A stretch of 64,000 nucleotides of DNA, taken from assembly GCF_035084215.1 (NCBI RefSeq), contig NW_027139581.1, positions 3,100,001 to 3,164,000 of the forward strand, in the 5' to 3' direction. This stretch comes from Heptranchias perlo (lineage: Eukaryota). The notes under the pieces were generated by a model. That model was not told the DNA's origin. It was given only the letters and a program-made list of their open reading frames with translations, and ran no database searches. The translations under genes and the position numbers were made by a program. Positions 1-64,000 of the stretch are shown piece by piece. Position 1 is the first letter of the stretch, and each line of letters opens with the position of its first letter.

Positions 1-690
1 TCACAGTCACTGGGACCCTGAAGCCCCGCCCACTCTTTGTCCCCACTGACTGGGACCCTGAAGCCCCGCCCACTCTTTGTTCCTGGTCACAGGGACCCTG
101 AAGCCCCGCCCACTCTTTGTTCACCGTCACAGGGACCCTGAAGCCCCGCCCACTCTTTGTTCCCGGTCACTGGGACCCTGAAGCCCCGCCCACTCTTTGT
201 CCCCACTGACTGGGACCCTGAAGCCCCGCCCACTCTTTGTTCCCTGTCACAGGGACCCTGAAGCCCCGCCCACTCTTTGTTCCCTGTCACAGGGACGCTG
301 AAGCCCCGCCCACTCTTTGTTCCCTGTCACAGGGACCCTGAAGCCCCGCCCACTCTTTGTTCCCGGTCACAGTAACCCTGAAGCCCCGCCCACTCGTTGT
401 CCCCACTCACGGGGACCCTGAAGCCCCGCCCACTCTTTGTTCCCAGTCACTGGGACCCTGAAGCCCCGCCCACCCTTTGTTGCTGGTCACTGGGACCCTG
501 AAACCCCGCCCACTCTTTGTTCCTCATCACTGGGACCCTGAAGCCACGCCCACTCTTTGTTCCTCATCACTGGGACCCTGAAGCCCCGCCCACCCTTTGT
601 TGCTGGTCACTGGGACCCTGAAGCCCCGCCCACTTTGTCACTGGGACCCTGAAGCCCCGCCCACTTTGTCACCGGGACCCTGAAGCCCCG
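1..690. repeat. 40-bp GC-box minisatellite (GGGACCCTGAAGCCCCGCCCACTCTTTGTTCCCnGTCACn), about 17 units, runs off the window edge
   Basis: Direct 40-bp periodicity. Each unit has a CCCCGCCC Sp/KLF box. It is the reverse complement of the array at 22341-23003. Confidence 0.95.
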
Positions 691-699
691 CCCGCTCGT

Positions 700-1200
700 G
701 AACAAAGATGGCCGCGCACGCGCCGTGATCCCTTACTTCTCTGACCAAGATGGCGGCCAGTTCCCCGCTCACCCGGGCGGCCGCCGGTCGGGCCTGTCAC
801 CGCGGTGTAAACACGGGGCCTGTGGGCTCTTATTCGGGGCCTGAGGCCTGCACCGGGTGTTTATGAAGCTTCCCTGCCCACCCATGGGTCCAATTCCTCC
901 CCCGCGCCCACCGTCTCCGACCGGATCCCGACCCGCCTGTTCCCTCAGTCCGTCGCCACCACTCGCACCGCGCATGCTCAGAGCACAGACCAGTCCCGCG
1001 CCTGCGCACTGGGCTCCTATAGTCACTGATAGGGCACTTTCTGGGCCGCCGCGGATTCTGGGTAAACTCTCCGCCATTGAAGGTCCGAATCGGTGAACAG
1101 AAATTTCGTCATCGTATCGAGATTGGGGCCGGAGGGACAATAAACATTAAAGAAAATCAATCAATAAATTATACAGAAACCCGAGTGCCCGGGCCCTCAG
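700..1200 (-). promoter_or_regulatory. CpG-rich promoter/first-exon module of a minus-strand gene lying left of the window
   Basis: YY1-like AAGATGGC(G/C)GC at ~705 and ~747, NRF1-like GCGCATGC at ~970. The reverse complement of 700-770 aligns by eye with 7770-7897, and 965-1195 aligns with 5580-5835. Confidence 0.65.
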
Positions 1201-1485
1201 ACAGGGAGCGAAGTTCACCGGTCGCCACTTTTCCTTCACCAACTCGCACCTCAGGCCCCGCCCAGTCTGGTTCAATTGATCAATGTTTTCCAACTGTGTT
1301 TTCCAACTCGAGTTCAGGCCTGTCATTCTCAGAGAAACTGCGAGGCCTCATTTTTTCTGTGTGCTGTGAGGACCGATATCGTTCATCTTGATCTATTTCT
1401 AGTTTAATAAGTTTTGCTGAATGTGGCCCAGGCCAAGTGTCAGGATATCGGATCAGGCCCACCATCGAAAATGAGTTTGAACCCC

Positions 1486-1826
1486 CTGAGATAGACAATG
1501 TGAACCGGATTATCCTCATCCACTGACCCAGCAACTTCTTCAAAAAACACCCCTTAGACAGACAATGTGAACCGGATTATCCTCATCCACTGACCCAGCA
1601 ACTTCTTCAAAAAACACCCGAGATAGACAATGTGAACCGGATTATCCTCATCCACTGACCCAGCAACTTCTTCAAAAAACACCCCTGAGACAGACAATGT
1701 GAACCGGATTATCCTCATCCACTGACCCAGCAACTTCTTCAAAAAACACCCCTGAGATAGACAATGTGAACCTGATTATCCTCATCCACTGACCCAGCAA
1801 CTTCTTCAAAAAACACCCGAGATGGA
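1486..1826 (-). repeat. 65-67-bp minisatellite (5 units) derived from CR1 reverse-transcriptase coding sequence
   Basis: The unit translates on - as FFEEVAGSVDEDNPVHIVYL, matching FFEEVTRRIDEGSAVDVVYL in the CR1 ORF2 copy at ~50108-50166. Confidence 0.85.
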
Positions 1827-1844
1827 CACTGCATGAAAGCATGG

Positions 1845-2021
1845 GGGAATCAGAGTCAATTCTAATTTTCAAAAGGGAATTGGATAAATACTTGAAAAGG
1901 ATAAATTTGCAGGATAAAGGGCATGAGCATGGGACCAATTGGATAGCTCTTTCTTAAAGCTGTCACAGGCATGATGGGCCTTATGGCCTCCTTCTGTGCT
2001 TTATCATTCAATGATTCTATG
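1845..2021 (+). mobile_element. CR1 LINE 3' end fragment
   Basis: ...AAAAGGGAATTGGATAAATACT...GATGGGCC..ATGGCCTCCTTCTGTGC..GATTCTATG tail, similar to other CR1 3' ends in the window. Confidence 0.65.
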
Positions 2022-2603
2022 ATAAAGGGACAGACACTGCTTCATCCTTCACTATCAGGGTCCCTATTAACAGTCGCTCCCTTCTGTATTCAGTGCAGTG
2101 AATGGAAACCTGTCTATTTTAGTGAGTTCAGCCTTTCTAAAATCTCTCACAATTTTTGAAGATCCATTTGACTCACTTGTTTCATTTTGAAAGACTTCTG
2201 ATTTTTCTACTGTGTGTCGATGGTTTTGTTCAAAGGTGGAATGACATTTGTTTCAAAATATTCTGTTCTAACCCCCGGCCCAGTTTAAAACCCTCTGCAC
2301 CACTGACCAGGAAGATCACAAGTCCAATCCTTGATCTCAGCCAAGGCAGCAGTTCAGGGGCTGGAATTGGCCTCAGTACCACTGGGCTAAATAAGAGTAA
2401 CCCTGCTCTCGATGGAGATCCAGTGACCTCAACTGGGAAATTTATGGATGTCACTTGAGGGCAGGACTGGACTCGACCGTGATGCCCACCACAGTGGATA
2501 ATCCTGCTGTCACTCACTGTGTGGGCTCATGTATAAATGTTCCCTTACTGTTAGATTATTAACTAAGTCTGGCTCATTACTCATCGCTGAATCGAGTCCA
2601 CCC

Positions 2604-2750
2604 TCCTTAAAACCTACCTCTTTGACCAAGCTTTTGCTCACCTGTCCTAATATCTCCTTATGTGGTTCAGTGTCAAATTTTGTTTGTTAATCGCTCCTGT
2701 GAAGGGCCTTGGGACGTTTTACTACGTTAACGGCACTGGATAAATGTATC
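2604..2750 (+). mobile_element. L2-type LINE 3' tail fragment
   Basis: CCTTAAAACCTACCTCTTTGACCAAGCTTTT...GTGAAGGGCCTTGGGACGTTTTACTACGTTAA, homologous to 5230-5360 and 47070-47195. Confidence 0.65.
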
Positions 2751-2835
2751 AATAAAACAGGGAACTCTTGGAAACACACTGCAGGTCCTTCTTTAACTGG
2801 ACAGCAAATCACTGCTATAGTGTTGAACCAGCAGT

Positions 2836-2930
2836 TAACATAAGAACATAAGAAATAGGAGCAGGAGTAGTCCATACGGCCCCTCGAGCCTGCTCCACCA
2901 TTCAATAAGATCATGGCTGATCTTCTGCCT
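2836..2930 (-). mobile_element. CR1 3' tail inserted in the ZNF-1 3' region
   Basis: AACATAAGAACATAAGAAATAGGAGCAGGAGTAG..GGCCCCTCGAGCCTGCTCC is the reverse complement of the CR1 tail at ~31760-31830. Confidence 0.75.
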
Positions 2931-2934
2931 CATT

Positions 2935-3076
2935 TAACATGTATCCAGGATATTAAACTCCAGCCCAGTTATCGGGGTTATTAACATCAGAAACAAACCC
3001 CAACTGTCAGAATGAACATGGTTCAGTCCTGGATGTGATTAACAGCAGCAATAACAGCAGAATCCAACCCCGGAAG
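2935..3076 (-). other. Conserved ZNF 3'UTR block (copy 1; others at 14630-14770 and 23595-23696)
   Basis: GGTTGGATTCTGCT...GTTAATCACATCCAGGACTGAACCATGTTCATT.TG.CAGTTGGGG.TTGTTTCTG follows all three finger arrays. Confidence 0.8.
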
Positions 3077-3835
3077 TCACAGGTGAACTCGCTGGTGTCT
3101 CCGCAGGTTGGATGAATGAGTGAATCCCTTCCCACACACGGAGCAGGTGAACGGCCTCTCCCCAGTGTGAACTCGCTGGTGTGTCAGAAGGTGGGATGAA
3201 CGAGTGAATCCCTTCCCACATACGGAGCAGGGGAACGGCCTCTCAGTGTGTGTGCGTCGATGATGTGTCAGCAGTTCCCATTTGCTCTTAAAGCTCTTCC
3301 CACAGTCAGAACATTTAAAAGGTCTCTTATCAGTGTGAACAAGTTGGTGTGTCAGTAGGTGCTGTGACTGAATGAATCCCTTTCCACACATGGAGCAGGT
3401 GAACGGTCTCTCCCCAGTGTGAGCACGCTGGTGGGCAATGAGAGTGGATGACTGCCTGAACCTCTTCCCGCAGTGAGAGCAACTGAACGGTCTCTCGTCA
3501 GTGTGAATTCGCTGGTGTCTAATCAGTCCCTCCGAGCTTTTAAACCTGTTCCCACAGTCAGAGCATTTAAAAGGTCTCTCCGCAGTGTGAATAAGCTGGT
3601 GTGTTCGGAGGGCGGATGACTGAGTGAATCCCTTCCCACACAGAGAGCAAGTGAACGGCCTCTCCCCAGTGTGACTGTGGTGATGAGTTTCCAGCTGGGA
3701 CGGGTAATTGAATCCCTTCCCACACACGGAGCAGGTGAACGGCCTCTCCCCAGTGTGACTGCGTCGATGAGTTTCCAGCTGGGATGGGTAATTGAATCCC
3801 TTCCCACAGTCCCCACATTTCCACGGTTTCTCCGT
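3077..3835 (-). CDS. C2H2 zinc-finger protein ZNF-1: 9 tandem fingers, no KRAB/SCAN/BTB seen. Start uncertain (ACG at 3835); may be a pseudogene
   Basis: Open frame [33 protein letters not shown]... to the stop at 3077, with CxxC-x12-HxxxH repeats and TGERP linkers. An in-frame TGA lies at 3874-3872 upstream. The first in-frame ATG is only in finger 6. Confidence 0.8.
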
Positions 3836-4197
3836 GGTCCGGGTGTCCTTGTGTCTCTCCAGGTTGGACGATCAGTTGAAGCCTCGTCCACACAGAACAC
3901 GTGGACGGTTTCTCCCCGCTGTGAACGGTGTGATGTTTTTTCAGACTGTGTAACTGGTGAAAGCTCTTTCCACACTCAGTGCACTGGAACACTCTCACTC
4001 GGGTCTGAGAGTCTCGGTGATTTTCCACTCACACTGATGTTTGAAATTTTTTCCGACAAACACAACAGACAAACATTTCTCCTTCCACATTCAAAGGCCG
4101 ATGATATTCAGGTCCTGATGAATCGAGTGACTCTGTCAGATCTTGACGTGATGTTTGGTTTGAGTTTCCCGTCTGTGAATCCTCCCCTTCTAATCCC
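3836..4197 (-). pseudogene. Decayed N-terminal fingers / 5' part of the ZNF-1 main exon
   Basis: Acceptor CTCCTTTTACAG ends at 4198. Then GLEGEDSQ...MFVCCVCRKKFQTSV*, ...[21 protein letters not shown], a 2-nt frameshift relative to ZNF-2, and GFN*SSNLERH. Confidence 0.75.
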
Positions 4198-4479
4198 CTG
4201 TAAAAGGAGTTTACAAAAGTCATCACTGTAAATACAGGATAGAAATTCAGAACAGACAATTCTAGTTTTTCTGGATCATTTTTTCATCTTTTGAGCCTCA
4301 AAAGCTGTAAATCCCCGTCCCACACACTCTCCCTCCTCCCTGTGCTGAAATCTGAACCCATTGCACCATCTCCTACATTTTTTCCTCTGCTCTGCTGGGT
4401 TCAGTTCCACACTCACTGGTTCCCCTCTCTCTCCTCCCCTGAAGGTGCTGACTGTCCTTCCCATATCCTAACTCGCACC

Positions 4480-5366
4480 AAGTCCCATTCACCCATCACC
4501 CTTGTGCTCACTGACCTACAGTGACTCCAGGTCCAGCAACGCCTCATATTTAAATTCCTCATCCTTGTGTCCAAATCCATCCATGGCCCTCGCCCCTCCC
4601 AATCTCTGTAACCTCCTCCATGGCCCTCGCCCCTCCCCTATCTCTGTAACCTTCTCCAGCCCTCCGACCCTCCCCTATCTCTGTCACCACCTCCATGGCC
4701 CTCGCCCCTCCCCGATCTCTGTAACCTTCTCCAGCCCTCCGCCCCTCCCCTATCTCTGTAACCTCCTCCAGCCCTCCCCTATCTCTGTAACCTCCTCCAT
4801 GTCCCTCCGACCCTCCCCTATCTCTGTAACCTCCTCCGACCCTCCCCTATCTCTGTAACCTCCTCCATGTCCCTCCGACCCTCCCCTATCTCTGTAACCT
4901 CCTCCGACCCTCCCCTATCTCTGTAACCTCCTCCATGTCCCTCCGACCCTCCCCTATCTCTGTAACCTCCTCCGACCCTCCCCTGTCTCTGTAACCTCCT
5001 CCCGCCCTCCGACCCTCCCCTATCTCTGCAACCTCCTCCAGCCCTCGTCCCTCCCCTATCTCTGTAACCGCCTCCAGCCCTCCGACCCTCCCAGATCTCC
5101 GCTATCCTCCAATTCCGGCCTCTTGCTCCTGCCCCATTCCCTTCGCCCCACCATTGGGGGCCGTGCCTTCAGCTGTCTGAGCCCCAAGCTCTGGAATTCC
5201 CTCCCTGAACCTCTCCCCCTCTCTCTCCTCCTTCAATCCTCCCTCTTTGACCCAGCTTTCGGTGCCCTGTCCTAATCTCTCCTCATTCCTCTCTTCCCGC
5301 TCCTGTGAACCCTCTTGACCCATTTTGCTCCGTTAAAGGCGCGATAGAAATGCAAGTTGTTGTTGA
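4480..5366 (+). mobile_element. L2-type LINE 3' end carrying an internal minisatellite expansion
   Basis: HSPITLVLTDL...HG-LAPPNLCNLL C-terminal L2 ORF2 motif and tail TTAAAGGCGCGATAGAAATGCAAGTTGTTGTTG. An unexpanded copy lies at 46780-47196. Confidence 0.75.
4580..5100 (+). repeat. ~29-37-bp C-rich minisatellite (CCCTCCCCTATCTCTGTAACCTCCTCC...)
   Basis: Direct periodicity. The unit corresponds to CCCTATCTCTGTAATCTCCTTCAGCCC at ~46894-46920. Confidence 0.9.
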
Positions 5367-5419
5367 CTCTGCGGGTTCAGTTCGAGCGGAGATTGGGTCG
5401 GGCCCGATCCCGGGAAGCG

Positions 5420-6280
5420 GCGGGTAGTGGAGGGGGGATAATGCCGCCTGTTTTCTCTCGGGTCCTGGGCCCTACACTCGGTGTTTCTGGGCCCTGTGAT
5501 CCCCGCCCTTTATTAACCCGCTCTCTCCACACCTCCTCTGACCTGCTCGAACCGCGCTCTCTGCCTCAGACCCTTCGGGCCGCGCATGCTCAGCTCACAC
5601 TGACCAACAATCAGCCTCTCCTGTGCCGGCGCACTGCGCTCCTCTCAGATCGATAGGGGACATTCCGGCGCGCGGTGCAGTCTGGGGACGGACCGCCGCC
5701 ATTGGAGCTCCGACCCGACCCTCAGTTTCTCTGATGGGACTGAGATTGGGGGCGGGGAAAAGCGCTTTTGGAGCAGCGGAGGGCGGAGCGGAAATAAAAT
5801 AAAATAAAAATACACCTAAACCCGAGAGCCCGGGGCACGCTGGGTAATGGAGACCGCCATTAAACCGTCAGAAACACTCACAGCGCAGGCGCGCACCGCC
5901 TGGCCTCGAGAAAACTTTGGGAAATGTATTTTTCCCCAAAACTGTTACTAATTTAGTCACATTACACATTGGAACTGACGGGCTGGATTGATGTTTATTT
6001 TCCAATTGCAGCTCAGGACCTTCAATCCCAGCGTCAACCCTGAGCAAATGCGCTGCCGACCAATAGGAAGAGTGGAGAGAGACTGGAGGACCGAGCGGGC
6101 GGTTGGTCCTCCAACCAATCGGAGTGTGTGAGGGGCGGGACTTGCGGCGGAGGGTCTGAGCCCGGATCTCACTCCTTCTCTGGAACTCTGCCTCATTTTT
6201 GAAACTTGATTTATCTGAAGATAAAAGTCCAGAAGCAAACTGGACCTTTCAGTTGTGGCTTTAAACAGATGAAACCCTGT
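5420..6280 (-). promoter_or_regulatory. CpG-island promoter upstream of ZNF-1 (module B)
   Basis: GC boxes, NRF1-like GCGCATGC (~5582) and GCGCAGGCGC (~5883), CCAAT at ~6060 and ~6115, ZNF143/SBS-like TGGGAAATGTA (~5918). A paralogous copy lies at 25860-26240 upstream of ZNF-3. Confidence 0.7.
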
Positions 6281-6319
6281 GGTGTCGAGCAAACTGTTCA
6301 ACATTTGTTAGTAAAATGA

Positions 6320-7230
6320 CTGTGATGAAGTAATGGAGAGCCATGTATCCAAGTTTGCTGATGAGATTGAGTAAAGAGGCACAGTAAATAGTGGAGATGG
6401 GAGCAGAAAGTTGCAAGGGGGCAATAATAGATTCAGTGAGTGGGCAAAACGGTGGCAGGTGGAGTTGAATGTGGGGAAATGTGAATTCACCCACTTTGAA
6501 CCAAAGACAGAGATCAGAGTATTTACCAAACGGCAAGCAGCGAGAAACTGTGGAGGAGCAGAGAGATTTCGGGGTCCAAGTACAGAAATCACTAAAAGCT
6601 AGTGGACAGTTACAAAAAATAATTTTAACGGCGAAAGGAATGTTGGCCTTCATCTCAAGGGGGCTGGAATATAAAGGGGTGGAAGTGATGTTACAGTTGT
6701 ACAGAGCTCTGGTTAAACCCCATCTGGAGACTGCCTTCAGTTCTGGGCACTGCACCTCAGGGAGGATATACTGGCCTTGGAAGGGGTGCAGCACAGATTC
6801 ACCAGAGTGATACTGACAGATTGCATAGACTGGGCTTGTTTTGAGTGGAGCTTGGAAGATTAAGGGGTGATCTGATCGAGGTGATTGAAGGATTTGATAG
6901 GGCAGATAGAGAGAAACTACTTCCTCTGGTGGGGGAGTCCAGAACAAGGGGGCATAACCTTAAAATTAGAGCGAGGCCATTCAGGGGCGATGTCAGGAAT
7001 CACTTCTTCGCACAAAGGGCAGTGGAAATCTGGAACTCTCTCCCTGAGAGCAGTCGAGGCTGGGGGTCAAGTGAAAATTTCAGATCTGAGATTGATAGAT
7101 TTTTGATAGGCGAGGGTATTAAAGGTTATGGTACCAAGGCGGGTGGATGGAGTTAAGATACAGATCAGATATGATACAATTAAATGGCGGAACAGGTTGG
7201 AGGGGCTGAATGGCCTCCTCCTGTTCATAA
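6320..7230 (+). mobile_element. CR1 LINE 3' fragment (degenerate RT C-terminus + 3' UTR)
   Basis: Frameshifted SEWAKRWQVELNVGKC, RGLEYKGVEVMLQLYRALVKPHLE, RLRGDLIEV, TRGHNLK. Tail GAGGGGCTGAATGGCCTCCTCCTGTTC. Confidence 0.85.
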
Positions 7231-7320
7231 TGATTAAATGTTCCTAATCTCTGCACTAATTACAGAACGGACCGATTGTTAATAGGAGCTCCGTTAATGA
7301 AATCCCCTGACATTCAAAGA

Positions 7321-7900
7321 TAAACGGGACTGTCCCTTTAACTATAAACAAAGGGGAGTGCCTGTCCCTTTAAATATCTGCCCCATTCCCACAGGCAGTG
7401 GGAGGAGGAACAGCGCGCGGTCTCATTCCGCCCAAAACCAGCGGGGCCTCGCGCGAGGGAGCAGCTCCATGAGGGGGCGGGGCCAGTGGGTGAGGGCGGG
7501 GCCTCGGCTCTGACGTCTCCAGGAGCCCAGCGCGCAGGCGCGGGAATGGGTCCGCGCGGTCGCCAGACGGAGTCGGAGGGTCGGGAGCAGGTAGGCGGGG
7601 GGTCGGGGACAGGACACTGAGAAACCGGGCGGAGGCCGCGTCCCACGGCTTATAAACATGGAGCGGGGCCGCAGGACCCGAGTCAGATCCTCTGGTCCCG
7701 AGTGTGAGCAGCCGGACGGCAACTGCGGGACTTCTCCCCGGAGATAGGCCCGGGTTACCGGGGGAACCGGCCGCCATCTTAGTACAGGAGGAGGGAGCGT
7801 CACTGCGCATGCGTGGCCATCTTTGTACAGGATGAGGGAGCGTCACGGCGCATGCGCGGCCACCTTGGTACAGGTACAGAGTGGGCGGGGCTTCAGGATA
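7321..7900 (+). promoter_or_regulatory. CpG promoter / probable non-coding first exon of ZNF-2 (module A), candidate donor GAGCAG|GTAGGC at 7591
   Basis: GC boxes, CRE-like TGACGTC (~7511), NRF1 TGCGCATGCG (~7804, ~7848), YY1 GCCGCCATCTT (~7770). Homologous to 21440-22340 and to the reverse complement of 700-900. Confidence 0.65.
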
Positions 7901-7914
7901 TTTCACTCAGAATC

Positions 7915-10900
7915 TCAACCCGTGCTGTACCTGCCCTGGGAGTGTTTGATGGGACAGTGCAGAGGGAGCTTTACTCTGTATCTAACCCGTGCTGTACCTG
8001 CCCCGGGAGTGTTTGATGGGACAGTGTAGAGGGAGCTTTACTCTGTATCTAACCCATGCTGTACCTGCCCCGGGAGTGTTTGATGGGACAGTGCAGAGGG
8101 AGCTTTACTCTGTATCTAACCCTGTACCTGCCCTGGGAGTGTTTGATGGGACAGTGCAGAGGGAGCTTTACTCTGTATCTAACCCTGTACCTGCCCTGGG
8201 AGTGTTTGATGGGACAGTGTAGAGGGAGCTTTACTCTGTATCTAACCCGTGCTGTACCTGCCCTGGGAGTGTTTGATGGGACAGTGTAGAGAGAGCTTTA
8301 CTCTGTATCTAACCCGTGCTGTACCTGCCCTGGGAGTGTTTGATGGGACAGTGTAGAGGGAGCTTTACTCTGTATCTAACCCGTGCTGTACCTGCCCCGG
8401 GAGTGTTTGATGGGACAGTGTAGAGGGAGCTTTACTCTGTATCTAACCCGTGCTGTCCCTGCCCTGGGAGTGTTTGATGGGACAGTGTAGAGGGAGCTTT
8501 ACTCTGTATCTAACCCGTGCTGTCCCTGCCCCGGGAGTGTTTGATGGGACAGTGCAGAGGGAGCTTTACTCTGTATCTAACCCGTGCTGTACCTGCCCCG
8601 GGAGTGTTTGATGGGACAGTGCAGAGGGAGCTTTACTCTGTATCTAACCCGTGCTGTACCTGCCCCGGGAGTGTTTGATGGGACAGTGCAGAGGGAGCTT
8701 TACTCTGTATCTAACCCGTGCTGTACCTGCCCCGGGAGTGTTTGATGGGACAGTGCAGAGGGAGCTTTACTCTGTATCTAACCCGTGCAGTCCCTGCCCT
8801 GGGAGTGTTTGATGGGACAGTGTAGAGGGAGCTTTACTCTGTATCTAACCCGTGCTGTCCCTGCCCTGGGAGTGTTTGATGGGACAGTGCAGAGGGAGCT
8901 TTACTCTGTATCTAACCCGTGCTGTACCTGCCCCGGGAGTGTTTGATGGGACAGTGTAGAGGGAGCTTTACTCTGTATCTAACCCGTGCTGTACTTGCCC
9001 TGGGAGTGTTTGATGGGACAGTGTAGAGGGAGCTTTACTCTGTATCTAACCCGTGCTGTCCCTGCCCTGGGAGTGTTTGATGGGACAGTGCAGAGGGAGC
9101 TTTACTCTGTATCTAACCCGTGCTGTACCTGCCCCGGGAGTGTTTGATGGGACAGTGTAGAGGGAGCTTTACTCTGTATCTAACCCGTGCTGTACCTGCC
9201 CTGGGAGTGTTTGATGGGACAGTGTAGAGGGAGCTTTACTCTGTATCAAACCCGTGCTGTACCTGCCCCGGGAGTGTTTGATGGGACAGTGTCGAGGGAG
9301 CTTTACTCTGTATCTAACCCGTGCTGTACCTGCCCCGGGAGTGTTTGATGGGACAGTGTAGAGGGAGCTTTACTCTATCTCACCCGTGCAGTCCCTGCCC
9401 TGGGAGTGTTTGATGGGACAGTGTCGAGGGAGCTTTACTCTGTATCTAACCCGTGCTGTACCTGCCCCGGGAGTGTTTGATGGGACAGTGTCGAGGGAGC
9501 TTTACTCTGTATCTAACCCGTGCTGTACCTGCCCTGGGAGTGTTTGATGGGACAGTGTAGAGGGAGCTTTACTCTGTATCGAACCCGTGCTGTACCTGCC
9601 CTGGGAGTGTTTGATGGGACAGTGTGGAGTGAGCTTTACCCTGTATCTAACCCGTGCTGTACCTGTTCTGGGATTTTGAGACGGGACAGTGTGGAGGGAG
9701 CTTTATTCGGTATCTAACCCGTGCTGTACCTGCCCTGGGAGTGTTTGGTGGGACAATGTAGAGGGAGCTTTACTCGGTATCTATTCCGTGCTGTCGCAGC
9801 ACTGGGAGTGTTTGATGGGAAAGTGCAGAGGGAACTTTATTCTGCATCTAACCCGTGCTGTACCTGCGTTGGGAGTGTTTGATGGGACAGTGCAGAGGGA
9901 GCTTTACTCGGGATCTAACCCGTGCTGCACCTGCCCTGGGAGTGTTTTGGACAATGTGGAGGGTGCTTTGCTCTGCATCTACCCCGTGCTGCACCTGTCC
10001 TGGCAGTGTGAGACGGCACATTGTCGAGGGAGCTTTCCTCTGTATCTAACCCGTGCTGTACATGCCCCGGGACTGTTTGATGGGACAGTGTGGAGTGAGC
10101 TTTACTCTGTATCTCACCCGTGCAGTCCCTGCCCTGGGAGTGTTTGATGGGACAGTGTGGAGGGAGCTTTACTCTGTATCTAACCCGTGCTGTCCCTGCC
10201 CTGGGAGTGTTTGATGGGACAGTGTCGAGGGAGCTTTATTCGGTATGTAACCCGTGCTGTCCCTGCCCTGGGAGTGTTTGGTGGGACAGTGCAGAGGGAG
10301 CTTTACTCTGTATCTAACCCGTGCTGTACCTGCCCTGGGAGTGTTTGGTGGGACAGTGCAGAGGGTGCTTTACTCGGTATCTATTCCGTGCTGTCGCAGC
10401 CCTGGGAGTGTTTGATGGAACAGTGGAGAGGGAACTTTACACTCTATCTCACCTTATTGTACCTGCCCTGGGAGTGTTTGATGGGACAGTGCAGAGGGAA
10501 CTTTACACTCCATCTCACCCGTGCTGTATCTGCCCCGGGAGTGTTTGATGGGACAGTGTCGAGGGAGCTTTACCCTGTATCTAAACTGTGCTGTTCCTGC
10601 CCCGGGAGTGTTTAGGACACTGCAGAGGGACCTTGACTCTGCAACTAACCCGTGCTGTACCTTCCCGGGACTGTTTGATGGGACAGTGTGGAGTGAGCTT
10701 TGCTCTGTATCTCACCCGTGCTGTAACTGCCCCGGGAGTGTTTGATGGGACAGTGCAGAGGGAGCTTTACTCTGCACATAACCCGTGCAGTCCCTGCCCT
10801 GGGAGTGTTTGATGGGATAGTGTGGAGGGAGCTTTACTCTGTATCTAACCCGTGCTGCACCTGCCCTGGGAGTGTTTGATGGGACAGTGTAGAGGGAGCT

Positions 10901-11355
10901 TTACTCTGCACATAACCCGTGCAGTCCCTGCCCTGGGAGTGTTTGATGGGATAGTGTGGAGGGAGCTTTCCTCTCTATCTAACCCGTGCTGTACCTGCCC
11001 TGGGAGTGTTTGATGGGACAGTGTGGAGGGAGCTTTACTCGGTATCTGACCAATGCTTTAACTGCCGCGGGAGTGTTTGATGGGACATTGTAGAGGGAGC
11101 TTTACCCTTTATCTAACCCATGCTGTACCTGCCCCGGGAATGTTTGATGGGACAGTGTAGAGGGAGCTTTACCCTGTATCTAACCTGTGCTGTGTCTGCC
11201 CTGGGAGTGTTTGATGGGACAGTGTCAAGGGAGCTTTACTTGGATCTAACCTGTGCTGTCCCTGCCCTGGGAGTGTTTGGGACAGTGCAGATGGAGTTTT
11301 ACTCTGTATCTAATCCGTGCAGTACCTGCCCTGGGAGTGTTTGGGACAGTGTGCA
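7915..11355. repeat. 67-bp satellite, about 51 units (AACCCGTGCTGTACCTGCCCTGGGAGTGTTTGATGGGACAGTG(T/C)AGAGGGAGCTTTACTCTGTATCT)
   Basis: Direct periodicity. Near-homogeneous to ~9600 and more diverged afterwards. Confidence 0.97.
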
Positions 11356-11429
11356 GCAATCAATAACCAATGATTAACACTATTCACCCCTATTTATTAA
11401 AATCTGGGATATAGTTTCTGAACAGCTTC

Positions 11430-11990
11430 ATCAACGGAGCCTCTCACTTTTCCTCTCCCTATTCTTCTTCCCAAAATCTATCACTTCACATTTCTCTGCA
11501 TTAAATTTCATCTGCCATCTATCTGTCCAATTTATTATCCAGTGTCCGTGACACTGAAGTCACTTCCAGTCCTCTTCACAGTTCCCCACACTCCCTATCT
11601 TGGTGGCATTTGAATTATCTGGAGATTTTCATCTTGTGCCCCATATACCCGAGCCCAGTTCATTTCCCTGTATTGAGAAGAGCAATGGTCCCAACACTGA
11701 CCCTGGGGGACACCACTGTTTACATCCCTCCAGTCTGAACAATATCCATTATCCACGACTCTCTGTTTTCTGTCCTTTCCCTAACTTCCTGTCCACGCTG
11801 GCCGACTCCCTTCAATTCCGTGAACCTTAATTTTATCAACAAGCCTCCTGTGCGGCACCTTCTCAAACACCTTTAGACAATCCATCTGCACAACACCCAC
11901 TGAATTCCTTTTATCACCACACTGTGTTATTCCTCAAATAATCCCTGCTGTCTGTCCTGAATTCACCCATTTCACGAACAAATGTTGAAA
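11430..11990 (-). mobile_element. Old CR1 RT fragment
   Basis: The reverse complement resembles the [10 protein letters not shown] / WQMKFNAEKCEV region (CCCAACACTGACCCTGGGGGACACCAC at ~11690). Confidence 0.65.
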
Positions 11991-12035
11991 TGTTTGCTCC
12001 ACCCCACAGGGTTCCATCTGTTTAAAGCCACTCAG

Positions 12036-12268
12036 AGAGAGGTGGGAGAGGCCCATTGTTGGACAGTGTGAGCTGAGGGGTGGGAGAGGCCCATTGTTGG
12101 ACAGTGTGAGCTGAGGGGTGGGAGAGGCCCATTGTTGGACAGTGTGAGCTGAGGGGTGGGAGAGGCCCATTGTTGGACAGTGTGAGCTGAGGGGTGGGAG
12201 AGGCCCATTGTTGGACAGTGTGAGCTGAGGGGTGGGAGAGGCCCATTGTTGGACAGTGTGAGCTGAGC
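12036..12268 (+). repeat. 38-bp minisatellite, about 6 units (GAGGGGTGGGAGAGGCCCATTGTTGGACAGTGTGAGCT)
   Basis: Direct periodicity. The unit matches the reverse complement of single-copy 5588-5620 in promoter module B. Confidence 0.9.
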
Positions 12269-12311
12269 AGGCGCGGGAGACGCAGACTTCAGTGAACACC
12301 GAGTGCCCCAC

Positions 12312-12545
12312 AGACCCCAATATTAAACAGTGAACATTATCCCCCCCAGACCCCAATATTAAACAGTGAACATTATCCCCCCCAGACCCCGATATGAAAC
12401 AGTGAACATTATCCCCCCAGACCCCAATATAAAACAGTGAATGTTATCCCCCCCAGACCCCAATATAAAACAGTGAACATTATCCCCCCCAGACCCCAAT
12501 ATAAAACAGTGAACATTATCCCCCAAACCCCTCCCCCCAGACCCA
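12312..12545 (+). repeat. ~36-bp minisatellite, about 6 units (AGACCCCAATATAAAACAGTGAACATTATCCCCCCC)
   Basis: Direct periodicity. It sits at the position homologous to GACCCGAGAGAAAACAGGCGGCATTATCCCCC of module B. Confidence 0.9.
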
Positions 12546-13000
12546 AATGACGACGGATCAGGGAACGTCTGTAAAGGAAGTTGGAATGGTAACTGGTCAG
12601 AGAGCGTCTCTTTGATAGAGAAATCGGGATGTGTCAGTGAATATAAGAAGGAAAAATGGAGATGGGTCAAGGAGAGCCCAACACCAAAATTGGGAGATGT
12701 TGTGGAAGAGGGGGAGAGAACTTCACGGGGAGGGAGAGAGGGGAACCAGTGAGTGCAGAACTGAACCCAGTCAGAGTCAACACCTTCAGAGGGAGGGAGA
12801 GAAAACTCAGATGGAATGAAATATGTTGGGGATGGTGCGATGGGTTTGGATTTCAGCACAGGGAGGAGGGAGAGTGTGTGGGACGGCGATTTACAGTCTG
12901 GGGGAATGAGCGGGAAGAATATTCTGTCGAAACTAGAATTGTCTGTTCTGAATTTATATCCTGTATTTACAGTGAGGACTTTTGTAAACTCCTTTTACAG

Positions 13001-13360
13001 GGGATTAGAAGGGGAGGATTCACAGACGGGAAAATCAAACCAAACCTCAAGTCAATCTGACCGAGTCACTCGATTCATCAGGACCTGAATATCATCGGCC
13101 TTTGAATGTGGAAGGAGAAATGTTTGTCTGTTCTGTCTGTGGGAAAAGATCAAACTTCATTGTGAGTGGAAAATCACTGAGTCACACACACCCGAGTGAG
13201 AGTGTTCCAGTGCACTGACTGTGGAAAGAGCTTTACCCAGTGACACAGCCTGAAAAAACATCGCACCATTTCCAGCGGGGAGAAACCGTCCACGTGTTCT
13301 GTGTGTGGACGAGGCTTCAACTGATCGTCCAACCTGGAGAGACACAAGGACACCCGGACC
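13001..13360 (+). pseudogene. Decayed N-terminal fingers / 5' part of the ZNF-2 main exon
   Basis: Acceptor CTCCTTTTACAG ends at 13000. Homologous to 3836-4197. Frameshifts, plus the shared in-frame TGA at 13322-13324. Confidence 0.75.
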
Positions 13361-14665
13361 ACGGAGAAACCGTGGAAATGTGGGGACTGTGGGAAGAGAT
13401 TCAATTACCCATCCCAGCTGGAAACTCATCGACGCAGTCACACTGGGGAGAGGCCGTTTATCTGCTCCTCCTATGGGAAGGGATTCACTCAGTCATCCAC
13501 TCTGCTGAGACACCACCGATTTCAAACTGGGGAGAGGCCGTTCACCTGCTCCGTGTGTGGGAAAGGATTCAGTTGTTCATCCAGCCTCATTTCACACCAA
13601 CTTGTTCACAGTGATAAGAGAAATTTTAAATGTTCTGACTGTGAGAAGAGGTTTAAAAGCAGGAATGCTCTACTGAGACACCAACGTACTCACACTGGGG
13701 AGAGACCAATTATCTGCTCCGTGTGTGGGATGGGATTCACTCAGTCATCCACCCTGCTGAGACACCAGCGAATTCACACCGGGGAGAGGCCGTTCACCTG
13801 CGCAGAGTGTGGGAAGGGATTCGCTCATTCAGCCGACCGGCTGAGGCACCAGCGAGTTCACACTGGGGAGAGACCGTTCACCTGCTCCGTGTGTGGGAAA
13901 GGATTCACTTGTTCATCCAGTCTCATTGAACACCAACTTGTTCACAGTGATAAGAGACCTTTAAAATGTTCTGACTGTGGGAAGAGGTTTAAAAGCAGGA
14001 ATGCTCTACTGAGACACCAACGTACTCACACTGGGGAGAGGCCGTTTACCTGCTCCGCATGTGGGAAAGGATTCACTCGGTCATCCGCCCTGCTGATTCA
14101 CCAGCGAGTTCACACTGGGGAGAGGCCGTTCACCTGCGCAGAGTGTGGGAAGGGATTCACTCAGTCATCCGCCCTGCTGATTCACCAGCGAGTTCACACT
14201 GGGGAGAGGCCATTCACCTGCTCAGAGTGTGGGAAGGGATTCACTCAGTCATCCGCCCTGCTGATTCACCAGCGAGTTCACACGGGGGAGAGACCGTTCA
14301 CCTGCTCTGTGTGTGGGAAGGGATTCACTTGTTCATCCAGTCTCATTGAACACCAACCTGTTCACACTGATAAGAGACCTTTTAAATGTTCTGACTGTGG
14401 GAAGAGCTTTAAAAGCACAAACGGACTGCTGACACACCAACGCACTCACAATGGGGAGAGACCGTTCACCTGCTCAGAGTGTGGGAAGGGATTCATTAAG
14501 TCATACAACCTGCTGATTCACCAGCGAGTTCACACTGGGGAGAGACCGTTCACCTGCTCTGTTTGTGGGAAGGGATTCACTCAGTCATCCAACCTGCAGT
14601 CACACCAGCGAGTTCACATGTTACCACAGGGGTTGGATTCTGCTGTTAATCACATCCAGGACTGA
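13361..14665 (+). CDS. C2H2 zinc-finger protein ZNF-2: 15 finger units (unit 2 degenerate), no effector domain seen. Start uncertain (ACG at 13361)
   Basis: Frame open from 13325 to 14665 with TGERPF linkers. The first in-frame ATG is only in finger 5 (~13730). AATAAA at 14751-14756. Confidence 0.85.
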
Positions 14666-14774
14666 ACCATGTTCATTCTGACAGTTGGGGTTTGTTTCTG
14701 ATAATAACCCCTATAACTGGGCTGGAGTTTAATATTCTGTATCAGTCTCAAATAAATCAGCTTTCTTTTAAATA

Positions 14775-15452
14775 CAGTGTACCATTGTTTAAAAAGGGAG
14801 AAAGGGATAGACTGAGTAATTACAGGCCAGTCAGCCTCACCTCGGTGGTGGGCAAATGATTGGAAACAATTCTGAGGGACAATATTAATCGTCATTTAGA
14901 AAGGCACGGATTAATCAAGGACAGTCAGCATGGATTTGTTCAGGGAATGTCGTGTCTGACTAAGTTGATTGACTCGTATGAGGAGGTAACGAGGAGGGTC
15001 GATGAGGGCAACGCATTTGATGTAGTATCCATGGATTTCAGCAAGTCTTTTGACAAGGTCGCACATGGCAGACTGGTCAAAAAAGTTAAATCCCTTGGGA
15101 TCAAAGGGAAAGTGGCTGGTCGGATCCAAAATTGGCTCAGTGGCAGGAAGCAAAGGGTGATGGTTGACAGATGTTTTTGCAACTGGAAGGCTGTTTCCAG
15201 TGGGGTTCCTCAAGGCTCACTATTGGTCCCTTGCTTTTTGTGGTATATATTAATGATTTGCACTTGAATGTGGAGGACTTGATCAAGAAGTTTGCAGATG
15301 ATACATAAATTGGCCGTGTGGTTGGTAGTGAGGAGGAAAGCTGTAGACTGCAGGAAGATATCAATGGACTGGTCAGGTGGGCAGAAAAGTGGCAAATAGA
15401 ATTCAATCCAGAGAAGTGTGAGGTAATGCAATTGGGGAGAGCAAACAAGGCG
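14775..15452 (+). mobile_element. CR1 RT fragment directly after the ZNF-2 poly(A) signal
   Basis: NYRPVSLTSVVG, SQHGFV, DFSKSFDKV, SGVPQG, KFADD, WQIEFNPEKCEV with frameshifts. Confidence 0.85.
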
Positions 15453-15454
15453 AG

Positions 15455-15680
15455 TATCTGTCCATGACGGTATTGGTAGGAGTGACCACCGCACAGTCCT
15501 TGTGGAGCCAAGTCCTGTCTTCACACTGAGGACACCATCCAACGTGTTGTGTGGCACTGCCATCGTGCTAAATGGGATAGATTCAGAACAGATCGAGCAG
15601 CTCAAAACTGGGCATCCGTGAGACGCTGTGGGCCATCAGCAGCAGCAGAATTGGAATCCAACACAATCTGTAACCTCATG
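15455..15680 (+). mobile_element. Fragment of a second LINE family (end of the APE endonuclease domain)
   Basis: Translates ..HDGIGRSDHRTVLVE.. then WHCHRAKWDRFRTD (SDH motif). Clade not determinable by eye. Confidence 0.55.
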
Positions 15681-15702
15681 GTGTTCATATTCCTCACTCG
15701 TA

Positions 15703-17835
15703 TAAACATACGAATTAAGAGCAGGAGTAGGCCATTCGGCCCCTCGAGCCTGATCTGTCATTTGATAAGATCATGGCTGATCTGATTGTGACATCAACCC
15801 TACTTTCCCATCTACCTACTATAACATTTGACTCCCTTGATAATCAGGAATCTATCTAACTCGGCCTTAAAAATATTCAATGACCCTGCCTCCCCCGCTC
15901 TCTGGGGAAGGGAGTTCCACAGACTCACGACCTTCAGGGAAAAAAATTTCTCCTCATCTCCGTCTTAAATGGGAGACCCCTTATTTTTGAACTGTGGCCC
16001 CTAGTTCCAGTCTCTCCCACAAGGGGAAACATCCTCTCAGCATCTATCCCTTCTATTCCCCTCAGGATCTTATGTGTTTCAATAAGATCACCTCTCATCC
16101 TTCTAAACTCCAATGTATACAGGCCCAACTTGTCCAACCTTTCCTCATAAGATAACCCCCTCATCCCAGGAATCAGTCGAGTGAACCTTCTCTGAACTGC
16201 CTCCAAAGCAATTATGTCCTTTCTTAAATAAGGAGACCAAAACTGCACACAGTACTCCAGATGTGGTCTCACCAATGCCCTGAACAACTGTAGTAAAACA
16301 TTTCCACTTTTATATTCCATTCCCCTTGTAGTAAATGAGAACATTCCATTTGCCTTCCTAATCACTTCTTGTACCTACATACTAACTTTCTGTGATTCAT
16401 GTACTACGATACCCAGATCCCTCTGTACTTCAGAGTTCTGCAATCTCTCTCCATTTAAATAATATACTGCTTTTCTATTCCTCTTGCCGAAGTGGACAAG
16501 TTCACATTTTCCCACATTATACTCCATCTGCCAAATTTTTGCTCACTCACTTAACCTATCTATATCCCTTTATGAACTCCTTATGTCCTCTTCACAACTT
16601 ACTTTCCTACCTACCTTTGTCTCATTAGGAAATTTATCAACAATACATTTGGTCCCTTCATCCAAGTCATTGATATAGATTGTAAACAGTTGAGGCCCAA
16701 GCACTGATCCCTGTGGCACTCCACTTGTTACATCTTGCCAACCTGAAAATGACCCATTTATGCCGACTCTCTGTTTCCTGTTTGCTAACCAATCCTTTAT
16801 CCATGCAAATATGTTACCCCCAACACCATGAGTTCTTATTTTGTGTCGTCACCTTTGATGTGGCACCTTGTCAAAAGCCTTCTGGATATCCAAGTGCACC
16901 TCATCCACAGGGTCCCCTTTATCCACGTTGCTTGTTACTTCCTCAAAGAACTCTAATAAATTAGTGAAACACGATTTCCCTTTCACAAAGCCGTGTTGAC
17001 TCTGCCTGATTGCATTGAGATTTTCCAAGTGCCTTGCTAGAACCTCCTTAATAATAGATTCTCGCATTTTCCTCATGACAGATGTTTAGCTAACTGGCCT
17101 GTAGTTTCTTGAATTGAGGAGTTATATTCGCTATTTTCCAATCTGATGGGACCCTTCCAGAACCTGGGGAATTTTGGAAAATTAATACCAATGCATCGAC
17201 TATCTCTGCAGCCACTTCTTTTAAGACCCTCGGATGAAGTCCGTCAGGACCTGGGAACTTATCAGCTTTCAGATTTAATATTTTTTTCAAGACCCTTTCC
17301 CTGGTGATTGTAAATGTTTTAAGTTCCTCACTCCCTTTCACCTCTTGATCCACAATTATTTCTGGCATATTATTTGTATCCTCGACAGTGAAGACGGATG
17401 TAAATTATCTGTTCAATTCATCCACCATTTCCTTATTTTCCATTATTAATTCCCCAGACTCACTCTCTGGAGGACCAACTCTCACTTTCCTGACTCTTTT
17501 TTTTAAATACCTGTAGAAACTCTTACTATCTGTTATTATATTTCTAGCTCGCTTTCTCCAGTACTCCAATCTCTCCCTCATTATTCTTTTAGTCATTCTT
17601 TGCTGTTTTTTATATTTTGACCAATCTTCTGACCTGTCACTAATCTTTGCGGAATTGTATGCTTTTTCATTCAATTTGATACTATCTTTAACTTCCTTAG
17701 TTGGACACGGATGGTACGTCCTTCCCCTAGAGTCTTTCTTTCTCACTGGAATGTATCTTTGCTGAGTGTTATGAAATATCCCATTAAATGTCTGCCACTG
17801 CATCTCTTCTGACATATCCCTGAACCTCAGTTCCC
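15703..17835 (-). mobile_element. CR1 LINE, 5'-truncated, disrupted ORF2 with its 3' tail at ~15703-15790
   Basis: ORF pieces [61 protein letters not shown]. Confidence 0.92.
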
Positions 17836-17837
17836 AG

Positions 17838-18368
17838 TTCACAAGTCAGGAGTGTGATGGAATACTCTCCACTTGCCTGGACGAGTGCAGCTCCAACAAC
17901 ACTCAAGAAGCTCGACACCATCCAGGACAAAGCAGCCCGCTTGATTGGCACCCCATCCACCACCCTAAACATTCACTCCCTTCACCACCGGCGCATTGTG
18001 GCTGCAGTGTGTACCATCCACAGGATGCACTGCAGCAACTCGCCAAGGCTTCTTCGACAGCACCTCCCAAACCCATGAACTCTACGACCTGGAAGGACAA
18101 GAGCAGCAGGCACATGGGAACAACACCACCTGCACGTTCCCCTCCAAGTCACACACCATTCCGACTTGGATATATATCGCTGTTCCTTCATCGTCGCTGG
18201 GTCAAAATCCTAGAACTCCCTTCCTAGCTGCACTGTAGGAGAACCTTCACCACATGGACTGCATGGTTCAAGAAGGCGGCTCACCACCACCTTCTCAAGG
18301 GCAGTTAGGGATGGGCAATAAATGCTGGCCCTCCAGCGACACCCACATCCCATGAACGAATGAAAAAT
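17838..18368 (+). mobile_element. 3' end of a second LINE family (RT C-terminus + tail)
   Basis: QVRSVMEYSPLAWTSAAPTTLKKLDTIQDKAARLI..SLHHRR is a LINE RT C-terminal motif. The tail has AATAAA (~18317) and an A-rich end. Confidence 0.75.
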
Positions 18369-18369
18369 A

Positions 18370-18690
18370 CCTAACTCACACATACAAACAACACACATGC
18401 TACAGTCACAAATTACACATGTACAAACAACACAGGCAGATTACACACAGACACAAACTGTAAACAAACAAACACAGACACAAATACGACACACTACACA
18501 CAGACACATATTAGACACACAAACTACACATAGTACACACAAACAACACACACTACACACAGACACAAATTACACACTCAAACTACACACAAACAACACA
18601 CATTCGACACACAGAAGGAAATTACAAGCATGCGACACACAGATACAACCGACTGAAGACAATTTACACACGCAGGCAGACATTTTCCGA
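18370..18690. repeat. CA-rich low-complexity tract
   Basis: Degenerate (CA)n/ACACAGAC sequence. Confidence 0.8.
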
Positions 18691-18714
18691 CGGCACCCTC
18701 GACACTGTATAAAG

Positions 18715-21207
18715 AGATTCTAACCTTGGAACTGCACACGGGGATTCTAACCCTTGGATTGTATTTGGGGATTCTAACCCTGGGACTGGACTCGGGGATT
18801 CCAACCCTGGGACTGTGGATGCGGATTCTAACCCTGCGAATGTACACGGGGATTCTAACCCTGGGAGTGTCGATGGGGATTCTAACCCTGGGAGTGTAGA
18901 CGGGGATTCTAACCCTGGGAGTGTAGATGGGGATTCTAACCCTGGGAGTGCAGATGGGGATTCTAACCCTGGGAGTGTAGATGGGGATTCTAACACTGGG
19001 AGTGCAGATGGGGATTCTAACCCTGGGAGTGTAGATGGGGATTCTAACCCTGGGAGTGTCGATGGGGATTCTAACCCTGGGAGTGTAGATGGGGATTCTA
19101 ACCCTGGGAGTGCAGATGGGGATTCTAACCCTGGGAGTGTAGATGGGGATTCTAACCCTGGGAGTGCAGATGGGGATTCTAACCCTGGGAGTGTCGATGG
19201 GGATTCTAACCCTGGGATTGTAGATGGGGATTCTAACCCTGGGAGTGTAGATGGGGATTCTAACCCTGGGAGTGTAGATGGGGATTCTAACCCTGGGAGT
19301 GTAGATGGGGATTCTAACCCTGGGAGTGTAGATGGGGATTCTAACCCTGGGAGTGTAGATGGGGATTCTAACCCTGGGAGTGTAGATGGGGATTCTAACC
19401 CTGGGAGTGTAGATGGGGATTCTAACCCTGGGAGTGTAGATGGGGATTCTAACCCTGGGAGTGTAGATGGGGATTCTAACCCTGGGAGTGTAGATGGGGA
19501 TTCTAACCCTGCGAGTGTAGATGGGGATCTAACCCTGGGAGTGTCGATGGGGATTCTAACCCTGGGAGTGTAGATGGGGATTCTAACCCTGGGAGTGTAG
19601 ATGGGGATTCTAACCCTGGGAGTGTAGATGGGGAATCTAACCCTGGGAGTGTAGATGGGGATTCTAACCCTGGGAGTGTAGATGGGGATTCTAACCCTGG
19701 GAGTGTAGATGGGGATTCCAACACTGGGAGTGTAGATGGGGATTCTAACCCTGGGAGTGTAGATGGGGATTCTAACCCTGGGAGTGTCGATGGGGATTCT
19801 AACCCTGGGAGTGTCGATGGGGATTCTAACACTGGGAGTGTCGATGGGGATTCTAACCCTGGGAGTGTAGATGGGGATTCTAACCCTGGGAGTGTCGATG
19901 GGGATTCTAACACTGGGAGTGTCGATGGGATTCTAACCCTGGGAGTGTCGATGGGGATTCTAACCCTGGGAGTGTAGATGGGGATTCTAACCCTGGGAGT
20001 GTAGATGGGGATTCTAACCCTGGGAGTGTCGATGGGGATTCTAACCCTGGGAGTGTAGATGGGGATTCCAACACTGGGAGTGTAGATGGGGATTCTAACC
20101 CTGGGAGTGTAGGTGGGGATTCTAACCCTGGGAATGTAGATGGGGATTCTAACCCTGGGAGTGTCGATGGGGATTCTAACCCTGGGAGTGTCGATGGGGA
20201 TTCTAACACTGGGAGTGTCGATGGGGATTCTAACCCTGGGAGTGTAGATGGGGATTCTAACCCTGGGAGTGTCGATGGGGATTCTAACACTGGGAGTGTC
20301 GATGGGATTCTAACCCTGGGAGTGTCGATGGGGATTCTAACCCTGGGAGTGTAGATGGGGATTCTAACACTGGGATTGTAGATGGGGATTCTAACCATGG
20401 GAGTGTAGATGGGGATTCTAACCCTGGGAGTGTCGATGGGGATTCTAACACTGGGAGTGTCGATGGGATTCTAACCCTGGGAGTGTAGATGGGGATTCTA
20501 ACCCTGGGAGTGTAGATGGGGATTCTAACCCTGGGAGTGTCGATGGGGATTCTAACCCTGGGAGTGTAGATGGGGATTCCAACACTGGGAGTGTAGATGG
20601 GGATTCTAACCCTGGGAGTGTAGGTGGGGATTCTAACCCTGGGAATGTAGATGGGGATTCTAACCCTGGGAGTGTCGATGGGGATTCTAACCCTGGGAGT
20701 GTAGATGGGGATTCTAACCCTGGGAGTGTCGATGGGGATTCTAACCCTGGGAGTGTAGATGGGGATTCTAACCCTGGGAGTGTAGATGGGGATTCTAACC
20801 CTGGGAGTGTCGATGGGGATTCTAACACTGGGAGTGTCGATGGGATTCTAACCCTGGGAGTGTCGATGGGGATTCTAACCCTGGGAGTGTAGATGGGGAT
20901 TCTAACACTGGGATTGTAGATGGGGATTCTAACCATGGGAGTGTAGATGGGGATTCTAACCCTGGGAGTGTCGATGGGGATTCTAACCCTGGGAGTGTCG
21001 ATGGGGATTCTAACCCTGGGAGTGTCGATGGGGATTCTAACCCTGGGAGTGTAGATGGGGATTCTAACCCTGGGAGTGTAGATGGGGATTCTAACCCTGG
21101 GAGTGTAGATGGGGATTCTAACCCTGGGAGTGTAGATGGGGATTCTAACCCTGGGAGTGTAGATGGGGATTCTCACCCTGGGAGTGTGGATGGGGATTCT
21201 AACCCTG
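18715..21207. repeat. 27-bp satellite, about 92 units (GATTCTAACCCTGGGAGTGT(A/C)GATGGG)
   Basis: Direct periodicity, with diverged units at the left edge. Confidence 0.97.
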
Positions 21208-21439
21208 CCACTTTAAAATGGAAGTCGACCCTGGGGTTGTTTCTTCAGAAATCTCTGGGAATCAGACTCACCCCAGTGCGTGTCAGCAGCTTGAGGGAAG
21301 GAGCTAAGAGAACGGTGAGAAACCCCTGTGTGCAGCGTGAGAACACATTAAATGAGTTAATGATTTTGTCTCCTGGTGACTGGAACCAGGTTGGGAACAA
21401 TGACCCTGAAAACCCGCCAACTGCCACAGGTAAGGAGGT

Positions 21440-22340
21440 GCACTGTAACTTTAACTATAAATATATACAGAAAGTGGAGTCACTGTCCCTTTAAATATTT
21501 GCACCACTCCAACAGGGAAGAAGTGGAACTGTACCTTTAATAATAAACATGCACAGAAAGGGGTTAAATGATGCAGGGAGGAGGGTCGTGTGGAGCATGA
21601 TCACCGGCTTGGACCAGTTGGGTCGAATGGCCTGTTTCTCTGCTGTAATCTCGAAGTAATTCTGTGTAAAAGAAGGGAACCACTGTCCCTTTAAAGATCC
21701 GCCTCAGCCCCACGGTTGAGGAGAAGCACTGTGCGTTTAACGACCACAAAAACACAGCTTGGAGTCGAAGAGAGCACTTTAACTGCCAACGGCAGAGACA
21801 GTGCGCTCACTGTCCCTTTCTGAATGGCGACAGTCTCCTGTTGCTGCCGGTTAATGGCGGCCCAGCGAGCCTGGCGCGGGGCGGAGACCGCTCCATGTGG
21901 CGGCCGAGCCCCGGGCTCCAATGTTCCGATCAAGTTCCATTTATTTTCGCTGATCCCCCCGTTTCCCCCACCGCCCCCCCCCCCCGCGGCCACGCCGATC
22001 ACAGCAAATGACAATAAAATGTTATCAATGGTGGTCCGAGGTACCCGGAGTGCAGCGCGAGTGGGAATACGCCCTATTCCCCAATACAGGAGACCAGCGC
22101 GCAGGCGCGAGAGTGACTTCTGTCCGGAGCAGGTAAAAGACGCGGGGGGCTGGAGGGTTTATAAAGATAGAGCGCGGCCTCAGAGGCCGCCGGACCGGGC
22201 GTGTTCACCAGGATTGCAGCCGTGAGCTTTTTTCCCCGATAACAGGCGCGGGTCTCCGAACGCCATTTTTGTAGAGGAAGGTCAGGACGTTTGTCAGCAG
22301 AACTGCGCAGGCGCAGCCTTCATGGTACAGGTACAAACAG
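21440..22340 (+). promoter_or_regulatory. CpG promoter module A paralog, candidate donor GGAGCAG|GTAAAA at 22133
   Basis: Aligns by eye with 7321-7900: CTGTCCCTTTAAATAT, CAGCGCGCAGGCGCG, GGAGCAGGTA, CGCCATTTT, TGCGCAGGCGCA, GGTACAGGTACA..GTGGGCGGGGCTTCAG. Confidence 0.65.
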
Positions 22341-23003
22341 TGGGCGGGGCTTCAGTGTCCCCGTGACGAGAAACAAAGAGTGGGCGGGGCTTCAGGGTCC
22401 CAGTGACCGGGAACAAAGAGTGGGCGGGGCTTCAGGGTCCCAGTGAACGGGAGCAAAGAGTGGGCGGGGCTTCAGGGTCCGAGTGACCCGGAACAAAGAG
22501 TGGGCGGGGCTTCAGGTTCCCAGTGACTGTGAACAAAGAGTGGGCGGGGCTTCAGGGTCCCAGTGACTGTGAACAAAGAGTGGGCGGGGCTTCAGGGTCC
22601 CTGTGACCAGGAACAAAGAGTGGGCGGGGCTTCAGGGTCCCCGTGAGTGGGGACAAAGAGTGGGCGGGGCTTCAGGGTCCCAGTGACGGTGAACAAAGAG
22701 TGGGCGGGGCTTCAGGGTCCCAGTGACTGTGAACAAAGAGTGGGCGGGGCTTCAGGGTCCCAGTGACTGGGAACAAAGAGTGGGCGGGGCTTCAGGGTCC
22801 CTGTGACTGTGAACAAAGAGTGGGCGGGGCTTCAGGGTCCCAGTGACCAGGAACAAAGAGTGGGCGGGGCTTCAGGGTCCCAGTGACGGTGAACAAAGAG
22901 TGGGCGGGGCTTCAGGGTCCCAGTGACTGTGAACAAAGAGTGGGCGGGGCTTCAGGGTCCCAGTGACGGTGAACAAAGAGTGGGCGGGGCTTCAGGGTCC
23001 CAG
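22341..23003. repeat. 40-bp GC-box minisatellite, about 16 units (inverse of 1-690)
   Basis: TGGGCGGGGCTTCAGGGTCCCAGTGACnnnGAACAAAGAG periodicity. Confidence 0.95.
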
Positions 23004-23696
23004 TCCCTCATTTATTTTATTCTCACTCTGCTCACAGGGGGTTTCTCACCATTTTCTCCTCTCCTCTCCTGAAGGTCCCGACTCCCACTGGGGTCACAGA
23101 TCCATAGGCTGTGGTCAAGCTCCAAGACCAGTTAAGTGGCAACTCTTCACCCGTCAGTCGGGGCAGTGAGTGGCAGCAGGATATTTGACTGCAGAAGCAT
23201 CACACATTGGTTGGGAGGGGATCACACTCACCTGTTACAGCCCTCACCCCTACAGTGGAGTAATTAACAGACTGGGTTTAGTGTTTAGAGATCCCGGGCC
23301 TGTTACCGATACCTTCCCTGGATACTGAGGTTAGGTGAAGGAATCTGGGAGGTATGGAGAGCTGGGACTTGTCCATGAGAGTAACTGAAGGTATGAGAAC
23401 TGAAATAATCCAGAGTGAGAAAGGAGAAAGATCCAAAAATGGAACAGTGGGTAACAGGACGTCAAATAGTCTCCTCGTACCTTGGAGAACTCAAGGAGTT
23501 GACACACTGTGTGTTTGAAGCAAAGCTGATTGATTTCACATGTATTAAATTGCAGCGTGTTACCGATCCCTTCCCTGGATACCACGGCTACATGTCATTA
23601 ACATCAGCAGAAACAATCCCCAACTGCAAAAATGAACATGGTTCAGTCCTGGATGTGATTAACAGCGGCAATAGCAGCAGAATCCAACCACTGCAG

Positions 23697-24482
23697 TCAA
23701 TTGTGGACTCGCTGGTGTGACAGGAGGTGGGATGACTGAGTGAATCCCTTCCCACACACGGAACAGGTGAACGGCCTCTCCCCAGTGTGAAGTCGCTGGT
23801 GTCTCAGCAAGTGGGATGACTGAGTGAATCCCTTCCCACATGCGGAGCAGGTGAACGGCCTCTCCCCAGTGTGAGTACGTTGGTGTTTCAGCAGATGCTT
23901 AGTGCTTTTAAAGCTCTTCTCACAGTCAGAACATTTAAAGGGTCTCTTATTGGTGTGAACAAGTTGGTGTTTACTGAGGCTGGCTGAAAAACTGAATTTG
24001 CTTCCACACACGGAGCAGGTGAACGGCCTCTCCCCAGTATGAACTCGCTGGTGTCTCAACAGGTTGGAAGCCTGAGTGAATCCCTTCCCACACACAGAGC
24101 AGAGGTACGGCCTCTCTGCAGTGTGAACTCGCTGGTGTGTCAGTAGGTGGCAAGACTGAGTGAATCGCTTCTCACACACGGAGCAGGTGAACGGTCTCTC
24201 CCCAGTGTGAACTCGCTGGTGTGTCAACAGATCCTTTGTGTTTTTAAAGCTCTTCTCACACTCAGAACATTTAATCGGTCTCTTATCAATGTGAACAATT
24301 TTGTGTTCAATGAGGTGGGATGATTTCGTGAATCCCTTCCCACACACGGAGCAGATGAACGGCCTCTCCCCAGTGTGACTGCGTCGATGAGTTTCGAGCT
24401 GGGACGGGCAATTGAATCCCTTCCCACAGTCCCCACATTCCCACGGCCTCTCCCCTCTGTGAATGGTGCTTTTTCCTTCCAT
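23697..24482 (-). CDS. C2H2 zinc-finger protein ZNF-3: 261 aa, 9 fingers, no effector domain
   Basis: ATG in AGT-ATG-G context at 24482: [23 protein letters not shown]... Acceptor CTCCTTTTACAG ends at 24592. The conserved 3'UTR follows. Confidence 0.9.
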   Translation of the reverse strand: MEGKSTIHRGERPWECGDCGKGFNCPSQLETHRRSHTGERPFICSVCGKGFTKSSHLIEHKIVHIDKRPIKCSECEKSFKNTKDLLTHQRVHTGERPFTCSVCEKRFTQSCHLLTHQRVHTAERPYLCSVCGKGFTQASNLLRHQRVHTGERPFTCSVCGSKFSFSASLSKHQLVHTNKRPFKCSDCEKSFKSTKHLLKHQRTHTGERPFTCSACGKGFTQSSHLLRHQRLHTGERPFTCSVCGKGFTQSSHLLSHQRVHN

Positions 24483-24812
24483 ACTCAAAGGCCGATGATA
24501 TTCAGGTCCTGATGAATCGAGTGTCTCTATCAGATCTTGACGTGATGTTTGATTTGAGTTTCTGGTCTGTTAATCCTCCCCTTCTAGTGCCCTGTAAAAG
24601 GAGTTTACAAAAGTCATCACTGCAAATACAGGATAGAAATTCAGAACAGACAATTCCAGTTTCAATGGAACATTCTTTCATCTCTTGTTCCCCCAAAGCT
24701 GTAAATCCCCGTCCCACACACTCTCCCTCCTCCCTCTGCTGAAATCCAAACCCATCGCACCATTTCTAAATTCCATACTCCATATCCAGTTTTCTCACTC
24801 CCACTACTCCGG

Positions 24813-25025
24813 CTGGGTTCAGTTCTACACTCACTGGTTCCCCTCTCTCTCCTCCCCTGAAGGTGCTGACTCTGACTGGGTTCAGTTCTACACTCACAGG
24901 TTCCCCTCTCTCTCCTGCCCTGAAGGTGCTGATTCTGACTGGGTTCAGTTCTACACTCACTGGTTCCTCTCTCTCTCCTCCCCTGAAGGTGCTGACTCTG
25001 ACTGGGTTCAGTTCTATAATGACTG
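24813..25025. repeat. 63-bp tandem repeat, about 3.3 units, in the ZNF-3 upstream intron
   Basis: CTGGGTTCAGTTCTACACTCACTGGTTCCCCTCTCTCTCCTCCCCTGAAGGTGCTGACTCTGA. Essentially single-copy at ~4395-4455 and, inverted, at ~12725-12800. Confidence 0.9.
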
Positions 25026-25289
25026 GTTTCTCCTCCTGAAGAGATGAGGTAAGTTACGGTCTGAGAATTGATGATCTTCAGTGGTGGGGACATGGTCGAG
25101 GGGGAAGTAGCAGGAGTTGTCTCTCTTTAAGGAAAGGGTTAATCAGACTGGCAACAGAGCTTTGCAAACTGCCTTGAAGTGAACTGATGAAAAGCGCTGA
25201 TATAATATTGCTGATGATTTGTCTTTATATTTTTGTTATGTTGATTTTTAGCCTGTGTGTTAAATAGGTAAGTATGTTTCTCTAACACC

Positions 25290-25640
25290 CCCTGACTCGT
25301 CTCCATTTCTCTTCGTTTATAGACGATCCCTGACGCATGATTTCTCCTTCATTTCCGGAAGCTGCCTGCTCCAACATGATTTCTCCATCATTTAAAGACG
25401 CTCCCTGACCCATCATGATTTTCCTTCGACAAAAAAGCTCCTTGACACATTGTTATTTTTCTTTCATTTACAGACGCTGCCTGATGCATCATGATTTCAC
25501 CTTCAATTGCAGACACTCCCAGATCATCACCATTTCTCCTTTATTTACAGACACTCCCTCAACCCATCACTTTTTCTCCTTCATTTGCAGACGCTCCTTT
25601 ACCGTCACCGTTTCTCATCGTTTACAGACGCTCCCTGACA
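25290..25640. repeat. Degenerate ~35-45-bp tandem repeat (CATGATTTCTCCTTCATTTACAGACGCTCCCTGAC-like)
   Basis: Recurring TTT(A/G)CAGAC(G/A)CTCCC core about 8 times. Confidence 0.7.
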
Positions 25641-25721
25641 GTCCTGCAGTTTGGCGCATGCGCGGGGCCCAGGGGCCGCTTGCTGCGTTTCAGCTTGAAC
25701 CGACGGGTCACTAACGGGGGA

Positions 25722-25862
25722 AAGGGGGATAATGGAGGGGGGGTAATGGAGGGGGGGTAATGGAGGGGGGGTAATGGAGGGGGGATAATGGAGGGGGGGT
25801 AGTGGAGGGGGGGTAATGGAGGGGGGATAATGGAGGGGGGGTAATGGAGGGGGGGATAATGC
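25722..25862. repeat. 14-15-bp G-rich minisatellite (GGGGGGGGTAATGGA), G-quadruplex-prone
   Basis: About 9 units with G6-G8 runs. A single-copy homolog GGTAGTGGAGGGGGGATAATGCCG lies at ~5423-5446. Confidence 0.9.
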
Positions 25863-26240
25863 CGCCTGTTTTCTCTCGGGTCCTGGGCCCGACACTCGGT
25901 GTTTCTGGGCCCTGCGATCCCCGCCCTTTATTAACCCGCTCTCTCCAGCTCTTTCCCCTCAGTCGCCATCCGCCTGCAGCGCATGCTCAGCTCACACTGC
26001 CCGGGTGATTGACGGGAGCTCCCGGCCAATAGGAAGAGAGGGGGCGGGTCTGGAGGACCGAGCGGGTACGGGTCCTCCAACCAATGGGAGTGAGTGAGGG
26101 GCGGGACTTGCGGCACCGAGTGGGCGGGGCTGAGCCCGGATCTCCCTCATTGGCTGAAACTCTGCAACATTTTTCAACCTGATTGAAATCAAACTCCAGG
26201 AGAAATCTGGCCCTTTCTGTTGTGGCTTCAAACAAATGGA
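25860..26240 (-). promoter_or_regulatory. CpG promoter module B upstream of ZNF-3
   Basis: Colinear with 5440-5600 joined to 6040-6280. CCAAT (~26026, ~26081), GC boxes, GCGCATGC. Confidence 0.7.
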
Positions 26241-26344
26241 TCAATTCAGGACAGAGAGGGGGGAGTAATGGGTGAATAACACAGTGTAGTTAATAAATAA
26301 AAATAAAAAGAACACAATGTCGTGAGTGCCAACAGGTGGGAAAA

Positions 26345-26730
26345 CATTCATCAGTCTTTTTAAAGGGACAGTAACATGCATCAGGCTTTTTAAAAAGACG
26401 GTAACATTCATCAGGCTTTTTGAAGGGACAGTAACATGCATCAGGCTTTTTAAAAAGACGGTAACATTCATCAGGCTTTTTGAAGGGACAGTAACATGCA
26501 TCAGGCTTTTTAAAAAGACGGTAACATTCATCAGGCTTTTTAAAGGGACAGTAACATGCATCAGGCTTTTTAAAAAGACGGTAACATTCATCAGGCTTTT
26601 TAAAGGGACAGTAACATGCATCAGGCTTTTAAAAAGACGGTAACATTCATCAGGCTTTTTAAAGGGACAGTGACAGTCAACTGGCTTTTTAAAGGGACGG
26701 TAATGTTTCTCCGGCTTTTTAAAGAGACAG
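26345..26730. repeat. 30-bp minisatellite with an alternating A/B (60-bp) higher-order unit
   Basis: TTTT(A/G)AAGGGACAGTAACATGCATCAGGC alternates with TTTTAAAAAGACGGTAACATTCATCAGGC. Confidence 0.92.
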
Positions 26731-26789
26731 TACATCTGTAAACCAGAATGAAAGAGACAGGATCTTCCCCCTTATCCTTCTTTATTCCA

Positions 26790-27112
26790 ATTACCTTCCC
26801 TCCATCATAAGGTCAGAAGTGGGGATGTTCGCTGATGATTGCACAGTGTTCAGTTCCATTCGCAACCCCTCAGATAAATGAAGCAATCTGAGCCCGCATG
26901 CACCAAGACCTGGGCAATATCCAGGTTTGGGTTGATAAGGGGCAAGTAATATTCGCGCCAGACATGTGGCAGACAATGACAATCTCGAACAAGAGAGAGT
27001 CTAACCACCTCCCCTTCACATTCAACGGCATTACCATCGCCGAATCCCCCACCATCAACATCCTGGGGGAAACCATTGACCAGAAACTAAACTGGACCAG
27101 CCACATAAATAC
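26790..27112 (+). mobile_element. RT fragment of the second LINE family
   Basis: LPSIIRSEVGMFADDCTVFSSI (FADD motif), then ...ILGETIDQKLNWTSHIN. Confidence 0.75.
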
Positions 27113-27199
27113 TAACCACCAGCCCGAACCACTAACCCCAATCCTCAATCCTACCCACCAGCCCGAACCACTGACCCCAATCCTCAATCCTGACCACAA

Positions 27200-30100
27200 G
27201 TTAGAGTGATGGAGCACGGAGTAGCAGCTATCGACGGAGTCTGGTTTCGACAGAGTCTATAATTGGGAATTTGGTGAGTGAGGGGATTCAGTGCAGTAAG
27301 GAGTGAGGTGCATTTGATTAGTCAGGGGAGAGGAGCGGACCGAGAGCGGAGAGGAGCGGACCGAGAGGGGAGAGGAGCGGACCGAGAGCGGAGAGGAGCG
27401 GACCAAGAGCGGAGAGGAGCAGACCGAGAGCGGAGAGGAGCGGACCGAGAGCGGAGAGGAGCGGACCGAGAGGGGAGAGGAGCGGACCGAGAGCGGAGAG
27501 GAGCGGACCGAGAGCGGAGAGGAGCGGACCGATAGTGGAGAGGAGCGGACCGAGAGCGGAGAGGAGAGCGGAGCGGAGAGGAGAGCGGAGCGGACCGAGA
27601 GCGGGTCACAGCAACAACAAAACCAAACTGCAGTGTGATGTCCCAGGTAAGACAGTTCGGTGGTTGGTGGTGAGTATCTCTTCTGTTTTCTTCTTTCGTA
27701 GGACTGTGGGCTCAGGAACTTACAGCATAAAACTGCATTTTAAAAAAATAAACTTAATTTAATAAATTAAACAAGGCCAGTACTTGGTTCAACCTAAAAA
27801 TAATTTGATGGGCATTGTAGTAATCAATTAAATAAATAAAATAGTTATGACAGGGCAGGAGATGTGTTGCAGCTGCAATATGTTGGAGCTACTGGACAGT
27901 TTTGTCCAGGGCGACTACATCTGCGGTAAGTATCTGCAGCTCGAGGATCTTCGGCTCCGAGTTGAGGAGCTGGAGTCTGAGATGCAGACATTGCGATGCA
28001 TCAGGGAGGGAGAACGTTACCTGGACACTTTGATCCAGGAGGCAGTCACGCCCCTTAGTCTTAATACTGTAGAATTGGCACGTGGTCAGGGACAGGAGGG
28101 TGTGACTGCGAGTGAGCCGGGTACGGGGATCCAGGAGGTAGCATTGCAGGAGCCTCAGCCTCTGCGCTTGTCCAATAGATACGAGGTTCTTGAAGGACGA
28201 GTGCAGGGACTGGAGGGAGGATGAGCAAACTGGCCACGGCACCGTGGTTCAGGGGGCCATTCAAGTGGGGGGAGTAAAATGGAATGTGGTTGTCGTAGGC
28301 GACAGTATAGTTAGAGGGATAGACACTGTTCTCTGCAGCCAAGAGCGAGAGTCCCGAAGGCTGTGTTGCCTACCCGGTGCCAGGGTTAAGGACATCTCCT
28401 CAGGGCTGGAGAGAAACTTGGAGTGGGAGGGGGCGGATCCAGTTGTCGTGGTCCACGTAGGTACCAACGACATAGGTAGGACTAAGAAAGAGGTTCTGCT
28501 GAGGGAGTTTGAGCAGCGAGGGACCAAATTAAAAAGCAGAACCATAGAGGTGATAATCTCCGGATTATTACCTGAGCCACGAGCAAATTAACACAGGGTA
28601 AATCAGATCAGAGAGATGAATGTGTGGTTCAATGATTGGTGTGGGAGAAGTGGGTTTCGATTCATGGGGCACTGTCACCAGTACTGGGGAAAGAGGGAGC
28701 TGTTCCGTTGGGATGGTCTTCATCTGAACCATGCTGGGACCAGTGTCCTGGCAAAACGAATAATTAGGGCGGTAGAGAAGGCTTTAAACTAAATAGAGGG
28801 GCGGAGGACGCAGGTGGGGCGAAGTTTAGATTGATAAAGAGAAAAGACAAGGAAGTAGTGCAGGAAAGTGATGGGGGTAATGACAAACAGAGTGTGTCAG
28901 GAAGGGACAGACTGTACAACACGAGCAAATGGGACCGGGGTAGGAAAGAATGGTAAAAAGACAAAATTAAAGGTTCTTTATCTGAATGCGCGCAGCATTC
29001 GTAATAAGATAGATGAATTGACGGCACAAAGAGAAACAAATGGGTATGATCTCGTGGCCGTTACAGTGACGTGGTTGCAAGATGACCAAGGTTGGGAGCT
29101 CAATATTCAGGGTAATTTAACATTTCGGAAGGATAGGAAAAAAGGTAAAGGTGGTGGGGTAGCTCTGTTAATAAAGGATGAAATTGGTATAATAGTGAGA
29201 AATGATCTTGGCTCAGCAGATCAAGATGTCGAATCAATTTGGGTGGAGGTCAGAAATAGCAAGGGAAAGAAATCACTGGTGGGAGTAGTATATAGGCCCC
29301 CGAACAGTAGCTACACTGTAGGGCAAAATATAAATCAGGAAATCAGGGGGGCTTGTAAAGAAAAGGTAATGCAATAATCATGAGCGATTTTAACTTTCAC
29401 TTAGATTGGACAAAACATATTGGAAAAAAATAGCCCTGAGGAGGAGTGCATAGAGTGTATTATGGACTGTTTCTTAGACCAATACGTCGAGGAACCAACC
29501 AGGGAACAGGCCATTTTGGATCTGGTAATGGGTAACAAAACAGGATTAATTAGTTATCTGAAAGTAAAGGAACCCTTGGGAAGCAGCGATCATAACATGA
29601 CAGAATTTCACATCCAGTTTGAGAGCGAGGATCTTGGGTCTGAAACTATTGTATTAAACTTAATTAAGGGCAATTATAGAGGAATGAGGGTGGAACTGAC
29701 TGAAGTGGACTGGGTGAACAGGTTAGATGGTATGATGGTGCATAAGCAGTGGCAAACATTTAAAGAGATATTTTATAACTCGCAACAACATATGTCCCTG
29801 TGAGGAGGAAAGTCTCCACAAAAAGGGTGAACCAACCATGCCTAAATAAGGAAGTAAAGGATGGTATCAGGTTAAAAGAAAAAGCATACAACATGGCAAA
29901 GATTACTGGTAAGCATGAAGACTGGGAAAAATTTAAAAACCAGCAAAGGATGACGAAAATAATAATACAGAGGGAGAAAATAAATGATGAGAGTAAACTA
30001 ACAAAAAATATAAAAACTGACAGTAAAAACTTCGACAAGAAAATAAAAAGGAAGAGGGCAGCGAAAGTAAACATTGGTCCCTTAGAGGGTGAGACTGGGA

Positions 30101-31830
30101 GAATAATAATGGAAAACAAGGAAATGGCACAGAAATTGAACATATATTTTGTATCAGTCTTCACAGTAGAAGACACTAATAACCGAGAAATAATAATAGA
30201 AAATCAAGGGGCAAAGGGGAGTGAGGAACCTCAAACAATCACTATCACTGGAGAAAAAGTGCGTGGTAAACTAATGGGTCTAAAGGCTGACAAGTCCCCT
30301 GGACCTGATGGCTTTCATCCGAGTGTCTGAAAGGAAGTGGATATAGAGATAGTGGATGAATTGTTCGGAATTTTCCAGAATTCACTAGATTCTGGAAAGG
30401 TCTCAGCGGATTGGAAAACCGCAAACGTAACACCCCTATTCAAGAAGGGAGTGAGACAGAAAGCAGATAACTACAGACCAGTTAGCCGAACATCTGTTTT
30501 TGGGAAAATGCAAGAATCCATTATTAAGGAAGTAGTAGCAGGACATTTGGAGAATCAAACTACAGTCAAGGAGAGTCAACATGGTCTTATGAAGGGGAAG
30601 TGATGTCTGACAAATTTATTAAAGTTCTTTGAGGAAGTAACGGGCAGGGTGGATAAAGGGGAACCAATGGATGCAGTATATTTGGATTTCCAAAAAACAT
30701 TAGATAAGGTGCCACATAAAAGGTTACTGCACAAGATAAGAGCTCATGGTGTTGGTGGTAATATACTGGCATGAATAGAAGATTGGCTAATTAACATAAA
30801 ACAAAGAGTCGGGATAAAAGGGTCATTTTCAAAATGGCAATCTGTAACTAGTGGGGTGCCGCAGGGATCTGTGCTGGGGCCTCAACTATTTACAATATAT
30901 ATCAATGACTTGGATGCAGGAACATAGTGTCTTGTGTCCAAATTTGATGATGATACAAAGATAGGTGGAAAAGCAAGTTGGGATGAGGACACAACGTGTC
31001 AGCCAAGGGATATTGACGGGTTAAGTGAATGGGCAAAAATTAGGCAGATGGATTATTAGGTGGGAAAATGTGAATTCATCCACTTTGGGAGAAATACTAC
31101 AAATTGCTGCAGTAAAGAGGGATCTGGGTGTCCTCGTACATTAAACATAATAAGTCAACATACAGGTGCAGCAGGTAATCCGGAAGGCAAATTGAATATT
31201 GGCCTTTAATTCTAGGGGGATGGAGTATAAAAGCAGGGATGTCATTCGACAACCTCACAGGGTGCTGGAGAGACCAGACCTGGAGCACAGCGTACAGTTC
31301 TGGTGCCCTTATTTTAAGAAGGACATAACTGCATTTGAGGCAGTTCAGAGAAGGTTAACTCGGTTGATTCCGGGCATGTAAGGGTTGCCTTTTGAGGAAA
31401 GATTGAACAGGTTGGGTCTATACTCATTGAAGTTTAGAAGAATGAGAGGAGATCTTATTGGAACATACAAGATTCTGAGGGACTCGATAGGGTAGATGCT
31501 GAGAGGATGTTACCCCTCATGGGGGAATCTAAAACGAGGGGGCATAGTCTCAGAATAAGGGTTCGACCATTTGAGATGGAAATGAGGATGAATTTCTTCT
31601 CCAAGAGGGTCTTGAATCTTTGGAATTCTTTACCCTATAAAGCTGTGGAGGCTGAGTCATTGAATAAATTCAAGGCTGAGTTAGACAATTTTTTCATCAG
31701 CAAGGGAGTCAAAGGATATGGGGAAAGGGCGGGAAAGTGGAGTTGAGGGAAAAATCCGATCAGCCATGATCTCATTGAATGGCGGAGCAGGCTCGAGGGG
31801 CCGAATGGCCTACTCCTGCTCCTGTCTCTC
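27200..31830 (+). mobile_element. Near-full-length CR1 LINE (5'UTR, ORF1 with Cys motif/coiled coil + SGNH esterase, ORF2 APE-RT), inactivated by stops and frameshifts
   Basis: ORF1 at ~27847-28790: CCSCNM..YICGK..LRVEELE, VVVGDSIVRG, VVHVGTNDI, DGLHL. ORF2 from ~28960: [47 protein letters not shown]. Tail GCTCGAGGGGCCGAATGGCCTACTCCTGCTCC. Confidence 0.92.
27325..27603. repeat. 21-bp minisatellite (GAGAGGAGCGGACCGAGAGCG) in the CR1 5'UTR
   Basis: About 12 near-perfect units. Confidence 0.92.
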
Positions 31831-31837
31831 ATGATCT

Positions 31838-32658
31838 TATCACCACTTTATACCCTGTACATCACCACTTTATACACTGTGCATCTCCACTTTATACCCT
31901 GTACATCACCACTTTATACCCTGTACATCTCCACTTTATACCCTGTACATCACCACTTTATACCCTGTACATCACCACTTTATACCCTGTACATCTCCAC
32001 TTTATACCCGGTACATCTCCACTTAATACCCTGTACATCACCACTTTATACACTTTGCATCTCCACTTTATACCCTGTACATCACCACTTTATACCCTGT
32101 ACATCACCACTTTATACCCGGTACATCACCACTTTATACCCTGAACATCACCACTTTATACCCTGTACATCACCACTTTATACCCTGTACATCACCACTT
32201 TATACCCTGTACATCACCACTTTATACCCTGTACATCACCATTTTATACCCTGAACATCACCACTTTATACCCTGTACATCACCACTTTATACCCTGTAC
32301 ATCACCACTTTATACCCTGAACATCACCACTTTATACACTGTACATCACCACTTTATACCCTGTACATCACCACTTTATACCCTGTACATCACCACTTTA
32401 TACACTGTGCATCTCCACTTTATACCCTGTACATCACCACTTTATACCCTGTACATCACCACTTTATACCCTGTACATCACCACTTTATACCCTGAACAT
32501 CACCACTTTATACCCTGTACATCACCACTTTATACCCTGTACATCCCCACTTTATACCCTGTACATCACCACATTATACCCGGTACATCTCCACCTTATA
32601 CCCTGTACATCTCCACCTGATACCCGATACATCACCACTTTATACCCTGTACATCAAC
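31838..32658. repeat. 22-bp minisatellite (ACATCACCACTTTATACCCTGT), about 37 units
   Basis: Direct periodicity, starting right after the CR1 tail. Confidence 0.95.
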
Positions 32659-32689
32659 GCATTGTTCAAATAGTTTTCAATTAAGTAGA

Positions 32690-34078
32690 GATGAAGCAGG
32701 AAATTATAAACCCATTCGTCTGTGATCAATTGTGGGGAAGTTAGTAGAATCTGTTATTCGGGACAGAGTGACTGAGCATCTGGAAAAATTGGAGCTGATC
32801 AGAGAGAGCAGCATGGATTTGTAAAGGGTAAGTCATGTCGAATGAACCCCTAGTTAAATTTTTTGAGGAGGTAATTAATGTGGTCGGCAATGGCGTGTCT
32901 CTGGATGTTATTTATATGGACTTTCAGAAGACGTTCGATAAGGTTCCACAAAGGAGTTTGTTAATAAAATCGAGAGTGCATGGAATTGGAGGCAATCTAT
33001 TGGCTTGTACAGGGAATTGGTTCGGAGTTAGAAGACAGCGAGTAGGTTTAATGAGTCTGTAATCCAATCAGCAGGATGTGACTCGTGGTGTCCCCAGTGA
33101 ACTGTACTGGGACCGCAGCTTTTCACTGTATTTATAAATGACTTGGATGAAGGAATATAGAAGCGTATATCTTAGTTTACTGACGACATCAAGTCAGGTA
33201 GCACAATAAATATTGTAGATGGGAGCATATAGTTGCAAAGGGACATTGATAGATTAAGTGAATGGGCAAAACTGTGACAGATGGAGTTCAAAGTTGGAAA
33301 GTGTGAGGTCATCCGCTTTGGTCCGAAGAAAGATCAGGGTAATTTCTGAATGGCGAGAAGCTGGGAACTGTGGAAGTGCCGCGAGATTTTGGGGTCGAAG
33401 TACAGAAATCATTAAAAGCTGATGGACAGGTACAAAAACTAATTGAAAAGACTAATGGAACGTTGGGCCTGATCACAAAAGGCTGGAATACAAAAGGGTG
33501 GAAGTTATGTTGCAGTTGTACAGAGCTCTGGTCAGACCCCAGCTGGAGACTGCGTTCAGTTCTGGGCACCGCATCTCAGGAAGGATATTTGGCCTCGGAG
33601 GGGGTGCAGCACAGATTCACCAGAATGTTATCGGGGTTAAACGGTTAAATGATGAGGACAGGTTGCACAGACTAGGCTTGTATTCTCTTGAATATAGAAG
33701 ATTAAGGGGTGATCTAATTGATGTTTAAGATGATTAAACGATTTGATAGGGTAGATGGAGAGAAACTATTTCTTCTGGTGGGCTAGTCCATGACAAGGGA
33801 GCATAATCTTAAAATGAGAGGTTCAGGGGTGATGTCAGGAAGCATTTCTTCACACAAAGGGAGTGGAAATCTGGAACCCTCTCCCCCAAAAGCTGTTGAT
33901 GCCGGGGGTCAATAGAAAATTACAAAACTGAGATTGATAGATTTTTGTTGGGCGAGGGTATTAAGGGTTGAAAAACCAGGGGGTAAATGGAGTTGAGATA
34001 CAGAAAAGCCATGATCTAATTGAACGGAGGAATAGGCTCGAGGGGCTGATTGGCCGACTCCTGTTCCTCTGTTCCTAA
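32690..34078 (+). mobile_element. Degenerate CR1 RT fragment with 3' tail
   Basis: FFEEV..LDVIYMDFQKTFDKVP, EVMLQLYRALVRPQLE, RRLRGDLI. Tail at ~34035-34078. Confidence 0.85.
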
Positions 34079-34422
34079 GGAGACGTTAAATGATTATTAA
34101 AATATGATTCTCTGGTCCTCACACCACGGGCTGCATGTGTGCCCCGCCCGCCCGCTTTGTGTAAACACATGAAACAAGAGCCTGGCGGACGGGAGCTTCA
34201 TACACCCGCCCCAGGCCGCACCAGAGGACTGAGCGGGGCTAAAAACCAGCAGGAATCAAGCGGGACTGAGCTCCGCGGACTTCCCCACCTCTACCGTCCC
34301 TGTTAGTCAGTAAATCAGGGCGGTGAAGGATGTAAACCGGCCTCACTGTGTTTGTATCACAGAGATGAGGGGATTGGGCAGAACACCAGACCAACACCTT
34401 GTAATGATGGAAAGTCTTCTCA

Positions 34423-35321
34423 TTATTTAATGAATTTAATAATTACAGTAAAGGGATATTTCACCACATTCTTCAACTCCTCTCTGAATTTAGTCTGGGT
34501 CACGGCATAAATACACGTGTTGGTGCAGCAACTCAGGAGCTGGAGCATAAATCCCAGTTCTTGTACAAATTTAGGGAGATACACAGGAATAAAGTCTAAC
34601 ACATATAATCGGTACCATACAAAATACAACAGAAACACCGCCCATAACAGGATAAAATTCCCCGATATAACAAACAGTAAAATGATGGATTTCCTTCTCT
34701 TCTCCATCTCTGGGTCACTGGGACTCTCCCCACTGCTGTGGGCCCGGAGTCTCCTGCGGACTCTGCTCGACACTAAAATGTGTCTGACGGTTAAAACATT
34801 GAGGAGCAGAATCAGAACAAATGGAACAAATGGGGTTAAAATATAATGAAGGAATTCAATTACTGCCCACACCTGAGAGTAAATAACATCATTTGATACA
34901 AAACAAAACCAGGGATCATTACTAATCCAATATTGATCTCCATACATAAAGTACCAGAAAGTGTTCTTCACACAGAACAGCACACTCACTGTTCCCAAAA
35001 CCACAGCCGCCGTTTTCTCGGTGCAATATTTTGTTTTCAGCTTCTGGCAACAAATGGCCACAAATCGATCAAAGGTGAAAGTGACCGTGAACCAGACAGA
35101 ACAGTCTGTGGCTGCGTAAAGCAGGACGGCGTGGATATTACACACTTTAAAGGCCCACATGAACTGAAACTGAGCCCGATAAAGAATAGGAATTTGCCTG
35201 AATATCAGATCAGTGATAACGACCAGTAGATCGGCCGCTGCCATGGACACCAGGTAACGGGTGACACATTTGGAGAGACCGCACCTTCCTCGAGACAGGA
35301 TCACAATCGTCACTAAGTTCA
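34423..35321 (-). CDS. GPR139/GPR142-like class A GPCR (GPCR-1), exon 2 of 2 (339 aa total)
   Basis: Acceptor TTTTTCTCTTCCTTACAG|TG, phase 1. Seven hydrophobic segments with exon 1, plus MAAADLL (TM2), FTFDRFVAIC (DRY-like) and NTCIY (NPxxY-like). Confidence 0.9.
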
Positions 35322-35444
35322 CTGTAAGGAAGAGAAAAACAGGGAATTATACTTCAGACTGAGAGTAAAAGCAGCAGCCTGGTCGAATTCAGGGTGAAAT
35401 GTTCAGCGTTATTATTGAATCCAGGGACAGAATCTAATTACTGG

Positions 35445-35545
35445 TGGAGTTGAGTTCGAAGATCAGCCATGATCTTATTGAATGGCGGAGCAGGCTCGAG
35501 GGGCCGGATGGTCTACTCCTGCCCCTATTTCTTACGTTCGTATGT
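35445..35545 (+). mobile_element. Short CR1 3' tail in the GPCR-1 intron
   Basis: GATCAGCCATGATCTTATTGAATGGCGGAGCAGGCTCGAGGGGCCG. Confidence 0.75.
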
Positions 35546-35679
35546 ACTTTCCTTGTGACAGAACTTTCTGCTGCGGAGAGGGTTTGTTGTAAATGACCGC
35601 CCCGGTGTAGAAGGAAACCAAAACCACCAGCAGGCCCCAGCTCCAATCCAGGGCCTGTCATGGGTCGGCAGTTGGAAGT

Positions 35680-38230
35680 TACAATGGCCTCAGTGACCTT
35701 GGGTTAGGAGATGAAGTGGAACGCCTCCTGGTCCGATTTAACCTAAGATCCTGGCCAGGGAGGGGGATGGATTCAGTAAGGAGGGAACGGAATTTGTGAT
35801 CGGGGCCGAAGACAATGGCTTCACTCTTCGCAATGGTTAAATGGACGAAATTTCTGCTGATCCAGGACTGGACGCCGGACAAGCAGTCTGACAAACCAGA
35901 GGCAGTGAAGGGGCCGGGAGAGGCGGTGCTGTGGTACTGCTGGGTGTGAGTGTACATGTGGAATCTGACAGTGTGCTTTAGGAGGATGTCGCCGAGGGGA
36001 AGCTTGCAGATGTGAAATAGGAGGATTGTTCCTTGGGGGACACCAGCGATAACGGTGCGGGGGCGGGAAGATATGCCGATCCAGGAGATTCTCTGAAGAA
36101 ACCTTGATGGATAGGAATGGAACCAGGCGAGGGCAGTCCCACCCTGTTGGACAACGGACGAGAGGCGTTTGAGTTGGATGGTGTGGTCTCCCGTGTCAAA
36201 GGATGAAGAGGGATAGTTTACCACGGTCAGTCACATAGGATGTGATTTGTGACTTTGATTCGGCCCGATTCCGCGCTGTTGCAGGGGCGGGAACCTGATT
36301 GGAGAGGTTACTGGTGCAGTTTCAGGCAAGAAAGGCATGTATTTGGGAGGTGACAACAAGTTTCAGGAGAGGAAAGGGAGGTTGGAGACGGGGGCGGTAA
36401 TTTGCAAGGACAGAGAGGTCATGGATGGTTTTTTTGAGGATGGGGTGATGACGGCAGATTTGAAAGGAACGTGACAGTACCAGACAAAAGAGAACCGGGA
36501 AGGAAAGAGTTAACTTTGCCCCTTTAGATATTACATTCGGACATTGTAAGTTTAAACTGCAAAGGCAGCAATGTGCAGAAACTTCGAGAAGCTACGAACA
36601 GGCTTTTGGTTCTCAAAACAACTGATAGGAACCTCAACAAACAGCAACTTGGAAAAACAGTGCTGAGAGAGTTTGAAATCTTTGGGAGAGACAATTCAAG
36701 TTACTTACACCTGGTTTCACACGGGGAAAAGGCTGTTGGAGATTTCACACGGTGATTTCACACGGTGATTTCACACGGTGGTTTCACTCGGTGATTTCAC
36801 ACGGTGGTTTCACACGGTGATTTCACACGGTGGTTTCACACGGTGATTTCACTCGGTGGTTTCACACGGTGATTTCACTCGGTGGTTTCACACGGTGATT
36901 TCACACGGTGGTTTCACTCGGTGATATCACACGGTGATTTCACTCGGTGGTTTCACTCGGTGGTTTCACACGGTGATTTCACACGGTGGTTTCACTCGCT
37001 GGTTTCACTCGGTGGTTTCACTCGGTGGTTTCACACGGTGATTTCACACGGTGGTTTCACACGGTGGTTTCACACGGTGATTTCACTCGGTGATTTCACA
37101 CGGTGATTTCACACGGTGGAAAGGCCGCACCTGGGGTCACATGGTTTTGATTGGCCCAGCCAACAGTCCATCATCAATGCATTAGTGTGTGAGTCGCCAA
37201 AATGGGAATTCTCTTAACTTTTACTCACACCCCAACTGGCAAAATCATATAAAGATGTGACATCGTGGCAGACTCTTTAATGTAGTTGGAGGAACCTTAA
37301 GAAGCTTCGCCTGGAGGAAGGACGTCCAACAACAAAAGAAGAAAAGTTCAAGAGAGAGAGAGAGAGCTGATCACTCTTCTGCCTTGGTGCTGAAATCCTT
37401 GGTTTTAAGCTTGAATGTATTGTTTGATTTGTTTGATGCGTGTAAGAATTATGTAAATCATTAAATAATCACTTTGATTAACGAACCTACAACATACATC
37501 TTTGACTGACTATTGTCCAGGCCCTAAAATCGTTTACAATATCAGCTAGCATGGGGATCAGGAAGGGAAGTTGTGTGCTCAGCAGTTCAGTGGGAAAAGG
37601 GCCGAGGGAGCAGCAGATTGGTTTCATGGTCAAGATGAGCTCGGAGAGGGCATGAGGGGAGATAGAAGAGAAACAAGAGAAAGATGTGGATTCAGGGTTA
37701 GGGCTGGGGGGCGGGGACTTTCGGGAAGATTGGCTCGGTGGACTGGAGGAAGGTAGAGAAGCGGCAGAGGCAGCTAAATGAATGGTCTCAATCGTAGTGA
37801 CAAAGAAATCCATGAGCTCCTCGCACTTGAAGGAAGTGAGGGTGGAGGGGACAGGGGAGAGGGGTTTAAGAAGACGGTTTGTAGTGAAGAGAAGCCGGGT
37901 CATCTTCGCATTCCAGGGTGATCCTGGAATAGTGAGCAGTTTTAACAGAGGAGAGCAGGTCCCGATAGTACTTGATGAGGTCGAGCGAGATCTGGCGATT
38001 AATGGCTTATCTCGATGTGCGCCATAAGTGTTCAAATCTGCGTCCCTTGGACCTTAAGGAGCAACGATGGAAGTCGTGCCAAGGAGAACGAACAGGGTGA
38101 GAGAGAGTAAGGGGTTTACTGGGGTCAAGGGTATCAAAGGTGGAGGTGAGGGTGAGATTGAGCTGCAGAAGTACCGTGGCGAATGGAGGGTCAAAGGTGA
38201 AACAGTTGGGAATTTCAAAGTGATCTGAAG
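35680..38230 (-). mobile_element. Degenerate L2-type LINE in the GPCR-1 intron, split by a ~1-kb insertion (36498-37530)
   Basis: ORF pieces SSSFDTGDH..GTALAWFHSY..GVPQG..WISRNFVHL..KSEAIVFG and KCEELMDFFVTTIETI. The two halves appear to rejoin across the insertion. Confidence 0.75.
36741..37117. repeat. 13-bp minisatellite (G(A/G)TTTCAC(A/T)CGGT), about 29 units
   Basis: Direct periodicity. Confidence 0.93.
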
Positions 38231-39061
38231 GAATGGGATTAAATCAAAACCAAAGGAAATAAATCAATTCAAACATAACGGAACAAACAACAACAATTTG
38301 CATTTATATAGCGCCTTTAACATCGTAAAATATCCCAATGCGCATCAACAGTAGATGTCAGATAGTCCATGTGGACATCACTGAGATCTCCTGTAATGTG
38401 GCGCACGGGAACGGGACGAAATGAAAACAGTGGAAATAAATCAACTCAAACATAACTGAATAAATAATTTACTGGAATATATATTATAGTTTAAAGCCTG
38501 TCCTGACCATCCACCACCAGTGACCATAAGGTAGAGCGAGAGACGGTTGAAATTAAGACAGCTGCCTGGAGCTGAATCATTATTAGATATTGTCCAATAT
38601 TTCAGAGTGTATTGGTGATCTGACTGTCAGCGCTGGTTTCCACAGATCAGTGTCATTAACTATAACCAGCAGACCTTAAAACTCCTGTTGCCTGTGAACA
38701 CATATTTCTGATCCGACACGAGGGTTCAGTGCAGAGAGCAGAGGGCAAACTGTTCAATAAAGAGAATCCTCCAACAACCTTCCTTGTTTACAGCCAACAG
38801 TCAAATTAGCAGTTGAATCCTATAAAAATGACTATCAGTTGAAGAAAGTGATGAAAAGTAATGAAAAGGACAGACTGTTCATTGGTCTGGGAGCAGGTAA
38901 TCGGCAACTGTTCACATGTTACATGAAGGAAACAAGGTGCATTACCAGACACTGAACAAGAGGATTACACTGAATACAATTAATAACCGGGTCTAAAGGA
39001 CAAGGACAGTAAATACAGTTAATCATGGTTTACAGAATGATTTGCTGAAATAATGACTTAC

Positions 39062-39182
39062 CAGGAACACCAACAGTAGCAAGGAGCGGATAGTAAATCT
39101 TTTGTACATCAAAAATTGCCCACAGAATCCGAAGTTCAGTTGGAACATACCAGAACATTCTTTCATCATCTCTGAGATCCAT
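39062..39182 (-). CDS. GPCR-1 exon 1 (MDLRDDERMFWYVPTELRILWAIFDVQKIYYPLLATVGVP)
   Basis: ATG at 39182, 121 nt, donor G|GTAAGT at 39061. Joins in frame to give GVPVN in TM1. TATA ~75 nt upstream of the ATG. Confidence 0.88.
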
Positions 39183-39251
39183 TGATCACTGTTTGACCTG
39201 GAGGCAAAGCTGCATCAAACACTCTGATGTGACGCCTTGAAAACAGTCCCT

Positions 39252-39331
39252 ATTTATATCTTGGGGGAACTCTCCAGTGTGACATTTAAACGACACAATG
39301 GCTGACATTAATTATAGTCACTGAACAAACA
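39252..39331 (-). promoter_or_regulatory. GPCR-1 core promoter (TGTTTGTTCAGTGACTATAATTAAT ... ATGTCA ... TATAAAT)
   Basis: TATAAA starts at 39258. Motif order and spacing are shared with 58700-58778. Confidence 0.7.
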
Positions 39332-39624
39332 GGTCAGGTTAATCCCTTAACACCATCACTCTATTATGGGTGAACAAGTAGTTTACTGACATGAAGTGAT
39401 GGTATCGATAATTCGAAATATTACTTCAAAAAACATCGTGAAGGAAGAAAATATGAATCCCGCAGTCTTACAGTACTGATGTGAAGAGAGAGCAGCTTTA
39501 CTGACAGTGTTCTGATTACTTCTGTGATATGAATTCAGCCTGCAATTTCAGGATTTTTCAAATCAGTTTCTGGGTTGGACTTAACAAATGTGCGAAAGAC
39601 AAAAAAGGATGGATAGAAGCAGAT

Positions 39625-41485
39625 CAAGTTATGGTCAGTAAGGATATGAGGGCGGATAATACAATGGTCAGTAAGGGTATATGGGGGCTGATAATACAAT
39701 GGTCAGTAAGGATACATGGGGTCTGATAATACAATGGTCAGTAAAGATACATGGGGGCTGATAATACAATGGTCAGTAAGGATACATGGGGGCTGATAAT
39801 ACAATGGTCAGTAATGATACATGGGGGCTGATAATACAATGGTCAGTAAAGATACATGGGGGCTGATAATACAATGGTCAGTAAGGATACATGGGGGCTG
39901 ATAATACAATGGTCAGTAAGGATACATGAGGGCTGATAATACAATGGTCAGTAAAGATACATGGGGCTGATAATTCAATGGTCAGTAAGCATAAATGGGG
40001 CTGATAATACAATGGTAGGTACGGATAAATGAGCGATAATAATACAATGGTCATTAAGGAAACACGGGGTCTGATAATACAATTGTCAGTATGGATACAG
40101 GAGAATGATAATACAATGGTCAGTTAGCATACACGGGGCTGATTATATAATGGTCAGAAAGGATGCAGGTGGATGATAATGCAATGGTCTTCAAGGATAC
40201 ATGACTCTGATAATGGAATAGTGAGTAAGGATACAAGAGGATGATAATACAATGGTGACTAAGGATACCGAAGGATGAAAATACAATGGTCAGTAAGGAT
40301 ACCGGAGGATGATAATACAGTGGTCAGTAAGGATACATGGGGGCTGATAATACAATGGTCAGTAAGGATACATCGGGGCTGATAATACAATGGTCAGTAA
40401 GGATACACGGGGTCTGATAATACAATGGTCAGTAAGGATATATGGGGGCTGATAATACAATGGTCAGTAAGGATACATGGGGGCTGATAATACAATGGTC
40501 AGGAAAGATACATGGGGGCTGATAATACAACGGTCAGTAAGGATACCGGAGGATGATAATACAATGGTCAGTAAAGATACATGGGGGCTGATAATTCAAG
40601 GATACATGACTCTGATGATAGAATAGTGAGTAAGGATACAAGGGGATGACAATACAATGGGAACTAAGGATACCGAAGGATGATAATGCAATGGTCATTA
40701 AGGATAGATGGGGCTGATAATACAATGTTCAGTGAGGATACATGGGGCTGATAATACAATGTTCAGTGAGGATACATGGGGCTGATAATGCAATGGTCCT
40801 GAAGGATAGGTGGGGCTGAATATATAATGGTCAGTAAGGATACATGGGGGCTGATAATACTCTGGTCAGTAAAGATACAGTAAGCTGATAATACAATGGT
40901 CAGGAAGGATATATGGGGCTGATAATACATTCGTCAGTAAGGATAAACGGGGTCTGATAAAACAATCTACATTAAGGATGTATGGGGCTCATCATACAAT
41001 GGCCAATGTTGATCCATGGGGCTGATAATACAATGGGCATTCAGTTCAAATGGGACTGATAATACAATGGTCAGTAATGCTACCTGTGGACTGATAATAC
41101 AGTGGTCTGTGTGGGTACACGGGTGCTAATAATACAATGATAAATAAGGGTATATGGTGTCTGATAAGACAATGGTCAATGAGGGTAAATGGGACTGATA
41201 ATACAATGGTAAGTACGGATAAATGGGGGCTGATTATACAATGGTCATTAAGGATACATTGATGCTGATAATACAATTGTAAGTGAGAATAGATGGGGTC
41301 TGATAATAAAGTGGTCAGGACGGATACATGGGGGCTGATAATACAATGGTCAGAGAGGATACATGGGGGCTGATCATACAATGGTCAGTCACGATACATA
41401 AGGGCTGATAATACAATGGTCAGTAAGGATACCTGGGGCTGATAATACAATGGTCAGTAAGGATACCTGGGGCTGATAAAACAAT
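39625..41485. repeat. 35-bp satellite, about 50 units (GATAATACAATGGTCAGTAAGGATACATGGGGGCT), upstream of GPCR-1
   Basis: Direct periodicity with patches of diverged units. Confidence 0.95.
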
Positions 41486-41489
41486 GAGT

Positions 41490-43205
41490 AAAAGGGCAGT
41501 CAAAGGAAGCGTGGGACTGATTTGGGACAAAAAGGAGATCTTCTTGTGGAGGCAGTGGGCATGGCTGAGGTACTAAATGAATGCTTCGCATCAGTCTTCA
41601 AGAGAGAAGAGGATGCTGCCACTGTCGCAGTAAAGGAGGAGGTAGTAGCGATATCAGATAGGGCAAAAATAGGTAAAGAGGAGGTACTTGAAAGGTTGGC
41701 AGCTCTCAAAATAGAAATATCACCCGATCCAAACTAGATCCATCCGATGTGACTGAGGAAAGTAAGGGTAGAAATTGCAGAGGCTCTGGCCACAATCTTC
41801 CAATCTTCCTTAGATATGCGGCAATGCCAGAGTATTGGAGGAACACAATTGCTATAACCCTGTTCAATAAAGGGGAGAGGGATAAACCCGGCAATTACAG
41901 GCCAATCAGCCTAACGTCAGTGGTGGGGAAACTTTTAGAGACAATAATCCTGGACAAAATTAATTTGCACTTGGAAAAGTATGGGCTAATAAGTGAATGT
42001 CAGCACGGATTTGTCAACGGAAAATCACGTTTCACTAACTTGATTGAGTTCTTTGATGAAGTAATGGAGAGGGTTGATAAGGGCAGTGTGGTAGATGTTG
42101 TAAATATGGACTTTCAAAAGGCTTTTCATGAAGCACCACTTAATAGACAAAATTGAAGCATATGGAATTAAAGGGACAGTGGCATTGTGGATACAATATT
42201 GGCTTATGGTCAGAAAGCGGAGAGTAGTGGTGAACGGTTGTTTTGCAGGACGGAGGGGAGCTTGCAGTGGTGTTCCCCAGGGGATGGTGTTAGGACCATT
42301 GCTCTATGTGATCTACATTAATGGCCTGGACTTAGATATACAGGGTATAATTTCAAAGTTTGCGGATGATACGTAACTCAGGAATGCAATAAGCAATGTG
42401 GAGAATAGTAACAGACTTCAGGAGGACAGAGTCAGACTGGTAAAATGGGCAGACACATGGCAGATAAAATTTAATGCAGAGAATGTGAAGTGATCCATTT
42501 TGTTCGGAAGAATGAGGAGAGGTAATATAATCGAAATGGTACAATTTTAAAGGGGGTACAGGAACAGAGAGACCTGGGGATTATGTACACAAATCCTTGA
42601 CGATGGCAGGACAAGTTGAGAAGGCTGTTGAAAAAGCACATGGGATCCTGGGCTTTATTAACAGAGGCATAGAGTACAAACGCAAGGAAATTAAGCTAAA
42701 CCTTTATAAAACACTGGTTAGGCCTCAGCTGGACAATTGTGTTCAGTTATGTGCACCACACAGGAGGAAGGAGGTGAAGGCCTGAGAGAGGGTGCAGAAG
42801 AGATTTACGAAAATGGTACCAGGGATGAGGGACTTCAGTTATGTGGACAGACTGGAGAAGGTGGGATTGTTCTCCTTCGAGCCGAGAAGGTGAAGAGGAG
42901 ATTTGATTGAGGTATTGAAAATCATGAACAATTTTGAGAGAATAAACAAGGAGAAACTGTTTCCATTGGCAGATGGGTCGGTAACGAGAGGGCACAGATT
43001 TAAGGTGATTGGCAAAAGAGCCAGAGGCGACATGAAGAAACATTGTTTTAATGCAGATCTTTGTAATGATGTGGAATGCACGGCCTGAAAGGATGGTGAA
43101 AGCAGATTGAATAGTAAATCTCAAAAGGGAATTGGATAAATACTGGAAAAGAAAAAAAATAGAGGCTCGAGGGGCTGAATGGCCTCCTCATGTTCCCATG
43201 TTCCG
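41490..43205 (+). mobile_element. CR1 LINE 3' ~1.7 kb, degenerate
   Basis: MAEVLNECFASVF, PGNYRPISLTSVVGKLLE, GVPQGMVLGP, SKFADDT, TRGHRFKV, followed by the CR1 tail. Confidence 0.9.
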
Positions 43206-43884
43206 AAGCTAACTCCACTTACCCATGATGCCTGTAATAGCCATATTATCATTGTTTAATGCTAAAACTCATATAGAACCACAGTTATTTTCCAACAATG
43301 GTAACTTATTTTAACCCTGGTGAATGGTTTTCCTCTTGAACGAACGATTGTCTTTGAAATGTGACACACACTGACCGCCCATTATTCTCCCATCATTGGT
43401 CACCGCCCACCAGCCGCCCTCTGTGTCCATGAAGATGAGTCTGACGGACAGATTAATCCCATTTTAAATGATCTTCCTCCACATTTACCAGGAATACAAG
43501 TGTCTGCCGCCTTCCACAAAGAGGCGCGAGGCATTGTCTGTGACTCCGTGCAGTCGCCTCGATGAGAAGTTCAAACCAATGGGAAGTAAGTCTAAAACTG
43601 CAGATACATCCTTGTGACTGTGGTGCCTGGATTTCTGTCCCATTCACCAATCACCTGGGGTATAGTAAAGATACATTGATCACCTATTCCTCTATTACCC
43701 GGACATTCTTGAGGCTAAGATCCTGCCCAGGTTTGGCTGCTCCCTGGGGAGCTCCTTTGCTCTGCATCTCTATCCTTGACCATCCGTTGCCATCCTTTGC
43801 CCTTTCTCCCCCAATCTCCTCTCTTCCACTGTTTAAGTTCCTCTGGCTCCAATCGTGGATGCATTTTAGCCCGAACTACAAGTT

Positions 43885-45340
43885 CAAGCTATACACCAGA
43901 TACATCGACGAAATTTTCTTTCGATGGACCCACGGTGAGGAATCACTAAAGAGACGACACGACAACATCAACAAGTTCCATCCCACCATCAAGCTCACCA
44001 TGGACTCCTCCTCAGAATCAGTTTCTTTCTTGGACACACGAATCTCCATCAAAGACGGGCACCTCAGCACCTCACTCTACCGCAAGCCCACGGACAACTT
44101 CACGATGCTCCACTTTTCCAGCTTCCACCCTAACCACGTCAAAGAGGCCATCCCCTGTGGACAGGCCCTGCGAATTCACAGGGTCTGCTCAGACGAGGAG
44201 GAACGCGATGGACACCTACAGACTCTGAAAGACGCCCTGGTAAGAACGGGATATGACGCTCGACTCATCGATCGACAGTTCCGACGGGCCACAGCGAAAA
44301 ATCGCACAGACGTCCTCAGAAGACTAACACGGGACGCAGCCAACAGAGTACCCTTCGTCGTCCAGTACTTCCCCGGAGCGGAGAAACTACGCCATGTTCT
44401 CCGCAGCCTTCAACATGTCATCAATGACGACGAACACCTCGCTATGGCCATCCCCACACCTCCACTACTCACCTTTAAACAGACACCCAACCTCAAACAG
44501 ACCATCGTTCGCAGCAAATTACCCAGCTTTCAAGAGAACAGCGTCCACGACACCACACAACCCTGCCACGGTAACCTCTGCAAAACATGCCAGATCATCG
44601 ACACAGATACCACCATCACACGAGAGGACACCACCCACCAGGTGCATGGTTCATACTCCTGTGACTCGGCCAACGTTGTCTACCTCATACGTTGCAGGAA
44701 AGGATGCCCCAGAGCATGGTACATTGGCGAGACCATGCAGACACTGCGACAACGGATGAACGGACACCGTGCAACAATCGCCAGACAGGAGGGTTCCCTC
44801 CCAGTCGGGGAACACTTCAGCAGTCAGGGACATTCAGCCACCGACCTTCGGGTAAGCGTACTCCAAGGCGGCCTTCGAGACACACGACAACGCAAAATCG
44901 TCGAGCAGAAATTGATAGCCAAGTTCCGCACCCATGAGGACGGCCTCAACCGGGATCTTGGGTTCATGTTACGTGACACGTAAGCCCACCAGCGAACAAT
45001 ATCTATCTGTTTTTAATATAACGGTTCATTTGCTTTCTTTCTGTGCCTTCCGGATGTTTCTGCCTCTCTCTGTTTTTTTTTCCTGTTTGTTTTTTTTGTT
45101 GAATGTATATTCGGGGGTTCTGTTGGTAACACCTCTCTGGCTGAACACGGTGATTGCCTTGGCAACGGGCAGTTGCAAAGGCTGTCTGTAATCACCATGT
45201 ATTGTTCTGTGATTTATAAATGCGTAGGCTTCGAGGAGTTCCTGACATTTACCAGAGGAAGGATGAAGCCTCCGAAAGCTTGTAGATTTCAAATAAAATC
45301 GTTGGACTATAACTTGGTGTTGTAAAATTGTTTACAATTA
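43885..45340 (+). mobile_element. Penelope-like retroelement, 5'-truncated (RT C-terminus + GIY-YIG endonuclease, open to 44983) with 3' pLTR
   Basis: RYIDEIF (YIDD-type), FLD..I, LYRKPTD, C-x4-CKTC linker, NVVYLIRC...WYIGET (GIY-YIG), HF..GH, GLN. Confidence 0.93.
45248..45286 (+). ncRNA. Degenerate minimal type I hammerhead ribozyme motif (core CAGAGGA instead of CUGANGA)
   Basis: TTTAC-CAGAGGA-A-GGA(TGAAGCC)TCC-GAAA-GCTT-GTAGA. Stems I and II can pair, but U4 is mutated. Confidence 0.6.
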
Positions 45341-45344
45341 AATT

Positions 45345-45800
45345 CCCATGGCAAGCTATTCTACCTTGTCCAAAACAGTAGGACCAGCGGGCACGGTCTG
45401 CACTTGAAGGGGATAAATTCAAAACTAATCTGCAGAAATAATATTTCAGTGAGCGAGTGGCCAAAGTGTGGAACAGATTCCCTTCGGGAGACAGTGGAAG
45501 CAGTTGGATCGATTTCTTTCAGAAAATATAGGATACAGTATAAGAGTGATATGGGACATGACATGTGGTTAGTGTAACATGGTTGGGAGGAACAGGTAAC
45601 TTTGGACCTATGGTTCCTGAAGCTCTCCACCACTGGGGTTTCCCTCCCCTCATGCCTGGGTCTGATGTAGATTAATTGATAGAGATTGATTGTCATGATT
45701 AATCAACAACTCCATTATCATTATATCATGTGACTACCCAGGATGGTAGAAGATCAACTAGATGGACCTTGGTCTTTCTTTCCTTTTGGAATTCCTATGT
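45345..45800 (+). mobile_element. Diverged CR1-like 3' end fragment
   Basis: AGGACCAGCGGGCAC..TTCAGTGAGCGAGTGG..TGGAACAGA resembles the TRGH/FS.RV/WN C-terminus of CR1 ORF2. Confidence 0.45.
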
Positions 45801-46276
45801 TCCAAAAAGCACAAGGCCGCTTTTGAAATGGGAACCGCGTCTGTAACTTGTCACGCTGCAATTACACCCTCCCACCAGCAGTGGCACTGCAGCGCCTTCA
45901 CTGGCAAGAGAATGCAACTGCATCATGCCAAGTTACATTGGCGTTTCCCATTCTTCGGCTCAAATTTGATGATTCTGTGCATATTAACATGCCAACTGTA
46001 AATCGACAGTTTTCCTCCTCACTATCAACCACACGGTCAATTTTTATATCATCTGCAAACTTCTTGATCAAGACTTTCATGTAGAAAAACGACCCAAGGC
46101 GCTTCACAGATGCATAATCAGATATAAATGGACACTGAACTACAGAATGATGTATTATGAGGATCGGCCGAAAGCTTGGGCGAACAGGTGGGTTCCGAGG
46201 AGGGTCTTGAAGGAGGTGTTTAACCATGTATGTAAAAAAAAACATTAAAAAATCACAATGAACAGGTCTGCTTTGG

Positions 46277-46756
46277 AATATTCAGCCACCGATCTTCGGG
46301 TAAGCGTTCTCCAAGGCGGCCTTCGAGACACACGACAACGCAAAATCGTCGAGCAGAAGTTGATAGCCAAGTTCCGTACCCATGAGGAAGGCCTCAACCG
46401 GGATCTTGGGTTCATGTCACGCGACACGTAACCCCACCAGCAAAAAGGGGAAAAAAAAGTTATGTTTTTAATATTCTCTCTCTCTCTCTCTCTGCCATTT
46501 GGGTTTCTTTCTGTCTGTTTGTTAAATTGACACAATGTATATCCAGTGTACTGGGACGTGCTGTTCTCCGTGACTGGCCTGTTTGAACAACAACGACACC
46601 TTTTGATTGGTGTGATGGTGTCCCAGCCCAGTTTCAGATATGCGATTTGAGAACCTTTTCACTCATTCACCTGACGAAGGGGATAATCTCCGAAAGCTTG
46701 TGATTTTAAAATAAATTTGTTGGACTATAACCTGGTGTTGTAAGATTCCTTACATT
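46277..46756 (+). mobile_element. Second Penelope-like fragment (GIY-YIG C-terminus + pLTR)
   Basis: 46280-46440 is nearly identical to 44832-44992. It ends AAATAAA..TGTTGGACTATAACCTGGTGTTGTAA, like 45291-45325. Confidence 0.88.
46667..46703 (+). ncRNA. Minimal type I hammerhead ribozyme motif in the Penelope pLTR
   Basis: TCAC-CTGACGA-A-GGGG(ATAAT)CTCC-GAAA-GCTT-GTGA. Intact CUGANGA/GAAA core, stem I TCAC/GTGA, palindromic AGCT stem III. Confidence 0.75.
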
Positions 46757-46779
46757 TGCTTTGGAATACACAGAGGAAG

Positions 46780-47196
46780 TCCCGCTCACCCAACACCACT
46801 GTCCTCGCTGTCCCACATTGTTTTCCAGTTCCCCAACGCCTCCAATTTAAAATTCTCATCCTCGTCTTTAAAACCCTCCATGGCCTCACTTTTCCCTATC
46901 TCTGTAATCTCCTTCAGCCCTACAACCCTCCGAGATCTCTGCACTCCTCCAATTCTGGCGTCTTATCCACTCCCACACTTTTCTTCCAACCATTGGCGGC
47001 CGTGCCTCCATCCGTCTAGGGCCCAAGCTCTGGAATTCCCTCCCTAAACCGCTCCATCTCCTTCAAGACCCTCCTTGGAACCCACCTCTTCGCCCAAGCT
47101 TCCGGCCGATCCTCATAATACCTCATTCTGTAGTTCAGTCTCCATTTCTATCTGATTATGCATCTGTGAAGCGCCTTGGGTTGTTTTTCTACATGA
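46780..47196 (+). mobile_element. L2-type LINE 3' end
   Basis: VLAVPHCFPVPQRLQFKILILVFKTLHGLTFPYLCNLLQPYNPPRSLHSS. Confidence 0.8.
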
Positions 47197-48130
47197 AAGT
47201 CTTGATCAAGAAGTTTGCAGATGATATAAAAATTGACCGTGTTGTTGAGAGTGAGGAGGAAAGCTGTAGACTGCAGGAAGATATCAATGGACTGGTCAGA
47301 TGGGGAGAAAAGTGGCAAATGGAATTCAATCTACAGAAGTGTGAGGTAATGCATTTCGGGACAGACAAGGCAAGGGAGTACACAATAAATGGGAGGATAC
47401 TGAGAGGTTTAGGGGAACAAAGGGACCTTGGAGTGCATGACCACAGACCCCTGAAGGTAGCAGGATAGGTAGATAAAAAGGTTAAAAAGGCATATGGAGT
47501 ACATTCCTTCATTCGCCAAGGCATAGAATAGAAGAACAGGGAGTTTATGCCAGAACTGTATAAAACATTGGTCAGGCCACAGCTTGAGTGCTCCGGACAG
47601 TTCTGCCCACCACGTTACAGGAACAACGTGATTGCACTCGAAAGAGTACAGAGGAGATTTACGAGGATGTTGCCACTTCTGGAGAATTTTAGCGATGAGG
47701 AAAGATTGGATGGGCTGGGTTGTTTTCTTTGGAACAAAGGAGGCTGAGGGGAGATTTAATTGAGGTGTATAAAATTATGACTGGACGAAACAGAGTGGAC
47801 AGGGAGGACCTATTTCCCTTAGCGGAAGTGCAATTGACCAGGGGCATAGATTTCAAGTGATTGGTAGAAGGATTGGAGGGGAGCTGAGAAGAATCTTTTT
47901 CACCCAGAGGTTGGTGGGGTCTGGAACTCAATGCCTGAAAGGGTGGGAGAGGCAGAAATCCTCAACTCATTTAAAAAGTACTTGGATTTGCACTTGAAGT
48001 GCCATAACCTACACGGCTATAGACCAAGTGCTGGAAAGTGGGGTTAAGCTGGATAACTCTTTTTAGGCCGGCACGGGCACGATGGGCCGAATGCCCTCCA
48101 TCTGTGCCGTAACTTTCTATGATTCCATGA
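47197..48130 (+). mobile_element. CR1 3' fragment
   Basis: KKFADD, WQMEFNLQKCEVMHFG, LYKTLVRPQLE, ERVQRRFTRMLP. Tail TTCTATGATTCCATGATT. Confidence 0.9.
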
Positions 48131-48590
48131 TTCAGCCCCTCAAATCTGTAACACGGGAACAGTAGGAAGCCTCGTCAGATCCCCTCCCTGTTACATTGGA
48201 ACAGGAGGATGCCCATTAATCCCCTCGAGCCTGTGACACAGGAACAGGAGGAGTCCATTCTGCCTCTCAAGCCCATTACACAGGAACAGGAGGAGTCCAT
48301 TCTGCCTCTCAAGCACATTGCACAGGAACTGGAGGAGTCCATTCAGCCTCTCAAGCTTGTTACACAGGAACTGGAGGAGTCCATTCTGCCTCTCAAGCCC
48401 ATTACACAGGAACTGGAGGAGTCCATTCTGCCTCTCAATCCTTTTACACAGGAACAGGAGGAGGCCATTCTGCCTCTCAAGCCCATTACACGGGAACAGG
48501 AGGAGGCCATTCTGCCTTTCAAGCCTGTTACAAAGGAACAGGAGGAGGCCATTCTACCACTCGAGCCTTTCCCGCCATTTTATTAAATCT
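48130..48590 (-). repeat. 42-bp minisatellite, about 10 units, derived from an antisense CR1 3' terminus
   Basis: The unit ACACAGGAACAGGAGGAG(G/T)CCATTCTGCCTCTCAAGCCCATT matches the reverse complement of GCTCGAGGGGCTGAATGGCCTCCTCCTGTTCC. It continues into single-copy CR1 tail sequence at 48590-48660. Confidence 0.88.
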
Positions 48591-48739
48591 TTGCCGATCT
48601 GTATCTCACTCCATTTCCCCGCCTTAGCTCCATATCCCTCGATCCCCAGACCAAATTAAATGCGAGGTTTTATGACTTACTACTTTGTACTGAAAACAGA
48701 ATCTGATCCTGTTCAGAAACTAGAAACCAGGGAAACAGA

Positions 48740-49560
48740 CAGACTAAGTGAGTGGGCAAAACTGGGGCAGAATTTATGTTTAATGTGGGCAAGTGTGAGA
48801 CCATCCACTTTGGGTCAGGGAAAAACAAAGGAGAAAATTTTCTTAATGGGGAGAGATTAGGAACCGTGGATGAGCAGAGAAATTTGGGGTTCAAGTACAC
48901 AATTCACCAAAATTAATCAAAAGCCTATTGGGCTGTTGGCCTTTATCTCAAGAGGGCTGGAATACAAAGGTGGTGGAAATTATGGTGCAATTGTTTGGAG
49001 CTCTGGTTAGAACCCATCAGGAGACTGTCTTCAGTTCTGGGCACCGAACCTCAGGAAGGGTATATTGGCCTTGGAGGGGGAGCAGCACAGATTCACCAGA
49101 ATGATACAGGGGCTTAAATCGCTACATTATAAGGACAGGTTGCATAAAATTTGCTTGTATTCCCTTTAATTTAGAAGGTTGTGGGGATTTCTGATCGAGG
49201 AGTTTAAAATGATCAGGGGATTAGATAGGGTAGATACGGAGAAACTATTTCCTCTGGTGGGGGAATCCAGAGCAAGGGGGCTAATCTTAAAATTATAACT
49301 AGGCTGTTCAAGGGAGATGTCAGAAAGCAGTTCTTCTCAAAAAGAGTAGTCGAAATCTTGAACCGTCTCCCCCAAAAGGCTGTGGATGCTGGGTGTCAAT
49401 TGAAGCTTTAAAGACTGAGATTGATAAGGTTTTTGTTGGGTGAGGGGATCAAAGGATACGGAACAAAGGCGAGTAAATGGAGTTGAGGTCCAGATCAGCC
49501 ACCATCTAATAGAATGGCGGAACAAGCTGGTGGGTCTGAATGGCCTCCTCCTAACCCTAT
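48740..49560 (+). mobile_element. Degenerate CR1 3' fragment (similar to 6320-7230)
   Basis: DRLSEWAK..., GGCTGGAATACAAA, CAGATTCACCAG and the CR1 tail. Confidence 0.8.
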
Positions 49561-49679
49561 GCTCATGAGTGATTAATGTTAGCGGTCTGGCAAGCACCAC
49601 AAGTGGGGTCTAATAGCGTCGACCCCGCCCCCCACAACAGCTTGTTACAACAACAATTTGCCCCTGTGCTAGATCCTGC

Positions 49680-51361
49680 GGTAAACTTTAAAGAGGAGAG
49701 GTGTGAAATGTTGTATCAGGTGAACATAACGAGAGAGGAAGCACTGGAGGGACTGGAATCTTTGATTGTTCATAAGTCACCAGGGCCGGATGGATTGTTT
49801 CCTCGGCTATTGAAGGAAACCGGGGAGGAAATAGCGGATGCTCTGAGGATCATTTTCCAATCCTCACTAGATACAGGGGAGCTCCCGCAGGACTGGAATA
49901 CTGCAAACGTAGTACCATTGTTTAAATAGGGTACGAGGGAAATGCCGAACAATTATGGGCCGGTCAGTCTTACCTCGGTGGTGGGCAAACTATTAGAATC
50001 AATACTGAGAGATAGGATAAACTGTCACTTGGAAAGACATGGTTTAATCAGGGATAGTCAGCATGGATTTGTTCAGGGAAGGTCATGCCTGACAAATCTG
50101 ATTGAATTCTTTGAGGAAGTGACAAGGAGGATTGATGAGGGTAGTGCAGTGGATGTTGTCTACCTGGAATTTGGTAAGGAATTTGACAAGGTCCCACATG
50201 GCAGACTGGTCAGAAAGGTAAACTTCCATGGGATACAGGGAAATGTGGCAAATTGGATCCAAAAATTGGCTCAGTAACAGGAAACAAAGGGTCAAAGTCG
50301 ATGGATGTCTTTGCGAATGGAAATCCGTTTCCGGTTGTGTGCCACGGGGCTCAGTGTTGGGTCCCTTGCAGTTTGTGGTATATGTTCATGATTTGGACTT
50401 GAATGTCCGGGGCATAATTGGCAAATTTGCAAGCAACACAAAAATTGGATGTGTGGTTGATCGTGAAGAGGATAGCTGTGGACTCCAAGAAGATATCAAT
50501 GGGTTGGTGGTGTGGGCGGAAAAGTGGCAAATGGAGTTCAACCCGGAGAAGTGTGAGGTAATGCACTTAGGGAAGGCAACCAGTAAAAGGGAATACGCAA
50601 TAAACGGGAATATATTGAGAGGGGTAGAGGAAGTGAGAGACCTTGGAGTGTATGTGCACAGGTCCCTGAAGGTGGCAGTACAGGTAGATAAGGTTGTGAA
50701 GAAGGCACACGGAATGCTCTCCGTTATTCGCCGAGGTATAGAATACAAAAGCAGGGATGTAATGATGGAACTGTATAAAACGCTGGTAATGCCACAGCTG
50801 GAGTATTGTGCGCAGTTCTGGTCACCACATTACAGAAAGGACGTAATTGCTCTGGAGAGAGTGCAGAAGAGATTTAAAAGAATGTTGCCAGGCCTTGAAA
50901 ATTGCAGCTGCAAGGAGAGATTGGATAGGCTGGGGTTGTTTTCCTTGGAGCAGAGGAGGCTGAGTGGAGACTTGATTGAAGTGTACAAAATCATGAGGGG
51001 CCCAGGTTGAGGAGGCAGGAAGTAACTGTTTCCCCTAGCGGATAGTTCAAGAACAAGAGGAAATAGATTTAAACTGATTGGCGGAAGGATTGGAGGGGAC
51101 ATGAGGAAAAGCTTTTTTTACCCAGAGGGCGGTGGGTGTATGGAATTCGGTGCCCGAATTGGTGGTAGAAGCAGGGACCCTCAACTCTTTTAAAAAGTAC
51201 CTGGATCTGCACCTAAAGTGCTGTAAGCTGCAGGGCTACGGACCAGGTGCTGGGAGGTGGGATTAGAATGGGCACATGGTTGTTCTTCGAGCTGGCGCGG
51301 ACACGATGGGCCGAATGGCCATCTTCTGTGCTGAATCTTTTCTATGGTTCTATGGTTCTAT
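49680..51361 (+). mobile_element. CR1 LINE 3' ~1.7 kb, frameshifted
   Basis: KSPGPDG, SQHGFVQGRSCLTNLIEFFEEVT, PQLEYCAQFWSP. Tail TTCTATGGTTCTATGGTTCTAT. Confidence 0.92.
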
Positions 51362-52048
51362 CCCTTTTCAAAGCACTGATGTTGTCTCCCTTCCCGTTAG
51401 GTATTTTCACCGCTGAATTTCATTTGCCCCTTTCTATAACTACTTTAATCCAAATTATATTATGATCACTATTACCCAGATGTTCTCCCAATGAAACTCA
51501 GTCCACTTGCCTTACTTCATTCCATAACACTGGATCCAGCACCGCCTCCTTCCTCTTTGGGCTAGAAACATACTGATTAAGAAAGTTCTACAAAACACAT
51601 TTTAGGAATTTTTCACCCTTCTTGCCCTTTACGATGTTGTTCCCCCCAGTCTTCTCTGTTTCTGTGGAAATAATTCCAATATCTGACCCGAAGACAGTTT
51701 CCCTTCCTCGGCTTCATTCGATTCAATCGACACTGTGCTCTCTATGGCTTTAATGTAGTTTCTATAATGGGATGCACAAAGCTGCACACAATACTCTGGA
51801 ATTGTGGGCCAACCCATGTTTTGTACAAATTTGTCATTGCTTCTTTATATTTGTACTGTGTGACCCAACTTATAAAGTTCAAAATGCTGTTTGCATTTGT
51901 TTATGATTTATGGAGCTGCCGTCACAATTCCATGGAATTATACATTTAAGTACTTAATTCTCACTTTTACTCAACATCATTCGGCGTCTTTTCATTAACT
52001 GTATACACAAATTCATTGATTTGCTTCCAATATCTATCACTTTACATT
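51362..52048 (-). mobile_element. Old antisense CR1 fragments
   Basis: The reverse complement includes LDPV..N / DHN-like and EYCVQLCASHYR sequence. Confidence 0.5.
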
Positions 52049-52049
52049 A

Positions 52050-55028
52050 CAGAGTGGAGCTACAATAGGGGGTGATGTGCAGCCAAATATCGAGAAAAAA
52101 ACAAGTCAGCTTGGAAGACAGGGCAAATATGTGAGGGCAAGGCTGGATGGCATCTATTTTAATGCAAGGAGTCTTGCGAATCAGGTGGATGAACTGAAGG
52201 TGTTGATAAACACATGGGAGTATGATATTGTTGCTGTCACAGAGACATGGTTGAGGGAGGGGCAAGACTGGCAGCTCAATATTCCGGGGTACAGAATCTT
52301 CAGGCGAGACAGAGGGGGAGGTATAAGAGGAGGGGGGGTCGCAATATTAATTAAAGAATCAATTACTGCCATAAGGAGGGATGATATATTAGCAGGTTCC
52401 TCTAATGAGGCCATATGGGTGGAGCTTAAAAACAAAAAGGGGGCAAGCACTTTGATGGGAGTGTACGATAGGCCCCCAAACAGTCAGGGGGAGATAGAGA
52501 AACAGATATGTAGGCAAATCTCAGAAAATTGTGCAAATAATAGGGTAATAATAGTGGGGGATTTCAACTTCCCCAATATTAACTGGGATACTCAGAGTGT
52601 AAAAGGCTTAGAGGGTACAAAATTCTTAACGTGCATCCAGGAGAGCTTTTTGAGCCAGCATGTAGAAAGTCCTACAAGAGAGGGGGCGGTACTGGACCTA
52701 ATTCTCGGGAATGTGGCCGGCCAAGTGGAAGAAGTGCTATTAGGTGAGCACTTTGGTGACAGTGACCATAATTCGGTGAGATTTAAGGTGGTCATGGAAA
52801 AGGGCAGGGAGGGGACGGAAATAAAGGTTCTAAATTCGGGGAAGGCCGATTTTAATAGGATAAGGCAGGATCTGGCCAAAATGGACTGGGATCAGCTGCT
52901 TGTAGGAAAATCCGCATCGGAGCAATGGGAGTCTTTCAGAAGGGAGATTGAGACCATACAATGGCAACATGTTCCCGTAAAGGTCAAGGGTGGTTCCAAG
53001 AACTCCAGGGAACCTTGGATGTCAGGGGATATACGAGAATGGATTAGGAAAAAAAGGAGGGCTTTTGGCAGATACAAAAGGCTAAAGACGGAGGAAGCCC
53101 TAGAGGAGTACAAAAAGTGCAGGGGGATACTTAAAAAAGAAATTAGGAGATCAAGGAGGGGCCATGAAATAACACTGGCGAGCAAAATAAAGGAAAATCC
53201 TAAGATGTTTTATAAGTATATTAAGGGTAAGAGGATAACTAGGGAAAAAATAGGGCCCATTAGGGACAAAAATGGCAATCTGTGTGTGGAGCCGGCAGAT
53301 GTAGGAGGGGTTCTAAATGAATTTTTTGCATCTGTTTTCACTATGGAGAAGGACGATGTAGACATAGAAATACGGCAGGGGGACTGTGATATACTCGAAC
53401 ATATTAACATCGAGCGGGAGGAGGTATTGGCGGTTTTAGCAGGCCTAAAAATGGATAAATCCCCAGGCCCGGACGAAATGTATCCCAGGCTACTCTGTGA
53501 GGCAAACGAGGAGATTGCGGGGGTTCTGACACATATATTCAGAACCTCTCTGGCCACAGGGGATGTGCCAGAGGACTGGAGAACCGCTAATGTAATACCA
53601 TTATTCAAGAAGGGGAGTAGGGAAAAACCGGGGAACTACAGGCCAGTGAGCCTAACATCAGTGGTAGGAAAATTATTGGAAAAAATTCTGAAGGACAAAA
53701 TTAGTCTCCACTTGGAGAAGCAAGGATTAATCAGGGATAGTCAACATGGCTTTGTCAAGGGAAGATCATGTCTGACTAATTTGATTGAATTTTTTGAGGG
53801 GGTGACTGGGCGTGTGGATGAGGGTAACGCAGTGGATGTGGTATACATGGATTTCAGTAAGGCCTTCGATAAAGTCCCCCACAGGAGACTGGTCAAGAAG
53901 GTACGAGCCCATGGAATCCAGGGTGCCTTGGCACTTTGGATACAAAACTGGCTTCGTGGCAGAAGGCAGAGGGTGATGGTCGAAGGTTGTTTTTGTGACT
54001 GGAAGCCTGTGGCCAGTGGGGTACCACAGGGATCGATGCTGGGTCCCTTGCTGTTTGTGGTCTACATTAATGACTTGGATATGAATGTAAAAGGTATGCT
54101 CAGTAAGTTCGCTGATGATACAAAGATTGGTAGGGTGGTAAATAGCGAGGAGGATAGCCTCAGTCTGCAGGACGATATAGATGGGTTGGTCAGATGGGCG
54201 GAACAGTGGCAAATGGAATTTAACCCGGAAAAGTGCGAGGTGATGCACTTTGGAGGGACTAACAAGGCAAGGGAATAGACAATGAATGGGAGGACCCTAG
54301 GCAAGACAGAGGGTCAGAGGGATCTTGGTGTGCAAGTTCACAGATCCCTGAAGGCGGCGGAACAGGTAGATAAGGTGGTAAAGAAGGCATATGGGATACT
54401 TGCCTTTATTAGCCGAGGCATAGAATATAAGAGCAAGGAGGTTATGATGGAGCTGTATAAAACACTGGTTAGGCCACAGCTGGAGTACTGTGTGCAGTTC
54501 TGGTCGCCACACTACAGGAAGGATGTGATCGCTTTGGAGAGGGTGCAGAGGAGATTCACCAGGATGTTACCAGGGCTGGAGCGCTTCAGCTATGAAGAGA
54601 GACTGGGAAGATTGGGTTTGTTTTCCTTGGAGCAGAGGAGGCTGAGGGGGGACATGATTGAGGTGTACAAAATTATGAGGGGCACAGATAGGATGGATAC
54701 TAAGAAGCTTTTTCCATTCGTTGAGGGTTCTATAACAAGGGGACATAGATTCAAGGTAAAAGGCGGGAGGTTTAGAGGGGATTTGAGAAAGAACTTTTTC
54801 ACCCAGAGGGTGGTTGGAGTCTGGAACTCACTGCCTGAAAGGGTTGTGGAGGCAGGAACCCTCACAACATTCAAGAAGCATTTGGATGAGCACTAGAAAT
54901 GCCATAGCATACAAGGCTACGGACCAAATGCTGGAATATGGGATTAGAGTAGACAGAGCTGATGGCCGGCGCGGACACGATGGGCCGAAGGGCCTCTATC
55001 CGTGCTGTATAACTCTATGACTCTATGA
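52050..55028 (+). mobile_element. Young CR1 LINE with an essentially complete ORF2 (APE + RT), two premature TAG stops, no ORF1
   Basis: One frame 52077-54947 with stops only at 54276 and 54894. YFNARSL, TETWL, GDFNFP, SDHN, QHGF, GVPQG, FADD. (ACTCTATG)2 3' terminal repeat. Confidence 0.95.
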
Positions 55029-56214
55029 CATACAACTGCCTCGTGTCTGCTCAATCCAGCCAAGCTGCCTGCATCGTTCTTTAATGTTGTTATAGTCTTC
55101 CTCATATTTTGCCAAACCCTGCTTTTGTTTCTCAGCAAAATTAGAGATTGTCTAAGTCCAAATCATCTCGAGAAGCAGTGGGAGTTAGTGGGGTTTGGCA
55201 CATGGACATTCCTTGATTAACCCGAGCACTGCTACCTGCTCCTCAGTTTTAGATCTAATGATGGATCCTAAGAGTTTCTCCACAAACAAGATTGGAACCT
55301 TTGGTCTACACGTATCCAATGGATTTCTCTCTCCCTCCCGTACCAAAAACACCAATCTAATTTCATACCAAGACACCACAATGTCAGAACATACTGGGCC
55401 TTTCTCAATCATCCCCAGGGAGAAGTGATATCGTAGATTGGATGGCAAAAAGTGAAACAGTCCCTAACCGAAGAGACTAACTATTAAAGCTTCATCCGAG
55501 TCATCAGCCAGGGTGCAGTAAAATGTGTTATAACCAAAGAGAAAAAAGACAAATAATTAATAAATCTTCATCTTCGTAACTGTAGCTGGTTTCATCTTAG
55601 CTAGCAGACTCCCTGAAGGTTGCCTCACAGTGGGACAAACCTATTTCAATGTGCTGTCTGTGGACAAACCAATTTATGTTGTTCGAACAAAAAGATTTCT
55701 CCGAGTAGCTGCCGATGTTAATGTATCTCATCAAATCCGCCTATTATATAAATCTCTTTCTGATACAAGAATATTAGCCCAGAAATTACTTTTGCTCATA
55801 CAGTGGACAACTAATTAACACATTCCAATGAAAATCAGGAACAACTTGCATTCACAGACCGCCTTTAATGTAATAAACATTCCCAAGGGGATTCACAGGG
55901 GCTGGAAGTAAAACAGGCACAAACGGAATCAGGAGGGATGATGAAATCCTTCGGCAAGGAGGGTTTAAGGGGGGTGTAAAACGAGAGACGAAGGGGATCA
56001 GGTTGGTTTTAGTTGTGTGAAGGAATGGCCACCAATGGTGGGATGAAGACAGAGGAGGATGGTAAAGTATAACAATAACTACCTGGATTGATAAAGCGCC
56101 TTTAACATGGATAAAAGTTAAAGGTGCTTCACAGAGATATCATCCGACAAAAATGGACCCCAGCCAAGGATGGGGATATTCGTAGAGGGACAAAAGCTTG
56201 GAGCAAGAGATGGA

Positions 56215-56673
56215 TAGAAAGAAAGAAAGAAAGTTACATTTATTAAGCGCATTTCACAATCTCAGTATGTCCCAAAGTGCTTTGCAGCCAAAGAAATACT
56301 GTTGTAATGTAAGAAACACAGCGGGCATACTGCACACAGCAAGATCCCACAAACAGCAATGTGAAATTGAACAGATCATCTGGTTTTAGTGATGTTGATT
56401 GAGGCATAAATATTGGCCAGGCCAGCGGGGAGAACTTCCCTGCTCTTCTTCGAATAGTGCCATGGGATCTTGTACATCGACTTGAGGGGTCAGACGGACC
56501 CTCGGTTTAACGTCTCATCTGATGAAGGACTGCACCTGTGACAGTGCAGCATTACCTCAGTACAGCACTGAACTGAAGATTTTGTGTTGAAGTCGCTGAA
56601 GTTGGTCTTGAACGCACAAACTTCTCATCTTCTAACTCAGAGGCAAGAGTCCCACCCACTGAATCACAGCTGA
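56215..56673 (-). mobile_element. tRNA-headed SINE with a Deu-domain-like core and L2-like tail (SacSINE1/AmnSINE1-related)
   Basis: On -: A-box-like TGATTCAGTGG, B-box-like GTTCAAGACC, core GATGAGACGTTAAACCGAGG...AGATCCCATGGCACTATTCGAAGAAGAGCAGGG, (TTTC)n end. The family name is recalled from known consensus, not searched. Confidence 0.72.
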
Positions 56674-56679
56674 CACCTG

Positions 56680-58200
56680 AAAGGGAGTAATGTAGATGGG
56701 AGAACTTTGGGAGCACACCTGGGGCGTGGACGTGGCTTCAGGTTCAGCTGCCAAAAGTAGGGCAAAGAGATTGTGGATACACAAGCAGCCAGAGGTGGAG
56801 GAGAAGAGAGAGGGGCTGTAAAACTGGAGGAGGTTGCAGAGATAGGGAGGGGTGAGGCTCTCATGTATTTAAGCGTAAGGAAGAAAACGATAAAGACTTA
56901 GGAGACTGGAAGCCAATGCAGGTCAGTGAGGGCTTGGATGATTGGTGAAGGAGATAGTGAGGGATAGGTTACAGACAGCAGAGTTTTGGATGAGTTGAAG
57001 TTTTTGGAGATGCCGGAGAGGAGAACAAAGGCCAGAGAGGGTAGAAAGGCATGGCTAAGGGTTTTAGTAGCAGATTATCAAGGCGAGTGGAACGGGTGTT
57101 ATTACGGACCCGGAAGAAGGCGGTCTTTGTGATGGAGAGGATATGGGATCAGAAGCTCAGCACGGGGTCGAATGGGACGTCAAAGTTACGAACAGTGAGT
57201 TTCAGCCTCAGACAAAAGCCAGGCATGGGGATGGAATCAGTGCCGAGGATTTGGAGATTGTGGGGCCAAAGGTCATGACATTCCAATTGTAACTGGAGGA
57301 AATTGTAGCTTATTTAAAACAGGTTGTCGGTCTGATAACACAAAGACATTGGAAAGGTCGACAGGGGCGGTGATTTTGTCCACGTTCAACTGAAAGCAGG
57401 TCCATGTTTGCAGACGAAGTCACCATAGATGAGGAAAAGGGATAGGTTACAGACAGCCTTGATAATCTGCTACTAAAACCCTTAGCCATGCCTTTCTACC
57501 CTCTCTGGCCTTTGTTCTCCTCTCCGGCATCACCATGTAGATGAGGAAAAGGAGGGAGCCGAGGATTGAACCTTTAGAAACATCAGAGATAACGGTGGTA
57601 GGGTGGGAAGAGAAGCTTCTCCCGGTTACGATCAGATCATTGAGTGGAAACAAGCGAGGGTCGTCCCACCAAAAGAGGACAATGTCTGATGAATGAGGAG
57701 GTCATGGGTGGATTTGCTGTAGGTGCTTGGGGAAATGTTCATGGTTATGTGGAAAGAGCAAGATGGTGGGACTAATTGAATAGCTCTTTCAAAGAGCCGG
57801 CACAAGCAAAATGGGTCGAATGGCATCCTTCAAATTCGATGAATTAATTTGTGGTGGGGTGGGGGGCGGATGCAGAGGGGTGGCCCATGGACGAATTTAA
57901 AATCAAGGATGAGAATTTTAAATTTCAGGGATATGGGAGTGGGTGCCAGTGAGGGTCAGTGAGGCCGAGCGGGACCTGGTGCTGGTTGGTCACAGGCAAC
58001 AGAGATTTGGACGAGCTCAGGTTTATGGAAGGTGGAGGATCGGTGGCCGGCCAGGACTGTATTGGAGGAATGGAGTCTGGAAGGGACAGAGGCATGGATG
58101 AGGGACTCAATGGCAATGGGCTGAGGAAGGAATGGAGGCGGGTGAGGGAAACAGGGGGCCTTTGTGATGGAGGTCAAATCAGGTCATCAGTTCAGCTCGG
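56680..58200 (-). mobile_element. Highly degenerate L2-type LINE
   Basis: ISDVSKGSILGSLLFLIYM (GVPQGS.LGP.LF..Y) and IESLIHASVPSRLHSSNTVLAG (LVHAFVTSRLDY.N..LAG-like). Confidence 0.7.
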
Positions 58201-58699
58201 CGTTACACGGGGCCAATTTTACTGGACCCGTTAACCAATGTAGAATAAACGGGTAAACACCTGCAGTAAAATAGCGGAGAGTGGAATCCCAATGGGGCAC
58301 TTTCAGTCTCCGTCCCCTAATATCACCCACAGTCATTTCTAGGCTGCAATCCTCAACCTGCCCTTTAACTCTCCTCGTGTCGGAGACTCAAAATTCATAT
58401 TTTGACTGGGAAACTGCAGGAACAGAGTGAAACGGGTCTGGTTGAGTCCCTGGATTTAATGTACACTGCGGATAAATCGGTATACATTATAAATGAATCG
58501 CCAAGAGTGAACATGACCAATACAATTATATGAAAACTGTGAATGAAGCCGCTCATTATTGTTGGATCAGTCCTGTATGAGCACAGATTTTAACTTTATT
58601 CCTGAGAGAGGTCTCATTAAGATAATGTCCTGGACTTTGAGATGTTTGTGTTATATCCACCACATTATTTATATCGGAGTCAAAGCTGCTGATGTAATG

Positions 58700-58778
58700 T
58701 GTTTGTTCAAGTGACTGTAACTAATAGCAATGATCAGGAGTATAACCATGTCAGTGTCGACTTGTCCCCTGTATAAAT
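58700..58778 (+). promoter_or_regulatory. GPCR-2 core promoter (TGTTTGTTCAAGTGACTGTAACTAAT ... ATGTCA ... TATAAAT)
   Basis: TATAAA at 58772. Same motif order and spacing as 39331-39252. Confidence 0.7.
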
Positions 58779-58862
58779 CAGGGTTCATTGGAATTCATCA
58801 GTTCAGGGCGTCTTCTGGAGTTATGTTTACCAGACCAACAGAAGTGACAGCTTCTCACAGAA

Positions 58863-58932
58863 ATGGGATATCCAGTAATATTTCAGATAGAAGACATTTA
58901 CTATCCTGCCCTTTCAGCCGTTGGAGTGCCGG
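58863..58932 (+). CDS. GPCR-2 exon 1 (MGYPVIFQIEDIYYPALSAVGVP)
   Basis: GAA-ATG-G start, 70 nt, donor G|GTAAGC at 58933. IYYP...VGVP matches GPCR-1 exon 1. Confidence 0.88.
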
Positions 58933-61359
58933 GTAAGCTGTTATCTCAGCTGATAATGGCGTAAATCGGTGTTAACTGTGCTGCTGTCCTTGGCGAAATA
59001 TTTTTTCTCCCTGCATGTTTTGCACGGTGGCCTGAGCTGCTCTACCAGTTTAATGATGGAATGTGTTAAGTTGGTCTTGTTGGAGCTGGTCTGTAATGAT
59101 CTTTGGAAATCCAACCCTGGCATTGTTACTGGGTGTACTGAATGTACACTACTCTGTACTGAATGTACTGTTCAATAACTGAATGTACTGTTCAATAACT
59201 TCTAAACGTTCGGTCTTGTCGCAATTCCATTATATCTGCAATGACCTTTGTATATCCCAAACTGGCATTGTTCCTGGATTATTCTCTGTACTGAATGTAT
59301 TGGAATCAGGTGTCTGGACTAAGAGATGGTATCAGACCATCAGGAGCTGTTAACAGTTTCATGTTGTGGAACTAACGTGTCCTGGAATATTTTTTCATAA
59401 ATGTGTTTTCAGTGATTGATAATGAGACAGCTCACGGTCTCAGTGTTCCAAGAAGGCAGAGCAAAGTCCCCCTTCCCCAATAACATGGTTCAGTTTAACA
59501 GGGGTTTCAGTCTATTTATTGGTTATCACTTATGAAATGTTATTTCATTGCGTTCATCTGACAGAGCTCCAGTTGTCTGGCTTCTGTATTGAGTTTGTTG
59601 CTGAATCTTTCACATCTCCTTTTCTGCTTCACTGTGGATGAATTCATTCTAAGATACAATGTTTTGGTGTTATGCTGTGTCAGTTTGCACTGTAACTGTT
59701 GGAATCCTGAGTCCTTCTATTTATCTGTGAATTCTGAGCAGCAGCGGTGACGTTGGCGTTTTGTTTGAAGAACAACACCGCTATCTAATGGTGCACTTTA
59801 TAATTACAGGAGAAGAATTTCAATCATTGTGAAATCTGGAAGATGTATTTCTTCCATGATTTTACAGATTTCTATGTTTCTTCCATGATTTGCAGATGAA
59901 GCAAACAGCGTAGGCGAACAGGAGGAAACTTGGAAATCTGTAGTAACAGTAAACTATTCCACAGAGGCTTCACTATTTAACAAACTGACACTGAGAATAG
60001 GATCCGTGGAACACGGGGCTGGTGAACAGAATGTAGGGGCAGGAAGTTAGGATTGAATCGAAAGTGAAAAGGGCGCATTGAGAAAGAGAGTAGAGAGGGC
60101 AGAATAATAGATAGAAGAGCGAGAGTGCAATAAAACCCTCACAATCTGACAACTAATAGATAGAGAAGCGATAGAGACTGAGGCGGAGAGGGAAAACGAG
60201 AGGGGGGAGGAGGAGCGTGAGACGAGAAAGAGAGAGAAAGAGAGAAAGGGAGAGACAGAGAGAGAATGAGAGAATGAGAGAGAGAGCGAAAAAGCGACAG
60301 CAGGGTGAATAATTCATCGGAATGAACTGCTGAAACTTCCAGTACAATTATGAAGAGGAAATGTGACTTGAAGATGTTAATAGGAAGTTGTCAGATTGTG
60401 AGAGTTTTATTGCACTCTCGCTGGGTGTGTTTATCGTTATCAGGACCTCAGTCTGTTTTGGTGATTGTTACTTTTCCTTATTCACTGACTGAATAAATAA
60501 ACATAATTCAAATGTATTTAAAGAATAGAATCAGTGATTTTTTGATCCTAATGAATTATTATGATACTGTATTCTAAAAACTCGGTATCAGCGGAATTCA
60601 ATGAAGAACGAGGTTGATTTAATGAATACATTTTGATTTAATTTTAATTGAATGTGCAAATTAAATTTAATGAGCACATTTTATAGCCAATGAGCGGTTC
60701 CCTGACACCAATAACCACTGAAATGAACTGTTGAATTTATTAGTTGGATTGTGTTAGTGGGGTCTATAGATTAGATTTCCTCTCACATTCTGCTGCAGTC
60801 TCTCCCTGTGAATCCCAGTCTCTCCAACCACCACATTGAATCCTCTGTCTCCTCATCCATTGCTTCAGTTCATCCGCTTTCTCACACCAGCTGTTCCTGA
60901 CTCCCTTCCAGCCACTCTCGGCCTTTCCCCGTTTTGTGCCAACCCCTGTCGGTTCTCTTAACCCAGGGCAACAAATCAGCTGCACCTCCGCCTATCCCCT
61001 CACCTTCCCAGCCTCTGCTCTCTTTCCCGTCAGTCTGGAGCCAAATCCGACTTTAACCTGTTGGATTCCCGCTCGGTAAAACTCCTTCTCCCTTCCCCAC
61101 CGGCACTGCGCTCTCACTCGGCCCTTCCAGTGGATCCGGTGCTCATTTATTCACTTTCTTTATCGATTTCACAATTCATTATTTATAATTGAGTTTAAAA
61201 ACATCTCTCTTCCTGAAAGCGCTCTCCAGGTGAATGAATCAGTTTCCACCGTTCGATGCAGGAACAAAGCTGGAAATTTAACCCCAGATCCTGTCAAATT
61301 GCTGCTTTGGCTCCAGGTCTGATCAGTAATTTCTATGCTTCCTTTTCTCTCTCTTACAG

Positions 61360-62264
61360 TTAACTTGGTGGCGATTCTGATCCTGTCCCGAGGAAAGTGC
61401 GGGCTCTCCAAATGTATCAGTTGCTATCTGGTAGGAATGTCTGTGGCCGATCTCCTGGTCGTTATCACTGATCCGATATTGACACGGGTTGGTCAAATTT
61501 ATTTCCGCAATTCATTCTTGTTCATTACTCCCGTGTGTCGTCCCATTAAGTACTTGGGTTCTGCAGCCACAGTGGTATCCGTCTGGCTCACAGTCGCTTT
61601 CACCTGTGATCGATTTGTGGCTATTTGTTATGAGAATCTTAAAACAAAATATTGCAACGAGAAAACGGCGCTTGCAGTAATAGGGACAGTGAGTGTGTTG
61701 GGCTTTTTAGAGAGTGTTCCCTGGTACTTCATATATGAACCTTACCTTACAATTGATAATGTTCCCAGAGATTGTATCTTTAAAGTGATCTTCCGCACTT
61801 CCCCAGTATGGGCCGCATTTGAGTTATTTCACCTCATTTTAACCCCTTGTGTCCCGTTCTTTCTGATTTTGCTGCTCAATGTTCTGACGGTCAGACGCAT
61901 TTTGGTGGTCAGTCGAGTCCGCAGGGGACTCCGGGGCCGCAGCAATGGAGAGAATCACCAGGATCCAGAGATGGAGAACCGAAAGAAATCCATCATTTTA
62001 CTCTTCAGTATATCGGGCAGTTTTATCCTATTATGGATGACACAGGTTGTAAATAACATTTATCGGCGAATGACAGACACTCGGTATTATAATTCCTTCA
62101 CTGACCCTCGTTATATCACAGAATCCACATCAAGAATACTGCAGCTTCTCAGTTCCTGCACAAACACGTGTATTTATGTCCTAACCCAGGCTAAATTCAG
62201 GGAGGAGCTGAAGAACGCGGTGAAATACCCACTCAATCTAATTGTTAAATTAGTGAAATCGTAG
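61360..62264 (+). CDS. GPR139/GPR142-like class A GPCR (GPCR-2), exon 2 of 2 (324 aa total)
   Basis: Acceptor TTTTCTCTCTCTTACAG|TT, phase 1. MSVADLL, FTCDRFVAIC, NTCIY. Colinear with GPCR-1. Confidence 0.9.
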
Positions 62265-62579
62265 AAAGAGCTGAAGGGTTTCAAGCACTAGAACTATTTC
62301 TGGCCATTTCATACTCCACCCACTGCACTTCCCACAGGACAGAAAGTACATTTTATATGAGCTGAAATAATCTTATGTCTGATTCTGAAATTATATTTTA
62401 TTGATAATATGACCCTTTGAGGCGTGATTCGCTCTGCAGACAACACATGAATTGTTGCTCAAACAGGCGGCACTAAAGAGCTCAACTGGACTTCAACTAA
62501 ATGGCCGTCCTGCAAAATCGCCAAACCTATCAATCAAAGTAGCTGCTGTGGGCCTGATCAGAATGGGTGCACTCCACAT

Positions 62580-64000
62580 GAATGGAGAGATAGAATGACA
62601 GAGATAGACAGACAGACAGAACAAAAAGTAGATAGATGGATAGATAGATTGATGGAGGCAAGGAGAGGAAGAGACATTGAGAAAAACTGACATACAGAGG
62701 CAGATAGAAAAGGGAAATGAGAGACAGTTAGAGCCATAAACAGAGAGAAAAGCAGATAACTGTGAAAGGAATAGTGAAGAAAGTGAAAGAAAGGAAGACG
62801 TAGAGAAAAAGAAAGTGAAAGTGACTGAAGTGCAGAAAGGGGCAGAGAGAAAAGGACAGTTCACAAGTTAAAGAAAGACGTGAAGAAACAGAGTAAGAGA
62901 TTTAGATGGAGAAACAGCTGGAGACAATCAAAAAGAAAAATAAATAAACAGAAAAGAGGGAGAAAGAATAAAGGGCAGAAACATAGTGGGGGCAGGAAGA
63001 TAAATAGAAAAGACAAGAGAGGTGGAAATAACGTGGAAGGAGAAAAATATAATGAGAAAGAAATACATGGAGAAAAAGCACAAACAGGAAAGGAGCATGT
63101 ATACATTAGAAAACAGAGACAGGAAATGAATAACACAGATTAAGGGAAAGAGAGGGAGTTTACCAGCGAGAGAAAGTTGAGAGAAACAGGTAGACAAATG
63201 GAGAAAGAAACTCAGAGGTGCAGAAGGAAAGTGGACAGAAAGTGAGAGGCACACAGGGAAAATTACAAAGAGAGATTGAAACAGGGCAATAGAGATAAAA
63301 GAAGTGAAACAAAGAGAACTGGAGACACAGAAAAAATCAGTGCAGGAGAGCGACAGACAGCAAAAGAGACAAAGTGAGACAACAAAAGAAAGAGGCGGAT
63401 ATTTTCTGGTCTACAAATGGACAATGTAATTCATTGAAACGGAATTTGTACACTGCCCTTTATATTAACACATCTCAAAACACTTTACACAATGAATTAA
63501 TTCTGAACTGCGGAGGCAGCTATGTAAATAAATATGTTTATGAATATAATTACAATATATGTATCTGAACAGAAGAAATTGGAGTTTTTATGTTGATAAA
63601 AAGCGTCCAATTGTACTGTTACTTTTTCTTCATTTGTATAAAAGATAATGTTGGACTAATGTGCAAGAATTAATGATGCTTTTACATAGTCTGCGGACAA
63701 CGAAATTAAAGTTGATTGTGAATTCATAAAAAAGAAAGAGATGGAGAAAGTGAAGAGAGAAATAAAGAAAAGGAGAGATAGAACAGAGAGAGTGAAATGC
63801 AGAGCGAAAGAGAGAGAAAGAGTTGAAAAGGGGGTGAGAAGGCAAAAGAGACAGAGATAGAGAGAGAGTGGGGAGACAACGAGCGAGAGGGACAGCGAGG
63901 CAAATGGAAATAAGAGATAAAGATGGAAGACAGAAACATAGAGATATAAAGAGAGAAGCAAAGGGTGACAGAGAAAAAATATAGAAATGGAACAGTGATA
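62580..64000. repeat. GA-rich low-complexity sequence (with an AT-rich interruption at ~63380-63730)
   Basis: Purine-strand-biased degenerate (GA)n/(GATA)n. Confidence 0.8.

Follow-up and report, generated by a model that had tools for sequence, protein, structure and literature searches.

The nearest mammalian relatives of the receptors considered here sense Trp and Phe according to PMC5430874, which assigns the Trp/Phe site of GPR139 to F3.33, H5.43, W6.48, R6.51, and N7.39. Additional orphan sets related to GPR139/142, termed GPR210A/B, are reported from coelacanth, gar, and fishes (Rinne et al. 2019, PMC6504862); they comprise one to three subtypes, unlike the shark expansion described below. 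The protostome MIP/sex-peptide/FMRFamide/proctolin receptor group is reported as the sister of GPR139/142 (PMC8557429), and the nematode chemoreceptor family srw is reported to derive from peptide-type receptors (PMC3963977). Published accounts credit shark genomes with few olfactory receptors and few GPCRs overall (PMC8455134, PMC11979771), and the olfactory families counted for the catshark are small (2 + 6 OR/OR-like, 3 ORA, 3 TAAR, 2 TARL, and 32 V2R; PMC11979771). Against this background, two genes of the shark Heptranchias perlo belong to a real, repertoire-like, and apparently undescribed GPCR family, which sequence comparison places as related to GPR139 but distinct from it, on a sister branch. 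It is a vertebrate expansion separate both from the protostome receptors named above and from srw.

The window analyzed, the whole 64,000-nt stretch of H. perlo DNA, holds two intact class A GPCR genes, A and B, in divergent orientation and with two coding exons each (Table 1). A phase-1 intron interrupts the same TM1 codon in both, and neither reading frame is broken before its stop. Exon 2 of each gene translates to a sequence 100% identical to an H. perlo database protein, P0244 (339 aa) for gene A and P0241 (324 aa) for gene B. Both proteins are named "probable GPR139," and their first 60 residues agree with the spliced models. The preliminary description of the locus, which had proposed two complete two-exon 7TM genes sharing a phase-1 TM1 intron, is thus borne out, and each of the four intracellular motifs that it quoted occurs in both genes. 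It had also called the pair head-to-head, which is correct for orientation but not for adjacency, as 19,681 nt, including retroelement remains (RVT_1 and Exo_endo_phos matches at 52020-54275), separate the start codons. The surroundings contain many repeats and C2H2 zinc-finger ORFs, and a tblastn search of the window yielded no further copy. The N-terminus of gene A is 17 residues longer than that of gene B, or 9 if the second in-frame ATG is the start; neither protein has an N-x-S/T sequon along its full length.

Table 1. Positions of the two receptor genes, their upstream regions, and the spacer within the window
Feature	Position	Strand	Basis or remark
Gene A, coding exon 1 (N-terminus and first half of TM1)	39062..39182	-	N-terminus matches P0244
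Gene A, second in-frame ATG	39158	-	within exon 1
Gene A, intron (GT-AG, phase 1, 3740 nt)	35322..39061	-	
Gene A, coding exon 2 (rest of TM1 to C-terminus, stop TAA; type A subfamily)	34423..35321	-	100% to P0244, and tree
Gene B, coding exon 1	58863..58932	+	N-terminus matches P0241
Gene B, intron (GT-AG, phase 1, 2427 nt)	58933..61359	+	
Gene B, coding exon 2 (stop TAG; type B subfamily)	61360..62264	+	100% to P0241
Gene A, proximal upstream block, homologous to that of gene B	39189..39547	-	local score 83 vs maximum of 57 in 1000 shuffles
Gene A, TATA box	39253-39258	-	in gene A upstream block
Element of ~25 nt common to both upstream blocks, gene A copy	39307-39331	-	
Gene B, proximal upstream block	58496..58841	+	homologous to that of gene A
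Gene B, TATA box	58772-58777	+	in gene B upstream block
Shared upstream element, gene B copy	58700-58725	+	
Spacer between the two promoters	39783..58262	.	LINE-type reverse transcriptase/endonuclease remains

Among solved structures, the family profile matches GPR139 most strongly (E 7e-18) and the PrRP receptor next (7e-11), and GPR139 is also the first match of the amphibian and coelacanth relatives. This affinity, above that for other class A receptors, speaks for membership of the family in the GPR139/142-MIP/SPR/FMRFamide receptor superfamily. Human GPR139 resembles the family in its alignable TM1, TM2, and TM3 motifs, in having no proline at 7.50, and in keeping H5.42 (5x43) and W6.48. 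It differs in overall sequence (about 20% identity, structure row 7vug), in the absence from the alignment of C3.25, which the shark family possesses, and in copy number, which is one compared with tens to hundreds in the shark family (GPR142 stands outside this comparison); P6.50, like P7.50, is missing from the family. The family profile gives human GPR139 68 bits and the amphibian gene 214 bits, so the label "probable GPR139" is a loose one; scores for proteins from amphibians, coelacanth, teleosts, and amphioxus range from 104 to 214 bits. Gene B by itself matches human GPR139 at 31.8 bits, lower than it matches the orexin and CCK-B receptors. At the positions of the GPR139 Trp/Phe site, gene A has Y, H, W, F, and F and gene B has S, H, W, Q, and R; R6.51 and N7.39, the polar amino-acid anchors of GPR139, are lost in both. 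Despite the database label, the structure match, and the retention of H5.42 and W6.48, we therefore consider it very improbable that these genes are the GPR139 or GPR142 orthologues of sharks, or near copies of them, with Trp/Phe as ligands. The scores uphold the earlier view that there is no one-to-one orthology with GPR139, whereas amino-acid sensing in the GPR139 mode finds no support, given the lost anchors, and the family derives from a sister branch instead of being the GPR139 lineage itself.

The trees were midpoint-rooted, leaving out GPR139, GPR142, and the named protostome receptors (74 rows by quick search; 29 rows by careful search without a mixture model). The 29-row tree recovers one elasmobranch clade (98/95) as sister to an amphibian and sturgeon gene (100/99). 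The latter (P0399, P0456-P0475), also labeled "probable GPR139," has 32-33% identity to the shark family and shares with it the ICL2 cysteines, the TM5-TM6 motifs, the short N-terminus, and C3.25. Unlike the shark family, the amphibian gene is represented by one cluster per named species (20 amphibians), and its pocket is nearly fixed. No amniote occurs among the 25 matches to it; a Xenopus "probable GPR139" row with empty amniote columns appears in PMC10416458 but is not tied to P0459. Coelacanth P0411 and silverside P0422 fall outside the shark and amphibian clade and may correspond to GPR210A/B; a look through the supplement of Rinne et al. did not turn up the coelacanth Ensembl identifiers of those receptors.

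In two family searches, E<=1e-3 was reached by 2132 candidates out of 4037 and by 2662 out of 3709. The family counts are lower bounds drawn from the best 120 matches in each search, all of them elasmobranch. The matches listed include at least 99 H. perlo clusters, which together hold 254 member sequences and collapse to 89 groups when core identity is set at 95% and to 70 when it is set at 90%; all 99 have a near-complete 7TM core, a count that rests on annotated proteins and leaves pseudogenes out. One 7.1-Mb scaffold carries 28 members of five clusters, and paralogues of gene B at 99.3% and at 85-96% lie on gene B's own scaffold. The lineage-expanded paralogue family that had been postulated thus exists. 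It had been assigned to cartilaginous fish, which holds for elasmobranchs, with relatives in 18 shark and ray species among the matches listed; no holocephalan is among the named matches, and the range shown is that of elasmobranchs. The family comprises many deep subfamilies, and the subclade of gene A is common to Heptranchias, Heterodontus, and Pristiophorus. Our literature search found no description of the family, which is concealed by the automatic name "probable GPR139" and by several other incorrect names.

All 113 members examined match PF00001, C3.25 is present in 111 and the ECL2 cysteine in 113 of them, and the H. perlo clusters carry the DR[FYC] (97/99) and TM7 N..[IFL][YF] (96/99) motifs. 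The predicted fold is 7TM with an ECL2 hairpin bound to TM3 by a disulfide, and the AlphaFold2 model of gene B has seven TM helices plus helix 8 (mean pLDDT, 79.6). The family has no aspartate at 3.32, the position at which aminergic receptors carry one. Family N-termini also contain no sequon (0/54). A short, sequon-free N-terminus had been taken as a sign of a chemoreceptor, but the trait is ancestral, as 10 of 10 outgroup proteins are sequon-free in their first 30 residues.

Genes A and B are identical at 180 of 321 positions, but identity is 133/179 (74%) in the inner half and 46/142 (32%) in the outer half (Fisher p=4e-14), and it falls to 2/13 in ECL1, 7/25 in ECL2, and 0/10 in ECL3, in agreement with the initial observation of similar intracellular parts and divergent loops and outer TM halves. 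The same asymmetry is seen among H. perlo paralogues, for which the ratio of outer to inner divergence is 3.55 (CI 2.71-4.88) in 19 type B and 2.91 (CI 2.25-3.80) in 23 type A sequences. In 20 amphibian orthologues, a control with overall divergence similar to that of the shark paralogue sets, the ratio is 0.62 (CI 0.46-0.82), the reverse of the shark pattern. The concentration of change on the ligand side was therefore rightly recognized.

How far this divergence reaches the core pocket, and so how far it may reflect the diversified ligand recognition that was also proposed, differs between the subfamilies. The pocket difference is 0.475 in type B, 0.192 in type A, and 0.017 in the amphibians, so that core-pocket divergence is clear in type B and weak in type A. 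The core pocket of type A is not diversifying: H3.28, A3.29, L3.32, and D3.37 are fixed in 42/42 sequences from three species, and this fixed TM3 pocket is that of the gene A subfamily. Between A and B, the single DNA pair compared, no dN/dS ratio exceeds 1. It is 0.146/0.586 (about 0.25) in the inner half, indicating purifying selection, 0.757/0.96 (about 0.8) in the outer half, and 1.215/1.511 in the ECLs. Both latter values are below 1 and are therefore compatible with relaxation. A largely non-adaptive expansion, in which copies of a small two-exon gene accumulated across repeat-rich regions with zinc-finger clusters and its outer half drifted under relaxed ligand constraint, would fit the outer-half value, the neighborhood of repeats and C2H2 zinc-finger ORFs, and an intactness count from which pseudogenes are excluded. 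Nevertheless, we consider it quite unlikely, given the constrained inner half, the retention of W6.48 in 113/113 family members and of the type A pocket residues, and the persistence of the family as many deep subfamilies in 18 shark and ray species. The amphibian orthologues, for comparison, all keep F3.33, W6.48, P6.50, K6.51, and N7.39 (20/20).

High copy number in clusters and ligand-side divergence beyond the orthologue background support the reading that we tentatively favor, at somewhat below an even chance: the sequences suggest a chemical-sensing repertoire in which many outer pockets feed one shared G-protein pathway. The small catshark olfactory families, the Trp/Phe sensing of the nearest mammalian relatives, and the homologous upstream blocks with their TATA boxes also count in its favor, whereas the fixed pocket of type A and the dN/dS values below 1 count against it. 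The ligand would lie in a pocket between TM3, 5, 6, and 7, above the invariant W6.48, and the kept H5.42/W6.48 floor would favor an aromatic or hydrophobic moiety. Specificity may be set by the variable positions 3.32, 3.33, 6.51, and 7.39 in type B and by the variable loops in type A. By analogy to GPR139/142, the conserved cytosolic face would engage the same G protein throughout the family, likely Gq/11, and signal through calcium. The receptors would sit in chemosensory cells exposed to water or to the gut lumen, whether in the olfactory epithelium or as cells of the taste or solitary chemosensory type. Like the OR, TAAR, V1R/ORA, T2R, and V2R repertoires, the shark family consists of many clustered short genes with birth-and-death turnover and divergence on the ligand side; unlike them, it has no Pfam relationship to vertebrate chemoreceptors (0/113 matches to the odorant, bitter-taste [T2R], and V1R families at E<=0.01). 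As for expression, catshark data list no GPCR among the 50 genes most specific to brain plus olfactory tissue, a weak test for many low-expressed paralogues (PMC11979771). The searched supplements of PMC8455134 (12/24 files), PMC10115646, and PMC10529500 contained no expression rows for the family, and that of PMC3964593 had no GPR139 match.

A bolder version, which we regard as rather doubtful, is that elasmobranchs multiplied an orphan GPR139-related gene, single or lost in bony vertebrates, into an unrecognized vertebrate chemoreceptor family independent of OR/TAAR/V1R/V2R/T2R and exceeding in size the known shark olfactory families combined. If true, it would overturn the view of sharks as sensing chemicals with about 50 receptors. 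A sensory role would represent a new origin of vertebrate chemoreceptors and would bear on the question of how sharks tell chemicals apart when so few receptors are known in them. Whatever the tissue, at least 70 to 99 intact, pocket-diversified GPCRs in one shark challenge the GPCR-poor view. The single-copy amphibian sister gene, with its fixed pocket, offers a tractable handle on the ancestral ligand in Xenopus or axolotl.

The ligands could instead be diversified endogenous or conspecific peptides (neuroendocrine, reproductive, or pheromonal), with the receptors continuing the aromatic-peptide role of the GPR139/MIP/sex-peptide/FMRFamide group. We know of no matching ligand expansion. The fixed core pocket and variable loops of type A, as well as the gene A subclade common to three genera, are consistent with such a role, as is the binding of peptides with aromatic C-termini reported for the wider receptor group (PMC8557429). 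However, the closely similar gene B paralogues on one scaffold point to rapid species-level turnover, which is unusual for hormone receptors, and we judge this explanation unlikely.

The main rival to a chemosensory role is an immune or barrier one, in which the family would form a new surveillance repertoire of leukocytes, mast-like cells, or nociceptor/skin cells for microbial or damage-derived peptides or metabolites. Immune and barrier GPCR expansions such as mammalian FPRs and MRGPRs show the same outer-divergence pattern, and the same copy number and clustering would be expected. The ECL2 hairpin with its disulfide and the best fold matches to peptide receptors would suit peptide ligands, in a generic way. 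Sharks are reported in PMC8455134 to have no MAS1-related receptors, and another family could thus fill the niche. On the other hand, the nearest characterized relatives are neural and enteroendocrine nutrient and peptide receptors (PMC12208981, PMC8557429, PMC5430874), and a crude scan found no ETS/IRF/NF-kB consensus common to both 300-nt promoters, the one ETS-like match being confined to gene A. The 3' intron ends of A and B also align above shuffles, so that part of the upstream likeness may reflect slow neutral decay and the motif scan has no diagnostic value. Overall, we consider the immune role possible but somewhat unlikely. A shared bidirectional promoter is ruled out by the distance of 19.7 kb and the separate TATA boxes.

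Foldseek matches of the gene B model are class A receptors, with GPR139 in 22nd place among generic peptide receptors, and were set aside as a guide to receptor identity for want of discriminating power. Pfam matches to DUF3120 and Pico_P2B, in one member each, were taken as chance. No member matches Pfam Srw (0/113), and 13 of 113 match Srx weakly. Some atlas neighbors of the family are named FMRFamide receptor-like, and some neighboring clusters carry the Srw chemoreceptor Pfam family in 17-74% of their members, which we treat as a lead only.

We conclude that the sharks and rays have a large G-protein-coupled receptor (GPCR) repertoire from a GPR139-related sister branch, which is real and apparently undescribed. 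The two receptor genes studied here, gene A (database protein P0244) and gene B (P0241), are already in databases as "probable GPR139", and the real question is the nature of their family. Seven-transmembrane (7TM) frames were located by a six-frame scan of the window, flanks were read, and exons were joined by script. Splicing and translation bore out the preliminary description of two complete two-exon 7TM genes sharing a phase-1 TM1 intron and lacking N-x-S/T sites: both introns are GT-AG and interrupt the identical TM1 codon in phase 1, and neither whole protein contains such a site. The genes are divergently oriented, their start codons being separated by 19,681 nt, and no third receptor copy was found within the 64-kb window. 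Three C2H2 array ORFs adjoin the pair, placing the receptor cluster in a zinc-finger-rich region.

Features of the window (positions in nucleotides)
Feature	Position	Strand	Remarks
Gene A	exon 1 39182-39062; exon 2 35321-34423	minus	intron 3740 nt; 339 aa, spliced model
Gene B	exon 1 58863-58932; exon 2 61360-62264	plus	intron 2427 nt; 324 aa, spliced model
7TM reading frame	34426-35346	minus	PF00001 match
7TM reading frame	61323-62261	plus	PF00001 match
Common ~25-nt element	39307-39331	minus	50-70 nt 5' of TATA box
Common ~25-nt element	58700-58725	plus	50-70 nt 5' of TATA box
C2H2 zinc-finger array ORFs (9-15 fingers)	3080-3871; 13325-14662; 23700-24569	minus; plus; minus
LINE ORF2-like frame	52020-54893	plus	endonuclease, reverse transcriptase; one in-frame stop
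Stop-to-stop ORF	43544-44980	plus	479 aa; no Pfam match
Minisatellite, 40-nt unit	1-634 and 22339-22972		arrays mutually inverted, 21.7 kb apart
Minisatellite, 67-nt unit	7793-10300
Minisatellite, 27-nt unit	18606-21200
Minisatellite, 22-nt unit	31707-32700

At E<=1e-3, the gene B search gave 2132 clusters among 4037 candidates and the gene A search 2662 among 3709. All 240 rows among the matches listed for both were sharks or rays; the named matches covered 18 such species and included no holocephalan. The lineage-expanded paralogue family proposed earlier is evident in at least 99 Heptranchias perlo clusters among the matches listed, with 254 member sequences (a count that isoforms and haplotype duplicates may inflate), and in the 28 members (7 type A and 21 type B, the subfamilies holding genes A and B) on the scaffold with P0241 and P0244. 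Two same-scaffold members are 99.3% identical to gene B. Among members read from eight such clusters, 53 of 55 were H. perlo proteins. Re-clustering the 99 on their 7TM cores left 95, 89, 70, and 25 groups at 97, 95, 90, and 80%, and all 99 have a near-complete core (annotated proteins only). Four gene models (P0002, P0077, P0115, and P0119) join a full receptor to part of an adjacent copy, which points to densely packed tandem arrays with some partial copies among them. Many members bear differing automatic names (tachykinin, GPR15, GPR39, SIFamide, ACKR3, CysLT1, PrRP, or vasopressin V2 receptor-like; P0012, P0056, P0061, P0089, P0117, P0194, P0262, and P0363), which obscures the family's size.

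Plain GPR139 orthology is hardly tenable, as gene B scores merely 31.8 bits on human GPR139, lower than on the orexin and CCK-B receptors. The label nevertheless names the correct superfamily, since GPR139 ranks first among solved structures on the family profile (67.9 bits, E 7e-18), followed by the PrRP receptor. That profile scores 214 bits on a salamander gene, 183 on coelacanth, 163 on silverside, 124 on amphioxus, and 114 on anchovy proteins. Each of 20 named amphibian species has one cluster of the salamander gene (66-74%); there is a sturgeon relative at 46%, and the gene's 25 matches, from a search of limited sensitivity, include no amniote. In trees that contain neither true GPR139 nor GPR142, 18 elasmobranch rows form one clade (98/95; 29-row careful tree), sister to sturgeon plus amphibians (joint clade, 100/99). 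Types A and B are old, separate subfamilies (100/100 and 100/99). A 74-row quick tree recovers the same joint clade, a gene A subclade common to three shark orders, and a same-species paralogue as gene B's closest row.

The salamander gene (53 bits) and the coelacanth protein (70 bits) were both ruled out as GPR139 orthologues. The amphibian/sturgeon orphan receptor (P0399 and P0456-P0475) has a nearly fixed pocket and occurs in sturgeon and every one of the three amphibian orders; it is mislabeled "probable GPR139" and is a deorphanization target by itself. Further GPR139-related branches (lamprey plus anchovy, coelacanth plus silverside, and amphioxus; P0436, P0449, P0411, P0422, and P0432) suggest that mammals have lost several of this group's vertebrate lineages. 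GPR210A/B is present in coelacanth and fishes (PMC6504862), and GPR139/142 is placed sister to protostome MIP/FMRFamide-type receptors (PMC12208981, PMC8557429, and PMC8514136), according to the portions available.

As first described, divergence is concentrated on the ligand side. With regions placed by class A anchor residues in our own generic numbering, genes A and B agree at 46/142 outer positions (extracellular loops and outer TM halves) versus 133/179 inner, cytosolic-side ones (p=4e-14), and mean entropy over 113 aligned members is 1.83 bits outer versus 0.78 bits inner. Because this pattern could be generic, amphibian orthologues of comparable overall divergence (0.19-0.24) served as a control, with loop limits from the AlphaFold model and paralogue sets that we chose as normal-length subsets of the 99 clusters and their members. 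The outer/inner divergence ratio was 3.55 (CI 2.71-4.88) for 19 type B and 2.91 (2.25-3.80) for 23 type A H. perlo paralogues. The 20 amphibian orthologues, by contrast, gave 0.62 (0.46-0.82). Mean differences over 23 pocket positions were 0.475 for type B, 0.192 for type A, and 0.017 for the amphibians. Expansion thus reversed the constraint, the single gene keeping its ligand side fixed and the paralogues their cytosolic side. Type A is a partial exception to pocket diversification: H3.28, A3.29, L3.32, T3.36, and D3.37 are invariant in 42/42, so its variation lies in the loops and rim, not the core. For the one DNA pair, A versus B, dN/dS was 0.146/0.586 inner and 0.757/0.96 outer, none above 1, indicating purifying selection on the inner half and near neutrality of the outer half. 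Drift in repeat-rich clusters is a quite unlikely account of the family.

Cytosolic cysteines at gene B residues 37, 42, 113, and 122 (ICL1 and ICL2) and their gene A equivalents are nearly invariant (C37, C42, and C122 in 113/113 members); the ICL1 pair is missing from the amphibian gene. Lipidation or metal sites are possible roles for them.

Mutagenesis and modeling place the GPR139 Trp/Phe site at F3.33, H5.43, and W6.48, with a polar end at R6.51 and N7.38/39 (PMC5430874, in the part available). Transferred through the family profile alignment to human GPR139, the equivalents (F3.33, H5.43, W6.48, R6.51, N7.39) are Y, H, W, F, F in gene A and S, H, W, Q, R in gene B. The histidine is kept in 90/113 members and W6.48 in 113/113, and position 7.39 carries F in 40/42 type A members, whereas most type B members have K, G, or N there. 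In 20/20 amphibian sequences the gene has F, W, K, and N; Q takes the place of H. We infer that the ancestral gene likely has an aromatic ligand of the GPR139 kind and that most shark copies no longer use this binding mode. The suggested "amino-acid repertoire" is accordingly unsupported for genes A and B, in which R6.51 and N7.39 are replaced.

Our tentative reading, from sequence, is a chemosensory repertoire in which many differently tuned outer pockets would be combined with one common cytosolic interface, probably with Gq/calcium output. An immune or barrier surveillance repertoire would give the same sequence pattern, and we consider it rather improbable. The AlphaFold model (pLDDT 79.6) shows a 7TM receptor fold that includes an ECL2 hairpin, and its matches to class A peptide-type receptors are generic. 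Receptors for endogenous or pheromonal peptides are an unlikely alternative. Nematode srw chemoreceptors are described as derived from peptide-type receptors (PMC3963977). The boldest version of the chemosensory reading, that sharks have here a new main chemoreceptor family, is doubtful.

Lineage-specific GPCR repertoires are already known as such, and this family adds another form. No published account of the expansion appeared in titles or abstract openings, where "GPR139-like" was unmatched (a search mostly outside the subscription literature). The accessible part of PMC11979771, which gives olfactory family sizes, has no "GPR" term, and that of PMC10620051 no GPCR term. In PMC10416458, the main text available had no match and one supplement row matched; the supplement files searched for PMC10115646, PMC10529500, and PMC3964593 had none. 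A paucity of GPCRs in cartilaginous fishes is stated in the section available of PMC8455134.

Each gene has its own TATA box within an ~350-nt upstream block, and the alignment of the two blocks beats 1000/1000 shuffles. The 3' intron ends align as well, so this likeness may partly reflect slow decay. The element 5' of each TATA box comprises a forkhead-like core and then an AT-rich homeodomain-like core. The 479-aa ORF may resemble a Penelope-like retroelement's C-terminal part, and the LINE ORF2-like element between genes A and B is fairly young.

Follow-up and report, generated by a model that had tools for sequence, protein, structure and literature searches.

The window (the whole 64-kb stretch of DNA analysed here) contains two class A GPCR genes of two exons each, arranged head-to-head, with gene 1 on the minus strand and gene 2 on the plus strand. 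Two GPCR genes had been called at this locus by the first-pass annotation, and both products indeed match PF00001 (7tm_1), with E values of 1e-18 and 1e-23. The coding exons are the following:

39062..39158, minus strand: coding exon 1 of gene 1, with its ATG at 39158 as in the RefSeq relatives P0122/P0123 and a phase-1 donor
34423..35321, minus strand: exon 2 of gene 1 (7tm_1), giving a spliced product of 331 aa with an open frame
58863..58932, plus strand: coding exon 1 of gene 2, with a phase-1 donor and the same start Met in RefSeq relatives
61360..62264, plus strand: exon 2 of gene 2 (7tm_1), giving a spliced product of 324 aa with an open frame

In both genes, the two coding exons flank a phase-1 intron placed early in TM1, and the spliced frames are open and match those of RefSeq relatives. 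The exon 1 junction of gene 2 is also seen in record 26 of run X8, a contig from a paralog. An additional in-frame ATG is found in gene 1 at 39182. A tblastn search of the 64-kb window with 120 relatives revealed no further paralog and no stray first exon.

The nearest relatives of the two proteins are Heptranchias perlo models that RefSeq names "probable GPR139" (94% and 97% identity), and gene 1 and gene 2 are members of the shark/ray family that carries this name in RefSeq. Among the 240 matches listed, all 239 that are named come from sharks or rays, so that zebrafish would be a foreign host for reporters. Two query searches returned 2355 and 2808 clusters in the database at E ≤ 0.001; distant GPCRs contribute to these numbers. 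GPR139 is encoded by two exons separated by an intron in TM1 and is single-copy in mammals, whereas the shark/ray family is very large. The likeness to GPR139 lies in the RefSeq family name and in the best solved-structure match of the family member P0004, which is GPR139 itself (PDB 7VUG, 9M42; E = 8.5e-11, weak at 45 bits). Regarding other collections, NCBIfam assigned 0 families to the two proteins, the exon-1/donor pattern gave 0 matches in viral contigs and 0 in metagenome contigs, and a protein scan of the metagenome contigs yielded 569 pattern matches and 0 confirmed relatives. The white shark genome paper of 2019 reportedly mentions multiple GPR139 copies. The available passages of the literature on GPR139/GPR142 in sharks and cartilaginous fishes, PMC12294341 included, contained no paper on this family or its promoter, and neither "139" nor "gpr" occurs in those of PMC11979771 and bioRxiv 10.1101/2022.10.17.512540.

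The two proteins are 55% identical. Nine proteins from rays share 65-68% of their residues with gene 2 vs 53-58% with gene 1, and in a subfamily tree built on 61 of the 240 rows the branch separating the gene-1 side from the gene-2 side has a support of 1.0 and a length of 0.565. Gene 1 and gene 2 thus sit in deeply split subfamilies and the split is old; the subfamilies probably predate the divergence of sharks and rays.

Both genes carry a TATAWAW word in sense orientation (39258, minus; 58772, plus), preceded by a block of 26 columns of which 23 are identical between the two genes. The elements of the two promoter regions are:

39307..39331, minus strand: proximal element of gene 1, at -73..-49 from the TATA, with a forkhead-like TGTTTGT, GTGACT and TAATTAAT
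39280..39285, minus strand: ATGTCA (TALE-like word) of gene 1, at -27, preceding TGGAGA and a run of C
39252..39258, minus strand: TATA box word TATAAAT of gene 1
58700..58725, plus strand: proximal element of gene 2, at -72..-47 from the TATA
58748..58753, plus strand: ATGTCA of gene 2, at -24, where most aligned contigs have G for A
58772..58778, plus strand: TATA box word TATAAAT of gene 2

The matched spacing that had been proposed for the two genes is confirmed, as the block begins 73 nt (gene 1) and 72 nt (gene 2) before TATAAAT, and the 10-mer TGTTTGTTCA, common to both, has only these two sites in the 64 kb. The TCCCC just before the TATA (at -10 and -7) and the AGGG just after it (at +7 and +8) are likewise found where they had been described. 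The ATGTCA claimed 24-27 nt before the TATA is indeed present at -27 and -24, but its first letter in gene 2 (58748) is mostly replaced in contigs, with G accounting for 93%, 82% and 98% of the contig depth there in three runs. A further ATGTCA is present in gene 1 at -50. When the 100 nt before the TATA were compared between the genes, the score was 38 vs a maximum of 36 among 1000 dinucleotide shuffles; the similarity before the TATA exceeds chance against shuffles. As a control, 53 TATA-like sites of the window were compared with each other, and 22 of the 1378 pairs scored 38 or more. The top scores in this control, 97-196, suggest DNA that overlaps or is repeated, and no inference is drawn from the comparison.

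The introns and wider flanks of the two genes had been described as dissimilar, which proved to be wrong: collinear homology was detected upstream, in the 5' UTR and at both ends of the intron. The observed score was reached by 0 of 1000 shuffles at -300..-100, by 2 of 1000 in the 5' UTR, by 0 of 1000 in the first 100 nt of the intron, by 9 of 1000 at intron +100..400 and by 0 of 1000 in its last 150 nt. The blocks that could be delimited are:

39420..39512, minus strand: upstream homology block of gene 1, at -254..-162 (score 43, 0/1000 shuffles)
58532..58626, plus strand: upstream homology block of gene 2, at -240..-146 (pairwise alignment)
39001..39061, minus strand: intron 5' homology block of gene 1 (score 43, 0/1000 shuffles)
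58933..58992, plus strand: intron 5' homology block of gene 2 (pairwise alignment)
35322..35439, minus strand: intron 3' homology block of gene 1, before the acceptor (score 64, 0/1000 shuffles)
61237..61359, plus strand: intron 3' homology block of gene 2 (pairwise alignment)

No collinear similarity was found at -1000..-500 (760/1000 shuffles), at -500..-300 (885/1000), at intron -400..-150 (436/1000) or in the 3' flank (432 and 90 of 1000). Upstream, the homology covers -255..-146 and the two genes do not align beyond about -255. A minisatellite lies further out in gene 1, and the window's repeat listing contains no minisatellite array upstream of gene 2, so that such an array does not accompany every gene of the family:

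39631..41486, no strand: 35-bp minisatellite of 54 copies that starts 373 nt before the TATA of gene 1

The homology thus falls into blocks that coincide with functional landmarks, namely the promoter, the 5' UTR, the donor and the acceptor, whereas the 3' flank and the larger part of the intron lack it. The motif is the highest point of a far broader homologous region and no isolated signature.

Regarding the claim that the code is family-wide, it gains support from the deep split described above and from look-alike contigs, taken at 80% or more on the gene-2 region in runs X4, X5 and X6, which represent three organisms. The runs gave 1537 (X4), 223 (X6) and 232 (X5) such contigs, with dozens of distinct contigs per position over the gene-2 promoter in each organism's run, the same alternative letter at position 58672 in 68, 27 and 17 distinct contigs, and several long pieces bridging the promoter and exon 1. 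Together with the blockwise alignment, these contigs show that the upstream homology island is common to many paralogs. Of the 22 listed places at which most X4 depth departs from the gene-2 sequence, gene 1 agrees with the majority in 13 cases, with gene 2 in 4 and with neither in the other 5, X4 being possibly the sample behind the window and hence non-independent; this agreement with the majority also speaks for a family-wide element. In X6, the two bins that hold the motif (58684-58745) have the highest summed depth of the 29 bins (3234 and 2613; median 634), a peak that is a hint only, since summed depth is no copy number. In X4 the motif bins come 4th and 7th of 29, and in X5 2nd and 6th; in both runs upstream blocks are higher. 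These include the following:

58312..58435, plus strand: further upstream blocks of gene 2 (58312-58373 and 58405-58435), with heavy look-alike coverage in X4 and X5 and unaligned in gene 1

All three DNA runs show a sharp drop in summed depth within the 5' UTR, at +36..+66, which again is only a hint. A similar 5' UTR is translated in the over-long RefSeq models of the paralogs P0003, P0011, P0018, P0050 and P0072. A search for other promoters through spurious ORFs, with the antisense frame of 41 codons that spans the gene-2 motif as query, returned no candidate.

Such numerous look-alike contigs, in a window rich in LINE-type ORFs and satellites, could also be expected if the block were a piece of a mobile element or a dispersed repeat that came to lie before both genes by insertion rather than by descent. 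We consider this very unlikely, as the region 58250-58870 has no copy in the window by blastn, 57800-59300 has no Rfam match, the collinear homology continues into the 5' UTR, exon 1 and the intron, and the offset from the TATA is constant in two old subfamilies.

Initiator words lie about 28-33 nt downstream of a TATA box, and an ungapped alignment of the two genes has TCA at +26..28 and TCAG at +31..34, at the same offsets in both:

39224..39232, minus strand: predicted initiator region of gene 1, from sequence, with a predicted start at 39230 or 39225
58798..58806, plus strand: predicted initiator region of gene 2, from sequence, with a predicted start at 58800 or 58805

TATAAAT may be read as a working TATA box, with putative starts about 28-33 nt downstream. 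It should be noted that record 26 of X8, in which exon 1 is spliced to exon 2, starts 280 nt before the TATA, at 58492, and that other records of this run reach further upstream; X8, of which 9 records were aligned, is RNA by guess and has no bearing on expression. The paralog's RNA in that sample thus apparently does not start solely at the predicted site. The block could then be conserved without being a proximal promoter, the start being further upstream (at the second TATAAAT, 58488, or in 58312-58435) and the block lying in the 5' leader or acting as a distal enhancer. Record 26, which connects 58492-58737 with exon 1 and its spliced junction, the further upstream extension of records 23 and 24, the position of the second TATAAAT of gene 2 at -284 and the top summed depth of the upstream blocks in X4 are all compatible with such a start. 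However, contigs cannot show a start and may combine mRNA with read-through, the -400..-1 region of gene 1 is free of TATAWAW words, the two genes are unaligned beyond about -255, and the leader would contain several upstream ATGs (at -42 and -24 in gene 2). With the TATA and initiator-like words canonically spaced in both genes, we regard an upstream start as improbable.

A proximal position leaves the question of whether the block was kept by selection or is leftover homology. In the latter case, a cassette duplicated in slowly evolving shark DNA, with hundreds of paralogs homogenised in their promoter regions by gene conversion, would present the block merely as its best-looking window, and only the TATA and the splice signals would be selected. 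Four-fold sites of gene 1 and gene 2 are 60% identical (48/80; dS 0.58-0.72), and a window of 23/26 arises in 14% of simulations (430 columns, 60% identity), so that the pair alone is compatible with neutral descent (P about 0.14). The segment -72..-1 taken as a whole, 46/71 (65%) identical, is near the four-fold level. In neutral simulations the promoter score was commonly reached (3-56% of runs) and the spacing was kept within 1 nt in 10-41%. In addition, the similarity spans about 550 nt, the look-alike contigs extend at least 520 nt upstream, and gene conversion is raised by Stewart and Lane, in the available passages of their study, for the long unbroken homology of V1R promoters (PMC1955453).

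By contrast, the equally old 3' flank cannot be aligned, nor can most of the intron, and no single setting of the neutral simulations made both the conserved blocks and an unalignable 3' flank likely. With K 0.57 and few indels, a 3' flank scoring as low as observed was obtained in 0.7% and 0% of 400 runs; with K 0.72 and many indels, the five conserved blocks reached their scores in 0-3.5% each. Gene 1 also fits the contig majority at 13/22 places although it belongs to the other deep subfamily, and the X6 peak on the motif and the dip at +36..+66 in the three DNA runs point, as hints only, in the same direction. Selection in the block is favoured by the contrast with the 3' flank, by the agreement of gene 1 with the majority letters and by the X6 peak, and leftover homology is in our view unlikely. 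The block is likely a selected, family-wide proximal promoter, whose conservation is presumably due to selection, not to descent and gene conversion. An ancestral proximal promoter would have been copied with each gene duplication, the block being its best-conserved part, kept by selection; forkhead and homeodomain-type factors are predicted to bind the block and switch on the whole family, which would be expressed in a restricted, probably chemosensory, cell type. As a whole, from the selected ancestral element through forkhead/homeodomain-type binding to a restricted cell type, we hold this explanation to be moderately probable. Given the rest of it, that the cell type is chemosensory, a prediction drawn only from the family size and the GPR139 resemblance, falls a little short of an even chance.

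The promoter can be compared with two known systems. In the available passages of Stewart and Lane (2007, PMC1955453), mouse V1R promoter homology extends over 0.5-1 kb, mostly within subfamilies and with variable starts, and motifs common to different subfamilies required a special tool. The shark promoter resembles this homology: both concern a large duplicated GPCR family with non-coding homology islands at the promoter and before the coding exon, and both raise the question of selection vs recent duplication and gene conversion (PMC1955453). Unlike that of the V1R genes as described there, the shark block is anchored on a TATA and aligns directly across subfamilies that are 55% identical in protein, the starts here being predicted; the receptors here, moreover, are GPR139-like and no V1Rs. 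The promoters of mammalian odorant receptors (OR) are enriched in O/E (EBF) and homeodomain sites, a statistical enrichment with no alignable block, and a subset has TATA boxes (Young et al. 2011, PMC3247239, passages available). Like these, the shark promoters share cis words close to the start within a large family of rhodopsin-class receptors and, in gene 1, include a homeodomain-like word; they differ in having no O/E site and in the forkhead-like word that leads the block, and the relatives are moreover named GPR139-like and not OR.

The candidate factor sites were searched as consensus words. The forkhead, homeodomain and TALE words proposed for the two promoters do match their consensus, except that the gene-2 block has neither TAATTA nor TAATKR: gene 1 has its homeodomain TAATTA-type word at -56, the gene-2 block is without one, and the factor words are thus partly unshared between the genes. 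Such words are common, about 0.8, 0.25 and 1 being expected per 500 nt for forkhead, homeodomain and TALE, respectively. The analogy that the first-pass annotation drew with the Lhx2/EBF code fails on EBF, as TCCCNNGGGA (1 mismatch allowed) and a looser O/E word are both absent from -400..+100 of either gene; since no EBF site was found, the promoter is not of the odorant-receptor type. A POU4-like word of gene 1 (exact core) and an NKX2-like word of gene 2 were left unassigned because neither is shared with the other gene.

The classical odorant-receptor repertoires of cartilaginous fishes are described as small (available parts of PMC6368271 and PMC10116579), yet sharks and rays have a very large family of GPR139-like GPCRs. 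It is conceivable, though unlikely, that these genes form an overlooked shark/ray chemoreceptor system of hundreds to >1000 GPR139-like genes, in which an ancient, EBF-free code of forkhead, homeodomain and TALE sites, at fixed spacing from a TATA, would direct all paralogs to one sensory cell type and competition between equivalent promoters would lead to the choice of one receptor per cell. If so, the shark/ray system would be an independent origin of odorant-receptor logic; if the element is inherited similarity only, the finding is ordinary. An element common to both subfamilies is a practical handle, by which paralogs and their first exons can be found by DNA; it also predicts where starts and footprints should be sought and offers a reporter for finding the cell type.

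The two class A receptor genes are arranged head to head, gene 1 on the minus strand and gene 2 on the plus strand; the 19.5 kb that separate their TATA boxes contain LINE-type ORFs and a minisatellite. In both genes a phase-1 intron (3.7 kb in gene 1, 2.4 kb in gene 2) separates a short first coding exon from a long exon 2, and the spliced frames are open over 331 and 324 amino acids, respectively. The products are 55% identical (178/321) and both match Pfam 7tm_1. The upstream elements are located as follows:

39331 (start), minus strand: shared block of gene 1, 73 nt before TATAAAT at 39258
58700 (start), plus strand: shared block of gene 2, 72 nt before TATAAAT at 58772
58488-58494: second TATAAAT of gene 2, 284 nt upstream of the main TATA, with no counterpart in gene 1

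The blocks are identical at 23 of 26 aligned columns, with one gap, and their leading 10-mer has only two sites in the window, one per gene. The two stretches, their spacing and the smaller words described by the first-pass annotation were all recovered in both genes: relative to the TATA, ATGTCA lies at -27 (gene 1) and -24 (gene 2), TCCCC at -10 and -7, and AGGG at +7 and +8. The A of gene 2's ATGTCA is G in most of the public contigs aligned there, and the common core is TGTCA followed by TGGAGA and a C run. Downstream of the TATA, TCA and TCAG occur at equal offsets in the two genes.

Introns and wider flanks had been thought to show no similarity, a control that did not hold when gene 1 and gene 2 were locally aligned and compared with 1000 dinucleotide shuffles. 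No shuffle reached the similarity of -300..-100, of -100..0, of the first 100 nt of the intron or of its last 150 nt, and only 2 and 9 of 1000 reached that of the 5' UTR and of intron +100..400, respectively. Neither -1000..-300 nor intron -400..-150 nor the 3' flank showed similarity (90 to 885 of 1000 shuffles reached these scores). The motif is thus part of a wider similarity and no isolated signature, and the appropriate null is therefore descent from a shared ancestor rather than shuffling. The conserved intron ends extend well past the splice signals across subfamilies, over 60 nt at the 5' end (58933-58992 and 39001-39061) and about 120 nt at the 3' end (61237-61359 and 35322-35439), and may be splicing or enhancer elements.

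At E <= 0.001, protein searches with the two products gave 2355 and 2808 clusters. Among the 240 matches listed, 239 were named, all from sharks or rays and mostly as 'probable G-protein coupled receptor 139', the closest being from Heptranchias perlo (94% and 97% identity). The best solved relative of one family member, P0004, is GPR139, a weak match (E 8.5e-11). Multiple GPR139 copies are reportedly mentioned in the white shark genome paper. An unrooted tree was built from 61 of these 240 top matches, namely every third of the 162 that passed a core filter plus selected near relatives; in it, gene 1 is separated from gene 2 by a long branch (length 0.565, support 1.0). The gene-2 side includes nine ray proteins, with 65-68% identity to gene 2 and 53-58% identity to gene 1; a rough clock would place the duplication before the shark-ray split. 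In many relatives of the gene-1 subfamily (P0127-P0157 and others), the N-terminus has a 14-residue repeat that contains an N-x-T sequon and is present in one to five copies, a putatively glycosylated extension of variable length.

At four-fold sites, 48 of 80 positions are identical between the genes (dS 0.58-0.72). At 60% identity, a 23-of-26 window arose in 14% of simulated 430-column alignments, and across six neutral settings of 400 runs each the promoter score was reached in 3-56% of runs and the spacing kept within 1 nt in 10-41%. Against descent, the gene pair alone is therefore not decisive, and leftover homology with gene conversion is a possible, though rather unlikely, explanation. 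It poorly explains the contrast between alignable promoter and intron blocks and an erased 3' flank, because settings that keep the blocks also keep the flank (at K 0.57 with few indels, 3' flank scores as low as observed occurred in 0.7% and 0% of runs), whereas under settings that erase the flank, each of the five conserved blocks seldom attains its score (0-3.5% of runs at K 0.72 with many indels). The 3' homology could also have been lost through insertions or at a duplication boundary. The reading of V1R promoter homology is likewise confounded by duplication age and gene conversion (PMC1955453), and that system is a closer precedent than the odorant-receptor promoters.

Public contigs from DNA runs of three coded organisms were aligned to 58250-59150 at 80% likeness, yielding 1537 (X4, possibly the same sample as the window), 223 (X6) and 232 (X5) contigs. 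Single upstream positions are covered by dozens of distinct contigs and some long ones extend from the promoter as far as exon 1; the region is thus multiplied along with the gene. In five other paralogs, RefSeq models that are over-long likewise translate a similar 5' UTR. Of the 40 variant rows listed, out of a table with 363 further rows, the 33 from 58516 to 58988 were compared. At 22 of them the majority of X4 depth disagrees with gene 2; there, gene 1 shares the majority letter 13 times and the letter of gene 2 4 times, and matches neither at the remaining 5. One of the 22 is the A of gene 2's ATGTCA. The subfamilies are therefore nearer in consensus than the gene pair suggests. In X6, summed depth is highest on the motif bins (3234 and 2613; median 634); these bins rank 4th and 7th of 29 in X4 and 2nd and 6th in X5, behind or among the 58312-58435 blocks. 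As summed contig depth is no copy number, this peak is counted as a hint. That the block is simply a repeat is very improbable; blastn found no other copy of the gene-2 promoter region in the window. The segments 58312-58373 and 58405-58435, with top summed depth in X4 and high depth in X5, are not alignable in gene 1 and are candidates for a subfamily-specific enhancer or a short repeat.

In a run presumed to be RNA (X8), record 26 has a loose tail, immediately following the end of exon 1, that agrees with the first 25 nt of exon 2 in 24 positions; the record therefore represents a paralog spliced at the predicted junction. The record already begins 280 nt before the TATA, at 58492, and adjacent records reach further upstream. 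A contig does not establish where transcription starts, and read-through can become joined to mRNA, but the observation speaks against +30 as the only start of this paralog in the sample concerned. An upstream start is overall an improbable explanation.

Of the predicted factor words, TGTTTGT, which fits a forkhead consensus, and TGTCA occur in both genes, but TAATTA only in gene 1, and all are common (about 0.8, 1 and 0.25 expected per 500 nt here, respectively). The proposed analogy with the Lhx2/EBF code fails on EBF: a consensus word scan of -400..+100 detected no EBF-type site in either gene, whereas mammalian OR promoters are chiefly marked by enriched O/E sites (PMC3247239).

Taken together, we consider it fairly probable that the genes combine a TATA core promoter, whose predicted start lies about 28-33 nt after the TATA, with a composite element situated about 75-100 nt before that start and further blocks reaching -255, and that this unit would be copied with every duplication and likely held by selection, which would keep newly arisen receptor variants expressed in the cell type of the family. 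Family size and GPR139 likeness suggest a possible chemosensory role. Large GPCR families with common promoter elements are already known; new here is an element that is alignable across two ancient subfamilies. Searches of mainly open-access literature listed no paper on this receptor family or its promoter.

Both predicted 5' UTRs contain an upstream ATG, at 39215 (-) opening an in-frame 9-codon ORF in gene 1 and at 58823 (+) out of frame and overlapping the main frame in gene 2; position 58823 is G in 43% of X4 depth. The minisatellite (39631-41486; 54 copies of a 35-bp unit) lies upstream of gene 1, its near end 373 nt from the TATA, and the window's tandem-repeat listing has no array upstream of gene 2. 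Long ORFs between the promoters, at 52020-54896 (one stop) and 43544-44983, are presumably of the endonuclease/reverse-transcriptase LINE-type and Penelope-like classes. The receptor pair is flanked by a cluster of C2H2 zinc-finger ORFs (3077-3871, 13325-14665 and 23697-24569; family judged from repeats).
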